Positions 1-64,000 of a stretch of DNA of 64,000 bases are shown piece by piece. The position numbers and the translations under genes were made by a program. The stretch lies in assembly GCA_963791045.1 (NCBI GenBank), contig CAWBQK010000011.1:32001-96000 (forward strand). The letters are read 5' to 3'. A model generated the notes under the pieces. That model searched no databases and was not told the origin of the DNA. It saw only the letters and a list, made by a program, of their open reading frames with translations. This DNA comes from Candidatus Latescibacterota bacterium (lineage in GTDB: Bacteria; Krumholzibacteriota; Krumholzibacteriia; WVZY01). Each line of letters begins with the position of its first letter. Within the stretch, counting starts at the first letter, position 1.

Positions 1-1092
1 TCGCGAGGACGCGGGCGATCACGGCGCCGCCGAGAAGGCGCTCCCCCCGGTAGAGGACGACGGACTGTCCGGGGGTGATCGACTTTCTGGGGGTGTCTGG
101 AAGCGGATTTCCCACCGGTCGCCGTCCATGGGGGCGATCGAGGCGGGCGCGGGCTCGTGCCGGTAGCGGATCTTCGCCTCCACCGGACCGGCCCCGAGGA
201 ACTCGAGGGGAACGAGGAAGTTAGCATCCTCGGCGACGAGCCCGATGCCGTAGAGGTCACTCTCCGGGCCGAGGCGGACCCGGTTCTTCGCGATGTCGAC
301 ACCGGTCACGTAGAGGGCTTCGCCGGCGGCGACTCCGAGGCCGCGCCGCTGGCCGATGGTGTACCGGGCCGCGCCGTCGTGGCGTCCGATGACGTTGCCC
401 TCCCCGTCGACGATCTCCCCCTCCTCGGACATGCCGAGAAATCCCCGGAGGTCCCGGTCGGGAAGGAAGCAGATGTCCTGGCTCTCCCGCTTCTCCGCCA
501 CAGCGTGACCGGCCCGGGAGAGAAGGGCCCGCACTTCGTCCTTCTGGAGATCCCCGACGGGAAAGACGAGTCCGGGAAGGTCTTCGCCGCGGATGCCCCA
601 GAGCACGTAGGACTGGTCCTTCCCCCGGTCCCGGCCGCGGAGGATCGCCCGCGCCCCGTCGATTTCGGCGAGCCTCACGTAGTGGCCGGTCGCGAGGTAG
701 GGATAGCCGGAGCGGCGCACCTTATCGAGGAAGAGACGGAACCGCACGTTCCGGTTGCACGACACGCACGGATTCGGCGTGCGGCCCCGGAAGTACTCCT
801 CCCGGAACGGATCGATGACCCGCTCCCGGAAAGGCTCGCTGAAGTCCCAGACATGATGGGGAATGCCGAGGCGGGCGGCGGTGGACGCGGCGTCCTCGAT
901 CGCCTCGGCGGAGCAGCAGGATCGATCACTCTCGAGACCGGGATCGTCGCCGAGACAGAAGAGCTTCAGCGTCACGCCCGCCACGTCATAGCCCGCCTCT
1001 TTGAGGAGAAGGGCCGCCGCCGCGCTGTCCACGCCGCCGCTCATGGCGACGGCGATCCGTGCCCCTTTCGGAGGCGAGAGATTCTCGATCAA
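1..1092 (-). CDS. mnmA: tRNA 2-thiouridine(34) synthase MnmA; apparent frameshift near 90, 3' end runs off the window
   Basis: Motifs AMSGGVDS, TPNPCVSCN, ATGHY, KDQSY, ESQDICF, YTIGQRRGLG and KIRYR; C-terminal ITPGQSVVLY..LLGGA lies in a shifted frame; probable TTG start at 1092. Confidence 0.95.
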
Positions 1093-1099
1093 GAGAGGA

Positions 1100-2248
1100 T
1101 CATCCTTTCCCGCGAAGGGCGGAGACGACCTCGGCCAGGGTGTCGGCGAGAAGATCCCCGTCCGATTCGGTGTTGCTCTTGCCGAAGCCGATCCGGATCC
1201 CGCCGAGGGCGAGTTCCCGGGAGTAGCCCATGGCGAGGAGCGTGGCGGAGGGCTCGGGTGAACCGGAGTGGCACGCCGAACCGGTGGAGATCTCGAGACC
1301 CCGTCGGTCGAGCTCCTCGGCGACGGCGCCTCCCGAGACCCCTTCGAAGAGAACATAGCAGGTGCCGGGAATCCGTTCCCGGTCCGCGCCGGCGATGGTG
1401 ACTCCGCGCAGGAGCGAACATATACGGGCTTCGAATCGATCCCGGATCCGGCGGAGCCGGGGTTGCTCGTCCTCCCGTTCCTCCACCGCGAGCCGGAGGG
1501 CGGCGGCGAGGCCGAGGGCGAGGGGAACGCTCTCCGTGCCGGGGCGGCGCCCCCTTCCTGCCCGCCGCCGACCGTGACCGGCCGGAGGGGAGGAAGGCCG
1601 GGGCCGATCACGAGGGCGCCGACGCCTTTCGGTCCGTAGATCTTGTGGCCCACGACGGTGACCATGTCGATCGGATCTTCGCGAAGATCGAGGGGGAGTT
1701 TGCCGGCGGTCTGGGCGGCGTCGGTATGGAACGGGATGCCCCGCTTCCGGCAGAGGGCGCCCACTTCGCGAACGGGTTGAAGAACGCCCGTCTCGTTCTG
1801 GCCGTGAATGAGGGATACGATCCGCGTCTCGTCGTCCATGGCCGAAGCGAAGTCGTCGGGATCGACCGAGCCGGAGGGGCCGACGGGGATTCGCTTCACT
1901 TCGAATCCGTGGGCGGCGAGAAGGGCGGCGGGGGCGTCGACGGCGGGATGCTCCACCTCGGAGATCAGGACGGAACCGGGGGTGTCGGGAGCGGGGATTC
2001 CGAGAATCGCGAGATTGTCCGCTTCGGTGCCGCTTCCGGTGAACACGACGCCTTCCGGTTCGGCGCCGAGGAGGGCGGCGACGGTTTCCCGGGCTTCGCC
2101 CAGCTTCGCCTTGGCCTCCCGCCCGCTCAGGTAGGGGCTCGAGGGTTCCCCCCCACCGGATCACCGCATCGGCCATCACTTCCGCCACTTCGGGGCGAAC
2201 GGGGGTCGTGGCATTATGGTCTAGGTAGACGCGGCGCGGCTCGGGCAT
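1100..2248 (-). CDS. Cysteine desulfurase (IscS/NifS family), split over frames by apparent indels
   Basis: YLDHNATTP, FTGSGTEADN, EHPAV, NETG, HTDAAQ, GHKIYGPKG (PLP lysine), STGSACHSG (catalytic Cys); abuts mnmA. Confidence 0.93.
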   Translation of the reverse strand: MPEPRRVYLDHNATTPVRPEVAEVMADAVIRWGGTLEPLPERAGGQGEAGRSPGNRRRPPRRRTGRRRVHRKRHRSGQSRDSRNPRSRHPRFRPDLRGGASRRRRPRRPSRRPRIRSEANPRRPLRLGRSRRLRFGHGRRDADRIPHSRPERDGRSSTRSRSGRPLPEAGHPVPYRRRPDRRQTPPRSSRRSDRHGHRRGPQDLRTERRRRPRDRPRPSSPPAGHGRRRAGRGRRPGTESVPLALGLAAALRLAVEEREDEQPRLRRIRDRFEARICSLLRGVTIAGADRERIPGTCYVLFEGVSGGAVAEELDRRGLEISTGSACHSGSPEPSATLLAMGYSRELALGGIRIGFGKSNTESDGDLLADTLAEVVSALRGKG

Positions 2249-2482
2249 GATCGGACTCCTTTCGTCTACTGATGAGTCTAGTCGAAGTGCGCCGCGAAAT
2301 GCAGTGCGACAAGGGAAGTACGGGGGGGGGCATGAGGAATGAGAATGGGCGGCTGGGTGAAGGATCGAGAACCTGGGCGGGGCCTGTGAGCCGATTGAGG
2401 CTGATGTGTGGGGCGGCGACGGGCAAGGGGTCGACCTCCGGCCTCGGAAGGAGCGGTCGTCTCCCTCACCCGCCACCGCCCC

Positions 2483-2584
2483 CTCCCCGTTCGTCCTGCG
2501 GTGCCACCGAACGGGTGAGGTGGTGTATCGGAGCCTGTCCTGAGTAGGACCGAAGGTCCGTATCGAAGGAGATGAACCGGGGAG
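2483..2584 (+). repeat. REP-like palindrome, family A copy 1, with a nested second unit
   Basis: CTCCCCGTTCGTCCTG...GTATCGAAGGA(GA)TGAACCGGGGAG; same ends as 19133-19198 and 19507-19570. Confidence 0.75.
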
Positions 2585-3155
2585 AAGCCAGGACTGCCGA
2601 TCGGAATCTTGGCGTGGGTCCTGCCCGATCCGCACCGCGTTGAGGGGGGAAAAGGGTCCGCCCACCCGGGCGCTCGAAGACAAACCGACGACGGTGCCCC
2701 GCGCCGACTCGGACAACCAAATTGTCTTCATGAATCGTGATGAGACCCCGCACCGCGATCCCATGGATTCGGAATGAGTGGGGGACGCTTCCTTCTCAGC
2801 CTCCGGCTCGGCGATGAGCGGGACCCCGGAAAGGTGCACCGTCGGAGGAATGCCGACGGCAGATCCCCATCCCGAGTGCAGGAAATCGAGCGAAGCACTG
2901 AAGCGGGTCCTCACAGTCTCATCCATGCATTTACGTAGCGGGGACGGACACTCCGAGCGTCCGGTGAGAGGCAGCTCTGTAGCTCTCGAGTCTTTGTCGC
3001 AGCGAGGCCCAGACCCGCGACGCCAAGAAATCCGGTGCGGACGAGGCGTCCGGCCGGAGGCGTGGCCTGAGCCACGTCGAGGACCGGTGCCGACGAGGAA
3101 AAAGCCGGGATCGCAGGCAGCGCGCCCGGGCCGCAGATCGGAAGGACGAGAGAAC

Positions 3156-4310
3156 TCAGAGCTCCTCGAGCTTCTGGTATTCTTCCTGTTTCTTCTTCGC
3201 CTCTTCGCGGAGAATCAGCTGCTCCTGCCGGACCGCTTCTTTGCTCGCGTACTCGGACCAGAAAGGATCGCCGAGCCCGGCCGCCTTCTCGAACTTCGCC
3301 TTGGCCTGGGCGAACTGCTTCTTCTCCTCGAGCGCCTTCCCCCACACGCACCATCCCTGGGCGTTGTTCGGGGCCTGGTCGAGGGCGATCTGCACGGTTC
3401 GAATCGACTCATCGTACCGGCCGAGGCTGACCATCAGGTCCGCCAGCCGGACCCGCGCCTCCGCGTCGGCCGGATCGCTCTTGACGACCTTCTCGTAAGT
3501 CGCGACCGCCGCCGTGGTATCCGCCATCCGGAGCTGAAGCACCGCCACGTTCTTCAGGATCGCCGTGTTTTCCGGCTCCATCTCGGCGAGCTGCATGTAG
3601 CGCTCCGCCGCCTTGGGGTAGTTCTCCGTATCGAGGTAGAGCTGGGCCACGTTTTTGATGAGTCGCTTGTTCTCGGGATCCTTCTCGAGCAGCGCTTCCT
3701 GCGTGACGAGAAGTTCGTCGGTCTTTCCGAGTTCCTTGTAGATGCCGGCGAGGATCATCGGATAGTCCTCGTTCTCGGGATCGAGCTCGACCGCCTTCTC
3801 GTACGAGACCTGCGCCTCTTCGTACATCTCGAGCTGCATGTAGTAGTGCCCGAGATCGCTGCGGAGCGTGGCGTCGTCCGGGGAGAGTTCGACCGCCTTC
3901 TCCACCTGCTGGGCGGCGGCGGCGTAGTCTTCCCGGTCGTTGTACATGGCGCCCAGGCGGGCGAATCCGTCGGATCGTCGGGAAAACGCTCGGTGTAGAG
4001 CTTGTACAGCTCGAATGCCTCGTCGCCCCGTTCCTGGGCGCGGACGGCGAAGGCGAGGTTCGCGAGGGCGGTCGAGTTGTCCGGCTGGAGATCGACGACC
4101 TCCTGGTACGCCAGCTCGGCCTGCGGGTAGAGTTCACTGTCGAGATACTGTTTGGCGCTCGACATGAGGCGTTTCGCCTTCGTCTCCGGATCCGAATCGA
4201 CCCGCTCCCGGGTGATGACGTCGTCCTGCACTTCACAAGCGACGCCCCCGATCAACAGAACTGCCGCGAGCGCCGTGAGCAGCCCAGGCCTTACGATTTC
4301 GCACGATCAT
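3156..4310 (-). CDS. TPR-repeat lipoprotein (apparent frameshifts near 4290 and 3955)
   Basis: Hydrophobic N-terminus ending GGVAC; repeated TPR helices (YEKAVELDP, QIALDQAP); GGAGGAG RBS before ATG 4310. Confidence 0.8.
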
Positions 4311-5042
4311 CGTTCTCTTCTCCTCCACAGAACCGTCGGGTTCGTGTGATCTACATTCGAGCCTGACACGGCGGCTCTACCGATAGAGCCGAAAAGCGTC
4401 GAATGTCCCCTCTCCTGGTGCACTTTTTTGATATTGGCGGTCGCCCGGGTGGCGAGGCGGTGCTTCTTGTCGATGGCCAGGACCTTTTCCCATTGGCGGA
4501 CCGCTTCCCGGTAGATGCCCGCCTCGGCGAACAGGTTCCCGAGACCGAAATGGGCTTCGGCGCAATTGTCGTCCAGTGCGAGCGCCTGCCGGTACGCCTC
4601 CGCGGCGGCGGAGAATCCCGGCGGCCGTATCGGGATCGGCGGCGAGATAGTCACCGTAGAAAGCCCGGAGCACGGCGTCCTCGGGCCAACGCCGGATCCC
4701 GTCGCGGTACGCCTCGTACGCCTCGTCCCTCTTTCCGAGGTCGTCGAGCACGAATGCGAGGTTGATGACGACCTTCGAATCGCCCCCCGCGACGACGGAA
4801 CGCCGGTAAAAGGAGGCCGCCATATCGCCCATCTCGGCGTCGTAGTAGGCGTTCCCCAACTTGAAGAGCAATTCCACCGAATCCTTCTCGGCTCCGATCA
4901 GCTTCTCGTACACCTCGATCCGCTCCATGGGCGGCCGGCTTCTCGATTTTCTCGTAGTCCACCGCCGCGGCCGCCACCGGAAGGAGCGCCCCGAGCAGGA
5001 CGATTCCGATGATTCGCGGCGGGCCGTCATCATTCGATTCAT
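4307..5042 (-). CDS. Secreted TPR protein (frameshifted; ends approximate)
   Basis: Signal-like IIGIVLLGALLPVAAAA; LFKLGNAYY, AHFGLGNLFAEAG..REAVRQWEKVL spread across three frames. Confidence 0.7.
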
Positions 5043-5217
5043 TTCATTCGCTCCCACCGCCCGGAAAATCCACGGAACCGGAAACCGGTCTGCTCCCGGT
5101 CGCCGGGGATTGCTCGGGCGAGATTTAAACGATTCGGGATCGTTCCGATTGGTCCTCCCGAAGCCAAGAGGCCCGGGGACAAGAACTTATAGGGTACCGT
5201 CCAACCCGGGCTTTCTG

Positions 5218-6002
5218 TCAACCGGAAAGGAAGAGGATCCATGCGGGCGCCGACGAGAGCCAGGGCGAGGCAGTAGTAGCCGAACCGGTGGAATCCTCCC
5301 CGGGTGACGAGGCGGACGAGGAGGCGGAGCGCCCAGTAACCCGAAGCGGCGGCTACGACTGCCCCGAGAAGGGCCGGTCCGAGGATCGCGCCGGAGGCGG
5401 CCTCCCCGGAGAGATCCTTCGCCGTCGAGCAGGGCGGCGCCCAGGATCGCGGGCACGGAGAGGAGGAAGGAGAACTCCGCCCCCTCCCGCCGCCGGACAC
5501 CGAGGAAGAGGGCGCAGGCGATGGTCGCGCCGGACCGGGAGATGCCGGGCATGATCGCCACCGCCTGGGCGAGGCCGATGATCAAGGCGATCCCGAGGGT
5601 GATCCGCCGCTCCCGGGGGGGAGCGAGCCGTGTGAGAAGCAGGAAAATTCCCGTGAAGGCGAGGGCGGCCAGAGTCGGACCGGGCCGTTCGAAGAGCTCC
5701 TCGATCCGGTCTTTCAGGAAGAGGCCGACGAAGGCGGTCGGCAGGAGTCCGACGATGATGGCGAGGCGGTAACGGTTCCGTTCGTCATCGAATCGGGGCC
5801 GGAGGAGATCGATCGCCTTCTCCCGGTAGAAGCCGAGCACCACGAGGGCGGTCGCCACATGGAGAAGCACCTCCATCAAGATCCCCTCGGACCGGATGCC
5901 GAGGATCGCCTGGGCCAGGACCAGATGGCCCGAACTCGATACGGGGAGAAACTCGGTCAACCCCTGAACCAGCCCGAGAAGAATCGCCGCCGCCGAGCCC
6001 AT
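5218..6002 (-). CDS. uppP: Undecaprenyl-diphosphate phosphatase UppP/BacA (apparent frameshifts near the 3' end)
   Basis: GLVQGLTEFLPVSSSGHL, PGISRSGATI, FSFLLSVPAILGA, FGYYC. Confidence 0.95.
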
Positions 6003-6004
6003 GT

Positions 6005-6832
6005 CTAAAACGCGCTCCCGACCAGCATCGCGGCCATGCCGACCACCATCTGGCCTTTGAGAAGTGCTCGCGAACATGCCGAGCCTCGCCCGGTCGGGAC
6101 GGGCATAGCATAGAACGAGGGCCACGGCGAGGAGGAGGTCGACGCCGATGATCACGATCACGAGATAGGCCACGTTGTACATCCCGATCAGGAAGGGAAC
6201 CGGCGACAGGAGCGCGAGCAGGGCGAGGGGGAACGTGCACCAGAGAAGGGCTCGCTTTCCCCCCGTCGCGAGAGGCAGCGTGCGGCGGGCGCCCCGGTCC
6301 CCGGGCATGTCGTGGATGTCCTTCACGATCTCCCGCGCGAGGTGCAGGAAGAACGCGAAGAGGGCGGGCGCGATCCCCGCTTCGATCGCCCCGCCGAGAC
6401 GGGCGCCGTAAAGGAGGGCGGAGGAGGCGACGACGCTGACGAGAAGATTCCCGGCGAACCCGGCCCGTTTCAGAAACCGCTCATATAGGAGAAGGAGAAG
6501 GGACCAGAGGGCGAGGGTGACGAGAGTGATCTCCGCCGGCCGCGAGAGCGCAGCCGAATGCGAGGAGGGCGAGGACCCATCCCGCCCGGCGGGCGCTCCT
6601 CTCGGCGATCGCCCCCGAACGGAAGAGGCCGGTCCGCACGGTTCACGCGGTCCACCGAGAGGTCGGCGACGTCGTTCCCGATATAAAATGCGGCGACGAG
6701 AAAGACCGCCGCGAGGAGCGCGGGGATCGTGCCGACGAAGTCCCCGCCGCCGGCGAGGGCGTAACCGAGCAGGATCGCCGCCCCGAGAATGACGAGATTC
6801 CCGGCGCGGACCAGACGGAGCCAAGCCGTCAT
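6005..6832 (-). CDS. UbiA-family prenyltransferase, DGGGP synthase-like (frameshifted)
   Basis: LRLVRAGN, Asp-rich motifs GNDVADLSVDRVNRADRPLP and REIVKDIHDMPGD..RTLP; multiple TM segments. Confidence 0.88.
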
Positions 6833-7645
6833 CGGCCCCTCCTCCCGAGAGGGGCGGTCAGGGCCGCGATCTTCTTTTCGAGCGCCCCGAGCCGGGCCCG
6901 GTCGTTTTTCTCCTCCTCCACCGCGCGCACCAACGCGCTCCCGACCACAACGGCGTCGCAGCGAGGGCATGAGGCCGCGCACCTGGGCGGCGGACGAGAC
7001 GCCGAAGCCGACCGCGAGGGGCTTCTTCGTGATCTTTCTCACCCCTTCGAGGCGGGCGGCGAGATCCGCGGGGAGGGCTGTCCGGGCGCCGGTCACCCCC
7101 GTGAGGCTGACGTAATAGATGAATGCGGTCGACGCGGCGGCGATCTTCCGGATCCGTTCGGGCGGGCTCGTCGGCGCCGCCAGAAAAACCGTGCCGATCC
7201 CGTAGGCGGCGAGTATCCGGCGGTATCGGCGGATTCCTCCACCGGAAGGTCCGTGGCGATCAGGGCGTCCACGCCCGCCCGGGCCGCCCGCGACGCGAAC
7301 CGCTCGAGGCCGGCCGGAGCATCGGGTTCATGTACGACATGAGAACGATGGGGGCCGAGACGGAGGGGCGGAGCCGCTCCACCATGTCCAGGACGTCACC
7401 ACGGTGACGCCCCCGGCGAGGGCCCGCTCCGACGAGCGCTGGATGGTCGGTCCGTCGGCGAGGGGGTCGGAGAAGGGCACGCCGATCTCGATCGCCGCCG
7501 TCTCCGGCCGGTCGAGAATGGGAATCGCCTTCTCCGTGAACCGGAGCGAGGGATCGCCCGCGGTGAGGAAGGGGATCAGCCCCGCCCGCCCTTCCCGCCG
7601 GAGGGCGTCGAACCGGGCGGCGATCCGCGGGACGGTCTTCATCAA
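6829..7645 (-). CDS. trpA: Tryptophan synthase alpha subunit (frameshifted)
   Basis: LIPFLTAGDP, IEIGVPFSDPLADGPTIQ, YYVSLTGVTG, PLAVGFGVS. Confidence 0.93.
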
Positions 7646-8766
7646 CGCCGTGCCTGAAGGAGCCGGTCGGCCGTGCGGTACGCCTCCTGCGCCTTGTCGC
7701 CGACCCCCTTCTTGTCGTAGGCGATGCCGAGCACGTAGTACGGCTTCCCGTCCTCCGGGTTGATGGCGATCGCCCGCTCGAGCGCGGCGATGGCGTCGTC
7801 GATCTTCTCCCGCTTGTTCTCCGCCACGCCGAGATAGTAGTAGGCCTTCGCGTTGTCCGGATCGAGAGAGAGAACCCGGTTCATCTGCTTCCGGGCCCGG
7901 TCATAGATGCCCCGGCGGATGTACGCCCGGCCGAGGAGATAGTGGGCTTTGATGTTGTCCGGCTCCGACTCGACGGCGATCTTGAACTCCCGGATCGCGT
8001 CCTCGAACGCGCCCTGGTCGTGATAGATCATGCCGAGATTGAAATGAGCCTCCACGTTGTTCGGGTCGAGCTCGAGGGCCTCCTGGAACTCGGCCACCGC
8101 CTCCCGGCTCATCCCCTTCTCGCCGTAGACGGCGCCCAGATTCAGATGCCACTCCGGCTTCTCCGGCTCGAGACGGATGGCCCGGCGGAAATGGGACAGG
8201 GCCTCGTCGATCCGCCCCGTCTGGTCGTAGAGGAGGCCGAGGTTCGAGTGGGCCCGCGCGAATTTCGGATCCAGTTCGAGGGCCCGTTCGTACGCCTGGA
8301 TCGCCTCCTCGAAACGGTCCTGCCGGGTCCGGAGGACGCCGAGGGCGTAGTGGCAGATCGGCACGCCCGGGTTCCGGGAGAGGAGGCGGAGGACATGCTT
8401 CTCCGCCTCGGCCCACCGGTCGAGGGCCATCAGGGTCTTCGCGAGATTGACCTGCGTCTCCAGGTCGTCGGGAGCGATGTGGACGCCGTGCTCGAGCCGG
8501 GCGAGGGATTCCTCGTGCCGGCCCGTCTTCCTGAGAATGCGCCCCGCCCGGTGGAGGAGTTCCACGTTGTCGGGCTCCATCGAGAGAAGGGTCTCGAGAT
8601 GCTCGATCGCCTCCGGATAGTGCCGCTCCCCTTCGAGGTAGATCACCGCCTCGTGGAGGAGCCCCCGGTTGTTCGGGTCCTGCTGCAGGCGCTTCAGGAT
8701 CCCGCCTTTTTCCTTTTCGGCCGCGCCGCGGCCCCAGAACCGAATGACCAAGGAATCCACCTCCAT
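7642..8766 (-). CDS. TPR-repeat protein
   Basis: Intact ORF with about 10 canonical TPR units (AYERALELDP..AHSNLG, EALELDPNNVEAHFNLG); start uncertain (8766 or 8802). Confidence 0.9.
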   Translation of the reverse strand: MEVDSLVIRFWGRGAAEKEKGGILKRLQQDPNNRGLLHEAVIYLEGERHYPEAIEHLETLLSMEPDNVELLHRAGRILRKTGRHEESLARLEHGVHIAPDDLETQVNLAKTLMALDRWAEAEKHVLRLLSRNPGVPICHYALGVLRTRQDRFEEAIQAYERALELDPKFARAHSNLGLLYDQTGRIDEALSHFRRAIRLEPEKPEWHLNLGAVYGEKGMSREAVAEFQEALELDPNNVEAHFNLGMIYHDQGAFEDAIREFKIAVESEPDNIKAHYLLGRAYIRRGIYDRARKQMNRVLSLDPDNAKAYYYLGVAENKREKIDDAIAALERAIAINPEDGKPYYVLGIAYDKKGVGDKAQEAYRTADRLLQARR

Positions 8767-8869
8767 TCGGGACGGCCTTCCACCGATGCCGACCCATGAC
8801 ACCCTGTACCTTGTTTAGCCCACGAAGCGGGATCAAGTCAAGCCGGGATCATCGATCTCCCGATGGGGG

Positions 8870-9349
8870 TCAGTCGACGGGATAGGGCTCCCGGAGGGAA
8901 TAAGGCCGATAGGGGGAGTAGGCGCCGGAGAGATGCCGGTAGTCGAACCGGACCAAAGTGTTCTCCGTCGGCCGGTAGGAGATCGAAAGACCGGGGAGAA
9001 CCGCGTTCGCCGACGATTCGCCGCCGTAGGTCGGCTCCCACGGGCGATGCGAATTGGTATCCGAGGAGCAGGGTGATCCGGAGGGGATCGGCCACCTGAT
9101 AGGTGAGGCGGTTCTGATACATGCCGAGACCGCCCCCCGGCACGTTCTCGAGCCGGTCGAATAGAAATAGGACATCTCGTGGGACATGGAGAGTTTCGCC
9201 GGATCGAGGATGCCGAGCATCCCCCGGCTCGGATATTGAAAGACGTTCTCCGCCGCACCGTCCGATCCCCCATAGGAGGGTTCGCCGGCGAAGGCGATGG
9301 AGAACGCCGCGATCAGAGCGACCAGGATCGGAATCGTCCGCACGGGCAT
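8870..9349 (-). CDS. Secreted hypothetical protein, beta-strand rich (compensating frameshifts)
   Basis: GGAAGGAGG RBS, signal peptide ending AFA; LDPAKLSMSHEMSY..GMYQNRLTY..SISYRPTENT resembles conserved FCB-group hypotheticals (from memory). Confidence 0.65.
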   Translation of the reverse strand: MPVRTIPILVALIAAFSIAFAGEPSYGGSDGAAENVFQYPSRGMLGILDPAKLSMSHEMSYFYSTGSRTCRGAVSACIRTASPIRWPIPSGSPCSSDTNSHRPWEPTYGGESSANAVLPGLSISYRPTENTLVRFDYRHLSGAYSPYRPYSLREPYPVD

Positions 9350-9395
9350 CCTCCTTCCGGGGGATGACACCCCGGTGATACCGGACGGTTCGATC

Positions 9396-10695
9396 CTACG
9401 AGTAGGCCGGTTCGCTGTCAAGGGAGCCTACCGGCTCCGATTCCGCTTTCGCCTCTTTCGGGGCGTCCGCGGGGACGAGACGGATTTCGAGGGCGATCTC
9501 GAGCCGCACCACGCCCCCTCCCGCGTCGATCTCCACAGGCACCCGCACCACTCCCTCCGGCGATGCCTGGACGGGCCGGGGCGCCTGAGATGCCGGGTGT
9601 TCGACCGGAACCGGCGGCTCGACGGCGGCCGCTACCTCGACCCGCGGGGGCGGGATCCGATCCTCGTGCCCCGAGGGAGGTTCCTCGGCCATCGGAAGAG
9701 GACTGTCGGTGTGGGCATGCTCCACGGGAGGAGCCGGATCCGCCGGAAGATCGTCGCCCCCGACACCGGCGGCCTCACCCAGAGTTCGCTCCTCATCCGC
9801 GGACCGATCCTCCGTACCGCCATCGTGCGCCTCCCCCGACTCGGCGGGTCCCGCGACCGGGACCTGGGCCTCGTCTTTCTTCGCCTCGGGCGCCGGGGTT
9901 TCGTCGGCGCCCCACGACTTCAGGGAGTCGGAGAGACGCACCACGTCATCCACGGTGCCGCCCACGTCGTAGACCGGCGCCGTCGGCTGGAAGCGCGGAT
10001 CCGCCGGGGCTTCCTCGCCCTTCGCGGACTCCGTCTCCTGTGCCGCCTTCGCCGGGGCTGCGGAACTCGAGGCCTGCTTCGCCTCGGCCTTCGCTTTCTC
10101 TTCACCACCGAGCGTGCGCTCCAGGCTCTCGAAGAGCGCCCGCGTGGCCGCCCGGAAAGTCTCCCAAACACCTTCGTTGTTCACCGCCACCGCCTGGAAC
10201 CAGGGCCATTCGTGGTGGTTCAGGTCGGCGTTCAGCTCGTCCGGCGTGAGCGCGTTCGGCAGGTCCCGCTTGTTGAACTGGAGAATCACGGGAATCTTGT
10301 CGAGCGAGAGCTGATACTCGGCGAGGTTCTGCTCGAGGTTCTGCATGCTCTCGATGTTCGCCTGCCGGAGGGCGGGATCGGAATCGGCGACGAAGATGAT
10401 CGCGTCGGTCCCCTTCAGCACCAGCTTCCGGGTCGCGTTGTAATGAACCTGACCCGGGAACGGTATAGAGAAGGAACCGGGTCCGGAATCCTCGGATCTC
10501 CCCGGCGTTCACCGGGAGGAGATCGAAGAAGAGTGTCCGGTCGCTCCGGGTCTTCATGGATACCATCTTGCCCCGGCGCTGCTCCGGGACGTGTCCGTAG
10601 ATCCGCTCGAGGTTCGTCGTCTTCCCTGAAAGCCCGGGACCGTAGTAGACGATCTTCGCGTTGATCTCTTTGCCGCTGTAATTGAAAACCACCAT
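9396..10695 (-). CDS. MglA-like small GTPase with a long acidic/Pro-rich C-terminal extension (frameshift near 10452)
   Basis: INAKIVYYGPGLSGKTTNL, DRTLFFDLLP, LYTVPG, FVADS, QFNKRDLP. Confidence 0.9.
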
Positions 10696-10903
10696 GTAAT
10701 CAGCCTCCGATCGCGCTCGGCGCAAACCTTGCAAGTTGAGAGTTCAAAATCAGGGCAAGTCCCATGCCAGGAAGGGCTCTTTTCGGGCCCGGGAGGACGA
10801 TCGGAACTTGTTGAAATACCGAGGCTTTAGTAGAGGTCTTTCGGGGAGAGCCCGGGTACGCCCGCGGCGGTCCCGCCGGGGGTGCGAATCGCACCACTCG
10901 GCC

Positions 10904-13520
10904 GTGCATTCTGCCCGGCTCGCCGGGTTTTCCCTCATCTTCCTCGTCCTTCTCGCGGCCGCCGCGGGGGGGAGGAATGTGGAAGAGACGGCCCCTCCCG
11001 GAAGTGCCTCTCCCCCACCGGAATACCGGGTGCAATGGAAGGCGGCGGGCACCATGGCGCCCGCGGGCCTGCCGGGGGCTGCCGCCGAAGGGAAGCGGCT
11101 TGTATCGGAAGGTAACCGGCGTCTGCTCATACAGTTCCACGAGAAGCCGGACCCCGATCGGCTTGAAAGGGCAGGATTGACGTTGCTCACGTATGTCCCC
11201 CGGGATACATGGATCACCGCCGTGGGTGACGGGGCGGATTGGGCGGCCGTGGCGGAGGAGATCCGCTGGGTCGGACCGATCCCGGTGGAAGCGAAGATCG
11301 CGCCCGCCCTGGCGGAGAAGGCGCTCGGCAAGAGGGCCGGGACTCTCCCCCTCCGGGTCCGTTTCCACGAGGATGTGGATATGTACGAGGGGGCGACGAT
11401 CATCTCCGCGGCCGGAGGGACGCCCGTCCTCGGCCGGACCGTCTTCCACGGGTTCGACGCGAACCTCCCGGTGACCGCGCTCGACTCGCTCGCCGCGAAG
11501 GACGAGGTCCTCTGGATCGGTGCGCCTCTTCCCCCCCGGTGCCGGCGAACGACGGCATCCGGAGAAACGGCAATATCGATTCGGTCCACGCCGCGCCCCT
11601 CTCGATCGGGGGATCGGGCGTGACGGCGGGTATCTGGGACGGCGGTCCCGTGGACGCCCACACCGACTTCTCGGGCCGCCTGCTCGTGGTGGATACGGGC
11701 GCGCCGACCTCCGACCACGCCACCCATGTGGCCGGGACACTCGGCGGTTCGGGGGCGCTCTCCTCCATCTTCGGCGCGTCGCCGAATCAATGGCGGGGGG
11801 TCGCGCCGAGCTGCTCGCTCCTCTCGTACGATTTTACGGCGATATCCCCGGCGAGTACGGATCGGCGATCACCACGTACGACGTGGATCTCACCTCCAAC
11901 TCGTGGGTGCTCGCCATCGACCAGGCCGCGTATAACAACTGCTACTTCTACGGCGACTACGACGGCTACGCCCCCGAGTTCGATGCGGTCGTCGCCGGAT
12001 ACTTCGGGAAGCGGATTCCGATCATCGTCGCCGCGGGGAACGAGCGAAACGACGGCGATTGCGCCATCGCCGCCCGGAGCGGATACGCCTCGGTACCTCC
12101 GCCGGGAACGGCGAAGAACGTGATCACCGTGGGCGCCATCAATACGAACAACTCGTCGATGACCACCTTCTCCGGCTACGGTCCCGTCGACGACGGGCGT
12201 GTGAAGCCGGACCTCGTCGCCGGCGGCTGCCAGTCGAGCTACAACTACTCGATCTGGTCGACCTGGCCCGGTGATACGTACGGGGCCGCTTATTATTGCG
12301 GCACATCGATGGCGACCCCGGCCGTGTCGGGGGCGGTGGCCCTTCTGATCGAATCGTGGGGGGCGGGGGGCGACGGGCCATGGCCCTCGACGTTGAAAGC
12401 GCTCCTTCTCGGAACGGCGGATGATCTCGGCAACCCCGGGCCGGATTACCGATTCGGCTACGGGGGGATGAATGTGAAGCGGGCCGTGGATCGCATCGGG
12501 TTCGCCACGGTGATCGAAGACAGCGTCGGCCACGGCGGCGTCCGGGAGTGGACTTTCCCGGTCCCCGCCGGATTCGCGGAGCTCAAGGTCACTCTCGTGT
12601 GGGACGACCCGGCCGGAACGCGCCCTGGCGAATCCGGCACTGGTGAACGATCTCGATCTCCTGCTCGTTCCGCCGACGGCGCCCATCGAGTACCCGTTCG
12701 TACTCGATCCGGCGAATCCGGCCGCATCGGCGACGACCGGCGCCGATCACCTGAACAACGTGGAACAGGTGGTCGCCCTGTCACCGGAAGAAGGCACATG
12801 GACGGTCCGTGTCACGGGCGGAAACGTGCCGGTCGGAGCGAGCCAGACATTCTCGATCGTCGGTATCGACACGATGCCGCCGGACACGCCCGATTCCCTC
12901 CGAAGCGACCACCGTGAACGATACGACCCTCGGGCTCATCTTCGCCCCGCCGGACGAAGCGGACGGGGTGGGCGTGCTCCTCGTCCGGAGTTCGTCCGCC
13001 GTGAGCTGGGCGCCCGACGACGGCGCGACGTACGCCGCCGGCGATCCGCTTCCCGGGGATCTCGTCGTCGTGGACACGTCGAGCGGTTCCGCGCATACCG
13101 ACTCGGGGCTCTCTGGTGGGCCACCGGTATCACTACGCCGCGTTCGCCTTCGATCGATTCCACAATTACTCGGCCGGCGCGGCGTCGAGCGCCGCGACGA
13201 GCGGCGGGGCCACGGCCGTACCGATCGCGGGGGGCGTTCCGGCCCTCTTCCGGCTCCACCCGGCGAGGCCGAACCCGTTCAATCCGATCACGCACCTCCG
13301 GTTCGACCTCCCCGAGCCGGCGCCGGTGACACTCGAGATTTACTCGCTTCAAGGCCGCCTGGTCCGGGTCCTCGTGAACGAGACCTTGACCTCCGGTTCG
13401 TACGAGGAGATCTGGGACGGCACGGGCTCACGGGGAGAAGAGGTCGCCTCCGGCGTCTACTTCGCCCGCCTCCGCAAGGGGGACGAGATCGTGACTCAGA
13501 GGCTCACGTTACTGCGATAA
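10904..13520 (+). CDS. Secreted S8 (subtilase) serine peptidase with a C-terminal FlgD/T9SS-like domain (several apparent frameshifts)
   Basis: Signal peptide; triad motifs IWDGG, HATHVAGT and GTSMATPAVSG; AAGNE; C-terminal PNPFNPIT..GRLVRVL..WDG..VASGVYF. Confidence 0.9.
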
Positions 13521-13645
13521 TGGAAGGAACCGGAAAGGAAAGGGGCGGACGCAAAGACGCAAAGGGGGCAAAGGCCGCTAAAAGCTTTCTTCTTTCCAAA
13601 CCTCCACCGCAATAGCGGTTTTCACGCAGATACACTGGTGCACGG

Positions 13646-13827
13646 GTCGGCCGGGATCCGAACGGGGTTCGTCGCGAGGATCGGGAGCGTGGGGCGAGAG
13701 GTCGCTTCGGACGAGTCGGCACCCGGAATCGTAGCCTTAGCTACGATGAGGATGCCGACGAAGGAGAAGGGGCCTCGCAGCCCGCGATCCCGATCCGCAG
13801 CAGAAGCCCGTTCGGATCCCGGCCGAC
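13646..13827. repeat. About 180-bp nested inverted repeat (MITE/REP-like) between convergent genes
   Basis: Perfect 21-bp outer arms GTCGGCCGGGATCCGAACGGG / CCCGTTCGGATCCCGGCCGAC, inner GGATCGGGA/TCCCGATCC, apical ATCGTAGC-ctta-GCTACGAT. Confidence 0.85.
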
Positions 13828-13836
13828 AAACGTTCT

Positions 13837-14250
13837 TTACCGCTTGATGAAGACGCCCAGGTTTTCGTTCAGCTTCGGATCGCCGTTGCCGTGGGATTTA
13901 TGGTTGCGGTAGTGGGCGGTGAAGGCGTCCTTGATCCGATCGTAATCCGCCTCGTCACTCGAGGGGAAGTACCTTACCTCCTGGTGAAGCATCCCGTCCT
14001 CTTCGGCGAAATAAAAGAGCTCCACCTGCGTGACCGGCTCGTACTCGATGCCCGCGTAACTCGACTCGGTCGCCGCGCCCCGCTCGAACCAGAGAGACGC
14101 CTTCGGATCGGACACCTCGAAATGATGCCGCTCTTCCATCAGAGATTTCCAGAGATTGAATATATCGAGGGGAACGAAACGCGGGCTGGCGGGGGCGTCC
14201 GGCATGTCGTTTCGCCGGACGAAACACTTGACGATCTTCTCCGTCGCCAT
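13837..14250 (-). CDS. Hypothetical protein (137 aa)
   Basis: Intact ORF with host-like codon usage and GAGGGGAG RBS; no family recognised. Confidence 0.75.
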   Translation of the reverse strand: MATEKIVKCFVRRNDMPDAPASPRFVPLDIFNLWKSLMEERHHFEVSDPKASLWFERGAATESSYAGIEYEPVTQVELFYFAEEDGMLHQEVRYFPSSDEADYDRIKDAFTAHYRNHKSHGNGDPKLNENLGVFIKR

Positions 14251-14425
14251 GGGCTCCCCTCTTCCGGGCGAGATTCCCACCGGGGAACAGAACGACGACT
14301 GAGTAAGTAGACGGTGGGAGCGTCCGCCAACCCTTGGAGGTTAAGGGATCGGGGAGGCTTCGTCAAGAAGAACCAAATCGAGCGGTCATAACTTCACATG
14401 ATTCCTTCGATCCTATTCCTCCCCC

Positions 14426-14499
14426 CTCCATGTCCTTCGAGTTCTTCATGGTGAATCTCCGATCCGAATATAACCACGAAGGGCACGAAGAACACGGAG
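14426..14499. repeat. Imperfect inverted repeat built from 9-nt tandem units
   Basis: Arm ACCACGAAGGGCACGAAGAACACGGAG (14473-14499) versus reverse complement of 14426-14452, ACCATGAAGAACTCGAAGGACATGGAG. Confidence 0.7.
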
Positions 14500-14533
14500 A
14501 GGAGAGTGCAGAAGGAGAAGAGATGCCCTTCGA

Positions 14534-16557
14534 TCAGCCGGCCCGGAGCGTACGGGGAAGGACGCCGGGAGAGAGGGTGCGCGCGAAAGCTTCGGCACGG
14601 GCGATCTCGAGAAGATCGGCGTCCCGGATCAGGTCCGCCGCGCCGAGTCCGAGAGGCCCGTGCTGCCGCTCGCCGAGAAGATCCCCCGTTCCCCGGAGGC
14701 GAAGGTCCTCTTCGGCGATCCGGAATCCGTCCCGTTCCCCTTCGAGAACGGCGAGCCGTTCCTCGCCTTGGGGGGTGAACGGTCCCCGGGTGACGAGGTA
14801 GCACCACGAAGGGAGGTCGCTCCGGCCGACCCGCCCGCGAATCTGATGGAGCTGGGATAGGCCGAACCGGTCGGCGTTCTCGACGATCATCACCGTCGCC
14901 CGCGGAAGGTCGACACCCACTTCGACCACCGTGGTGGCGACGAGAATGTCGATCTCGCCGCGCCGCAATTGATCGATCGTCTCGATCCGTTCCGGCGGCG
15001 GGAAGGCGCCCGTGAAGAAGCCCCACGGACCGGCCCTTGAAGAAACCCTTCGCCAGCTTGTCCGCCGCCTGCACCGCCGCCTTCAGATCCCCCTTCTCGC
15101 TCTCCTCGACGAGGGGGAAGAGAACGAAACCCTGTTCCCCGGCATCCACCCTCTCCCGGAGCCGCTCGTACGCTTCCTTCGCCCCCTTGTCGGCCACCCG
15201 TTTCGTCTCCACCGGCTTCCGCCCGGGGGGAGCGTCTTGATGATGGAGAGATCGAGATCGCCGTACAGGGTGAGGGCGAGGGAACGGGGGATGGGCGTCG
15301 CCGAGAGCAGAAGGAAGTGGGCCTTGTCCCCTTTCCCGGGAAGGAGGGCCCGCTGCCTCACGCCGAAGCGATGCTGCTCGTCGACGACCGCCAGGGCGAG
15401 ATTGCGGAAGCGGGTCGTCTCCTGCAGGAGGGCGTGTGTGCCGACGACGAGGAGGTCCTCACCCGGAGGCGACCCTCTCCCGCACGCGCCGCGCTTCCGC
15501 CGGGGTGAGGTCGCCGGTCAGGAGCGCCGGCGCCACGCCGAGGGGCCCGAAGGCGTCGGTGAGAACCCGGTGGTGCTGCCGGGCGAGCACCTCCGTCGGC
15601 GCCAGGAGCGCCGCCTGACCGCCATGCCCGGCGGCCCACGCCATGGCGGCGGCGGCGACGACGGTCTTCCCCGATCCGACATCGCCGATCGAGGAGCCGC
15701 TCCATCGGACGGCCCGATTCGAGATCGGTCCGGATTTCGCCCAGGCATTTCTCCTGGTCCGGGGTGAGCCGGTAGGGCAGGCCCTTCATGAAAGGCCCGT
15801 AGAACCGGCCCGGATCGGGGTGACCGTGGGGCGTCCTCGCCTTCGCCCGGATCCGGGTGGCGATCGCGAAGGCGGATTGCAGGCGGTAGAGCTCCTCGAA
15901 GACGAAGCGGCGTCTCCCGAGGGCCGCTTCCTCCGGCGCCTCGGGTCGATGGACGGACCGGAGGGATTCGGCCCACGCCGGCAGGCCGTACTTTTCGCGA
16001 AGGTCCGCGGGGAGCGAATCCCTCCCCGCCGGCAGCCGCTCGAGGGCGTGCCGGATCGCGCGCCGGAGCGTCCGGGGCGGCACCCTCGGAATGACGGGGT
16101 ACCGGGAAACGATCCGCTCGAACTCGGACTCCTCCCCCTCACGAACGACTTCGAACCGGGGATGGAGAAAGGCGGGAGGCTTTCCGCCGAGGGACCCCTT
16201 CAGAAGAATCCGGGCGCCCGGTTTCAGGGATTTGGCGAGGTAGGCCGCGTGGAACCAAAGACAGCGGGCGGTACCGGTTTCATCCGCGACGCGCGCGTCG
16301 ACCACGGACCGGCGCCATCCCCGCCGGAGGAGTTTGATCGATTCGAGACGAACGTCGAGAACCGCCGTCTCCCCTTCGGAAACGTCGGCCACTTTCCGCT
16401 TCTCTCCCGGCAGGATGTACTCCCGCGGGAAGAGCCGCAGAAGATCGCCGACCGTGGCGATCCCCCGTGATGCGAGGTCTTCGGATCGGGCGGGGCCGAT
16501 GCCGGGGAGATCGTGGACCGGGGCGTCCGGATCGATGATGGTGGGGGACGGGCTCAA
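14534..16557 (-). CDS. recG: ATP-dependent DNA helicase RecG (several apparent frameshifts)
   Basis: Wedge/OB N-terminus, [17 protein letters not shown] Walker [73 protein letters not shown]. Confidence 0.95.
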
Positions 16558-18110
16558 TCGTCATCCCCCGGTTTCCATGGGAGAAGATAGAGCTCGCCCG
16601 AATCCCGCCGCTCGTCGTTGGGACCGTCGCCGAGCATGGTGCCGGCGATCAGGCGAGCGACGCCGTCGATGGTCCCGTCGGCGAGGAGGGTCGCGATCTT
16701 GTCCCCCCGGGTCGGGCCGAGGAGCATCAGGTCCGCTTCTTCTTCGGCGTAGTCGATGACCGGGCGGAGCGCCGACTGCCGTCCGCCGAGGGTGGCGTAC
16801 ACCATCCCGGCGTCCAGGCGCCGGCCGCCGGGGCCGTCGTGGAGGAGGGAGGAGATGATCAGGTCTTCGTAGCCGTCCTCGTTCCAGTCGAAGAGATGGA
16901 GAATCGATCCGAGCTGGTCTCCGGGCTCGGCCCCGTAGATCGTGAGGTCCGCCCCCATGGCGAGATCGATCGCGTCCCCGGGGCGGGTTCCCGAGCCGCC
17001 GAAGAGAAGGTACACCTCGCCGCAGTTGTCCCGGGAGTTGTCCGGGCCGTCGCCGAGGCCCGCGCCGACGCGAGGTCGTCCCGGCCGTCGCCGTCGAAGT
17101 CGCCGGCCGCGATGGCGACACCCGCGCCGTCATACGGTTCGGCGCCGTAGATCGTGAAGTCCGTCCCCTCCTCGACGACCCGGTCCCCCTCGAATCGAAG
17201 GCCGTCGCCGAAGAGGACGAAGACCTCTCCCCCGTTGGTCCTGCTGTTGGCGGGGCCGTCGGCGAATCCGCATCCGAGAAAGAGATCGGGCGCGCCGTCG
17301 CCGTTCCAATCGCCGACGACCATGGCGTTGCCGAGTGCGTCCGACTCGTCCGACCCGTGAGAGGACCGGAATATCGGCGAGGGAAAGATCCAGCCGGCCT
17401 TCCAGGTCGGCCCGGCGGGAGCCGTAGATCACGTAAACCGCGCCCGCGTCGCGCCGATCCATGTCCCGTCCGGCCGATCCCACGGCGGCGACGAGCATGT
17501 CGTCCTTCCCGTCCCGGTCGAGATCCTCCACGACGATGCGGCGCCCGAGCCGATCCCCTTCGAAACGCCCCACGATGATCGCGTCCGGGCGGCGGTTGAG
17601 ATCGACGACCTTTTTCGTCCCGCCGTCGGAGCCGCCGAGAAGGAGAACGCCTCGCCGGAGCGGGGACGGAGAGAGTCGGCGGGGCCGTCGGAGTAGCGGG
17701 CGCCGATGAGGAGATCGGTGATGCCGTCACCGTCGTAGTCCCCGGTGTCCACCGCGGATCCGATACGGCTCTTCGCCTCGCCGCCGTAGATCACGGAAGC
17801 GCCGAGGGGGGCCGTCTCCCTCCTCTCCAGGATCCCGCCGAAGTAGACGTACACCTCGCCGCAACGGGGTCCTGGTTTTCGGGGGCCGTCGGCGAGCCAC
17901 GCGCCGAGGATCACGTCGTCGTACCCGTCGCCGTCGAGATCCCCGAAGCGGACCTGGACGCCCATTTCATCTTCCTCGTCGGCGCCGAGGAATCGATAGT
18001 CGAATCGCTAGGCGAGATCGATCGAGAACCGTTCCCCCTCGTCCGCCGTCCGCGGAGAAGGGCGAAGAGAAAGAAGAGCCGCCGTCGAGCAGCATCAATC
18101 CGATTTTCAC
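16554..18110 (-). CDS. FG-GAP/integrin-alpha repeat secreted protein (frameshifted)
   Basis: About 7 units of GD[LFYW][DN]GDG..D..GA..ADGP...GEVYV.FG. Confidence 0.85.
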
Positions 18111-18120
18111 GATGGAATCC

Positions 18121-18962
18121 TCAGGGGAAGATCGATCGTCACGGTCCCTTCGAACACCTCTTCGCACCAGCCCCGGAGAAGAAGGCCGTCCTCTTTCTCC
18201 TCGAGCTCCGAGCTCTCCCCCCTTCATGGTGACGACCACCTCCGGGTCCGACCAGGCCTTTCCGGCGGGCGACGGTGAACGCGCCCGACGCACCGGTCCC
18301 GGAAGCCTCGACGGCCCCACGCCCCGTTCCCAGAGCTCGAGCTCGATCCGGCCGGCGTCGACCACGCGGGCGAAGTCGACGTTCGCCCGTTCGGGAAAGA
18401 CGGAGTGCCGCTCGATCTCGGGGCCGATCTCCCGCCAGTTCGATTCGTCCCAACCCTCGAGGACGACCGCCTGGGGATTGCCGATGTTGACGCACGAAAT
18501 CCGAACGGTGCGGTCCGAGAGAGGAATGTCGATATCGATCGCCTCGTCCCCCTCCCACCGGACGGGGACATGGTCGGGATGGAACCGGGGCGCGAGAATC
18601 CGCGACGCCATTCGGAGACGGCGGCCCGATCGCTCCTCCACAGGTGACGGGAAACGCCCGCGACGGTTTCGACCGACGCGGCAGTCGTCCTCCCCTTCGC
18701 CGCGATTCAGGATGTACATGGCGGCGCAGCGGGTGCCGTTTCCCGACATCTCTCCTTCGCTTCCGTCGGGATTGAAGATGCGGAGGAGAACGTCGGCATG
18801 TTCGGAATGATGAAGGACGAGCTAGGTATCGGCGCCGACGCCGCTCTTCCTGTCGCACAGGATCTCGGCCAGGCGGGCGGGATCGGGAACGGGCACGCGG
18901 CGGCCGTCGACCAGGACGAAATCGTTCCGGAGGGCCTGGACTTTGGTAAACGGGATGTTCAT
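18121..18962 (-). CDS. dapF: Diaminopimelate epimerase (frameshifted)
   Basis: FTKVQALRNDFV, CDRKSGVGAD, IFNPDGSEGEMSGNGTRC, NIGNPQAV, FPERANVDF, WERGVG..ASGTGA. Confidence 0.88.
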
Positions 18963-19132
18963 GGCGTGCCTCGTTCGGTGTCCGGGATTCGTGGTTCGTC
19001 CTTCATCGCGAGCATACCCGTGAACAGGACAAGCGGCAAGGGGAGAGAGAATGGAGAGTGCGTGGAGTGCCACGCACTCCCGAAAGAATGGCCGGCGGGG
19101 CGGGGGACCGGCATCGGGAGGGGGCGGTTCTA

Positions 19133-19198
19133 CTCCCCGTTCGTCCTGAGTGACTTCGAGCGAAGCGAGAAGTTGTATCGAAGGATGAACCGGCGGGG
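19133..19198 (+). repeat. REP-like palindrome, family A copy 2
   Basis: CTCCCCGTTCGTCCTGAGTG-hairpin-TGTATCGAAGGATGAACCGG. Confidence 0.8.
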
Positions 19199-19465
19199 AC
19201 CCGCGGGGGCTTTCCCGGAGGACACGGCTCCGAGCCGCTTCGCGTCTCTCGCCTCGGCGAGCTCGCCGACCCGTGCGGAGGTTAGGGACACGGACGCGGG
19301 AAACGGAAAGACGATGCGTCGCGTCCCTAACCCCTCGCCCAGGTACCCCGACTCGTCTCCACGGTCCTGCGGAAAAGCCTCGGCTTCAAGGCCTCGCCCC
19401 GCCGGAAGGAGAGGAAGCGGAAAAAGCGGAGTAGGCGGGCCTCCGGCCCGCCGGTTTTTGATCTT

Positions 19466-19492
19466 GTCATCCCCGCGCAGGCGGGGATCCAG
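19466..19492 (+). repeat. Short REP/dRS3-like palindrome
   Basis: GTCATCCCCGC-GCAG-GCGGGGATCCAG. Confidence 0.7.
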
Positions 19493-19506
19493 GAAATCCA
19501 ATTCCC

Positions 19507-19570
19507 CTCCCCTGTTCATCCTTCGATACACCGCCCGAGGGACCGGGCGGCACTCAGGACGAACGGGGAG
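19507..19570 (-). repeat. REP-like palindrome, family A copy 3 (inverted)
   Basis: Reverse complement CTCCCCGTTCGTCCTGAGTG-CCGCCCG..CGGGCGG-TGTATCGAAGGATGAACAGGGGAG. Confidence 0.8.
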
Positions 19571-19738
19571 AATCTAACCTGTCATAGGGCTTCGGAGCGA
19601 GTGGACTGAACACCCCCGATCCCATCAGCTTTGCAATGAGTCGGGGACATACACCTCCCGAGCCTCCGGCTCGGTGATGGAATGGAGTCTCCCGGGTGTG
19701 TGTCCCCGTCCGGGCGCGTACCGCAGGCGAGCACCGAT

Positions 19739-19838
19739 ATTCCAGGGTGCAGAAGAGGAGTCGGAGGAAGACAGCCAGTTTGTAATGAGTGGAAACCATT
19801 CCAGGGTGCAGAGGAGGAGTCCAAGGAAACAGCCACTT
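19739..19838. repeat. Imperfect tandem direct repeat, 59-bp period
   Basis: ATTCCAGGGTGCAGAAGAGGAGTCGGAGGAAGACAGCCAGTT (19739) versus ATTCCAGGGTGCAGAGGAGGAGTCCAAGGAAACAGCCACTT (19798). Confidence 0.85.
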
Positions 19839-19861
19839 CGGAGTGAGGATGAGTTTCCTAT

Positions 19862-20830
19862 CTACGGAATCCAGTAGATCTTGAGGCCGATGTGATCGGC
19901 GAAGTCCGCCGGGCCGGGTGCGTGGGCGTACTCGAGCATGCCGCCGATGTGGCCGTACACTTCGTTCCCGATCCCGAATCCGTACGTCACGTCGGCCCGC
20001 TCCGAGTCGGCATCCCACAGGTAGCCGACACGGATGGCGACGACACCGGAGAGCTTCAGCTCGGTGCCGACACCGCCGCCGAGGCGGGTGTCCACGTCGT
20101 CGATCTCCCGGGGAAGCCAATGCAGGTCGCCGGAAAAGACGAAGCCCGTCCCCCGTTCCTTCTCCCATCGCGCCGACAGCCCGGTCCTGACCGTCAGGGG
20201 AAGATCCGTTTCCGTCATGCCCACATCGAAAGAGGGTCCGAAGTTCTGGACCGCGAGGGCGTACCGCCACTGCAGGGGAAGATCGTTGCGGTGCACCCGA
20301 TCCCATACGCGGAGCAGACCCAGGTGGACACCACCCGTGACATCGCCATCCAAGGCGTCCAGGTCCGACCGGTGCTGATAGCCGAAGAGGGTCGCGCCGA
20401 TCGCGTACTTCCCGCCGATCCGGCGACCGTATCCGACGAGAAAAGTCGGTTCGTTGATGTCCGCGGGAACGATCCGCTCGTCGCTCACGGGAAACGCCGC
20501 GTTCTGTTCCTGCCGGAGAAGGAGCGCCGCCCCGAATACTCCACCGAGCCCCCGGAGGCCGTTCGCGGAAAAGACCCGGTCCCGCCAGTCGGTCGGTCAC
20601 ACCGGTGACCTCGTCATGAGGCGCCGCGTAGAAAAGATACCCGTCCTGGAAAGCGAGCCCCGCCGGGTTGATCCACAGATTGCTCTCGTGCGCGGGAAGG
20701 GAGACGACCGCGTTTCCCATGCCGAAGCCCGAAGCGGAGTATGAGGCCAGGGGAAAGAGCCCCGCCTCGAAAGCACGGCCTGTCCGGCGATCGAGATGGA
20801 ACAGTAGGGCGAGGGGTAGGATTTTTTCAT
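19862..20830 (-). CDS. PorV/PorQ-like (FadL-type) outer-membrane beta-barrel protein (frameshifted)
   Basis: FGMGNAVVS..LWINPAGLA N-terminal motif, VQNFGP, LPLTVRTG, AIRVGY, TYGFGI. Confidence 0.75.
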
Positions 20831-20950
20831 GATGCCACACCATAACCAGAGGAACCGGGCATGTCAATCGTGATAGGCCGGCGGAGCGGGGGCACATCGG
20901 CGGCCGGTTTTCATCGCCCGGCGGGAAGGAGAATCGGCCCTCCGCCCAAT

Positions 20951-20981
20951 AAAAAAAGGCGCCCCCCATCGGCGGGCGCCT
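20951..20981 (-). terminator. Intrinsic terminator
   Basis: Minus strand AGGCGCCC..GGGCGCC followed by T7, just downstream of the 21006 stop. Confidence 0.75.
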
Positions 20982-21005
20982 GGAATCTATCGTTCAAATC
21001 ACGCA

Positions 21006-21905
21006 CTAGGTTCGCAGGAGAACGTACTTCCCGCCGAAGTCGAACACCTCGAGCTGGAACCGCCCGGCCACGCCACTGCTTTCCGCCTCGCGCCGCGGGT
21101 AAAGCTCCGTGATATAGCCGCCGATGCCGAACCGGCGCCCCGACGCTTCGTGCCCTTCGAGGAGAAGCATGACGCCGTCCTCATCCATGGGCAGAAGTTC
21201 GAACTTCTTGCCGCCTACCATGACGTAGTAGACATCGTTCGGTCCCTTGTCCTTGTCATAGGTGTTCACTCCCGGACGAATCCGGCTCGTCCTCCGGCAT
21301 ATCGTCACCTTCCGCGACATCGATCACTTCGTCAGATAACGAGCTCTTCCTCATCCTCGTGCCCCGTCTTTCACGACCTCCGTTCCGGGAATCGACTCGA
21401 CGCCCCCCTTCACCCAGATCTTCTTGTCCACCATTTCCCGGGGAACGATCTCTTCCCAGGTCGTCAGGTCGACCTTCTCGTAAAACGAGATGTCGTACAG
21501 ACGATGGTCGACGACGAGGGGAAGTTCGGATTCGGCGATCACCCACTGAGCGTCGATGATCTCCCCATTCAATTCATAGCCCTGGAGACGGAGATGGGGA
21601 TAAGGGTTGGGCCATTTCTTGACGAGAAGATGGAAGTCCCGCCCTCGAATTCGGCCCAGTAACGGTAGAGCCGGTCCGCCGCGAGGATCTGAACGGTCCG
21701 GCCGTCCTTCAGGAGGGCGAAGCCCCCTTTCACGGCGACCACCTCGGGTGAGGCGATCCGGTAGGTGTCGGTTTTACTCAGGACCGCCCCGCCCATGGCG
21801 TCGGCGAGTGAGGCGTCTTCGTACTTCTCGCCCCCCCCGAACACACCACAGGAAAGCGTGAGGGCGGCCAAGAAAAAGCGCGATGGTAAGCGCGGGCATG
21901 CGCAT
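21006..21905 (-). CDS. Hypothetical lipoprotein (frameshifted over several ORF pieces)
   Basis: Lipobox LTLSC; contiguous host-codon pieces 21569-21871, 21351-21572 and 21006-21320. Confidence 0.65.
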
Positions 21906-22215
21906 GAGAATCCCCCCCGGGGTGCTTGGTTCCACGTTCATTCCGGGTCTAAAAGCTACCACCCGATCCACTCCACTGTCAACCGAGTTCAAAGTAGACG
22001 AGCTTCAGGTCAATCCATTTAGAAACAACGGCTTCGAAGATGGAGAAGAAGCCGGGAGTGTGAAGAAGACTCCGTCGTGAGCGTCTGGATGACACAGCGA
22101 GAGGCCGACTTTCACCCTTCGCGCTTCCGCGCTTCGGGTACTCCCGGCGCCGACCCGCCGTCGCTTCGCTCCGACAGGTACCCCGGCGCGGTCGCCGGCC
22201 TCCGAGGGCACCCGT

Positions 22216-22267
22216 CGGGTACTTGGATCTTATCGTGACCACCCGGAACGATAAGTCCTAGTACCCG
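22216..22267. repeat. Imperfect inverted repeat near the segment junction
   Basis: CGGGTACTTGGATCTTATCGT...ACGATAAGTCCTAGTACCCG. Confidence 0.6.
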
Positions 22268-22366
22268 GGGGGGGCAAGCGGGGCCATGAGATCCTCCCCG
22301 GGCGCTAACACTTATCGCTCCTAACCGTCACGATACGTGAAGGCGCCCGGACGAGGGCGCCGTTGA

Positions 22367-23295
22367 GGAAGGGGCGCCAGCAATCTGGGGAATCGCCCTG
22401 CTTGGTTAGACTCTCGTATTGCTCGGATGCTCAAGGATCTTCGGAAGCTGGGGCGAACGTTGCTTCCGGTAGAGGTCCTGACGGCGGACGGCAAGACACC
22501 AAGGCCGACGTTTCTGGTGACGCCGGATTGCTGTCTCAATCAGATTCCATTCGATGCGTTCGATACAGCGGTGGAGGGGCCGTCCGCTCCCCCTTCTTTT
22601 GAACTGCGATGTTGCTTACGTGCGCTACGCCGATCCCGCCATCGAAACCCGCCGGTTTCCAATGGAGTAATCGTTGTGAACCCCCGTCCGTCGGACGAGC
22701 TCCAGAAACGGTTTCCCTTCCAGCAGGAGTTGGAACAAGCTGCGGAGGAAGGACGAGCCATGGCTACGCTCGATCCGGCCGCCACGTATCTCGAAGGTGA
22801 GGTGGCGACAAAGGCAAAACTCCAGCAAAAGTGGAGTGAGGCGTCGTACATTTGTCGGCTACCCACACGCTGCGCGATCCCGCGGTGTCTTACCTGGTTC
22901 TGATACCGATGGCGGTCGACTCGGATGACGCCGGGCCCGACGCGGGGTACCTGGACATCCTCGACATACGAACCGCGGATCTCGGTGGGTGTCGAGTGGC
23001 AATCCTTTCCGGGTGTTCGAGCGGCGCTCCGTATATGGCGATTGGGAGGCACGGACCCAGCCTGGGCGATGCGTTTCTCGACGCCGGTGCGGGAGCGGTT
23101 ATCCAGACGTTCTGGAATGTCAAAGACGACGATGCCCGCGCGTTGATGACATCATTTATAAAATTATGGAAAGGGACTTGTATGAACGAGGTCAAGACGC
23201 TTTCCGAAGCACGGCGCCGATCGATGATTTCACCGGAGGGTGTCCGCAATCCATCGAGTTGGGCATCGTATTCAATCAAACTCAGCAGACTCTGA
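22367..23295 (+). pseudogene. CHAT-domain (caspase-like) gene, C-terminal part only; 5' truncated and frameshifted near 22855
   Basis: LVTPD..LNQIPFDA, AILSGCSSG, SLGDAFLDAGAGAVIQTFWNVKD, P..WASY; in-frame TGA at 22364 and no N-terminal region. Confidence 0.8.
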
Positions 23296-23413
23296 TTCTT
23301 GACGGTTATCATCCCCACAGGCTAGAGTTACCCAAAGCGACAATTCAGCGAACCGGACGGACGCCGACACACGCCAGTTCGGAGCACACGACCGCATCTT
23401 GAATGGAGGAGTC

Positions 23414-24850
23414 ATGACGCAACCGGCACTGCGATTTCGTGGTGGAAAGGCCGTAGCAGCCCTGCCTCTCGTTTTCTTTATCGGTTGGGCGATCGCAATT
23501 AGCGTGGCCGGGCGCGCCTGACGAAAACGGTCTCATTCTAGGAGCGGCGATCGGGCTCGTCCTCGGGATGTTTTTGTGCAAGAACCGGTGGTGGGATTAC
23601 GCGGAAGAGGTTTTACGGGGATGGCAAACCGGATCGCCACGGTTGCCATTGTTGCGTGGTTCTGGGCGGGTATGTTTGCCCAGGTGCTGCGCGAGGGCGG
23701 CCTGGTCGACGGGCTCGTGTGGCTCGGCGGCGCTTCCCACGCGACCGGCGGCATTTTTGTCGGAGCGACGTTTATCCTCGCCGCAGTTTTCGCGTCAGCT
23801 GTGGGAACGGGGTACGGGACGACGGTTGCTTTTTGTACGTTGATGTTCCCCGCGGGGCTTATCATGGGCGCCGAACCGGTGTGGATGTTCGCGGCGATTC
23901 TTTCGGGCGCCGCGTTCGGCGACAACCTCGCGCCGGTGTCGGACACAACGGTCGTATCGGCGGCGACACAGGAAACCGACATCCCGGGTGTTGTCAGATC
24001 GCGTTTCAAATATGCGCTGACCGCGGCGGTTCCGGCTCTTCTCCTCTTCACGCTTTTTGGTGGTGGGGGAGAAATCAGTGGGGACACCGTACAAGCGCAA
24101 CAGCTCTTCACCGCGACGGCCTCGCCAAAGGGGCTAATCCTTCTTATCCCGTTCGCGCTTGTTATCGGCCTCGCGCTCCGCGGCTTTCACATCCTCGTCA
24201 CACTCACCTGGGGAATCATTACCGCGGTCGGTCTTGGTCTCGCGTTTAGTCTCCTCACCCCGTCCCAGGTTATTTCAATCGATCCGGAAGCCCAACGGAT
24301 GGGTGGCGCGCTTGTCACGGGGATCGCTGGGTACCTCTCGATGGCGATTCTCATCCTCATGATAGTTGCCGGCGGACATATTATGAAAATCGGTGGTGCG
24401 CTCGACGCGATTATTAACAAGCTCGCCGGGTTTGCCGGCCGGTCGGTCGCTCGCGCCGAAGCGGCGATCTGGAGTATTGTTTTCTCGCTAAACGTATTCA
24501 TCACCATCAACACGGCGGCCGAAATCACGGCGGCCCCCGTCGTTTCAAACCTGGGAAAGCGGTTCAAGCTCCACCCGTACCGCCGCGCCAATATGCTCGA
24601 CGCGGTAACCTCCGCCGTCGGGTACATTTTTCCCTGGGGTGGTGGCGTGCTCATTGGGTATCAGACGATCCGTAACCTCTCGGAAACCTACGATTTCGTC
24701 ACGGTTGTGGCACCGACTGAGGTGTGGCCGTTTGTATTTCATGGCTGGTTCCTCGCCATCGTGATGCTGGTGGCGGCGATCACGGGGTTTGGCAGGACGT
24801 ACGAGGCCAAGGACGGATCCCAGACGAAAACCCCGCCGTCTGACGATTGA
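23414..24850 (+). CDS. NhaC-family Na+/H+ antiporter-like transporter (5' frameshifts)
   Basis: GGAGGAG RBS; AVGTGYGT, AILSGAAFGDNLAPVSDTT, RANMLD..PWGG; many TM helices. Confidence 0.88.
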
Positions 24851-25024
24851 TGTTCTGTGGGCGCGTCAGCGTAACCTGTTGATAAATAAATATTTGTGCG
24901 GCCATCTTGGTCGTGCTCCGAACTCCTTGACAGGTGGTATAACAATTGTTGAGCGGGGCGTACGGCTCGTTCTTTCGTTGTGACCGGCTAGACAAAGGAT
25001 TTTGGATAAAACCAGGAGCTGAAA

Positions 25025-25498
25025 ATGACAAAGAAAGCATTTCAAGATTATTACCCCGATCACCTGGCGCACTGCTATGGGTGCGGAAAGATGAACGAGC
25101 ACGGCCACCAGATCAAAAGTTACTGGGACGGCGACGAGAGCGTGTGTCACTTCACGCCGGAGCCCTGCCACATATCCATCCCTGGCTATGTGTATGGAGG
25201 GCTAATCGCGTCGCTCATTGATTGCCACGGGACGGGGACCGCCGCGGCCGCGGCATATCGCGCGGAGAACCGCGAAATGGACACAGATCCGCCCCGTCGG
25301 TTTGTAACAGGGTCGCTCAAGGTCAGCTATCTGAAGCCGACCCCGCTCGGCGTCGAACTGGAACTCCGCGGCAAGGTCAAGGAGATCAAGGGCCGCAAAA
25401 TCGTGATCGAGGAGACTCTTTCGGTGAACGGGGACGTGTGCGCGACCGGCGAAGTCGTCTGCCTCCAGGTCCCCGACGAGTGGTTTACTGGTAAGTAA
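25025..25498 (+). CDS. PaaI-family hotdog thioesterase
   Basis: CYGCG..N.HG, PGYVYGGLIASLIDCHG, VTGSLKVSYLKPTP. Confidence 0.9.
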   Translation: MTKKAFQDYYPDHLAHCYGCGKMNEHGHQIKSYWDGDESVCHFTPEPCHISIPGYVYGGLIASLIDCHGTGTAAAAAYRAENREMDTDPPRRFVTGSLKVSYLKPTPLGVELELRGKVKEIKGRKIVIEETLSVNGDVCATGEVVCLQVPDEWFTGK

Positions 25499-25731
25499 TC
25501 ACAGGCCGCGCTGTCCGTCCGCCGGCGTATGGGAGACTCTCGATGGGGGTGTCCTTGGGGCCTTTTTGCCGTCCAACGTGCGGATTGAGTTCAGGGCGGC
25601 ACTTCGCCTGGCCCGGGCGGGCGTGCGACGGCGTAACTTGTTGTAAAATATATTTGTACAGCGGAAAAAAATCGGAGAAAACAGTAAAAAAAGGTTTCAC
25701 AAGCCCCCTTTAGGGGGTATCTTTAGTAGAC

Positions 25732-26031
25732 ATGAGCCAGAAAAGATTCGCGCGGGTCGGCGACATCCTCCCAGCCGTCCTGAAATCAATAGGACTAGAT
25801 CGGAAGCTGAAGCAGCAAGAGATCATCTCGATCTGGCCGGAAGTTGTTGGAGCGGACATCGCGGCAAGAACCCAAGCGGTCAGGGTAGATAAAGGGGTTC
25901 TGATTGTCCATGTCGACCACAGCGCGTGGATCCAGGAGCTCCATTTCATGGAGAAGGAGATTCTGAAAAAGCTCAAAGCCAAAGCCCCGGATATCGATAT
26001 AAAGCGAATTCGTTTCGGAACAAGCAAATAG
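25732..26031 (+). CDS. DUF721 / DciA-like protein
   Basis: WPEVVGADIAART..GVLIV.V..SAWIQEL..IL.KL; directly upstream of gyrB. Confidence 0.88.
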   Translation: MSQKRFARVGDILPAVLKSIGLDRKLKQQEIISIWPEVVGADIAARTQAVRVDKGVLIVHVDHSAWIQELHFMEKEILKKLKAKAPDIDIKRIRFGTSK

Positions 26032-27966
<1,935 letters not shown>

Positions 27967-27975
27967 TATATGCGA

Positions 27976-28109
27976 GTAGGCGCGGGTGGCGCCGATGGGG
28001 CCCCCCAAACAAGCGAGCGTTCGCGAGCCGCCGCAGTGTTCGCCTTACCCCGAAAGTCCACGCTCGTAAAAGCGAGCTTGTGTGGGGTAATCGGCGACAG
28101 GACCCGCGC
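27976..28109 (+). repeat. Structured intergenic element, family B copy 1
   Basis: GTAGGCGCGGGTGGCGCCGATGGGGCCCC...GGGGTAATCGGCGACAGGACCCGCGC. Confidence 0.85.
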
Positions 28110-28166
28110 TGGGGCATCGAGTGATAGCTAGAACATAGACGCAAAATGACAGCATGGGAGTAACGA

Positions 28167-30602
28167 ATGTCCGTTGATCGCGAAAGAATCGTTCCCGTCC
28201 AAATCGAAGACGAGATGAGAAGTTCTTATCTCGATTACTCTATGAGCGTGATCATCTCGCGCGCGCTTCCCGATGTCCGTGACGGTTTGAAGCCCGTCCA
28301 TCGCAGGATACTCACCGCGATGAACGATCTCAACCTCACGCACGGACGTCCTTACAGGAAGTCCGCCAAGGTCACCGGTGACGTTAACGGTAACTATCAC
28401 CCGCACGGCACCTCGGCGATTTACGAGACAATGGTCCGTATGGCGCAGGACTTCTCGCTGCGTTATCCGCTTGTTATGGGCCAGGGCAACTTCGGATCCG
28501 TCGATGGCGATCCCCCGGCGGCGGAACGTTATACAGAAGTTCGTATGATGTCGTTTGCCGAAGAAATGCTCGCCGACATCGAAAAAGAGACCGTCGAATT
28601 CGGGCCCAACTACGACGGGTCGCGAATGATGCCGCTCGTGCTTCCCGCCAGGGCTCCAAATCTTCTCGTGAACGGCTCCTCGGGTATCGCCGTGGGGATG
28701 GCGACAAACGTGCCGCCGCACAACCTTCGCGAGATCGTGGACGGCTGTGTGGCTGTTCTCGAGAATCCCGACCTTCCCGATGAGGTGCTTTTTTCGCATG
28801 TCCACGGGCCGGATTTCCCTACGGCTGGAATCATCCTTGGGAGACTCGGAATAGAGCAGGCCTACAAAACAGGAAAGGGCCGCATCATCGTAAGGGCGCG
28901 GACGGGGCTCGAGACACTCAAGAACGGCCGCGAAGCAATCATCATTACCGAGCTTCCATATCAGGTGAACAAGGCGGGTCTCATTGAGCGGATCGCCGAA
29001 CTCGTGAAGGTCGGCACGCTCGATGGAATCGGCGACATTCGTGACGAGTCCGACCGGCAAGGTATGCGCGTCGTCATCATTCTCAAGCGCGACGCCGACC
29101 CCCGAGTTGTCGAGAATCAGCTTTTCAAGCATACGCAGATGCAGGTGACGTTTGGAATTATCTCGCTGGCTCTGGTCGACAACCGTCCGCAGATCCTCAC
29201 GCTGCGCCAGATGATGAACTGTTACCTCGAACATCGTGAGGATGTCATCGTTCGCCGCACGCGTTACGATCTCAGAAAGGCGGAAGAGCGCGCCCATATC
29301 CTCGAAGGTTTCCGGATCGCGCTCGATCACATCGACGAGATAGTCGCTCTTATCAAGGCGTCCGATACTCCGGATACGGCGCGGACGGGGCTTATGGAAC
29401 AGTTCGGTTTGTCGGAGAGGCAGGCTCAGGCCATTCTCGACATGCGCTTGCAGCGTCTCACCGGCCTGGAACGCCAGAAGATCGAAGACGAATACCAGGC
29501 CCTTCTCATAAAGATCGCCGAATACAAAGCGATCCTCGCCGACAGGCAGCTCGTTCTCAGCATAATCAAAGACGAACTCATCGAAATCAAAGACAAGTAT
29601 GGCGATGATCGCCGCACTGAAATCGTCGATCAGGGCCCCATGGTGCTCGACGAAGAGGATCTGATCACCGAAGAAGACATGGTGATCACTATCAGTCACC
29701 ACGGGTACATCAAGCGAATCGCGCTCGATTCGTACAAGCAGCAGCGCCGCGGGGGCCGGGGTTCAACCGGCATCAAGATGCGCGACGAGGATTTTGTCGA
29801 GCACCTGTTTGTCGCTTCGACACACAGCTACATATTGTTCTTCACGGACCAGGGCCGGTGTTACTGGCTTAAGGTCCACCATATCCCGGTTGCCGGGAGG
29901 CAGGCGAGAGGCAAGGCGATTGTCAATCTTCTTGGCCTGTCCAATGGCGAACGGATTACGGGACGTGTGCCTGTTAGTGATTTCGATGAAAACAAATTCC
30001 TGGCGACCGCTACCAAGAATGGAATGATCAAGAAAACACAGCTGAGTCTGTACAGCCGCCCGAGGCGCGGTGGCATATGGTCGATGACACTCAAAGAGGA
30101 CGATCAACTTATCGCGGCGGCGATCACCGACGGCGATCATGATATCGTTCTTGCCAAGAAGGGCGGGCGCGCGATTCGATTCCCAGAGACCGATGTCCGG
30201 TCGATGGGACGGACTGCCGGCGGTGTCCGTGGTGTCAAACTCGACCCGGGTGATGAAGTTGTTGGCATGGCCGTTGTTCACAGAGACGCATCTCTGCTGA
30301 CGGTGACCGAGCACGGCTACGGCAAACGCTCGGCGCTCGAAGATTATTCAACGAAGCACCGCGGGGGAAAGGGCGTCATCAACATCAGAACGACCGAACG
30401 GAACGGCCAGGTCGTTGCGATCAAGGAAGTCCGTGACCAGGATGACATCATGATTATTACAAAGAAAGGCGTCGTAATCCGTTGCCCGATCGCCCAGCTC
30501 AATGTGATCGGCCGCGCCACTCAGGGCGTGAGGCTGATTGCTCTTGATGAGGGCGATGAGGTGATGGATGTTGCGCACCTGGTCAAAGAGGATGAAGAGT
30601 GA
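28167..30602 (+). CDS. gyrA: DNA gyrase subunit A
   Basis: [28 protein letters not shown] (catalytic Tyr), GyrA-box QRRGGRG, beta-pinwheel repeats. Confidence 0.99.
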
Positions 30603-30620
30603 CCAACGGGCACTTAAAAC

Positions 30621-31349
30621 TTGAAGGGAAAACGAGTTTTGAACAACCGATTTGAAGATGAGACCCCTCTCCCCGGAGATGCACAGGCCGCCGATCCGGG
30701 TGAGTTTGCGCTCGAAACGGACAGCAGTCTGGCCGAACGAATTTCGGAGTTCACGGTCAGGCGTATGTCGACATATTACAGGATACTGTTGTCTCTTGAG
30801 AGAAGCTCTGTCGGGACCGTGTCGTCGGCGCGTCTTGCCGAACTCTGCGGCGTTACTTCCGCGCAGGTCCGAAAAGACCTCTCCTATTTCGGTAACTTTG
30901 GGACTCGCGGGTTGGGTTACCAGGTGTCGGATTTGAAGAATGCGATTGTCGGTATCCTCGGTTTGAATCGCGAATGGAGGATGGCGTTGTTTGGCGCGGG
31001 AAGTCTGGGCAACGCGTTGTTTTTCTATCAGGGTTTTCGTGACGATGGGTTCTACTTCGTGCACGTCTTCGATGCCCAAGCGGAACGTGTTGGTCAGATG
31101 TGGCGCGATGTGGAGATTTCCCCCTATGACAAATCAGAAGAATTGCTGGCGGCGAGTCCAGTGGACATCGGTGTGGTGGCAACGCCGGACGAAGCGGCTC
31201 AGGAAGTCGCTGACATTCTCGTCAGACACGGCGTAAAAGGGATCTTAAATTTTGCACCAAGGCAACTATCGGTGCCCGATAATGTCAGACTGAGAAACGT
31301 TAATCTCGCGGTCGCGCTCGAAAGCTTGAGTTTTATGCTTTCGAGATAA
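30621..31349 (+). CDS. rex: Redox-sensing transcriptional repressor Rex
   Basis: ISEFTVRRMSTYYR, QVRKDLSYFGNFGTRGLGY, GAGSLG, GILNFAP; start uncertain. Confidence 0.96.
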   Translation: MKGKRVLNNRFEDETPLPGDAQAADPGEFALETDSSLAERISEFTVRRMSTYYRILLSLERSSVGTVSSARLAELCGVTSAQVRKDLSYFGNFGTRGLGYQVSDLKNAIVGILGLNREWRMALFGAGSLGNALFFYQGFRDDGFYFVHVFDAQAERVGQMWRDVEISPYDKSEELLAASPVDIGVVATPDEAAQEVADILVRHGVKGILNFAPRQLSVPDNVRLRNVNLAVALESLSFMLSR

Positions 31350-31400
31350 TATGCGGCAAACCGGCATGATCTCGATCATGCTCCAAGGTGGGATTGCGAT

Positions 31401-33284
31401 TTGAAAAAGCCAACCAACCATAAGATTTTGCTGATGAAGTTTCATGTGCTTTCGCGAATGGTGATTTTTGCGGCGGTTTTGCTGTCGCTTTCCCTGTCGC
31501 TGCCGGCCGGCACTCCCGTGGCGGCGGATTCCGGGCAGCCGATTCTTGACGGGACGGCTGCTGCTGCGCCCGGCGATGAGGTTTTCGGGCCCGGAAAAGT
31601 TCATTTAACGTTTACCCGCGATGGCCGATGGGTCAATTTTTCCGCCGGTTGGAACGAGGAACGTCCGGTATTTTCATCGGCGGGACTTGTTGTCTATGCG
31701 GAAGCAGACGGTCGCCTCCACGAAGTTATTAATACAGGTGCAGGCGGGCTGAGAATGGGTGAAAGCAAGGGCGGCGCCCGCAGATGTGTCGAGGGTAAAC
31801 GCGGCGGTTTGCGCGCCCCTTCTCCCGATCCGGATGACGACGGCGATGGCCGGGTGGATGAAGATCCCCTCGATGGCGTTGACAATGACAATGATGGTTC
31901 CATCGATGAGGATTTCGCCGCGATCGGCGACGAGATGATAACGATGTGTTACATGCCGGAGCGGTTTGGTGATGATCTTCCGCAGCTCGCCGTGCACCAG
32001 GAAGCGTACGCGTGGGCTCTTCCAAATATCGACGGCGCGATCATGTTGAGTTTAAAAATTAGAAACACAGGGACGCAAACTCTCGAAAACGTACGAGTGG
32101 GTTCGTTCTTTGAAAAAGAAGGACCGTTCTACTGTTCGAACTGGGTGGTCCAACTCCCCGGATCGCCGCGGGCCAGCGCGCTTGTTTGTGAGGATCTGCA
32201 CGGGACGCATGTGGGAATGATTATATTCCCCGGCATTGAAGATGCGAAAGATACATGGACGGGGGGATGTGTTGCCGGTGAGGAAAACCCAAGCACGATT
32301 TTCCTCGACCGCCTAAACGATCCCGCATCGGAGGATTTCGGGAAGTTCCCTGAGCCCACGGTTGAGACGGCCGCTCCGGGCGCGTCTGTTCTGAAGTCCG
32401 GTGAAACACGAATCGATGAAAAGGCCTGGGTGTACGAGCTCTCTCCAGTCGTTGGATCGCTGGGTCCGGATGAAGAAATCATGGTCAACCTTGCGTTTTT
32501 TGCGGTTGCCGAAAAGAATAATCTCGAATCGGCGGCAATAAACACGCTCAAGACATACAACGGTGACGGTATTCACCGGTACCTTCCGCCGCCGGTTTCA
32601 ATGACCCCGCGGGTTGTCTGGGGGGCATACCGGCCGTTCGAAACCGATGACAAGGGTGTCAAACGCGTCGCTGTTGATATTGAAGACCTCGGCGCCGAGC
32701 CCATTACTCCCGGCAGGATTTCTTATTTCAGTGGAATTGATCCGAGCGCCGTGGAGCGTGTCGAGACGGAACCAGGTGTCGAACAGCTCGTTCTCCGGGG
32801 CGAGATGGTCAGAAAGGCCGCTCGCAAAGGGGAACGGATTGTATTGAAAGGCCGTCTCGATGATGGTGAATTCTTCGAAGCGATCTTAAGACCCGAAGAA
32901 AACGCCTTCGCTTCACAAATGTCATTTGAAGACGCGAGAGAATTTTGGAAATCCGCGGGCCGGCTGGAAATGGATCTTCTTAGCAGTTCGCCCAACCCTT
33001 TCCGTGACGCGACGACGATTTATTATGAGATACCGTCACTCATCGAACAGGAAAACGGGAATCGCATCGAGTCCCGTGAACCCGTCGAGATGAGCGTTAA
33101 GGTTTACAATGTCGTCGGCCGCCTGGTGAGCGTGCTCTCCGAGGATTTTGTTTCGCCGGGTGTGTACACGACGCAGTGGCGGGCCGTCGACGAGAACGGA
33201 AACGCGGTTGCGAGCGGCGTGTATTACGTGCGGCTTCTCATCGGAAACAAGTACATCACACAGCGACTGATTCTTCTAAAGTAG
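31401..33284 (+). CDS. Secreted protein with Asp-rich Ca-binding-like repeats and a C-terminal FlgD/T9SS-like domain
   Basis: Signal peptide; DDDGDGRVDED..DNDNDGSIDEDF; PNPFRDATTI..GRLV..W..VASGVYY..LILLK. Confidence 0.85.
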   Translation: MKKPTNHKILLMKFHVLSRMVIFAAVLLSLSLSLPAGTPVAADSGQPILDGTAAAAPGDEVFGPGKVHLTFTRDGRWVNFSAGWNEERPVFSSAGLVVYAEADGRLHEVINTGAGGLRMGESKGGARRCVEGKRGGLRAPSPDPDDDGDGRVDEDPLDGVDNDNDGSIDEDFAAIGDEMITMCYMPERFGDDLPQLAVHQEAYAWALPNIDGAIMLSLKIRNTGTQTLENVRVGSFFEKEGPFYCSNWVVQLPGSPRASALVCEDLHGTHVGMIIFPGIEDAKDTWTGGCVAGEENPSTIFLDRLNDPASEDFGKFPEPTVETAAPGASVLKSGETRIDEKAWVYELSPVVGSLGPDEEIMVNLAFFAVAEKNNLESAAINTLKTYNGDGIHRYLPPPVSMTPRVVWGAYRPFETDDKGVKRVAVDIEDLGAEPITPGRISYFSGIDPSAVERVETEPGVEQLVLRGEMVRKAARKGERIVLKGRLDDGEFFEAILRPEENAFASQMSFEDAREFWKSAGRLEMDLLSSSPNPFRDATTIYYEIPSLIEQENGNRIESREPVEMSVKVYNVVGRLVSVLSEDFVSPGVYTTQWRAVDENGNAVASGVYYVRLLIGNKYITQRLILLK

Positions 33285-33307
33285 ATCAGCCGAGTCATCA
33301 CGAAATG

Positions 33308-33338
33308 GAAAAGGCCGCCCCTTTAGGGCGGCCTTTTC
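33308..33338. terminator. Bidirectional intrinsic terminator
   Basis: GAAAAGGCCGCCC-cttta-GGGCGGCCTTTTC between convergent genes. Confidence 0.85.
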
Positions 33339-33414
33339 TGTGCTCGCTAACCCGGCACGGCTGCGTCCGTAGCAACGCCTGCGATCTGCCTTGGGCTCGC
33401 ACTACGCTGCGCTA

Positions 33415-33496
33415 GGGTCCTGTCATCGGTCACCCCGCGCGTGCTCACTATCGTTCCGCGCGCGACGGGGGCCCCACCAATGCCACCCGTGCCTAC
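33415..33496 (-). repeat. Structured intergenic element, family B copy 2
   Basis: Reverse complement GTAGGCACGGGTGGCATTGGTGGGGCCCC...GGGGTGACCGATGACAGGACCC. Confidence 0.85.
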
Positions 33497-33505
33497 GATA
33501 GGTCA

Positions 33506-36500
33506 TTACTTCAGCAGGACCATTTTCTTCGTCAGTGTCGCCTGGTCGGTTTTCAGGCGGTAAAAGTACACGCCCGATCCTACCGGGTTGCCCCTCATAT
33601 CGCGTCCATCCCAAACCGTATCGTGAAGCCCGGGCGTCCTGTCGCCATCGATAAGATTGCGGACACGTGCGCCGGTCACATCGTAAACAACGAGCGACAC
33701 GTGTTGGGTTGCGCCCTGCGGCACCACGAAATCGATTCGGGTCGTCGGGTTGAACGGGTTCGGATAGTTCTGGTGCAGCGCCGCGTGGGTCGTCGACACG
33801 TGTGGTGATTCATCGTCCTCGATACCCGTGGGCACCTCAAACCCGTAAAAACCATTCCGGTGCGAGTTGGCCTGATAGGTCGGCCAGGGCGCCAGATTTT
33901 CGTCATAGGTGCCGGTCAGGTCGAAGAAGTAAATGTTCTGATCCCAGCTGTGGATGACCATATCGATATCGCCGTCCTGATCGACGTCATCCAGGACGGG
34001 AGTGGATCGGACGGCGTCCTGCGCGGCGATCGGGAACCCGGGCGCGATATTCCCGTTGATGTCCCACGCGTATATATAACGCGTTTCGTCGCCGAGGACG
34101 ATATCGAGTCCTCCGTCTCCGTTGATATCGGCTACGGCGAGCGACGCATTATCGGTGAAATCGTTCGAAAGGACCTTCGGCCATCCGGGGTAGTTGCTGC
34201 CAAGGTGGTTGAAGATCCAGATCTTAGTCTCAATCCCATCCCAGGCGTAGAGAACGCATTCCAGATAGCCGTCATTATTGAAATCGGCAAGCGCGGGCGA
34301 CGGTGTAAAGAATATGTCGGCGATTTTCGCGTTTCGCGGCCAACTACCGGCGGCCAGCGTACCATCGTGGTTTATGAGGTACGCTTTACCAACGAGACCC
34401 TTTGTTTGTGCGAGAAGCTCGATGTGTCCGTCGTTGTCGATGTCTCCGGCACAGATGCTCCCCGCGATATCATTGTTCAGTGCAAACGGGAAGCCGGGTA
34501 CCGACGATCCGTCTTCGTTCAGAACCCAGATACTATCGGCGCGGGTTCCGAGGATAATTTCATCCTTGTAGTCGCCGTCGATATCACAAATCGTCGGTGT
34601 TTCGAAGTGGGTGCTAACGACGGGGGTTCTGAAGAACACGCCATCCGTTCGACGGGTTGTCGTCACCGTCACGGTACTCAGTGCCGTCGGAATTCCATGC
34701 GTAAATGACGCCTCGCACGTCAACGGCTACGACCTCGAAGAACCCATCGCCATTCAGGTCGGCCGCCGCTGGGGCCGCCCGGAACATGTCTTCAGCTTGT
34801 TTCGGCCACCCGGGAAGCGCGTCACCATTGAAATCGACGCAGTAGACCATCTCGGTCCAGAGGTCGGCGGCAATAATGTCGAGCCCCGGCTTGTTGTCGA
34901 GGTTGGCAAGCGCGATGGGCGCCGTGAACTCATCGCCCGCGGTTGTGAGAACGCCCCACGTTTGCGGATCGCCGTCACCATCCTTGAGTTCGAGCCCGTC
35001 GTGATGCCAGGCATAGACGTACTGGTTCCCGCAGACGATCTCGAGATCACCGTCCCCGTCGATATCACCGACAACCGGTGAACTCGTTGTCTGGGTTTTC
35101 ATCTGGATCGGGAACCCGGGCATCTGCGGCGGGTTGGTGCTCGCCGAGAATTCGCCGGATATGACGCTCTCGTTACCGGAAAAGTCGATCGTTGTGACGA
35201 CATAGTAGTAGATCGTGTTGGCGGACAGACCCGTATCCAGATAGACGGCGTGGTCCAGACGGATCGACATTAACTTTTGTGTATGGCCCGCCGGGGTCGG
35301 AAGCTGATACACGTTGTAGCGTACGGCGTCGGGCGTCGTGCTGTGGGTCCACGCGACTTGAAGCCGGTCGAGCCCGAGACTTGGATCGATTTCGAGAGCC
35401 ATGGGTGGATCGGGGACTCTCAATTCGATTGTGTCCTGGTACACATGACCAAAGAGATCGGTCACCGCCACTTCGACAAGATTCTCGACACTCGTATTGG
35501 TCTCCTCGAGGTGGAATCCCGCCAGATTCTCATCGCCGACAAATGGGAACATGTCCGAGTAAGCGTCCGTCCCGTCATGTACGGTTACCTGGCCGCTCAA
35601 GTCGGTCACGACGGCCGTCAGATCCGACGCCGTTCCCGTTCCGTAGTTTTTCAGACCATAGAAGAGGAGGAACTCCTCGTTGTCTTCGTTGACGCCGTTT
35701 CCATTCCCGTAAGGAGGATCGTCGTAGATACGCAACGTCGTGAGCGCCAGGTCGGGCGCGTGGACTTCCCTGCGGAACATGTCCGCCCATGTGGGACTCC
35801 CGTTGTTCTGGATAGAGAGGTCGAACTCTACCGACTGTTCATCGACGATGGCCGCATCAAAAATACACGGACCGGTCGGATGCCGCCACATTTGAACTCG
35901 TTCCGATCACGCCAAACGTTGCCGTGCTGTCGAGGACCGTCGCCAGAGCGTCGTCGCAGCGGAACTTTGCCGTCACGTTGCCCGACGAGGTTCCGCCGGT
36001 GTTTGTCAGTTCGAGTGTGAAGTCGATCGTCTCACCGGCATCGATGATGCCGTCGCCATTGCCGAACGTTCCACCGCTCTGGTCGTCATCGACCGTGAGC
36101 GACGCGAAGTTCACATAGGCGCCGGCGGACGGGATCGACGGTGATCGTGTCCCTGGTGGCGGACGAGGTTCAACCCGGTCACCACAACGGTGATTTCACC
36201 GGGACTCTCCGCCGTAAAATCGAAGACGACGTTGCCGACCGCGTTGGTCGCACCATACTGGTAATCGTCATTATCCTTGGAGAGACAAACAAATGCCGAG
36301 TCGACGGGCACGCCGCCCGAAGTGACATTTACAAGAACACTCGACGTGCCGAGGCCAACATTCGCCACGTGAAACACATCGATGTCTTTCGCCTGTGCAG
36401 TATAGAGCGGCATCTCCGGGTCGGCGAGGAGCGTATAGATATAGTGCGTCCACAGATCGACATTGTCCCCGGCGATGGCGACCGGTGTTCGTGGCAGTCG

Positions 36501-38262
36501 TGAACGGGCGAAGGTCTCGCCGATATGGACGACGTTATCGTTGAACAAGAGTTCGTAATACTCGTTCATATAATTGGACGAAGAGTTGGGGTAGGCGCTC
36601 TCGTTGGCCCCGATTACCGAAACGGCGCCGCCGTTGGGGTTGGCGAGAAAGTGTTCGGCAAGACAGAAGAACTGATATGCCGCCGCGGTGCAGTTGAGCA
36701 TGTAGAGATTCGTCAACCGGCAGCCGTTCGTCAACAAATCGACGTCGGAGTTCTCGACGCTGGCGTTGGCCGTGGACATCGTAAACCGGAAACCATGGCC
36801 GATATGATTGACATGATTGAACCCGACGTCCATGGAGTCGAGGGCGGCCTGTTTTGTTTCGGGCACCGCGTTTGTGAAGAGCCAATCGGTCTCATACATC
36901 TTTATAATATCGATCGGTTTGCCCTGGAGACTCGTCGCATAGATGAACTCGGCGAAGTCGGCGCCGTTTAGGCTCAGAGGCAAGTCCGGCCACTCGAGTG
37001 GGAAGAGAACTTCGGCAAGAAACATATATCGATTGAGGTAGTCCGCATCGCATGGCGTCTCATAATCGATGATCTTGTCGATCATGAGCGAGACGTCGGC
37101 GAGGTCGGACCGCGCTATGCGGCCGTTGTAGACTTCCGCGTAGAGATCGGGGTTGTCATATGGGACGAGTTTGAAGCCCTCGCCCCAGTACTTGTCGTGA
37201 GTGTCGTTCCACGAACCGTCGAGACACCCGAAATACATATCGGCGGTGAGTTGTGTGCCGTTTAGATGGTATCGACTGAGCGCGTACCTCGGCGGCATGA
37301 TGTCTGTGTCACCGCCAAGAAGAACGTATGTGATTCCCCACTTGGCGTATGCGTCCTGGATAAAGAACCGTATCGTCTCCTGGAGATCGACACCGTTGCG
37401 CGTATTTGCCTCGATCCACTCCACCGTCCGCACCACCGTCGGCACGCCCTTTGTCGTTTTCCAGTCGGCGAGACGCTGGTACTCGCCCGCCAAAGCGTCG
37501 GTCGTAACGATCAAGATAATCGACGGGGCTTCCCTCGAGCGACGGATAGGTCGTCGGCTGAAAGCCGCCCTTCTCCTTCTCCACCGCCACCTCGTCGAAC
37601 ATGTAGCGCCCGTTCATCTCCGGGTTCACCACAAACGCTTCGAGCATCGACTCCACGCTCTTCTGGAAGCCTTCGCGGAAACGCTCGCGGACCACTGGAA
37701 CATCCGTAGCCAGCGTCGTCGTGATCTCGACCGTCACCTTCTCGGTGAGAACCAGGTCACCCGAATCGACACGAACCGGAAAGACGGCAAACGAAGCGAT
37801 CGCGCGTCCGTGGAGATAGCTTGTACCAAGGTAGCGCCCGAGCGCTTCGGGGAAAACCGTCCCCGCATCGGACGCGGCGGCAAGCGGCTCACCCCGGCCC
37901 ACCGTGCCATCCTCGGCGACCATAGGGCCCGCCTGGGCGATTGCGGCACGGCGGAGCATTGTCAGCACGGGACCGTCGGCCGTGAACCGGAACGACTCAA
38001 CCGTGTCCCCCTGCGGGAGAAGCACACTGATAATACGGTATGGAAGCTCGGGCGATCCTTCTTCCGCCAACAGATCGTAACCGGCGGCCGAGACCTGAAT
38101 CGTCGCCACACCGGCGTCGGTCAGGACGGTTACGTTTTCTCTGGGGAGTTGGATCAGAAACGACAGTTTCTCCGCGAAGGTTGTGGAAGCAATAGATGTG
38201 CACAGGAGAATAACAATCAACCCAATGGCGAATCCCGGTCGCCGGCGGGGAGTTCGATGCAT
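33506..38262 (-). CDS. Large secreted C25 (gingipain-like) cysteine peptidase with FN3-like, FG-GAP/VCBS repeats and a FlgD/T9SS-like CTD (about 4 apparent frameshifts)
   Basis: Propeptide GSPELP; LADWKTTKG, YVLLGGD, NHIGHG (His), MLNCT (Cys), LLADP; DIDGDG repeats; QNYPNPFNP..GVYFY..KKMVLLK. Confidence 0.9.
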
Positions 38263-38532
38263 GAGTCCCTCCTCGGTGAGACACCACCAACGAATGACAG
38301 TGGGCGTACGCAGTACGACACTCGTCAGCTGTTATTAGCGGATGTGAACGAAAACGATCGGTGCACTAAGGCGGTAGCAGTGTAGGTAGGTCCGCTCCTT
38401 GAGGGCGCGCTGCAATCAAAGCGACTTTTCCAATTGTCAGGCGGCAAGTTTACAACATTTCTTGGCAAATGTCAAGACGCACGCCCACGGGGGGCGTGCG
38501 TCTTGCGTTCTCATGATTGGAGCGAGTCGGGC

Positions 38533-39039
38533 CTAGTCGCCGTTTGGATCTTTGTACAGTTGGACGATTTCGCCCTTCATCCCGTATCCGTTTATGAGGT
38601 ATCCCGTCACCTTGCCCTCGGTATTGACCGCGTACACATATCCCGTTTGACCGGGCACACATGCGGCGCCGTTGACGGGCTCGATGCGACACAGATAAAC
38701 GGGATTCTCGAGGAGCATCCCTTCGGGGAGCAGATCGATAAACGTATCGCCAGCAGGCGTCCTTTGCGCCGAATCGTAAGGGTAGTATCCGCCGTTGGCG
38801 GCGGCAAACTCCTCGACGGCGGCCTGGACGATGAGACAGTTCTCGAGGACCTTCTCTTTGAGGGACATAGGAAGCTCGAGTTTCTCAACGTCGCTATCCT
38901 CAGGCAACACGACCCGCGACGCGTCCATCACCTCATTGGGCAGGGTTGGCGCCAGCGGCGCATACTGCGCGGGCTCCTCATCGCATCCGACGACAACCAG
39001 CGCAACTACAAATATTGAAATCAAATACAGCCGGTTCAT
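38533..39039 (-). CDS. Lipoprotein with a pilin/pseudopilin-like globular domain
   Basis: Lipobox VVGC; KEKVLENC..VQAAVEEFAAANGGYYP..LLENP. Confidence 0.7.
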   Translation of the reverse strand: MNRLYLISIFVVALVVVGCDEEPAQYAPLAPTLPNEVMDASRVVLPEDSDVEKLELPMSLKEKVLENCLIVQAAVEEFAAANGGYYPYDSAQRTPAGDTFIDLLPEGMLLENPVYLCRIEPVNGAACVPGQTGYVYAVNTEGKVTGYLINGYGMKGEIVQLYKDPNGD

Positions 39040-39236
39040 TCCATGGCCTCCGGGTTATTGTGTTCTATAATATCGCACGCAAGCCGTGAGCCAAACTGTA
39101 TCCGGGGAGGCCGATGGCGGCCAAATTGAGCGATTGGGGGATTCGCGGGAAAGTCCGTCGCGGTGTGGATTCCACTCAGAAGGCGTGTTATATTTGGAGA
39201 AATGAACGACTTCGGTCGCCGCGCAAAGAGAGTTTA

Positions 39237-39791
39237 ATGAACCGGATTGCCCGCATACTTCTCGTCCTGATTGTCGCCTCGTCATGTTCGAAATCCGCCA
39301 ACCCGGACAACGTCCTAACCGACCATGGCTACACTTTTTTGTACGATGAGGTGTTCTACGTTGATATTGAGATTTCATATGAAGATGCGTGGTTCAACAT
39401 CCTCTACGCGCTCGAAGATTACGAGTGGCCTATCGAATACGATTCGCAAACATCCGGGACAATCACGACGGAGTTGACGGATATCGGCACCAACCGGGAC
39501 AGGTACGCGTGCCGGAACTATCTGGATTCCCGAACCCGGGTTGACGCGATGGCGTGCAAGCTTCGGGTTCAGGTATCGCCGGTCAACGAGATCGTGACCC
39601 GAATTCGGATTCAAGCAGAAATCCGCGGGCGCTACGTATACGTATCGTCGCGGGGAGACGAGCGCGTCGGTGGATGGTGGGAGTGCACTTCGACCGGCGA
39701 GATCGAAGGAGAGATTTTCGATTCTTTCCTGTCACGCGTGGAGCCAATAAAATATGTGGCTCCGATCTACCGCCCATGGTCCCCGGATTGA
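39237..39791 (+). CDS. Hypothetical lipoprotein
   Basis: Signal ending ASSC; intact ORF. Confidence 0.75.
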   Translation: MNRIARILLVLIVASSCSKSANPDNVLTDHGYTFLYDEVFYVDIEISYEDAWFNILYALEDYEWPIEYDSQTSGTITTELTDIGTNRDRYACRNYLDSRTRVDAMACKLRVQVSPVNEIVTRIRIQAEIRGRYVYVSSRGDERVGGWWECTSTGEIEGEIFDSFLSRVEPIKYVAPIYRPWSPD

Positions 39792-39854
39792 TAATCCCAG
39801 TTTAGTTCCAGACAACAATCTCGACCCCATGCATGGGATTAGCGCGTAACTTGA

Positions 39855-41144
39855 TTACTCCTCTTGTTCTTTGAAGCCTCCCGCCACCTTCTGGAAAGCG
39901 ATCATAATAAAGATGGCAAGAACGAGGTGCGCCGCCAGGGTGTACCAGACATACTCCGGCTTGCCCATGTCTCCAAAGTAACCGTAGAGCGACGTGTAAA
40001 GAACGCCGCTTGTCGCGCCGCCAATCCCCACCGCCAGAAAGTTCGTTCCCATATACAGTCCGGCTTTTTCTTTGGGCGCGATCCAGGTGATGTATTCCTG
40101 GATTCGCGGCGAGGCGATCATCTCCCCGACGGCAAAGAAGAATATTCCGAGGAAGACAAAGGCGGCGGAAGAAACATTGGCGAATCCCAAAATCATAAAA
40201 CCGATGGCGGCGACCAAAAGTCCAACGAGAAAAGAAGGAATCGCCGGAAGTTTCTCAAAACCTCTCGAGATGAAGACCTGGATGATCATGATGATGTATC
40301 CGGTGTGCGAAATAGTTTCGCCAAGAACACGGCGCACGCCGTCTTCTCCTTCGTGTGAAAAGAAATTCGCGAACCCCGTCCCGAATACCGCCTGGATATT
40401 CATGTAGAGCTGCGCCGTGTCGATGTTTCGATCCACGTAGATGGCGCACAGGTTAAAAAACGCCCAGAACGGAAGCCAGAAAAACAAACCCAGAATAATG
40501 AGAAACGCGGAAAACTTGATATCTGACAGGGCAACGCCAATGTCTCTGAACTTTTCTCCCAGGCTCGCTCCCTCGATTTCACGTTCGGGTTCTTTGTAGA
40601 AAAAGATCGTAACGAGAAGCATGAAAGCGATTGAAATCCCGGCGGCGATAAATGCGTAGTTCCAGGAAATAGCCCTAAGTTTGCCGGCAACGATGGGACC
40701 AAACGACCCGCCGACGTTTACCATGGCATAGAAAATCCCAAACCCCAGGGTCTTGTTCGACGAGTTGGTTACCGCCCTGACGGTGCCGGAGACAAGTGGT
40801 TTGAAGATGCCCGCGGCGAGCCCGATGCTGAGCATCGTCAGCGCGATCCCCGAAAACGATTTCGTTACAATCAAAAGCAGGATCGAGGGCAGATATGCCA
40901 GGTATGACACGATGAGAACTTTTTTGAATCCATAACGATCCGCGAAGGTCCCCGAGATCAAGGGGACGGTGTATGAAATCAATAGGAAGAGACTTTGGAC
41001 GATGCCGAGCTGAGCCCGGGTGTATCCAAGGTACTCCATGTAAATCCCGAAGCCGAAGTAGATGCCGTAATACGAAAACCGCTCGAGAACCTCGATGAGG
41101 TTCGCCACCCAAAACACGGGCGGGAATGGCGTCCGCTGCTTCAT
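39855..41144 (-). CDS. MFS transporter, POT/PTR-like
   Basis: EVLERFSYYG (ExxERF.YYG), FADRYG, GFGIFYAMVNVG, GEMIASP. Confidence 0.92.
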   Translation of the reverse strand: MKQRTPFPPVFWVANLIEVLERFSYYGIYFGFGIYMEYLGYTRAQLGIVQSLFLLISYTVPLISGTFADRYGFKKVLIVSYLAYLPSILLLIVTKSFSGIALTMLSIGLAAGIFKPLVSGTVRAVTNSSNKTLGFGIFYAMVNVGGSFGPIVAGKLRAISWNYAFIAAGISIAFMLLVTIFFYKEPEREIEGASLGEKFRDIGVALSDIKFSAFLIILGLFFWLPFWAFFNLCAIYVDRNIDTAQLYMNIQAVFGTGFANFFSHEGEDGVRRVLGETISHTGYIIMIIQVFISRGFEKLPAIPSFLVGLLVAAIGFMILGFANVSSAAFVFLGIFFFAVGEMIASPRIQEYITWIAPKEKAGLYMGTNFLAVGIGGATSGVLYTSLYGYFGDMGKPEYVWYTLAAHLVLAIFIMIAFQKVAGGFKEQEE

Positions 41145-41554
41145 GTGTTCCTCCTGGGCTGGATGGATACTCGAAAATTGCCGGTACGTATTGTACCATG
41201 ACCTCCCAATCGACACCAACCACCAGTGCTTCTCGTGTCGGGCGCGGGTTCTCATGCTCTGAGGCTTCAACAACCAAGAACGCGAGCCGCCACCCGCGCC
41301 CGGCAGTTGAGCATGTGGGGTGTAAAGTTTTTTATTTACAATTGATTAGACGCGGGTTTGAGATTCAACCGGCTCCGTCGTTGGAGCTGTACGCATCGCG
41401 ACGGGCAATAATTTCTCGATTTCGGGTTTTTCTTGCGGTATAATATCGTCGACCGGTCCCGGACCGGTTCGATTCGCCTGTTGGTATGTTTTTTCGACCG
41501 TGAGTGCCCACGTAGCGTTGAAGCCTCGTGGACATAACACGTATGGAGGTTTCG

Positions 41555-41842
41555 ATGAAGATCTACGTGGGAAATCTTTCGTTTTCTACAACGGAAGACT
41601 CGCTTCGTACCGTGTTCGAAGAGTTCGGTACGATTGAAGAGGTAACGATCGTCGAGGATCGCGAAACGGGTCGTTCGCGTGGGTTTGGCTTTGTGACAAT
41701 GTCCGATGCCTCGGCGGGGGCTGCCGCGATCGAAGCGGTCAATGGTCGCGAAGTTGACGGTCGTGCTTTGAACGTGAACGAAGCGCGCCCCAAAAAACAA
41801 GGCGGTGGTGGCGGCGGTGGTGGCGGTTTCAGACGTCGCTAG
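41555..41842 (+). CDS. RRM RNA-binding protein with Gly-rich tail
   Basis: IYVGNL (RNP2), RGFGFV (RNP1), VNEARP; GGAGG RBS. Confidence 0.96.
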   Translation: MKIYVGNLSFSTTEDSLRTVFEEFGTIEEVTIVEDRETGRSRGFGFVTMSDASAGAAAIEAVNGREVDGRALNVNEARPKKQGGGGGGGGGFRRR

Positions 41843-41867
41843 AGGCCATCAGCCTTGAACATCTTCA

Positions 41868-41904
41868 AACGGGATCCGCCAGGTGCGGGTCCCGTTCTTC
41901 TTTT
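41868..41904 (+). terminator. Intrinsic terminator
   Basis: AACGGGATCCGC..GCGGGTCCCGTT followed by CTTCTTTT after the RRM stop. Confidence 0.75.
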
Positions 41905-41995
41905 CGATCCCGCTCCATGCTGGTTTGTGCCCCGTCGCCGTGCTATACTGTCAATGCCTGCATGATCCCTGACAACCCAGACAGGTGGTGATAAT

Positions 41996-42754
41996 ATGCA
42001 ACACCGACGTGCTGCCTCGGTTATCCTGGCGGCGATCCTCATCCCCTGCATTTGGATCACCATCGGCTGTGATTCTTCAACAAGCCCTTCGAAGCAAGTA
42101 AGTTCCATTTTTGATCTGACGCCCCGGGATAATCCCGAGGCGGAAGCCGCCGCGTTGTGGCTCTCCGGTGATCTGGTGGCGCCGACGGATCTCTATGAAG
42201 AACTCTTCAGTGGTTACTCGCGAATCCGGGGCGCTTATGCGGACAGCATCCCCGAACTCAACCAGGTGACCTTTGTGTCACCCTGGATGCCGGGTGAACT
42301 CCTGCTCAAGCTCACGGATGACGCCATTGCCGAATTGAGACGCGGCGAGTACCACGATCTCGATTCTTTGAATACCTACTATCGTGTTGCCGAGATCGAC
42401 ACGCACCTTATTGATTTCATCGGGTGGATGCATCTGATTTTCGAAGGCCGCCTTCACCCCGAACGCCTGGCAGAAGAATACGGCCAGGTACCGTCACTAC
42501 TCATGGCCGAACCCAATGGTACATGGAGCAACCAGGCTGACAATTATCCATGGTTGATTGATGGTGGAATCAGCTACCTGTTCCGATACGGGTGGGGTGA
42601 TTGCCCGGCCGGTTGTATCTACAACCAGTTTTGGTATTTCAAGGTCCGGGAGATATCGGGCTACGTGGAATACCTGGGGACGTTTGTTTCGGGAGAGGGT
42701 CCCGAACCCGACTGGTGGGCCGAGGCGAGAGCCGCCTACGACGCCAAGCACTAA
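41996..42754 (+). CDS. Hypothetical lipoprotein with a WGDCPAGC motif
   Basis: Lipobox TIGC; intact ORF. Confidence 0.8.
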   Translation: MQHRRAASVILAAILIPCIWITIGCDSSTSPSKQVSSIFDLTPRDNPEAEAAALWLSGDLVAPTDLYEELFSGYSRIRGAYADSIPELNQVTFVSPWMPGELLLKLTDDAIAELRRGEYHDLDSLNTYYRVAEIDTHLIDFIGWMHLIFEGRLHPERLAEEYGQVPSLLMAEPNGTWSNQADNYPWLIDGGISYLFRYGWGDCPAGCIYNQFWYFKVREISGYVEYLGTFVSGEGPEPDWWAEARAAYDAKH

Positions 42755-43056
42755 TTCCCTCCTCCTTTTCGACAGGCGATTCGTGCTGGCCCGTGTCTTT
42801 TTGGCACGGGCCTTGTATCCCTTCCGAAGTTTATGTCTCCAATTCATGTGTTTTGATAGGCCGTCCCGAATTGTGCTAAGGTGTTACATCTGAGCATGAT
42901 AGAGGGTATGTGAGCAGGATTTGACGGATGTCTTTCAAAGAAATGATAGTCAGAAGATTCCTGGAAATCGCGGTGCGAGTGCATAGCCCGCGACAGCTGC
43001 GGGTATGGCAGCGCAGATTCTTCAAGGCCAGGTTGATCGCATCGGAGGTAATGCGG

Positions 43057-43593
43057 ATGGACAACGCGCTCATCATTTATCATTCTGATACCGGCAACAC
43101 GGAGAAGGTGGCGTTGGCTATCAAAAGGGGGATCGAAAGAGCGGGATGGTCGGCTACGCTCGAAACCGTTGAGGAAGCGAAGGGCACCGATCTATACGAT
43201 TACGATCTGGTCTGTATCGGCTCCCCGGTGATTCACGCCCTGCCGCCAAAGAAAGTTTTTGATTTCATCGAAGCGAACGACATCCGGTATCGCGAAGAAC
43301 GAGAAGTCATGCTGGCTTCGCCCAAACTCATCAACAAAAACGCGGTTGTGTTTTGCACGTACTCGGGGCCGCACTGCGGGATCAATGAAGCGCTCCCAGT
43401 CGGAAAATATATCCGCCAGTTTTTGGAGCATTTTGGATTCGATGTGAAAGACGAATGGTACGAAGTTGCTCAGTTCAACGGGTGGGACGAGGGCAGCACA
43501 AAGGGAAGGCTCGGGGACATTCGTGAGCGCCCGACAGAAGATGATTTGCTGCTCGTTGAGCTCAAGGCGGCGCAACTGACCAGATCCCTTTGA
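43057..43593 (+). CDS. Flavodoxin-family protein
   Basis: IYHSDTGNTEKVA, DLVCIGSP, VFCTYSG. Confidence 0.88.
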   Translation: MDNALIIYHSDTGNTEKVALAIKRGIERAGWSATLETVEEAKGTDLYDYDLVCIGSPVIHALPPKKVFDFIEANDIRYREEREVMLASPKLINKNAVVFCTYSGPHCGINEALPVGKYIRQFLEHFGFDVKDEWYEVAQFNGWDEGSTKGRLGDIRERPTEDDLLLVELKAAQLTRSL

Positions 43594-43803
43594 GAAACCG
43601 GCATTGATCAGCTGGAGCAGGATGAGCCTGATTGTCCTCTTGTCCTCTCGCATCGTTACATTCCTTTCTTGCGTTGTTGCTTCGGCGGCAGCCCTCCCAA
43701 TCTGCGATTGTTTACCTGTTGCTTGATATTCTCCAAATAGACACATTGATGTCATTCATAAATTAGCTTGATACATAGCTTTAACCTATGTATGGTTTTG
43801 GTG

Positions 43804-45465
43804 ATGAACGTCTGGACCGCATTGCTTGATGTCTTGATCATACTCGCCGCCGCCCTGGTCCTGGGAGGTGTGTTCGAGCGCTTCAAGCAGAACGCAATAC
43901 TCGGCTATCTGCTCGCCGGCACGTTGGTCGGCCCCCATGCGCTCGACCTGATCCCGAACCACGAGGCCTTGCAAGCGCTCACGGAGCTTGGCGTTGCTCT
44001 ATTGCTCTTCGTGATTGGGTTGGAGTTCTCGTGGCGGCGACTGAGAAGCCTCGGCGCAGTCGCTTTGGGTGGGGGCGCCTTTCAAGTCATCGTAACAACG
44101 TTTCTGGCAACCGTTGCCGCGGTGATGATCGGCCTGGACGCGAGACCGGCCTTTGTTGTTGGCAGCATCATTGCATTGAGCAGCACGGCCGTCGTGATAC
44201 GGCTGCTCGCGGACCGCGCGGAAATCGACAGCGTCTACGGTCGAAATACCCTGGGAATCTTGCTGTTCCAGGATATTGCGGTCGTCCCGATCGTCCTTGC
44301 CGTATCAGTTCTTGGGGGAGACGGGACTGTTTCCCAGATCCTTTGGGCGGTGGCTCGAGCGATCGGTGCGGCACTGCTTCTCACGGGGACTCTATATCTG
44401 CTGCTAATTCACATCGTGCCGAGACTATTTCGGTCCAGAGAGGCGACGAGAAACCGTGACCTACCGGCATTACTAACCATGGTCGCTGCCATTGGAAGCG
44501 CATGGGCTGCCCACGCGCTGGGAATTTCCCCGGTGCTTGGTGCGTTCGTCGCTGGCGTCATGCTCGCCGAATCACCGTTTGCCACGCAAATACGATCAGA
44601 CATTACCCCCTTGAAAACTCTTTTTGTGACCCTGTTCTTCAGCTCGATAGGGGCTTTGATAAATCCCGTTTGGGCACTGGAGCACTGGGTCACGGTAACC
44701 GCCGTGATGGCGGCAGTCATTTTAGGAAAAATCATTGTGACGGCCGCTGCGGGTCGTTTGTTTCGCGTGTCACTCGGATATTCCATCGCCACGGGTTTTT
44801 GTCTTGCACAGGTTGGCGAATTTTCATTTATGATAGCCGCCGTCGCGCGCAATGGCGGTGTGATCAGCCGCGGCCTGTTCGAACTGATGACTACGGTGGC
44901 CGTCACGACTCTCATGGTCACGCCGTATCTGGTCGCGGCCGCTCCCAGGATCGCCCGAGTTGTGACAAGCGTCAGACTCAAGGGTGCCCGGCGTGATCCT
45001 GGCGAAAACCAACGGGCCGATCATGGCGAACCCCCGCGCCGAAACCACATCGTGATCGTCGGCTTCGGCCCGGCGGGCAGACAGGTTGCAGAAGAGTTGT
45101 TGAAAGAAAACCACCCTCTCGTGGTGATCGAGCTGAATCCGAGACCGGCCGCAGAAGCCTCGGCGCTAGGCATTCCGCTGGTGGTTGGCGACGCGACACG
45201 TTGGGAGCTGCTGGAGCGCGTGGGAGTGGCGTCTGCGAAAGCCATTGCCGTGACGGTGCCCGACCCGGTTACCGCAAGGCAGATAACTGCACAAGTGCGT
45301 GGGGCGGGTGGCAATGCATTTGTCGTCGCACGCTCACGATATCACCGATATGTTCCGGATTTGATACGTGCGGGAGCAGAGGTCGTGGTCGATGAGGAGA
45401 CCGAAGTCGGTTTTCGAATTGCCTCGGCGGTACGAAAGGGTTTAGGAGAGCCGCCCGCGCAGTAG
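43804..45465 (+). CDS. CPA2 cation:proton antiporter with TrkA-N/RCK domain (KefB/YbaL-like)
   Basis: GYLLAG, LFVIGLEFS, LSSTAVV, LLFQDI, LAQVGEFSF, IVGFGPAG, VGDAT. Confidence 0.93.
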   Translation: MNVWTALLDVLIILAAALVLGGVFERFKQNAILGYLLAGTLVGPHALDLIPNHEALQALTELGVALLLFVIGLEFSWRRLRSLGAVALGGGAFQVIVTTFLATVAAVMIGLDARPAFVVGSIIALSSTAVVIRLLADRAEIDSVYGRNTLGILLFQDIAVVPIVLAVSVLGGDGTVSQILWAVARAIGAALLLTGTLYLLLIHIVPRLFRSREATRNRDLPALLTMVAAIGSAWAAHALGISPVLGAFVAGVMLAESPFATQIRSDITPLKTLFVTLFFSSIGALINPVWALEHWVTVTAVMAAVILGKIIVTAAAGRLFRVSLGYSIATGFCLAQVGEFSFMIAAVARNGGVISRGLFELMTTVAVTTLMVTPYLVAAAPRIARVVTSVRLKGARRDPGENQRADHGEPPRRNHIVIVGFGPAGRQVAEELLKENHPLVVIELNPRPAAEASALGIPLVVGDATRWELLERVGVASAKAIAVTVPDPVTARQITAQVRGAGGNAFVVARSRYHRYVPDLIRAGAEVVVDEETEVGFRIASAVRKGLGEPPAQ

Positions 45466-45515
45466 AATGATGTTCGCCGAGCCGGGCGAGCGGGCGATAT
45501 ACTGAATTAAACATC

Positions 45516-45947
45516 ATGACACAAAAAAGAAAACATCCTCCCTTCTTTTGGATTTACATGCTCGAGTGTGAAAACGGCGCGTACTATACGGGCTACTCGA
45601 CCAATCTTACCCGTCGTTTCAGACAGCACGTCGATGGCACGGCCAATGTGAAGTACACGCGCACCCATAAGCCCGTGCGAATCGCCCAGTGTTGGCGGCT
45701 GTACGACGCGGTTGGGACTGCTCTGAAGGTGGAGAGGGCGATCAAAACAATGGGGCGGAAGGCAAAAAACCGTCTCGTTGGAGAACCCATGGCGATCAAA
45801 AAACTGGTCGCGGCACGCCTGGGCACCGAACTCGATATTTACACGTTTGATCCGGTGAAAGTAGAAAAGGCGGCGAGGTCGCTTCCCGCCGATGATATCA
45901 AGACCGCCGAGGATCCGATGGCGGCAATGCCGCCGGGCGACTACTGA
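45516..45947 (+). CDS. GIY-YIG nuclease (UPF0213-like)
   Basis: WIYMLEC..YYTGYSTNL.RR..QH..KYTR..ALKVE..IK. Confidence 0.9.
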   Translation: MTQKRKHPPFFWIYMLECENGAYYTGYSTNLTRRFRQHVDGTANVKYTRTHKPVRIAQCWRLYDAVGTALKVERAIKTMGRKAKNRLVGEPMAIKKLVAARLGTELDIYTFDPVKVEKAARSLPADDIKTAEDPMAAMPPGDY

Positions 45948-45979
45948 CTCGATCGGCCCTCGACGCAACGGCCGGATTT

Positions 45980-47098
45980 CTAGTACAAACTTACGTACTT
46001 GTATTCCATCATATAGGGTCCGTAACAAATCGACATGTAGTAGCTGCCGGTTGGGAAATACTCCTCGTTCACGTCATCCCAAAATTTGTACCGAATCAAG
46101 CGGTTCTTCCCCGGCAGAGAATTCTGGAACAGGTCGTCCACCACGCGGTCGCCGCATGTCACGTCTTCCCACCACCAGAATGTTTCCTGAAGGCTGATTC
46201 GAGTGACAGCCGTCTCGGAACCTCTGAATAGCACATACATCGTTTCCCCAACACCGACACTGGCGGGGAACGCCCAGAGAATCTCTCCGAATTTCAGGCC
46301 GGCGGTGAGGTTTGACAATTCCGACCAGTTGTCTAACTCGTCGGCGACCTTCATTGCGAAAAAGAAGTTCTGGTTGTACAACCCCGTCACAACAAAAGAT
46401 TCCGCTTCGCCCGATGGCTTTGGCGCCATCGAGTTGGGAATCGGTACGGCGCTATTCCATTGGGTCTCGTTTTCAATGGGTCGAATCGAGTAACGGATCT
46501 CATAACGGCTGGCCGTGCCCGAATAGAAGTCGTCGCCCGTCGCCGTCCACACCAGCACGAACGATGTGTCATTCGGAGCCTCGGCGTAGAGGTCCGAGAT
46601 GGGCGCCGGCGCGAATTCCTCCATCTGAGTTGTGCCGTCACAACAGTTGGACAGGGCGGATTCATTGCCTTCCTCGTCGGACGTCTTGAGCGCGAAGTGA
46701 TACTTCGTGTTGGATTCGAGACCGAGGATCACAATCGTCTCGATACTGCCCGCGGGCCTGGGCGTGGGTATCAGATTGGGGTCGATAGAGGTCGCCAAAT
46801 CCCATTCGTCATTGATAATCGGGTTCTGTGAATACCGAATGTCGTAACTATCCGCGGTCCCCTCGTGTGCGTCATCCCCGGGCGCGGTCCAGACCAGCGC
46901 CATGGACTGGTAGGTGTGCGTGTTGGTGCGGAGATTGGCGACCGTTGAGGGTGGGATGGAGTCGGGTTGTGGGTTCACAACAACGCCGTTTACAGGTGGC
47001 CCGTCGTCGTCGCCGCCGCAGTTTGAGATGGTAAGCGAGGTCAAAGCTACGAATGTTGCGAGGACGAGGAGAAAAAGAGAGCCGCATGGATTTCTCAT
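45980..47098 (-). CDS. Secreted protein or lipoprotein with two FN3-like repeats
   Basis: Two copies of WTA.GDD..GTA..Y.IRYS..FA.K..DE..N.S.LSN; possible lipobox ISNC. Confidence 0.85.
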   Translation of the reverse strand: MRNPCGSLFLLVLATFVALTSLTISNCGGDDDGPPVNGVVVNPQPDSIPPSTVANLRTNTHTYQSMALVWTAPGDDAHEGTADSYDIRYSQNPIINDEWDLATSIDPNLIPTPRPAGSIETIVILGLESNTKYHFALKTSDEEGNESALSNCCDGTTQMEEFAPAPISDLYAEAPNDTSFVLVWTATGDDFYSGTASRYEIRYSIRPIENETQWNSAVPIPNSMAPKPSGEAESFVVTGLYNQNFFFAMKVADELDNWSELSNLTAGLKFGEILWAFPASVGVGETMYVLFRGSETAVTRISLQETFWWWEDVTCGDRVVDDLFQNSLPGKNRLIRYKFWDDVNEEYFPTGSYYMSICYGPYMMEYKYVSLY

Positions 47099-47529
47099 CG
47101 TTGTCTCTGCCCTTGTTGGAGTCGGACGCGTACCAAATAATTATAGCATATCTCTGGTGGGGTAGAAGGCCGTACAACTGTATATACGGCGGATCCCGCG
47201 TCAATGTTTCCGGAGCTGTGTCGCCACTCCACCCGGCGAAGCCTGACTTTCTGCGCGAAGTTTACAAACGGGCTCCAACCTTTTTGGGGAATTCCCCCAG
47301 AATTCGATGTCACAGGCTTGCGTATGGTTCCTCATCACGGCGAGTAATCCCTTTAACATAAACACATTACGAAGTTTACCCCGGGCGAGCCAGCGCCCGG
47401 CAGGGGTCTTGCAGTTGTATTTCAACGGCAAGCCCACTTTTTAATATTGATGTTAAGCGAAATCGGGATCGGTCGCTAATTTGGCCGGGGTAAAGGTCCC
47501 CGATCAAACGCCGAATCTTTAAGCGTCAC

Positions 47530-47865
47530 ATGCCGCGGGAAAGGAGTTTCAAGTTGGTAATTATTCGTGGCCAGGTTCATCCGAATCGGCTCAAAAACGC
47601 ACGCAACAAGCTCGCGTCCCTTTTCGGGCCGGGACGGTGGAAGATCGAATACACGGTGCGGGACCATATTGGCGAACATGTCGACAAAGGCAGCTCCAGA
47701 GCACAGTCGAACGGGTGTTTTGCGCTCACCGTCGACGCGCGGGGACCCAGTACCGTCGAGGTCCGGGTCAAGGGAGGAACCGCTTACCTGGACGACTTCT
47801 GTACCGTTGAACTGAACTCCGGTACCGATATAGTCAATTTGCCTCGCAGGCTGTATCCCAAGTAA
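47530..47865 (+). CDS. Small hypothetical protein
   Basis: 111-aa ORF in an otherwise empty interval; no family recognised. Confidence 0.45.
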   Translation: MPRERSFKLVIIRGQVHPNRLKNARNKLASLFGPGRWKIEYTVRDHIGEHVDKGSSRAQSNGCFALTVDARGPSTVEVRVKGGTAYLDDFCTVELNSGTDIVNLPRRLYPK

Positions 47866-48187
47866 CTCGTCAGATACACGGCCGGCGCGTCGAACCGGCA
47901 CGTCAGACAAAAATTGCCGACACGCCGTCCCGCAACGGATGTGTGGAATGTTGCCTGCATGACCCGTCAGGATTCACTTCAGTCCGGGGGGCGTTGTCCC
48001 GCGCCCCCTTTGGTCTGGCAAAAAGTGTCCACCATCACCCGTGATTCCCCGCGGACGCCCGCCAGGTCCCCCGCTGCGATGGGAAATTTCAACTCGATTT
48101 GATATACTCTTTATAGAAATCACATCCGTCGCCTTGCACCTGTTTCGACTTTCACTCCCCACGCCATCTCCTTTCGTTAGGGCAACA

Positions 48188-50071
48188 ATGCAAGGAAGAA
48201 CGCGCACGTTTCTGAACTCACTTCGCCTCGCACTCTTGCTGGTGCTCATGACGACGTCTTGCAGCGATGACGGCGTCCGTCCACAGGAGGGTGCAGCCAC
48301 TAAGCCCGGGCTCTCCGGCTGGTTCTGGCAAAACCCGCTTCCGCAACAAAACACACTCCGCGATGTTTGCGCAATTTCCGCCGATGCTGTCGTGGCGGTA
48401 GGGGATATCGGTACCGTCATTATGACGATGGATGGGGGCGACACATGGCGGTCGCTCGTGACTGGAACTCCCAGAGATCTTTTTGGTGTGTATTTTATGG
48501 ACGCCAATCGGGGGTGGGTTGTGGGAGACGCCGGAACGATTCTTTGTACGACAAACGGCGGAACGTCCTGGTCGGATCAGACGAGTTTTCCCACGATCAG
48601 ACTCAATGCCGTCTTTTTTGCAGACGCGCTGACCGGTTGGGCGGTCGGCAATCGAGGCGCCATTCTCGAGACGCCCGACGGAGGGGAGACGTGGGCGCTT
48701 TTGCCGAGCGTGACGGTTTCCAATCTCCACGATGTTGTTTTTGTGGATACCCAGACAGGCTGGGTCGCTGGTGACAACGGCTCGGTTTTCAAAACGACGA
48801 ACGGCGGCGATACCTGGACGGGCGGTTTTGCCGGTGGGTCGGCGGGCGCGTTTCGCGCCGTGGCATTCGTTGACAAGAACAAAGGCTGGGTCGTCGGTAC
48901 CGGCGGAGACATTCTGAGTACGGTGGACGGCGGCGGCGAATGGACGGCGCAAGATAGCGAGACGTCGACCGAATTGACCGGGGTGGATTTCGCGGACACA
49001 ACGATGGGATGGGTGTGTGGGGTGGCGGGCTTGATACTCCAAACGGTGGACGGCGGCGATACGTGGACGTCGCGGGCCACCGAATCAGGTGAAGACTTTT
49101 ATGAAATCGACATGACGGGCGACGCAGGGTGGATCGTGGGCGTGTCGGGAGAAATTTTGACCACGCAGAATGCGGGTGAAGCCTGGGAAACCCGGAAGAA
49201 CGGGGAGGAGGATGATCTGCGTGGAGTGTGCGCCGCGAGCGAGACCCACGCGTGGGCGGTTGGAGACGGCGGCCTGATACTCTCCACAACCGACGGCGGT
49301 TCGGAATGGCTCCCGCTCACGAGTGGGACGACAATCGATCTCAACGACGTGTATTTCGTCGGGACTCAGACGGGATGGGTGGCCGGCGCCGAAGGTTATA
49401 TCGCCTCAACATCGGATGGGGGTGTTACGTGGACCGGGCAGGACAGCGGAACCGATCTCAACCTCGTCGAGGTCTGGTTCCTGGACGATGATTTTGGATG
49501 GGTGATTGGCGGATTGTGGACGGGTTCCGCTACCGCACAGGTGATTCTGAAGACAATCGATGGCGGGGAGGAATGGACTCCCATTGAAACAGGGTCAAAC
49601 TGGAAACCCAATGGCGTTTACTTTGTCGACCGAAATGTTGGTTGGATTGTCGGCATCGGCGGAAGGGTTCTCACCACGGTAAACGGCGGAGAGGACTGGG
49701 TCGTCCACAAGTCGGGGACTTACAAACATCTCTACGATGTCTGGTTTGCCGACGAGAGAACCGGCTGGGTCGTCGGAGACAGGGGAGCACTTCTTCGTTC
49801 GGACGATGGCGGGAATACCTGGGTCCCGCAGTTCAGTGGAGGTGACATCGATCTCCTCGGCGTGACCTTTGTCGACGCCAACACAGGTTGGATTGCCGGG
49901 GCGGGTGGCCTGATTCTAAAGACCGAAAATGGGGGGGCGACGTGGGACCCTCAGTTCTCAGGAACGATCAATAATTTCCAGGAAGTGTGTTTCGTCTCGC
50001 CGGATAAGGGATGGGTGGTGGGCCGCTATGGAATTATCTTGAAAACGGTTACGGGCGGTGAATTCAAATAG
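48188..50071 (+). CDS. YCF48/BNR(Asp-box)-repeat lipoprotein
   Basis: Lipobox TTSC; 14 T.DGG.TW units, consistent with two 7-bladed propellers. Confidence 0.92.
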   Translation: MQGRTRTFLNSLRLALLLVLMTTSCSDDGVRPQEGAATKPGLSGWFWQNPLPQQNTLRDVCAISADAVVAVGDIGTVIMTMDGGDTWRSLVTGTPRDLFGVYFMDANRGWVVGDAGTILCTTNGGTSWSDQTSFPTIRLNAVFFADALTGWAVGNRGAILETPDGGETWALLPSVTVSNLHDVVFVDTQTGWVAGDNGSVFKTTNGGDTWTGGFAGGSAGAFRAVAFVDKNKGWVVGTGGDILSTVDGGGEWTAQDSETSTELTGVDFADTTMGWVCGVAGLILQTVDGGDTWTSRATESGEDFYEIDMTGDAGWIVGVSGEILTTQNAGEAWETRKNGEEDDLRGVCAASETHAWAVGDGGLILSTTDGGSEWLPLTSGTTIDLNDVYFVGTQTGWVAGAEGYIASTSDGGVTWTGQDSGTDLNLVEVWFLDDDFGWVIGGLWTGSATAQVILKTIDGGEEWTPIETGSNWKPNGVYFVDRNVGWIVGIGGRVLTTVNGGEDWVVHKSGTYKHLYDVWFADERTGWVVGDRGALLRSDDGGNTWVPQFSGGDIDLLGVTFVDANTGWIAGAGGLILKTENGGATWDPQFSGTINNFQEVCFVSPDKGWVVGRYGIILKTVTGGEFK

Positions 50072-50089
50072 CCGAGTGCGCCGATATCG

Positions 50090-50132
50090 AAAAGAGGCCC
50101 CGGCGGTTTTGAAGCCGGCGGGGCCTCTTCTT
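50090..50132. terminator. Bidirectional terminator
   Basis: AAGAGGCCCC..GGGGCCTCTT between convergent genes. Confidence 0.75.
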
Positions 50133-50147
50133 GTCGTCAACCGTGGT

Positions 50148-51170
50148 CTACGGTTCGTCGGTTACGGACGGAGCGCTGGTGACTTCGATCTTCTCCCATG
50201 TGGAGATCTCATCGACAAACCGCTGCGACAGAACGGCGAGGTCAACCGCTTCGACATCGAACTCTTCGAGAACGAGTTCGATACGACTCAGATTGGCGGC
50301 CGCTTTGAAATTCGATTCGTCGGCATCGACGGCGATCCGATAGACATCTTCGGCGGCGCGGTAACGGCCGGTGAGTTCCAGCGCCATCCCCAGGTTGTTG
50401 CGGAACATCGCGACGTCGCCCTTGAGTTCAACAGCGCGGGCGAGTGGTGGAAGCGCCTTGTCGTACATTTCTTCCTGGAGATAGATCATTCCGAGGTTGT
50501 TCATTGACCAGGCGTCCTGGTCGTCGATCTGAATCGCGCGCCGATATGCTTCGACGGCCTGCGGGTTTTGGCGAACCTGGCGGAACATGCGGCCCTTGAG
50601 ACGGTACGCGGCGTTCGATTCGGGATCGACGGAGAGCGCGTCATTGATTCTGTCGAGAGCGTCCATCGGGCGGCCCCTGTCGAGAAGCACGCGGCTCAAG
50701 TTGAGGTTGCTCTTGACGTGATCAGGATCGAGTTCGAGCGCGCGCTCGAATGCCTTTTCGGCCACTTCATAGTCACCGGATTTCCATGCGGAGAGCCCGA
50801 GCATGTAGTGTCCCCACGGATTCTCGCCCTTATGATGTGTATACGCGGTGAAAAGTTCGGTCGCGTCTTCGTAACGCCGCTCACGGTAGGCCGTCTCAGC
50901 CTCTTCGTAGGTCACTTCACGCGGTGGTTCGAATTTGGCGACCATGGTGTCTTCGCGTTCATCCTGCGCGACACTCGCGACTAGTTCGTCCTCGAGATCG
51001 ACAGTCGCCGGCAGTGACGGAGTGGAACGCTCCGTCGTCAACAATGCGACGTCTTGGGGTGACGTGTTCTCGTCACCGGTCCAGTCATATACGGCGATGA
51101 AGACGAGGGCCATGGCAACGGCCGCCGCTCCCAGTATCAATACACTTCGTTTCTGCAATGCGCTCATCAT
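50148..51170 (-). CDS. Membrane-anchored TPR protein
   Basis: AGGAGG RBS, one N-terminal TM helix, TPR units (FERALELDP, YRRAIQID, NNLG). Confidence 0.9.
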   Translation of the reverse strand: MMSALQKRSVLILGAAAVAMALVFIAVYDWTGDENTSPQDVALLTTERSTPSLPATVDLEDELVASVAQDEREDTMVAKFEPPREVTYEEAETAYRERRYEDATELFTAYTHHKGENPWGHYMLGLSAWKSGDYEVAEKAFERALELDPDHVKSNLNLSRVLLDRGRPMDALDRINDALSVDPESNAAYRLKGRMFRQVRQNPQAVEAYRRAIQIDDQDAWSMNNLGMIYLQEEMYDKALPPLARAVELKGDVAMFRNNLGMALELTGRYRAAEDVYRIAVDADESNFKAAANLSRIELVLEEFDVEAVDLAVLSQRFVDEISTWEKIEVTSAPSVTDEP

Positions 51171-51235
51171 GATGAGCCTCCTTTCAAGTACCTGTCCTGT
51201 GGCACGTGCTCGGATCGACAGACGCCTTCGGCGCC

Positions 51236-51419
51236 AGGCGCGGGTGGCATCGGTGGGGCCCCCGAGGCGGCGCAGCGTCGCGGAGTGCGGGTGGCGTGCA
51301 CGGCGCTTTTGTCGACGACCGAGTGGTCGTTTCGTGACCGGTGCTGCTATCGGCGAATCAGCGATCCGCACGAAGCGTTAGCGAGCACGCCTGGGGTGAC
51401 CGATGACAGGACCCGTGCC
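51236..51419 (+). repeat. Structured intergenic element, family B copy 3
   Basis: AGGCGCGGGTGGCATCGGTGGGGCCCC...GGGGTGACCGATGACAGGACCCGTGCC. Confidence 0.85.
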
Positions 51420-51554
51420 GCGCCGCGTGCCTATAGTATATGGCAAGCTGGAGGACCGAAAGGATACACATTCGAGCCCAAAACATAAGTCAGTATAGAT
51501 TAATCAGATAGGGCGGCGGTGTTGCTGATTGAAAAGGATAGAAGGGAGGAAGAT

Positions 51555-51606
51555 GTGTCCATGTGGACACGTTTGTTGGGACGCGAATATGTGTCCAATT
51601 GGACAC
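51555..51606. promoter_or_regulatory. Tandem palindromic operator pair GTGTCC-N4-GGACAC (candidate bEBP enhancer)
   Basis: Exact palindromes at 51555-51570 and 51591-51606, next to the sigma54 activator gene and upstream of the TPR gene. Confidence 0.7.
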
Positions 51607-51611
51607 AGCGT

Positions 51612-52967
51612 CTAAGAGCGCTTGATGTCGTGGCGGCGCATGATTTTCAGAAGGCTCGCGTGGTCGGCCAGGCCGAGCGCTTTTGCCGTCTGCGTGATAT
51701 TCCACTCGTTTCGTGCGAGCGCCGCCGTGACGATGCGCCGCTCGGCGTCGGTCTTGAGCTCCTGAAAAGTCTGGGCTTCGACCGCGTCGCTTTGTGTTTC
51801 GGCGCGGCGAATTTCGTGCGGGACTTCACCGGTTCCGATCATCGCGCCGTCGGTTGCGATGACCATTCGTTCGATGATGTTTCTCAATTCGCGGACGTTG
51901 TTTCGTCTCCAGTCATAAGCGGCCAGAATCTCCGCGGCTTCGGCTTGAATCCGCTTCTTCTTGATTCCATAACGCGAACAAATCGATGTGAGAAAATGAT
52001 CGGTGAGTTGCGCGACGTCGGAGCGCCGGTCACGAAGAGGAGGCACGTGGACGATGTGAACATTCAAACGGTAAAAGAGATCCTGCCGGAACCGCCCGCC
52101 TTCGACTTCTTTTTCGAGGTCGCGGTTTGTTGCGGCGACGACACGCGCGTCGACCTGAAACGTCCGCTCTCCGCCGACGCGGGTGACTTCTCGCTGCTCG
52201 AGAACACGAAGCAGCTTGGCCTGCCCGGCAAGCGGCAGTTCCCCAATCTCATCGAGGAATAACGTCCCGCCGCCGGCGCGTTCGAAAGCACCCCGCCGCA
52301 TCTGGTTGGCGCCCGTGAACGCCCCGCGTTCGTGCCCGAATAGTTCGCTTTCGACGAGGTTCTCAGGCAGTGCGGCGCTGTTTATCGCAACGAACGGCTT
52401 TTTGTCACCAAAGCCGACACGGTGGAGTTCGCGCGCTACGATTTCCTTGCCCGTTCCCGTTTCGCCCGTGATGAGGACGGGACTCGGAATCGGCGCAACG
52501 CGGCCAATCTGTTCTTTGAGTTTTTGCATGGCGGGACTCGAACCAACGAGCGGTGTGTCCTCTCCGAGATCGCGTTTGAGCGCCTGGATCTCCATCGCGA
52601 GCAGCGCACGTTCGAGGACGTTTTCGACTTCCTGAGCGACGCGTTCCATGGATTCGGATTTGTCGATAAAGCTGTACGCGCCGAGCTTGATCGCTTTGAC
52701 ACAGCGCTCGAAGTCGCCGGTGCCCGTGTAGACGATGACGGGCACATCGAGGTTTTGTTTTTTGATTCTTCGGAGCACTTCGAAGCCGTCGATGTCAGGC
52801 ATTTCGAGATCGAGGATCACGCAGTCGACGGCCTCGCTCGCGATGGCGTCGAGAGCCGCTTCGCCGCCGGTGGCGACGATGGTGTTGTGCCCGCCGACGC
52901 GCTTGAGATCGTACGCGTACTGTTCGGCGAGCGTTTTGACATCATCAACGATCAATACGAGTGCCAT
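51612..52967 (-). CDS. Sigma54-dependent response regulator (NtrC/AtoC family)
   Basis: Receiver domain (IVDD, ILD), GETGTGKE, GAFTGA, LFLDEIG, C-terminal Fis-type HTH. Confidence 0.96.
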   Translation of the reverse strand: MALVLIVDDVKTLAEQYAYDLKRVGGHNTIVATGGEAALDAIASEAVDCVILDLEMPDIDGFEVLRRIKKQNLDVPVIVYTGTGDFERCVKAIKLGAYSFIDKSESMERVAQEVENVLERALLAMEIQALKRDLGEDTPLVGSSPAMQKLKEQIGRVAPIPSPVLITGETGTGKEIVARELHRVGFGDKKPFVAINSAALPENLVESELFGHERGAFTGANQMRRGAFERAGGGTLFLDEIGELPLAGQAKLLRVLEQREVTRVGGERTFQVDARVVAATNRDLEKEVEGGRFRQDLFYRLNVHIVHVPPLRDRRSDVAQLTDHFLTSICSRYGIKKKRIQAEAAEILAAYDWRRNNVRELRNIIERMVIATDGAMIGTGEVPHEIRRAETQSDAVEAQTFQELKTDAERRIVTAALARNEWNITQTAKALGLADHASLLKIMRRHDIKRS

Positions 52968-52993
52968 GCAATAATTCCTTCCTGTGCCCGCGC

Positions 52994-54755
52994 CTACATC
53001 GGGGGTGCGAGGGGCAGGTCGATTTGGAAACGGCTTCCTTGTCCAACCTCGCTTGTGACGTCGATTGTGCCGCCGAGATCCATGACAAGGCGGCGCACGA
53101 TCGACAACCCCAGGCCGGTGCCCTTTTCCTTTGTCGTATAAAAGTCATCGAAGATCCGTGACACCTGGTCGGTGGACATTCCCGATCCAGAGTCGGTGAC
53201 CGTGACACGAATGATTTCGTCGCCTTCGCGTGCCGCGCGCGCGGTTGTTACTACGACGGTGCCACCGTCGCCCCCAAGACTATCGATCGCGTTGTCGATT
53301 ATATTCTCGAGAATTCGCCTGAGTGACAACGGATCGCCAAGAACAGTGCCGCGTCCGAGGTCGCCGGGTTTGACGTCGAGTTCGAACGCGTCGCCCGGAC
53401 CCTTGAGACTGGCAACAACGTTCCCAGCGATTTCATTTATGTCGCAGGGCCGTCGTTCACTTCGCGGAGAGATCCGTGCATAATTTGTCGCGAGCGTTTC
53501 GAGATATGAAATGCTCGACTCGATTGTGTCCTCCCGATCCTTAAAAACTCCGGGCATCCTGCCGGGATCGTCCGATGCCATTTGCGTCAGGTGACGAAAT
53601 ACATTCCGGATCGGAGTGAGACCGTTCTTGATATCGTGGTTGACCTGCCGGGCCATTTCGCCGAGTGTGGCGCGGCGTTCGGCGTCTTTGATATGCGTGG
53701 CGCTCGCGCGGATCCTCGTTGTCATGGCGCCGAGCACCCGGGTGAGTGTGCCTATTTCATCTTTGCGTTTTGATTTAAAATCAACATCCAGCCGGTCGAG
53801 ATCGACGCGCGATGTCTTATCGGCAAGTTCAGCGATCGGGCGGCTGATTCTCGCCGCGGTCCAGGCCACGAGAATGACGGCGAGGAATGGCGGTCAAGAC
53901 AACGGCGATCAGAAACCACCGATCGATACTCCGGCGAAGCGAATTCAGCTCCGCGAGATCATGGCTGACACGAAAAGCAGCTTCCCTCGCATCTTTCTGG
54001 GAGGGATCGATGAATGCGATCTTCACATCCCGGACGAGCGCGCTCGCGACCGTTCGATCAATCAAGGAATCGCTTCGCGCCGATCCGGATTCGCGTTTTT
54101 CTTGTATTGTGGCCGGATCGCTTTCGCCGGAAGACTGCAGCACACCGCCCTCGTAAACAAGATCAACAGTGAGGTCCGCGTCACGTGCGAGCCCCGCAAG
54201 AAAACGTTGGTCTATTTTCACGCCTGCGATAATGGCAAATTGTTGATCGCCCATGACTAATGATCCGATCGAGGCAAGCGCGAGAAAAGGCGCGTCCGGC
54301 GCGCGGACACGAATCAATGCCGTTCCATCGGGCGCGGCGCCGAGAAGACTCGGCAGGACGGGATCGATGCGGTCGTACTCATTCCTGAAATGCCCCGAGC
54401 TGACGATTCGACCTGTCTCATCCTGGATTTGCAGCATCGAAAGCCCGGAGAGCCGCATCGCGTTACCCGCGTAATCGAGAAGATAACGCCGATCGTTTTC
54501 AGCACGATCAACGGCGGCGCGTCGGAACCGGTTGTCGCTGAGAACGTCCTCGCGAAGCGCATCGAGCGCAGCGCCGATCCTTTGGCGCTCTTGTCCGAGG
54601 TCATCTTCAATCACCTCGACGAGTGTTGCCACCCGCCGTTCGTACTGAGCGGTGAGGCGTCCGGTCATCTCTCCGCGGACAAAGAACACGAGCGCCGCCA
54701 TCGGGATCAAAACGATCGCAAGAAATATGATCAACAACCGTCCGCGAAACGACAT
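52994..54755 (-). CDS. HAMP sensor histidine kinase, NtrY-like (frameshift near 53880)
   Basis: Two TM helices, HAMP (RPIAEL..DEIGTL), H-box ARQVNHDIKNGLTPI, DSGSGM, GTGLGL. Confidence 0.93.
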
Positions 54756-54764
54756 TTCCGCCGA

Positions 54765-56237
54765 TCACTCCTCTGGCGTGTCATTGACGATGACAAGGTT
54801 GTTATACCAGTCCACGTACAAACCAAATTTGTCTTTTCTCGCAATTGCGTGTGACCGAGTTTCAACAAGCGGAACCAGCGCATCAAGGAAGCCGGTTCCA
54901 AGAACGGCCAACCACGGCACGCGATCAATGAACTCCTTCGCCTCAAAACATGGAATTGGTGTTCGCCGCGGGAGCGCCAGTATGTATGCGAAATCAGAAC
55001 CCGCCCGGAGGCTCATGCCAAACTGTCCTTTTGTTACACCCTCCGAGACGGTGGTGTTCCCGTCAAGCTCAAGCCCGGGGAGCGCTTTGTCGATAGCGTG
55101 GGCCTCGGAGGACGATTCGGGCCCCGCCGCGGCGAGCGCGACGATTCGCTCCGCGAGGCCTCTTGCCACGGGATCATCCGACTCATAAAGAATTCGTCGA
55201 ACATCCTCGCCGTCATCTGTAGAGGGCAATCCGGCCGACACCTCTGAAATCAAACCCGGCAACTCGGTGCATTCGCGAAGATCATCCCACCACGCCGGCG
55301 GGTTGTACCCGCGAGCAACACCACGAACGGCGTCTCGGGCGAGCGCGTTCGACAAGTCATCGTCATATGAATCAAACGAGCGGCCGTTTGTGATTTCACG
55401 TGCGCGTGTTGTCGAAATGAGAACATATATCTTGTCCCATGAAAGTTCGATGGCGGCAAACACCGGTTTGCCCGCCGCGTATTCGATCACCGCGGGGTCG
55501 GAGGTGATCATTAGGTCTATCTCGCGTTCGAGAAGATTGCGAGCGTCATCCGGCGATGATCGAACGAATCGAATCACCGGCCCGACCGCGCCATCTATTG
55601 GAACGAGAGGGATGATGGGCGGCGAGATGCTCGACGTGTTGTGCACCGAATCGTCAAACTTGTAGCGCCCGGTCCCAATGTGCCATCGGGAGTCGGGGAG
55701 CCGCTTTGATACGGCAAACGCCGGTGCCGACATCGCGCGGGGAACATCTTTTGTGGGCTTGTCGAGATAAACCGCGATGGTGTGTTCGTCGAGCGCCGCG
55801 GCGGAGTCGACGATTGTGTGAAGCCTTAAGGCGTCCTCCCATCCGTTTATTATTGCGTGCGCGCCAACGCGTGTGCCGTCCGACCAGGTGGCGCCCTTAC
55901 GGAGCGTAAATATCCATCGGCGTCCTCGATCCTCGCGTTTCCAGGACACGGCGAGCCCCGGCCGGACTCTGCCGTCGCAGTCGATACCAATGAGCGTTTC
56001 ATAGAGCAGGAAGAAGAGTTGTTGTTCGCCGGGGTTATGCCCCCAGGGAGCAAACTCGGGGACGGCAGTGTCGAAAATCGCGATGGTGACCGTGTCTGCT
56101 CCGTCGTCAGGAACCTCGAGTAGTTCGCAGGAGGACGGGGGATACCAGTCCGTCGTCGCCGCCGGTGGCCCACCACACGAGGACAAACCGAGGACAACCA
56201 ACAAGCCGACCAGGAATGGGATTCTTGTAATACGCAT
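54765..56237 (-). CDS. Family 5 substrate-binding-like lipoprotein
   Basis: Lipobox LSSC; LYETL..GRVRPGLAVSW..WIFTLRKGATWSDGT, GTGRY. Confidence 0.85.
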   Translation of the reverse strand: MRITRIPFLVGLLVVLGLSSCGGPPAATTDWYPPSSCELLEVPDDGADTVTIAIFDTAVPEFAPWGHNPGEQQLFFLLYETLIGIDCDGRVRPGLAVSWKREDRGRRWIFTLRKGATWSDGTRVGAHAIINGWEDALRLHTIVDSAAALDEHTIAVYLDKPTKDVPRAMSAPAFAVSKRLPDSRWHIGTGRYKFDDSVHNTSSISPPIIPLVPIDGAVGPVIRFVRSSPDDARNLLEREIDLMITSDPAVIEYAAGKPVFAAIELSWDKIYVLISTTRAREITNGRSFDSYDDDLSNALARDAVRGVARGYNPPAWWDDLRECTELPGLISEVSAGLPSTDDGEDVRRILYESDDPVARGLAERIVALAAAGPESSSEAHAIDKALPGLELDGNTTVSEGVTKGQFGMSLRAGSDFAYILALPRRTPIPCFEAKEFIDRVPWLAVLGTGFLDALVPLVETRSHAIARKDKFGLYVDWYNNLVIVNDTPEE

Positions 56238-56319
56238 AGTTTGTTCTGGGTTGCGACCGATGTCTGCCTGTTCTCAGGATTGTTGTTTGTCGCCGTTGTG
56301 TCAATCTTTACCATATTAA

Positions 56320-56337
56320 AGGTGAAATCATTCACAA
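56320..56337. promoter_or_regulatory. Candidate Rex operator
   Basis: AGGTGAA-ATCA-TTCACAA versus Rex consensus TTGTGAA-N4-TTCACAA (12/14). Confidence 0.55.
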
Positions 56338-56384
56338 CTCAAAGAAAAATAATAGGTTAAATCAAAAGAAACAACCCCTGCAGT

Positions 56385-56414
56385 AATTGACATTTGTCAA
56401 TTTTAGGCTAGTAT
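56385..56414 (+). promoter_or_regulatory. Sigma70-like promoter with its -35 inside the palindrome AATTGACA-TT-TGTCAATT
   Basis: TTGACA (56387) -N16- TAGTAT; the core TTGAC-N4-GTCAA has FNR/CRP-family geometry. Confidence 0.55.
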
Positions 56415-56503
56415 TCATATATACGAAATCAGATGGATAACAAATATACACATCTGATGACCCTTATCGATTCTACCAACTAAGACAGCCAAGGGGGGCA
56501 ATC

Positions 56504-57928
56504 TTGGGCAAAAATAGCACATCAACTCTCGACGGTAAAACGGTCGTCCTGGACGACGCCGTCGTCGAAGAGTTCAAAGGTCAAATCGCCGGGACGGTTT
56601 TCGAACCCGGTGACGAGGGATACGACGACGCCAGGCAAATATGGAACGCGATGATCGACAAGCGACCGTCGTACATCGTTCGCTGCAGCGGTGTGGCGGA
56701 TGTGATGCGCTCGGTCGCATTCGCGCGTCAACACGGCCTTCTCACCGCGGTTCGCAGTGGCGGACACAATATCGCCGGGAACGCGATATGCGATGACGGA
56801 TTGGTGATCGACCTGTCAGCGATGAATACCGTACGCATCGACCCATCGGCTCGACGCGCGCACGTCGGCCCCGGTGCCAGCCTGGGCGACTTCGATCACG
56901 AAGCGCAGGCGTTTGCGCTCGCCACCCCTTTGGGAATCAACTCGACGACGGGTGTGGCCGGCCTGACGCTCGGCGGCGGTTTTGGTTGGCTCAGCCGAAA
57001 GTACGGAATTACCGCTGACAATCTGGTAGCCGCCGATGTGGTAACCGCCGACGGCAAATTCGTCACCGCTAGCGAGACCGAGAACCCGGACCTTTTCTGG
57101 GCGCTTCGTGGCGGCGGCGGCAACTTTGGCATCGTGACCCGTTTCGAGTTCGACCTGCATCCGGTCGGCCCCGAGGTCTTTGCCGGCCTGATCGTCTTCC
57201 CATTCGAGGAAGCCAGGAGTGTTCTGAACAAGTATCGCGAGTTTGTGCTGACACTCTCCGATGAAGCAAGCGTATGGGTGGTGCTCCGCAAGGCGCCGCC
57301 GCTTCCGTTCCTTCCCGAGGATGTTCACGGCAAGGAAGTTGTTGTGCTTGCCGTCTGTCACGCTGGCGATCCTGCCGAGGCAGAGAAGACATTTGCGCCT
57401 CTTCGTGGTTTCGGAACTGCCCACGGTGAACATCTCGGTGCCATGCCCTTCAAAGCCTGGCAGGCAGCTTTCGACCCTCTGCTCACTCCGGGTGCACGCA
57501 ACTATTGGAAGTCGCACAACTTTACCGAATTGAGCGACGGCGCCCTCGACACCGTCATTGAGTACGCGGGGAAACTCCCTTCTCCCCAGTGCGAAATCTT
57601 CATAGCACAAATGGGCGGCCAGACGAATCGCGTTGAAGCGACGGCCACGGCATACGCTCATCGAGAAGCCAATTTCGTCCTGAACGTCCACGGTCGATGG
57701 GATGAGCCGGGTGAGGACGAACACTGTGTGGCGTGGTCCCGATCGTTTTTTAATGCCGCCGCGCCCTTTGCGACGGGCGGTGTCTATGTGAATTTTATGA
57801 CTGATGAGGAAACCGATCGAGTCCGGGCGGCCTACGGGCCGGCATACGATCGGCTCGCCAAGGTCAAAGCGAAGTACGACCCGGACAATTTTTTCCGTCT
57901 GAATCAGAACATTAAGGCGGGCTCGTGA
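56504..57928 (+). CDS. FAD-binding oxidoreductase (VAO/berberine bridge enzyme family)
   Basis: VRSGGHN (covalent FAD His), GVAGLTLGGG.G, LFWALRGGGGNFG, YVNF, KYDPDNFF. Confidence 0.95.
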   Translation: MGKNSTSTLDGKTVVLDDAVVEEFKGQIAGTVFEPGDEGYDDARQIWNAMIDKRPSYIVRCSGVADVMRSVAFARQHGLLTAVRSGGHNIAGNAICDDGLVIDLSAMNTVRIDPSARRAHVGPGASLGDFDHEAQAFALATPLGINSTTGVAGLTLGGGFGWLSRKYGITADNLVAADVVTADGKFVTASETENPDLFWALRGGGGNFGIVTRFEFDLHPVGPEVFAGLIVFPFEEARSVLNKYREFVLTLSDEASVWVVLRKAPPLPFLPEDVHGKEVVVLAVCHAGDPAEAEKTFAPLRGFGTAHGEHLGAMPFKAWQAAFDPLLTPGARNYWKSHNFTELSDGALDTVIEYAGKLPSPQCEIFIAQMGGQTNRVEATATAYAHREANFVLNVHGRWDEPGEDEHCVAWSRSFFNAAAPFATGGVYVNFMTDEETDRVRAAYGPAYDRLAKVKAKYDPDNFFRLNQNIKAGS

Positions 57929-58018
57929 CGTGAGCCGGGCTTGACGTTCATAAATTGATGTGTCAACTCGACACTTTTACGAACAGTGCACAACCGTAAA
58001 CAAACGGAGGTTCCAGAT

Positions 58019-58579
58019 ATGTCAGAACAGACACAGAAAATCACCAAAGTGAACGGTGTTAATGTGACCGCCATGGGCGAAACCGTCGAGGCGATTCAGG
58101 GCAAGCCGGAATTGGCGAAGTTCACGTTTCGCGCGTCCAACAAGTGGTTGACGTGTGGCAACAACCAGACGAGCGTTAAAGGATTTTACGGCGCGGGCCA
58201 GGAATTCTCGCACGTCAAGCCGTTTACGCTCGACGCAGATGAGCCCGAAGTGCTGCTGGGCGAGGGCGTGGCACCCGGGCCGGCCGATTATGTGTTGACG
58301 GCGCTCGCCGCGTGCATGGCCACATCGGTCGCGTATCATGCGGCCGCTAAGGGCATCAAAGTCGAGAGTGTCGAATCGTCGCTCGAAGGCAACATCGACC
58401 TTCACGGTTTTCTTGGCCTTTCGACCGAGGTTCCGAAGGGGTTCCAGGACATCACCGTGTCGATGAAGATCAAAAGCGATGCGACGGTCGAGCAGCTCAA
58501 GGAACTCGCCAGTATGTCACCCGTTGCCGACACATTGACGAGGGCGATTCCGGTCAAGATCAATATCGATAAGGCATAA
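58019..58579 (+). CDS. OsmC-family protein
   Basis: GGAGG RBS; DEPEVLLG..P..LTALAAC, EGNIDLHGFLG, SPV. Confidence 0.9.
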   Translation: MSEQTQKITKVNGVNVTAMGETVEAIQGKPELAKFTFRASNKWLTCGNNQTSVKGFYGAGQEFSHVKPFTLDADEPEVLLGEGVAPGPADYVLTALAACMATSVAYHAAAKGIKVESVESSLEGNIDLHGFLGLSTEVPKGFQDITVSMKIKSDATVEQLKELASMSPVADTLTRAIPVKINIDKA

Positions 58580-58737
58580 TACCGACCGAAAAATGCCGAG
58601 ATCGAATGGCAATCCGGCGTGGGTTCAAACGAGCCCGCGCCGATTGTTTTTGAACCCGTCCTCCGCCGCAATTCAATTTTGTCGCAAACCGTGCGTCCCA
58701 AATGGCGACTTCAAAAGGCCGTGTCAAAGCGAATCGA

Positions 58738-58766
58738 TTGACATCTCATCCCCGATCTGGTAAAAT
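58738..58766 (+). promoter_or_regulatory. Sigma70 promoter
   Basis: TTGACA-N17-TAAAAT with TG extended -10, 150 bp upstream of ATG 58916. Confidence 0.75.
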
Positions 58767-58915
58767 GTTCCTCCACAGTAATATACTCGGATTGGTCAGG
58801 CCCTCGAACTTCAAGTTTGCGGCACGGCACTTTGAATTCGGGGATGGGGGGTAGAGTATGTGCCTGTTGTGTATGGGCTTGTGTTTGGTCTAAGTATATG
58901 CTCAGGAGGCGGACT

Positions 58916-59641
58916 ATGAAGAAAGCAGCGATTGTTTTTGCAGTTATGTTTGCGTTAACGTTGTTCGCCGGTGCGTCCTTCGCGGGGCCACCCTTGAACG
59001 GTGACTACGATTCAGATGATATCGGGGGCCCGACCAATGTTGGTCGGTACACTGAATCGTTTGTGGCTCCAAACGGATCTCTTCTTGCCGGAACCACATT
59101 GAACGCGGAATCGTGGGACGGCATGAATCTCGGTCTTCAGTGGCGGTACTATTGCTCCACTCAGTTTGTCGATCCAATTCTTCTCATTGACACCGTCAAC
59201 TCGAGCGGCAATGGGAATCGGACCTACCAGAAGACATTTGTCGGCGGTTACATCTGGTTGAGCGGCGCCGGGCCATGGGGCAACGGAGACGCCGAATACG
59301 CCGGACCGATCGATACGTACTACGAGTTCGAAACGATTCAGTACACGAACTGGGTGCGGACTCACGCCGTCACCAATATTCAGGCGACGGCGCATTTTGA
59401 CAACTACCCGACGACCTGTATGGTCTTCTCGGTTGGCAATGGTCTTGAAATCGGCAGCACCGATTTTGGTGACGTGAAGCCGGCGACCTATCCTGATTTG
59501 CTTCAGGAAGGAACATGCGCGCCGGTTATGACAATGGGTGGCTGGTGGGATTTCTTCACCCTCACCTTGTCGATCACCGATTGTACGGTTCCGACGCAGG
59601 ACACGACGTGGGGCGCAATCAAGTCGCTTTACACGGACTAG
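58916..59641 (+). CDS. Secreted hypothetical protein with C-terminal TTWGAIKSLY motif
   Basis: AGGAGG RBS; signal peptide ending ASFA; own promoter and terminator. Confidence 0.88.
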   Translation: MKKAAIVFAVMFALTLFAGASFAGPPLNGDYDSDDIGGPTNVGRYTESFVAPNGSLLAGTTLNAESWDGMNLGLQWRYYCSTQFVDPILLIDTVNSSGNGNRTYQKTFVGGYIWLSGAGPWGNGDAEYAGPIDTYYEFETIQYTNWVRTHAVTNIQATAHFDNYPTTCMVFSVGNGLEIGSTDFGDVKPATYPDLLQEGTCAPVMTMGGWWDFFTLTLSITDCTVPTQDTTWGAIKSLYTD

Positions 59642-59700
59642 GGTAGATCGAGCTTCCGCGCCGCTGGTCCACCGTGCGGACCCTACGGCAACGGACGTTG

Positions 59701-59741
59701 AAAAAGAACCCGGCGGGCTGATCGCCCGTCGGGTTCTTTTT
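59701..59741. terminator. Intrinsic terminator
   Basis: AAAAAGAACCCGGCGGGC..GCCCGTCGGGTTCTTTTT. Confidence 0.85.
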
Positions 59742-59903
59742 GCCCCGTATTTCCATGACCAGAAGAGATGATCGAGCGCTCCCGCGACGCGGCCCGCCGG
59801 CGAGATTTCTGCATATCGGCGTAACCCGTTGCCGGTGTATTCGTATGTATTTTCAGAGGCTATACTGCGGCCGACGACCATGCCCGGTTTACAGGAGCTG
59901 CAA

Positions 59904-60815
59904 ATGCGTTCAAGAATATTCAGCTGGATTGTCTTCTCGACAATGATGTGTTGTCTGAATTCTCCGGCGGTCACAGAAGCGTGTTCGATTTTCTATCTCG
60001 CCCGCGGCGAGAAGGTTCTCGCCGGGCAGAATCAGGACGCCAATAATCCCAATTCGAAAATGTGGTTTATTCCCGCGTCGGAGGATCAGCACGGGCGTGT
60101 TTTGTTCGGTTTCGACAAGGAATACAAGATTGCCGAGAGCGGGATGAACGATCAGGGACTTTTTATCGGCGTGAATGCCCTCGACAGCGAAACGGGGTGG
60201 AAACCATCGCCGGACAAACCGGATTGGGAAGACTGGGAGGGTTGGTATGTCACGGGTGTTCCCGACGGCGTCCTCGCAAAGTGCGCGACGGTGGATGAAG
60301 CGGTGGCGATATTCGACACATATAATCTGCTGATGTTTGCAAAAGTGAAGTACCTGATCGGCGACAAGACGGGCAGGTCGGTCGTCCTCGAGTGGAGCGA
60401 GAACGGACTCCAGGTTGTTGAACGATCGGGGGATTATCAGATTTCCACCAATTTCGTGACATCGAATTTTGCGCGTGACGACTATCCGTGCGAGCGCTAT
60501 GAAATCGCCGATCGCATTTTTAGTAGTAGCGACGGCGAAGCGTCGATCGATCTGATCAGATCGGTATTGTCGGCGACGTGCTTTGAATACTTTATGTTTA
60601 CGCCGACATTGTACTCGGTTCTTTACAATATCGAGAACGGACGCTTCTACTTGAGTTTCTTTCACAATTTTGAGGAAATTATAGAGTTTGACCTCGGCGC
60701 AGAACTCGAGAAAGGCGCCGCGCGCTACCGGCTCCACGACCTGTTTTCGCAGCATTCATACGCATATGGTCTCTATTTGAAGAAAGCGGGAAAGCTCGAC
60801 CCCGCCCCTCAGTAA
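59904..60815 (+). CDS. Secreted Ntn-hydrolase (choloylglycine hydrolase/C59/C45-like)
   Basis: Signal peptide followed by CSIF (N-terminal nucleophile Cys), GQNQD, GMNDQGL, STNF, TLYS. Confidence 0.85.
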   Translation: MRSRIFSWIVFSTMMCCLNSPAVTEACSIFYLARGEKVLAGQNQDANNPNSKMWFIPASEDQHGRVLFGFDKEYKIAESGMNDQGLFIGVNALDSETGWKPSPDKPDWEDWEGWYVTGVPDGVLAKCATVDEAVAIFDTYNLLMFAKVKYLIGDKTGRSVVLEWSENGLQVVERSGDYQISTNFVTSNFARDDYPCERYEIADRIFSSSDGEASIDLIRSVLSATCFEYFMFTPTLYSVLYNIENGRFYLSFFHNFEEIIEFDLGAELEKGAARYRLHDLFSQHSYAYGLYLKKAGKLDPAPQ

Positions 60816-60958
60816 GGGCGCCCCGGCACTCCACTGTGAAAATTCGAAACATCCGCGGCTCCGGTCTTGTCCTACTGGACAACGGGCAATCCCGCGCCCA
60901 GTAATAGTGTGGTGCGGGTCCTGTCGTCCTCTCAATGTGACGTGCAAGGAGAAGAATA

Positions 60959-62176
60959 ATGCGGACATTCATAATCACGGTCGTGCTACTGGTTGCCATG
61001 GTTTCCACGTTGTACGGTGGCGAAAGTGCCACTGTCGAGCAGCGAATCAAGGCTGTTGAGAACGGGCTCATCGAATTCACGGCTCCGGCGAACATGCTCG
61101 CGCCCGCCGCGGACGGCGCCGGCACTCACGCGTTGGCGGAGAGAATGGCGCATTACAAGATCCCCGGTGTGAGTATTGCGGTCATTAACGATTTCAAGAT
61201 CGAGTGGGCAAAGGGATACGGCGTGACCTGGGTCGGTGAGGGGACGCCCGTGACAACCGGGACGCTATTCGAGGCCGCGTCGACAAGCAAGCTCGTTGTC
61301 TCCGCCATTACACTTCACTATGTCGAGAATGGACTTCTCGATCTCGATGAAGACGTAAACAAGAAGCTCAAATCGTGGAAAATCCCCGAAAATGATTTCA
61401 CCAAAAAAGAAAAGGTGACGCTTCGGCGGCTTCTGACCCACCAGGCTGGGCTCAACCGGCCCGATGGCGGGTTTTCGTGGGAAGAGGGACGCATGCCCAC
61501 ACTCGTTCAGACGCTTAGCGGCGAGGCGCCCGCGGAAAATGATCCCGCGGTTGTTGAGGTGGCTCCGGGCACGGAGTGGCGGTACTCGAACCTTGGGTAT
61601 ATCGTCATTCAACAGCTTCTCGAAGATGTGACCGGCCAGCCGTTTGCCGACATTGCGCGTGACGTGATTTTTGAGCCGCTCGGGATGACATCGAGCACGT
61701 TCAAAGTTCCTCTCGATGCGGGCGCGAAGCGGAAGAAAGCCTTGCCCCATGACCCCGAAGGATCCGCGCACGACCCCGAGATGCATGTCAACGCCGTCGC
61801 CAATGGCGGCCTGATCACGACACCCACCGATCTGGCCATCTTCACCAACGAACTGATTCTCGCCTGGCACGGGAGATCCGACCGAATACTGTCGCAAAAG
61901 ACCGCCCGCGCGATGTTCGCCAGTGAACTTGATATCGACCCGGTGGTTCTCGGTGTACCTCTGAAAGAGGGCCTTGGCGTGCTGCTCTTCGGAGACGGCG
62001 CCGCCCGGGTGTTCCTCCATCCCGGCGACAATGCCCCCGGAACGAGCAGCTGGCTCATGGGCTACCCCGAGACGGGCAACGGGATTATTGTCATGGCGAA
62101 CGGCGCAATGGGAAACCTCCTCGCGATGGAGATTGTCGCTGCCGTCATCACCACATACGCCTGGCCGGTTGATTAG
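60959..62176 (+). CDS. Serine hydrolase, beta-lactamase class C-like family
   Basis: FEAASTSK (SxxK), LLTHQAG, YSNLGY, HPGD. Confidence 0.92.
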   Translation: MRTFIITVVLLVAMVSTLYGGESATVEQRIKAVENGLIEFTAPANMLAPAADGAGTHALAERMAHYKIPGVSIAVINDFKIEWAKGYGVTWVGEGTPVTTGTLFEAASTSKLVVSAITLHYVENGLLDLDEDVNKKLKSWKIPENDFTKKEKVTLRRLLTHQAGLNRPDGGFSWEEGRMPTLVQTLSGEAPAENDPAVVEVAPGTEWRYSNLGYIVIQQLLEDVTGQPFADIARDVIFEPLGMTSSTFKVPLDAGAKRKKALPHDPEGSAHDPEMHVNAVANGGLITTPTDLAIFTNELILAWHGRSDRILSQKTARAMFASELDIDPVVLGVPLKEGLGVLLFGDGAARVFLHPGDNAPGTSSWLMGYPETGNGIIVMANGAMGNLLAMEIVAAVITTYAWPVD

Positions 62177-62484
62177 TGTCTGTTTAGGCGGAAAAACCAC
62201 GACATAGTTGATCAGCCCGGCGAAGGTTGATCCCACTCCCCTGTTTCTGCTAAAATGCGCCGTAGCTGGTGTTTCTCGCTATCCATATGCAAATATTTGT
62301 CGGCATTTCTGAAGTGTTCGGCCGATCGACCCGGACGACATCTTGCTATCGCGCGATCAGTTGCCCGTGACGCAATCGCAGGAGTTGGCTGTCACGGTTT
62401 GTTACCCACGCGAAATCAAACCGAAAAACAACCACTACCGAACACGTGTTCGGTAAAAACTCAATATCGGATTCGGAGGATCAC

Positions 62485-64000
62485 ATGAAACGATTCTCGA
62501 GCCCCGCGGGACTGCACGTGGGAATTCTGGTCTTTATGCTGGTGGCCCTGGCTGGGGTTGTTTGTTCACCGCTTGCCCAGGAGACGGCCGCACCCACCGA
62601 GGGTCAGGACCTCCTCACGGAAGTTCCCACCGACTCGCTTGGGAAGGACGCGGCAAAACTGGTCGAAAGTATCAAGCGGGCCATTGATATCGGTGATGAA
62701 GTTCAACGGAAGCTGGCCACGGCAAATTACGAGGACAGTTTGGTTTTTCGGCTCCGACTGTCGAATTTGACGATCCAGGTCATGGATGACGTTCACAAGC
62801 TGGCCGACGTTTTAATCGCGATGGAGGAGAAGGGGCCCCAGGACGAACTCAGGGCCGAGGTCGTTGAGTTGTACCGATTCGCCACGCCGAGAATCTGGCG
62901 GTACATTGACGTTCTCCGACACGAAATCGATGAGAACCGGGGGAGGAGGCATTCGACAACGGGAGCGGCGCGTCTTGCCGTCGAAGACCGGGTCGAGCTG
63001 CTCACGGATCGCCTCAACCAGGGATTCGAGATCGGACATGTTCACATCGAAAAGATGAACGAGCTCGGGCTGGACACTGCTCGGGCAACCAGTGAATTCA
63101 AAGCCGTTCTGATCGATCGGTCGCACGAGTTATCCGGTCGGATCGATCTTGCGATCGAACGGGTCGATGAACTGACCTCTCGTGTAGAGGATGCGCCGGA
63201 CGATGGAGATCTTCGCATTGAGCTCATTGCGGCGCACACGAGTCTGGACATCAACACCTCAAGCATGACGGTTGTTCTCGGTATCATGGATGCGTTCACA
63301 CTTCCGACGGCGGTTTACCGTGCCCAGTTGGTGTCGGCCACGCGCGATCTCGCGACGGGCCTGCTCGACAAGGATGTCGCGGCCGGGCTGGTGGGCCAGG
63401 CCGTGACGAGGGTCAAGGACTGGCTCGTCGATAGCGGTCCCGGATATCTCGTCAAGTTGCTGCTGGTTTTCGCGATCCTCTTTGTTTTCAGAGTCCTCGC
63501 GAGACTCGTGCGCACCGGCGTCGATCGGGCGATCGATGCGTCCAAGCTGAATGTATCGATGCTGCTCAGGCGAATGATCCTCTCGTCGGTCTCGAACGCC
63601 GTTTTTCTCCTCGGCTTGCTCATAGCTCTCTCGCAGGTCGGTTTCACGCTGGGGCCGCTTCTCGCCGGGCTCGGTGTCGCCGGTTTTATTGTGGGCTTTG
63701 CGCTCCAGGACACGTTGGGTAATTTCGCAGCCGGCATGATGATCCTGATCTATCGCCCGTACGACGTTGGTGATATGGTCGAGGTCGGCGGCGTTTTTGG
63801 AAAGGTCGATCAGATGAGTCTCGTCTCGACCACGATTCTGACGATTGACAACCAGACGATAGTCATTCCCAACAACAAGATCTGGGGCGACGTGATAAAG
63901 AACGTCACCGCCCAGGCCGTCCGCCGCGTCGACATGGTGTTTGGCATCTCGTACCACGATGACATCCAGAAAACCGAAGGGATTCTCGAGGACATTCTCC
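62485..64000 (+). CDS. MscS-family mechanosensitive channel with periplasmic N-terminal extension (frameshifted 5' part; runs off the window)
   Basis: GGAGG RBS and ATG 62485; plus-strand translation LAGLGVAGFIVGFALQDTLGNFAAG..RPYDVGD..IPNNKIWGDVIKN. Confidence 0.92.
   Translation, partial: MKRFSSPAGLHVGILVFMLVALAGVVCSPLAQETAAPTEGQDLLTEVPTDSLGKDAAKLVESIKRAIDIGDEVQRKLATANYEDSLVFRLRLSNLTIQVMDDVHKLADVLIAMEEKGPQDELRAEVVELYRFATPRIWRYIDVLRHEIDENRGRRHSTTGAARLAVEDRVELLTDRLNQGFEIGHVHIEKMNELGLDTARATSEFKAVLIDRSHELSGRIDLAIERVDELTSRVEDAPDDGDLRIELIAAHTSLDINTSSMTVVLGIMDAFTLPTAVYRAQLVSATRDLATGLLDKDVAAGLVGQAVTRVKDWLVDSGPGYLVKLLLVFAILFVFRVLARLVRTGVDRAIDASKLNVSMLLRRMILSSVSNAVFLLGLLIALSQVGFTLGPLLAGLGVAGFIVGFALQDTLGNFAAGMMILIYRPYDVGDMVEVGGVFGKVDQMSLVSTTILTIDNQTIVIPNNKIWGDVIKNVTAQAVRRVDMVFGISYHDDIQKTEGILEDIL

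Follow-up and report, generated by a model that had tools for sequence, protein, structure and literature searches.

The window, which is the whole 64,000-nucleotide stretch of DNA analysed here, contains three copies of a hairpin-forming repeat (Table 1). The tip insert of copy 1 is itself a repeated module that is also present in other scaffold variants, for example at C19:13150–13296 of the same genome. Copy 2 sits between the convergent genes 31401–33284 (+) and 33506–34723 (−), and its outer stem, P1, is truncated at the 3' side. The junction of this copy with the adjoining second module recurs at further loci of the source genome. The neighbours of copy 3, which encode a TPR protein (50148–51170) and a sigma-54 activator (51612–52967), are both on the minus strand, so that this copy is antisense to both.

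Table 1. Hairpin copies, their parts and the genes discussed, in window coordinates.
Feature	Position	Strand	Details
gyrB	26059–27966		Pfam
Copy 1	27979–28110	+	Between gyrB and gyrA; covariance-model score 73.6 bits
Copy 1, P1	27980–27987 with 28102–28109		GCGCGGGT with ACCCGCGC
Copy 1, loop bases	27988–27989; 27997–28000; 28097–28101		GG; GGGG; ACAGG
Copy 1, P2	27990–27996 with 28090–28096		CGCCGAT with ATCGGCG
Copy 1, tip insert	28007–28083	+
gyrA	28167–30602		Pfam
Second repeated module (TAGCGCAGCGTAGTGCGAGCCCAAGG...)	33378–33414	−	Joined to 3' end of copy 2
Copy 2	33415–33493	−	Short canonical form; 87.3 bits
Small GIY-YIG gene	45558–45947	+	No flanking copy
Copy 3	51237–51419	+	Long nested tip insert, about 51263–51392

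The first-pass annotation described three look-alike stretches at these places with a shared scaffold, and pattern matching and shuffles bear this out. The left core of the scaffold, GGCRCGGGTGGC-N5-TGGGGCCCC, and the right core, GGGGTRAYCGRYGACAGGACCC, each have exactly three matches in the window; dinucleotide shuffles of the window give means of 0.00 and 0.03 matches, respectively. The inner stem (stem A, here P2) pairs as claimed, namely as CGCCGAT/ATCGGCG, CATTGGT/ACCGATG with one G-T pair, and CATCGGT/ACCGATG, and AG[C/T]GAGC lies ahead of the right arm in all three copies. The proposed GTAG start stands for copies 1 and 2, which are preceded by GTAG, but copy 3 is preceded by CCAG and a GTAG foot is not a feature of the family. 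The upstream consensus in the source genome is only ggcgCGGGTGGC, and among 117 copies from other genomes the bases past GCGGGT differ between copies and form pairs with the 3' flank.

The element is a single three-helix hairpin of about 70–100 nt or more with conserved asymmetric loops. The outer stem, P1, ends in CGGGT/ACCCG and is followed by an asymmetric internal loop, in which 5' GG faces 3' ACAGG, and then by the covarying stem P2 of 6–9 bp. Most copies have in addition a second loop (GGGG(C) versus T-R) and a distal stem, P3, whose tip can be exchanged, while minimal forms retain P1-GG-P2-loop-ACAGG only. The tip motif, CGCAG versus CGAGCAC, has its halves swapped in one lineage. Such swapping is how a single-strand 3D motif behaves, and it would fit RNA and ssDNA alike.

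Support for the structure comes from an alignment of 94 distinct sequences, which was fitted to the model structure and includes many sequences retrieved by a pattern fixing the conserved motifs. Here, 94.8% of cells are paired, versus 76.7% in shuffles and 37–54% with slid partners, and two-sided change is seen in 18 of 27 pairs (367 cells versus 80 expected). The earlier proposal of conserved pairing and conserved unpaired bases in a multi-copy family is thus upheld. Copies within the same genome have diverged in sequence yet still pair. Folding energy is uneven across the three window copies: the DNA-fold z-scores are −4.12, −0.43 and −2.11 for copies 1, 2 and 3, and 0, 55 and 4 of 200 shuffles, respectively, fold as well. 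The case for structure therefore rests on many-copy covariation and not on stability. Among the non-Watson-Crick positions of the stems, G:T is no commoner than A:C (30 versus 24). The element belongs to no Rfam family, with no match at gathering score over the window and none to E = 10 at eight loci.

A covariance-model search of the source genome and its relatives found many further copies, far beyond three. The source genome has about 53 loci, totalling 6.9 kb. Within the order of the source genome, 29 of 36 genomes carry it and seven do not; in the phylum, 36 of the 151 genomes sampled are carriers, all confined to three of nine sampled families, and the other six families lack it. Two relatives assembled as one contig carry 6 copies (G010) and 45 copies (G015), and many matches in genomes of the order lie at contig ends. 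At least 118 loci occur in public records labelled as several phyla. Five genomes labelled as other phyla have 32, 9, 5, 2 and 2 matches; that with 32 is 1.4 Mb in size and its copies are GC-rich amid AT-rich surroundings. The viral contigs and the plasmids searched gave no match. A narrow literature search found no published description of the element.

In several respects the element behaves like mobile DNA. A genome of the same genus has empty sites at two orthologous positions, and one intergenic site that is filled in genome G163 is empty in 10 of the 10 relatives compared. Copies also interrupt genes in frame. An insertion in tsaD splits the Pfam profile into 1–46 and 50–215, another lies in a heptosyltransferase gene, and three ORFs of the source genome contain in-frame copies. 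A source-genome ORF has a copy between S8 and beta-helix domains, and the element adds about 30 residues to some proteins. In addition, near-identical composite copies occur at different loci, the same inserts are shared across several loci, and the places occupied by copies differ from one relative to another. Around the hairpin itself, no target-site duplication was detected. Contigs from four DNA runs were short and came from related organisms, and they held no usable pair of filled and empty alleles.

The flanks suggest where insertion takes place. Outside the source genome, every copy has its own upstream flank, which is complementary to the one on its 3' side. In G163, this complementarity averages 4.7 bp over 20 copies versus 1.3 in controls, and the flanks are inverted complements, not direct repeats. 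No empty site of high enough identity was found to date these flanking palindromes relative to insertion. The element receives insertions of other small modules and also of its own copies, which then lie nested inside the loops of other copies. In one family of relatives, the hairpin occupies the centre of a terminal inverted repeat (TIR) element with the TIR TAGTGTCCTGTCCCAGAAGTTCC... and TA on both sides, and this carrier element likewise has an empty site in a same-genus genome. These are signs of targeting to the tips of other hairpins.

A mover was sought with PF01797, IS110, RVT_1 and HNH searches, none of which gave a fitting candidate. The earlier suggestion of a RAYT was not confirmed: PF01797 (Y1) was not found in the source genome, which is 81% complete, nor in the one-contig carriers G010 and G015; among 41 relatives two had it, and control genomes gave matches. 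The small GIY-YIG gene, which had been put forward as a candidate, has no element copy beside it and is therefore not part of the element. Reverse transcriptase (RVT_1, PF00078) was rejected, being found in none of five element-rich genomes, and so was IS110, found in only two of the five. A many-copy HNH protein family of the source genome, present in 49 of 151 phylum genomes, was also set aside. Genomes G001, G005, G009 and G010 have hairpins without an HNH match, G012, G013 and G026 show the reverse, and the sole hairpin adjoining an HNH copy in the source genome has inserted into a decayed HNH gene. Scanning of 150 flanking reading frames (of 212 prepared) gave no match to transposase or integrase families. 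ORFs between inverted hairpin pairs in G161 had no Pfam, NCBIfam or PADLOC match.

The best-fitting explanation is a non-autonomous mobile DNA element that may well work as a single-stranded DNA hairpin. The invariant unpaired bases would be recognised by a protein that acts in trans and binds or cleaves this folded strand. Y1/RAYT transposases and reverse transcriptases would not qualify as this protein, and IS110-type enzymes are unlikely candidates. Hairpin and palindrome tips would be the favoured insertion sites, and this would explain the complementary flanks peculiar to each copy, the nesting of copies in loops and the copy centred in the TIR element. The stems may stay complementary through a combination of selection for folding and arm-to-arm template switching in replication, and the latter route would produce Watson-Crick pairs with no excess of G:T. 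The strand bias expected of a single-stranded mechanism is inconsistent between genomes: 34 of 48 copies in the source genome (GC-skew proxy) and, with the origin at dnaA, 24 of 45 in G015 and 4 of 6 in G010. A bolder and more tentative possibility is that the mode of mobility is itself undescribed. It could involve either an unknown hairpin-specific nuclease or recombinase, horizontally transferred among at least five phyla, or a palindrome that copies itself into hairpin tips by host replication enzymes alone. The GG/ACAGG junction would be the sole fixed signal either way.

The first-pass annotation left open whether this was a mobile hairpin or a structured ncRNA. It is unlikely, if conceivable, that the element is a structured RNA working in transcripts, in 3'-end protection, as a processing or pause site or as a small RNA, with loops bound by an RNA-binding protein and mobility as a mere route of spread. 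The strong covariation, the invariant unpaired bases and the swapped tip-motif halves, which recall modular RNA motifs, are consistent with such a role, and many copies, including copies 1 and 2, lie directly past stop codons. The 43 oriented intergenic copies of the source genome, where convergent sites outnumber divergent ones by 12 to 4, also lean this way, but the 86 copies of other genomes, classed by a crude longest-ORF rule, show no convergent excess (21 sense, 26 antisense, 14 convergent and 25 divergent), and we place little trust in either count. The copy at locus L127 is bordered by an A-run and a T-run and is terminator-like, whereas the T-run of an intrinsic terminator is absent 3' of all three window copies. 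Orientation is independent of the neighbouring genes. Between co-directional genes of the source genome 17 copies are sense and 10 of the 27 antisense, copy 3 opposes both its neighbours, and G015 has 24 plus-strand versus 21 minus-strand copies. There is no shared promoter because the flanks are unique to each copy. Functional RNAs usually have many more G:U pairs than the G:T and A:C counts given above would allow, and the copies translated within genes and the lack of an Rfam match also argue against an RNA. The empty orthologous sites, the in-frame gene copies, the untied orientation and the lack of a G:T surplus thus favour mobile DNA over an RNA gene; the mobile, non-autonomous half of the earlier proposal stands and the ncRNA half is the less likely one.

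The order-wide persistence of the element could also mean a host function. A DNA site kept by selection in host lineages for a chromosomal protein, such as a nucleoid protein, topoisomerase or replication/repair factor, is a role that has been proposed for some REP sequences, and here it seems improbable. Carriage by 29 of 36 genomes of one order, the continued pairing of diverged same-genome copies, the 32 GC-rich copies amid AT-rich surroundings in a 1.4-Mb genome and the lack of a fitting transposase in the PF01797, IS110 and RVT_1 searches would all agree with it. Against it, the element is patchy, being absent from seven genomes of that order and six of nine sampled families of the phylum, relatives do not keep copy positions, and some copies lie within genes. 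Moreover, only a near-universal protein could serve as partner in phyla this far apart, and near-universality is at odds with this patchiness.

A GTAG-type REP/REPIN mobilised by a RAYT (Y1 HUH) transposase is a very improbable reading. The element does form intergenic hairpins in many copies and with compensatory stems, and GTAG does precede two of the three window copies, but GTAG is not conserved and PF01797 was not found in the source genome, G010 (6 copies) or G015 (45 copies), with only 2 of 41 relatives positive. The three helices and 70–100 nt or more also contrast with REPs, which are 20–40 bp in the passages cited (PMC3733652). An attC-like recombination site of an integron-type tyrosine recombinase is hardly credible, since the similar layout of two helices, an unpaired spacer, further unpaired bases and a variable-length terminal part comes with an inner stem of CGGGT/ACCCG instead of a GTT/AAC core, with single copies scattered between housekeeping genes and no cassette arrays, and with no integrase in the 150 flanks scanned.

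REP, RPE, Correia and similar small palindromic repeats as a rule stay within a single genus or family, and to our knowledge REPs alone among them have a known mover, the RAYT. It is unusual here that the same unpaired bases recur in uncultured bacteria labelled as several phyla, and that one 1.4-Mb genome has 32 copies while no RAYT, reverse transcriptase or shared IS110 was found. Finding the partner protein or mechanism would provide a second worked example of how small palindromic repeats spread, and a partner might prove to be a new structure-specific DNA enzyme. In annotation work, the covariance model flags a repeat at which assemblies break.

Among known systems, the element resembles the REP/REPIN-RAYT system in being a many-copy, mostly intergenic palindromic hairpin with compensatory stems and some copies in genes. 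One core sequence of this element recurs across phyla, whereas a REP family is in most cases limited to a species or group. It differs further in its three-helix form, in having no conserved GTAG or CGTC tag, in the nested inserts of its tips and in that the PF01797 search found no RAYT in its carriers (the source genome, G010 and G015). Both may act as ssDNA hairpins recognised via unpaired bases, as proposed for REPs (PMC3733652; see also PMC3116915 and PMC3337134).

In behaviour alone, the in-frame copies in tsaD, the heptosyltransferase gene and the three source-genome ORFs are like those of Rickettsia palindromic elements (RPEs) and CGTC-tagged REPs, which the cited passages describe as inserting in frame into protein-coding genes and adding peptide (PMC10969869, PMC3733652). 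Like both, the element is a palindromic repeat without a known dedicated transposase. Its sequence is probably unrelated to either and lacks the end CGTC tag; unlike RPEs, it is mostly intergenic (3 of about 53 loci in ORFs) and occurs in several phyla instead of one genus.

The element shares with TIR MITEs (Correia, ERIC and IS630-derived) its small size, lack of autonomy and many copies, and in one family of relatives it rides as cargo inside a true TIR element. The hairpin itself has no TIR-plus-duplication signature, its flanks being inverted complements, and its arms covary between copies, which is not expected of transposase-bound TIRs. attC sites have two helices with an unpaired spacer, extra unpaired bases, a variable-length tip and a GTT/AAC core. 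Both attC and the end hairpins of IS200/IS605 work as folded ssDNA in which unpaired bases, not stem sequence, set identity and strand choice. The present element lacks the GTT/AAC core and the arrays of attC. The Y1 transposase of IS200/IS605 was not found in its carriers (the source genome, G010 and G015), and its two ends pair together, whereas the left and right ends of IS200/IS605 do not pair with each other. It is a REP/RPE-like hairpin element of unusual breadth.

The three copies reported by the first-pass annotation are real: the left-core and right-core patterns each have exactly three matches in the window and almost none in shuffled sequence. Its readings of the sequence hold as well, since the stem A variants are read at all three copies, the loop bases GG, GGGG and ACAGG are identical among them, AG[C/T]GAGC lies ahead of the right arm, and GTAG is upstream of copies 1 and 2 only. 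Copy 3 is antisense to both of its neighbours because the two flanking genes are on the minus strand. The DNA-fold z-scores of copies 1, 2 and 3 are -4.12, -0.43 and -2.11, and the window copies would not stand out by fold stability alone. At several loci a module, TAGCGCAGCGTAGTGCGAGCCCAAGGCAGATCGC..., sits after the right end ...GACAGGACCC and takes the place of the 3' strand of the outer stem, P1; the resulting repeats are mosaics, resembling E. coli BIMEs.

Positions of the hairpin copies, associated modules and other repeated families (G000 is the window's own genome; C, contig; L, extracted locus)
Feature	Source	Position	Strand	Remark
Copy 1	window	27979-28110	+	between gyrB and gyrA
Copy 2	window	33415-33493	-	between two convergent genes whose proteins have secretion-sorting tails
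Copy 3	window	51237-51419	+	between minus-strand genes for a TPR protein and a sigma-54 activator
TAGCGCAGCGTAGTGCGAGCCCAAGGCAGATCGC... module	window	33378-33414	-	also at G000 loci on C3, C9, C13 and C15
GGCCTTTCGAAAGACCGCACCGTCCTC-type flank module	G000 C2	102390-102535		example of ~9 copies
GGCCTTTCGAAAGACCGCACCGTCCTC-type flank module	G000 C5	76795-76988		example
GGCCTTTCGAAAGACCGCACCGTCCTC-type flank module	G000 C9	147576-147778		example
Tandem array	G000 C13	258830-259040		outside window
HNH family	G000 C15	166688-168052		outside window
HNH family	G000 C9	109138-110436		outside window
HNH family	G000 C13	54957-56253		outside window
HNH family	G000 C2	114165-114800		outside window
HNH family	G000 C1	127488-128672		outside window
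HNH family	G000 C11	167579-168828		outside window
Other palindrome	G169 C18 (L240)	6800-7300		at about 80-125 of the locus
Inverted hairpin pair	G161 C18 (L244)	31700-33500		encloses 252-aa ORF
Inverted hairpin pair	G161 C19 (L245)	36800-38450		encloses 179-aa ORF

One long hairpin is common to the single-sequence folds of 70 copies. It consists, in order, of P1 (ending in CGGGT/ACCCG), the loop GG/ACAGG, stem A (P2), the loop GGGG(C)/T-R, a distal stem (P3) and, at the end, a small tip whose internal loop is CGCAG/CGAGCAC. In a model-fitted alignment of 100 matches (94 distinct), which is biased towards the model, 94.8% of cells are paired, a share that drops to 76.7% in shuffles and to 37-54% when the partners are slid. 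Stem covariation extends beyond the three copies: 18 of the 27 pairs change on both sides, and 367 cells do so where 80 are expected. Because many of the aligned sequences were recovered by a pattern fixing CGGGTGGC, GGGGCCCC and GACAGGACCC, these segments are invariant partly by construction. Model-only matches in a one-contig relative include minimal forms, GCGGGT-GG-CGCCGAC-GGGCT-GTCGGCG-ACAGG-ACCCGC, and a 102-nt class without GGGGCCCC; therefore, the core of the element is P1, GG, P2 and ACAGG, and the distal part is replaceable.

The G000 assembly comprises 3.66 Mb in 21 contigs and is 81% complete. Here, the strict two-end pattern finds 26 left-core/right-core pairs, at least two of which are composite or minimal loci and not plain full copies, and blastn with these 26 as queries yields 53 loci totalling 6.9 kb. 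Repeated modules inserted into the tip and arms divide the copies into size classes, and composite copies carrying the same inserts occur at different loci with ~94% identity. The module GGCCTTTCGAAAGACCGCACCGTCCTC(T)TCAAGAG lies upstream of many copies and the related ...CGAGGGCC.GAGAAAGACCGCACCG downstream of many, so that some hairpins are inside a larger repeated unit. A tandem array outside the window repeats an identical ~60-nt unit, in full at least three times over the part read; the unit is the reverse complement of a module inserted in hairpin arms.

The family proves to be multi-copy in other genomes too. A covariance model based on 19 short copies, with 125 candidates scored per genome, detects the element in 29 of the 36 genomes belonging to the same order; a single genome gives up to 39 or more matches. 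A broader model finds it in 36/151 sampled genomes of the phylum: carriers make up 6/9, 15/17 and 14/33 in three families, and the element was not found in the other six sampled families, including 0/60 in the largest. With one genome per species, the exact pattern matches at least 118 loci. Among the matches listed (80 titles), all are metagenome-assembled genomes, and the submitter labels are Krumholzibacteriia/Latescibacterota, Deltaproteobacteria, Solirubrobacterales and other Actinomycetota, Omnitrophota, Vicinamibacterales, Chitinivibrionia and others. The contigs of several matches are between 145 kb and 990 kb long, and therefore mis-binning cannot account for the breadth. Five genomes from this set have 32, 9, 5, 2 and 2 matches; the viral contigs and plasmids searched gave none. 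In five relatives (G001, G004, G009, G011 and G030), many matches fall in the first 100-200 bases of contigs, and the element seems to break these short-read assemblies.

Filled and empty sites bear on mobility. Two sites filled in G010, a one-contig carrier, are shorter by about the unit size in G012 of the same genus, and an intergenic site filled in another genome, G163, is empty in 10/10 relatives fetched. Between G011 and G005, also of one genus, the flanks are 77-80% identical, and the insertion can be resolved base by base as a terminal-inverted-repeat (TIR) element, TAGTGTCC...GGACACTA, which is bordered by TA on each side and has the hairpin at its centre. At two loci both flanks lie in one gene: tsaD is interrupted between profile positions 46 and 50 and a heptosyltransferase gene is likewise interrupted, the element being translated through in frame in each. 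Three short G000 copies are also in frame within long ORFs, and one of them separates a subtilase domain (residues 145-422) from a beta-helix domain (718-855) within a single ORF. At the intergenic G163 hairpin site, the relative G169 carries instead a GC-rich perfect palindrome of different sequence, CCTCCCCCACCGCGGGGGTGG / CCACCCCCGCGGTGGGGGAGG, which may be a second hairpin element that uses sites of this type.

The flanks themselves suggest where the element lands. The surroundings of the GC-rich element are AT-rich in G163, and most of the 20 copies examined there have mutually complementary flanks that differ from those of other copies. This pairing averages 4.7 bp, versus 1.3 bp for flanks from different copies, and reaches 5 bp or more at nine of the 20 copies versus 3% of controls; in other genomes it extends up to 10-25 bp. 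In addition, nested copies lie within the loops of minimal copies, other modules occupy the hairpin tip, and the TIR element carrying the hairpin is itself a palindrome. The simplest reading is that the element would insert at hairpin tips; alternatively, flank complementarity could have been made after insertion by replication template switching.

A structured RNA, as also proposed in the first-pass annotation, is a less likely reading, kept at low confidence. A working RNA is expected to allow G:U far more than A:C, and the non-Watson-Crick stem cells number 30 G:T and 24 A:C. Orientation relative to genes is free: by our own rough gene calls, of the 43 oriented intergenic G000 copies, 27 lie between co-directional genes (17 sense, 10 antisense), 12 at convergent and 4 at divergent sites, and a one-contig relative has 24 plus and 21 minus copies. 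Each copy has its own flanks, which leaves no common promoter, and some copies are translated. These four results point to DNA. In favour of RNA, the halves of the tip motif are exchanged between strands in a Solirubrobacterales-labelled subfamily, as is usual for single-strand 3D motifs; this fits folded ssDNA or RNA, not duplex DNA. An Rfam search for the element gave no match.

None of the candidate movers tried fits. Mobilisation by RAYT had been suggested; Y1/RAYT was not found in G000, occurs in 2/41 relatives and is absent from both one-contig carriers. The GIY-YIG gene of the window, also put forward, has no element copy adjoining. Reverse transcriptase is found in 0/5 element-rich genomes and IS110 in 2/5. 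No transposase or integrase was found among 150 scanned flanking reading frames (of 212 prepared), which are ordinary housekeeping genes. The distribution across the phylum of a many-copy HNH protein family of G000 does not track the element. This family (~425-455 aa, C-terminal HNH domain) has 14 matches in G000, is present in 49/151 phylum genomes and has a common conserved region of 200-280 nt upstream of the gene; an Rfam search of one locus gave no match, and the family appears to be a mobile gene family in its own right. Two pairs of inverted hairpin copies ~0.9 kb apart, in a genome labelled Deltaproteobacteria, each enclose a different ORF, without matches in Pfam, NCBIfam or PADLOC; these ORFs may be cargo between two hairpin copies. 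Copies favour one replication strand in G000 (34/48, p = 0.0055, by a GC-skew proxy); with the origin placed at dnaA, no bias is seen in G015, the other one-contig carrier (24/45), and the count in G010 is 4/6.

Our best reading, held with middling confidence, is a mobile hairpin that is recognised by way of its unpaired bases. This part of the first-pass proposal stands, with empty sites and in-frame copies in its favour, and its GTAG/RAYT and GIY-YIG leads are not supported. The hairpin is of interest because of its breadth and its missing mover; a narrow literature search found no published description of it. Its layout resembles that of integron attC, whose core sequence and genomic context are different. 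The hairpin falls outside the GTAG/RAYT class, failing the tests for tag, size and transposase alike. Nearest in way of working are REP/REPIN and Rickettsia palindromic elements (RPEs). In the relevant passages of PMC3733652, REPs are 20-40 bp long, have GTAG or CGTC end tags, lie inside genes in several species and, in the CGTC class, lack a dedicated transposase; those of PMC10969869 describe in-frame insertion of RPEs into many genes. The hairpin is set apart by a single junction sequence common to several phyla, by its three helices and nested inserts, and by the complementarity of its flanks.
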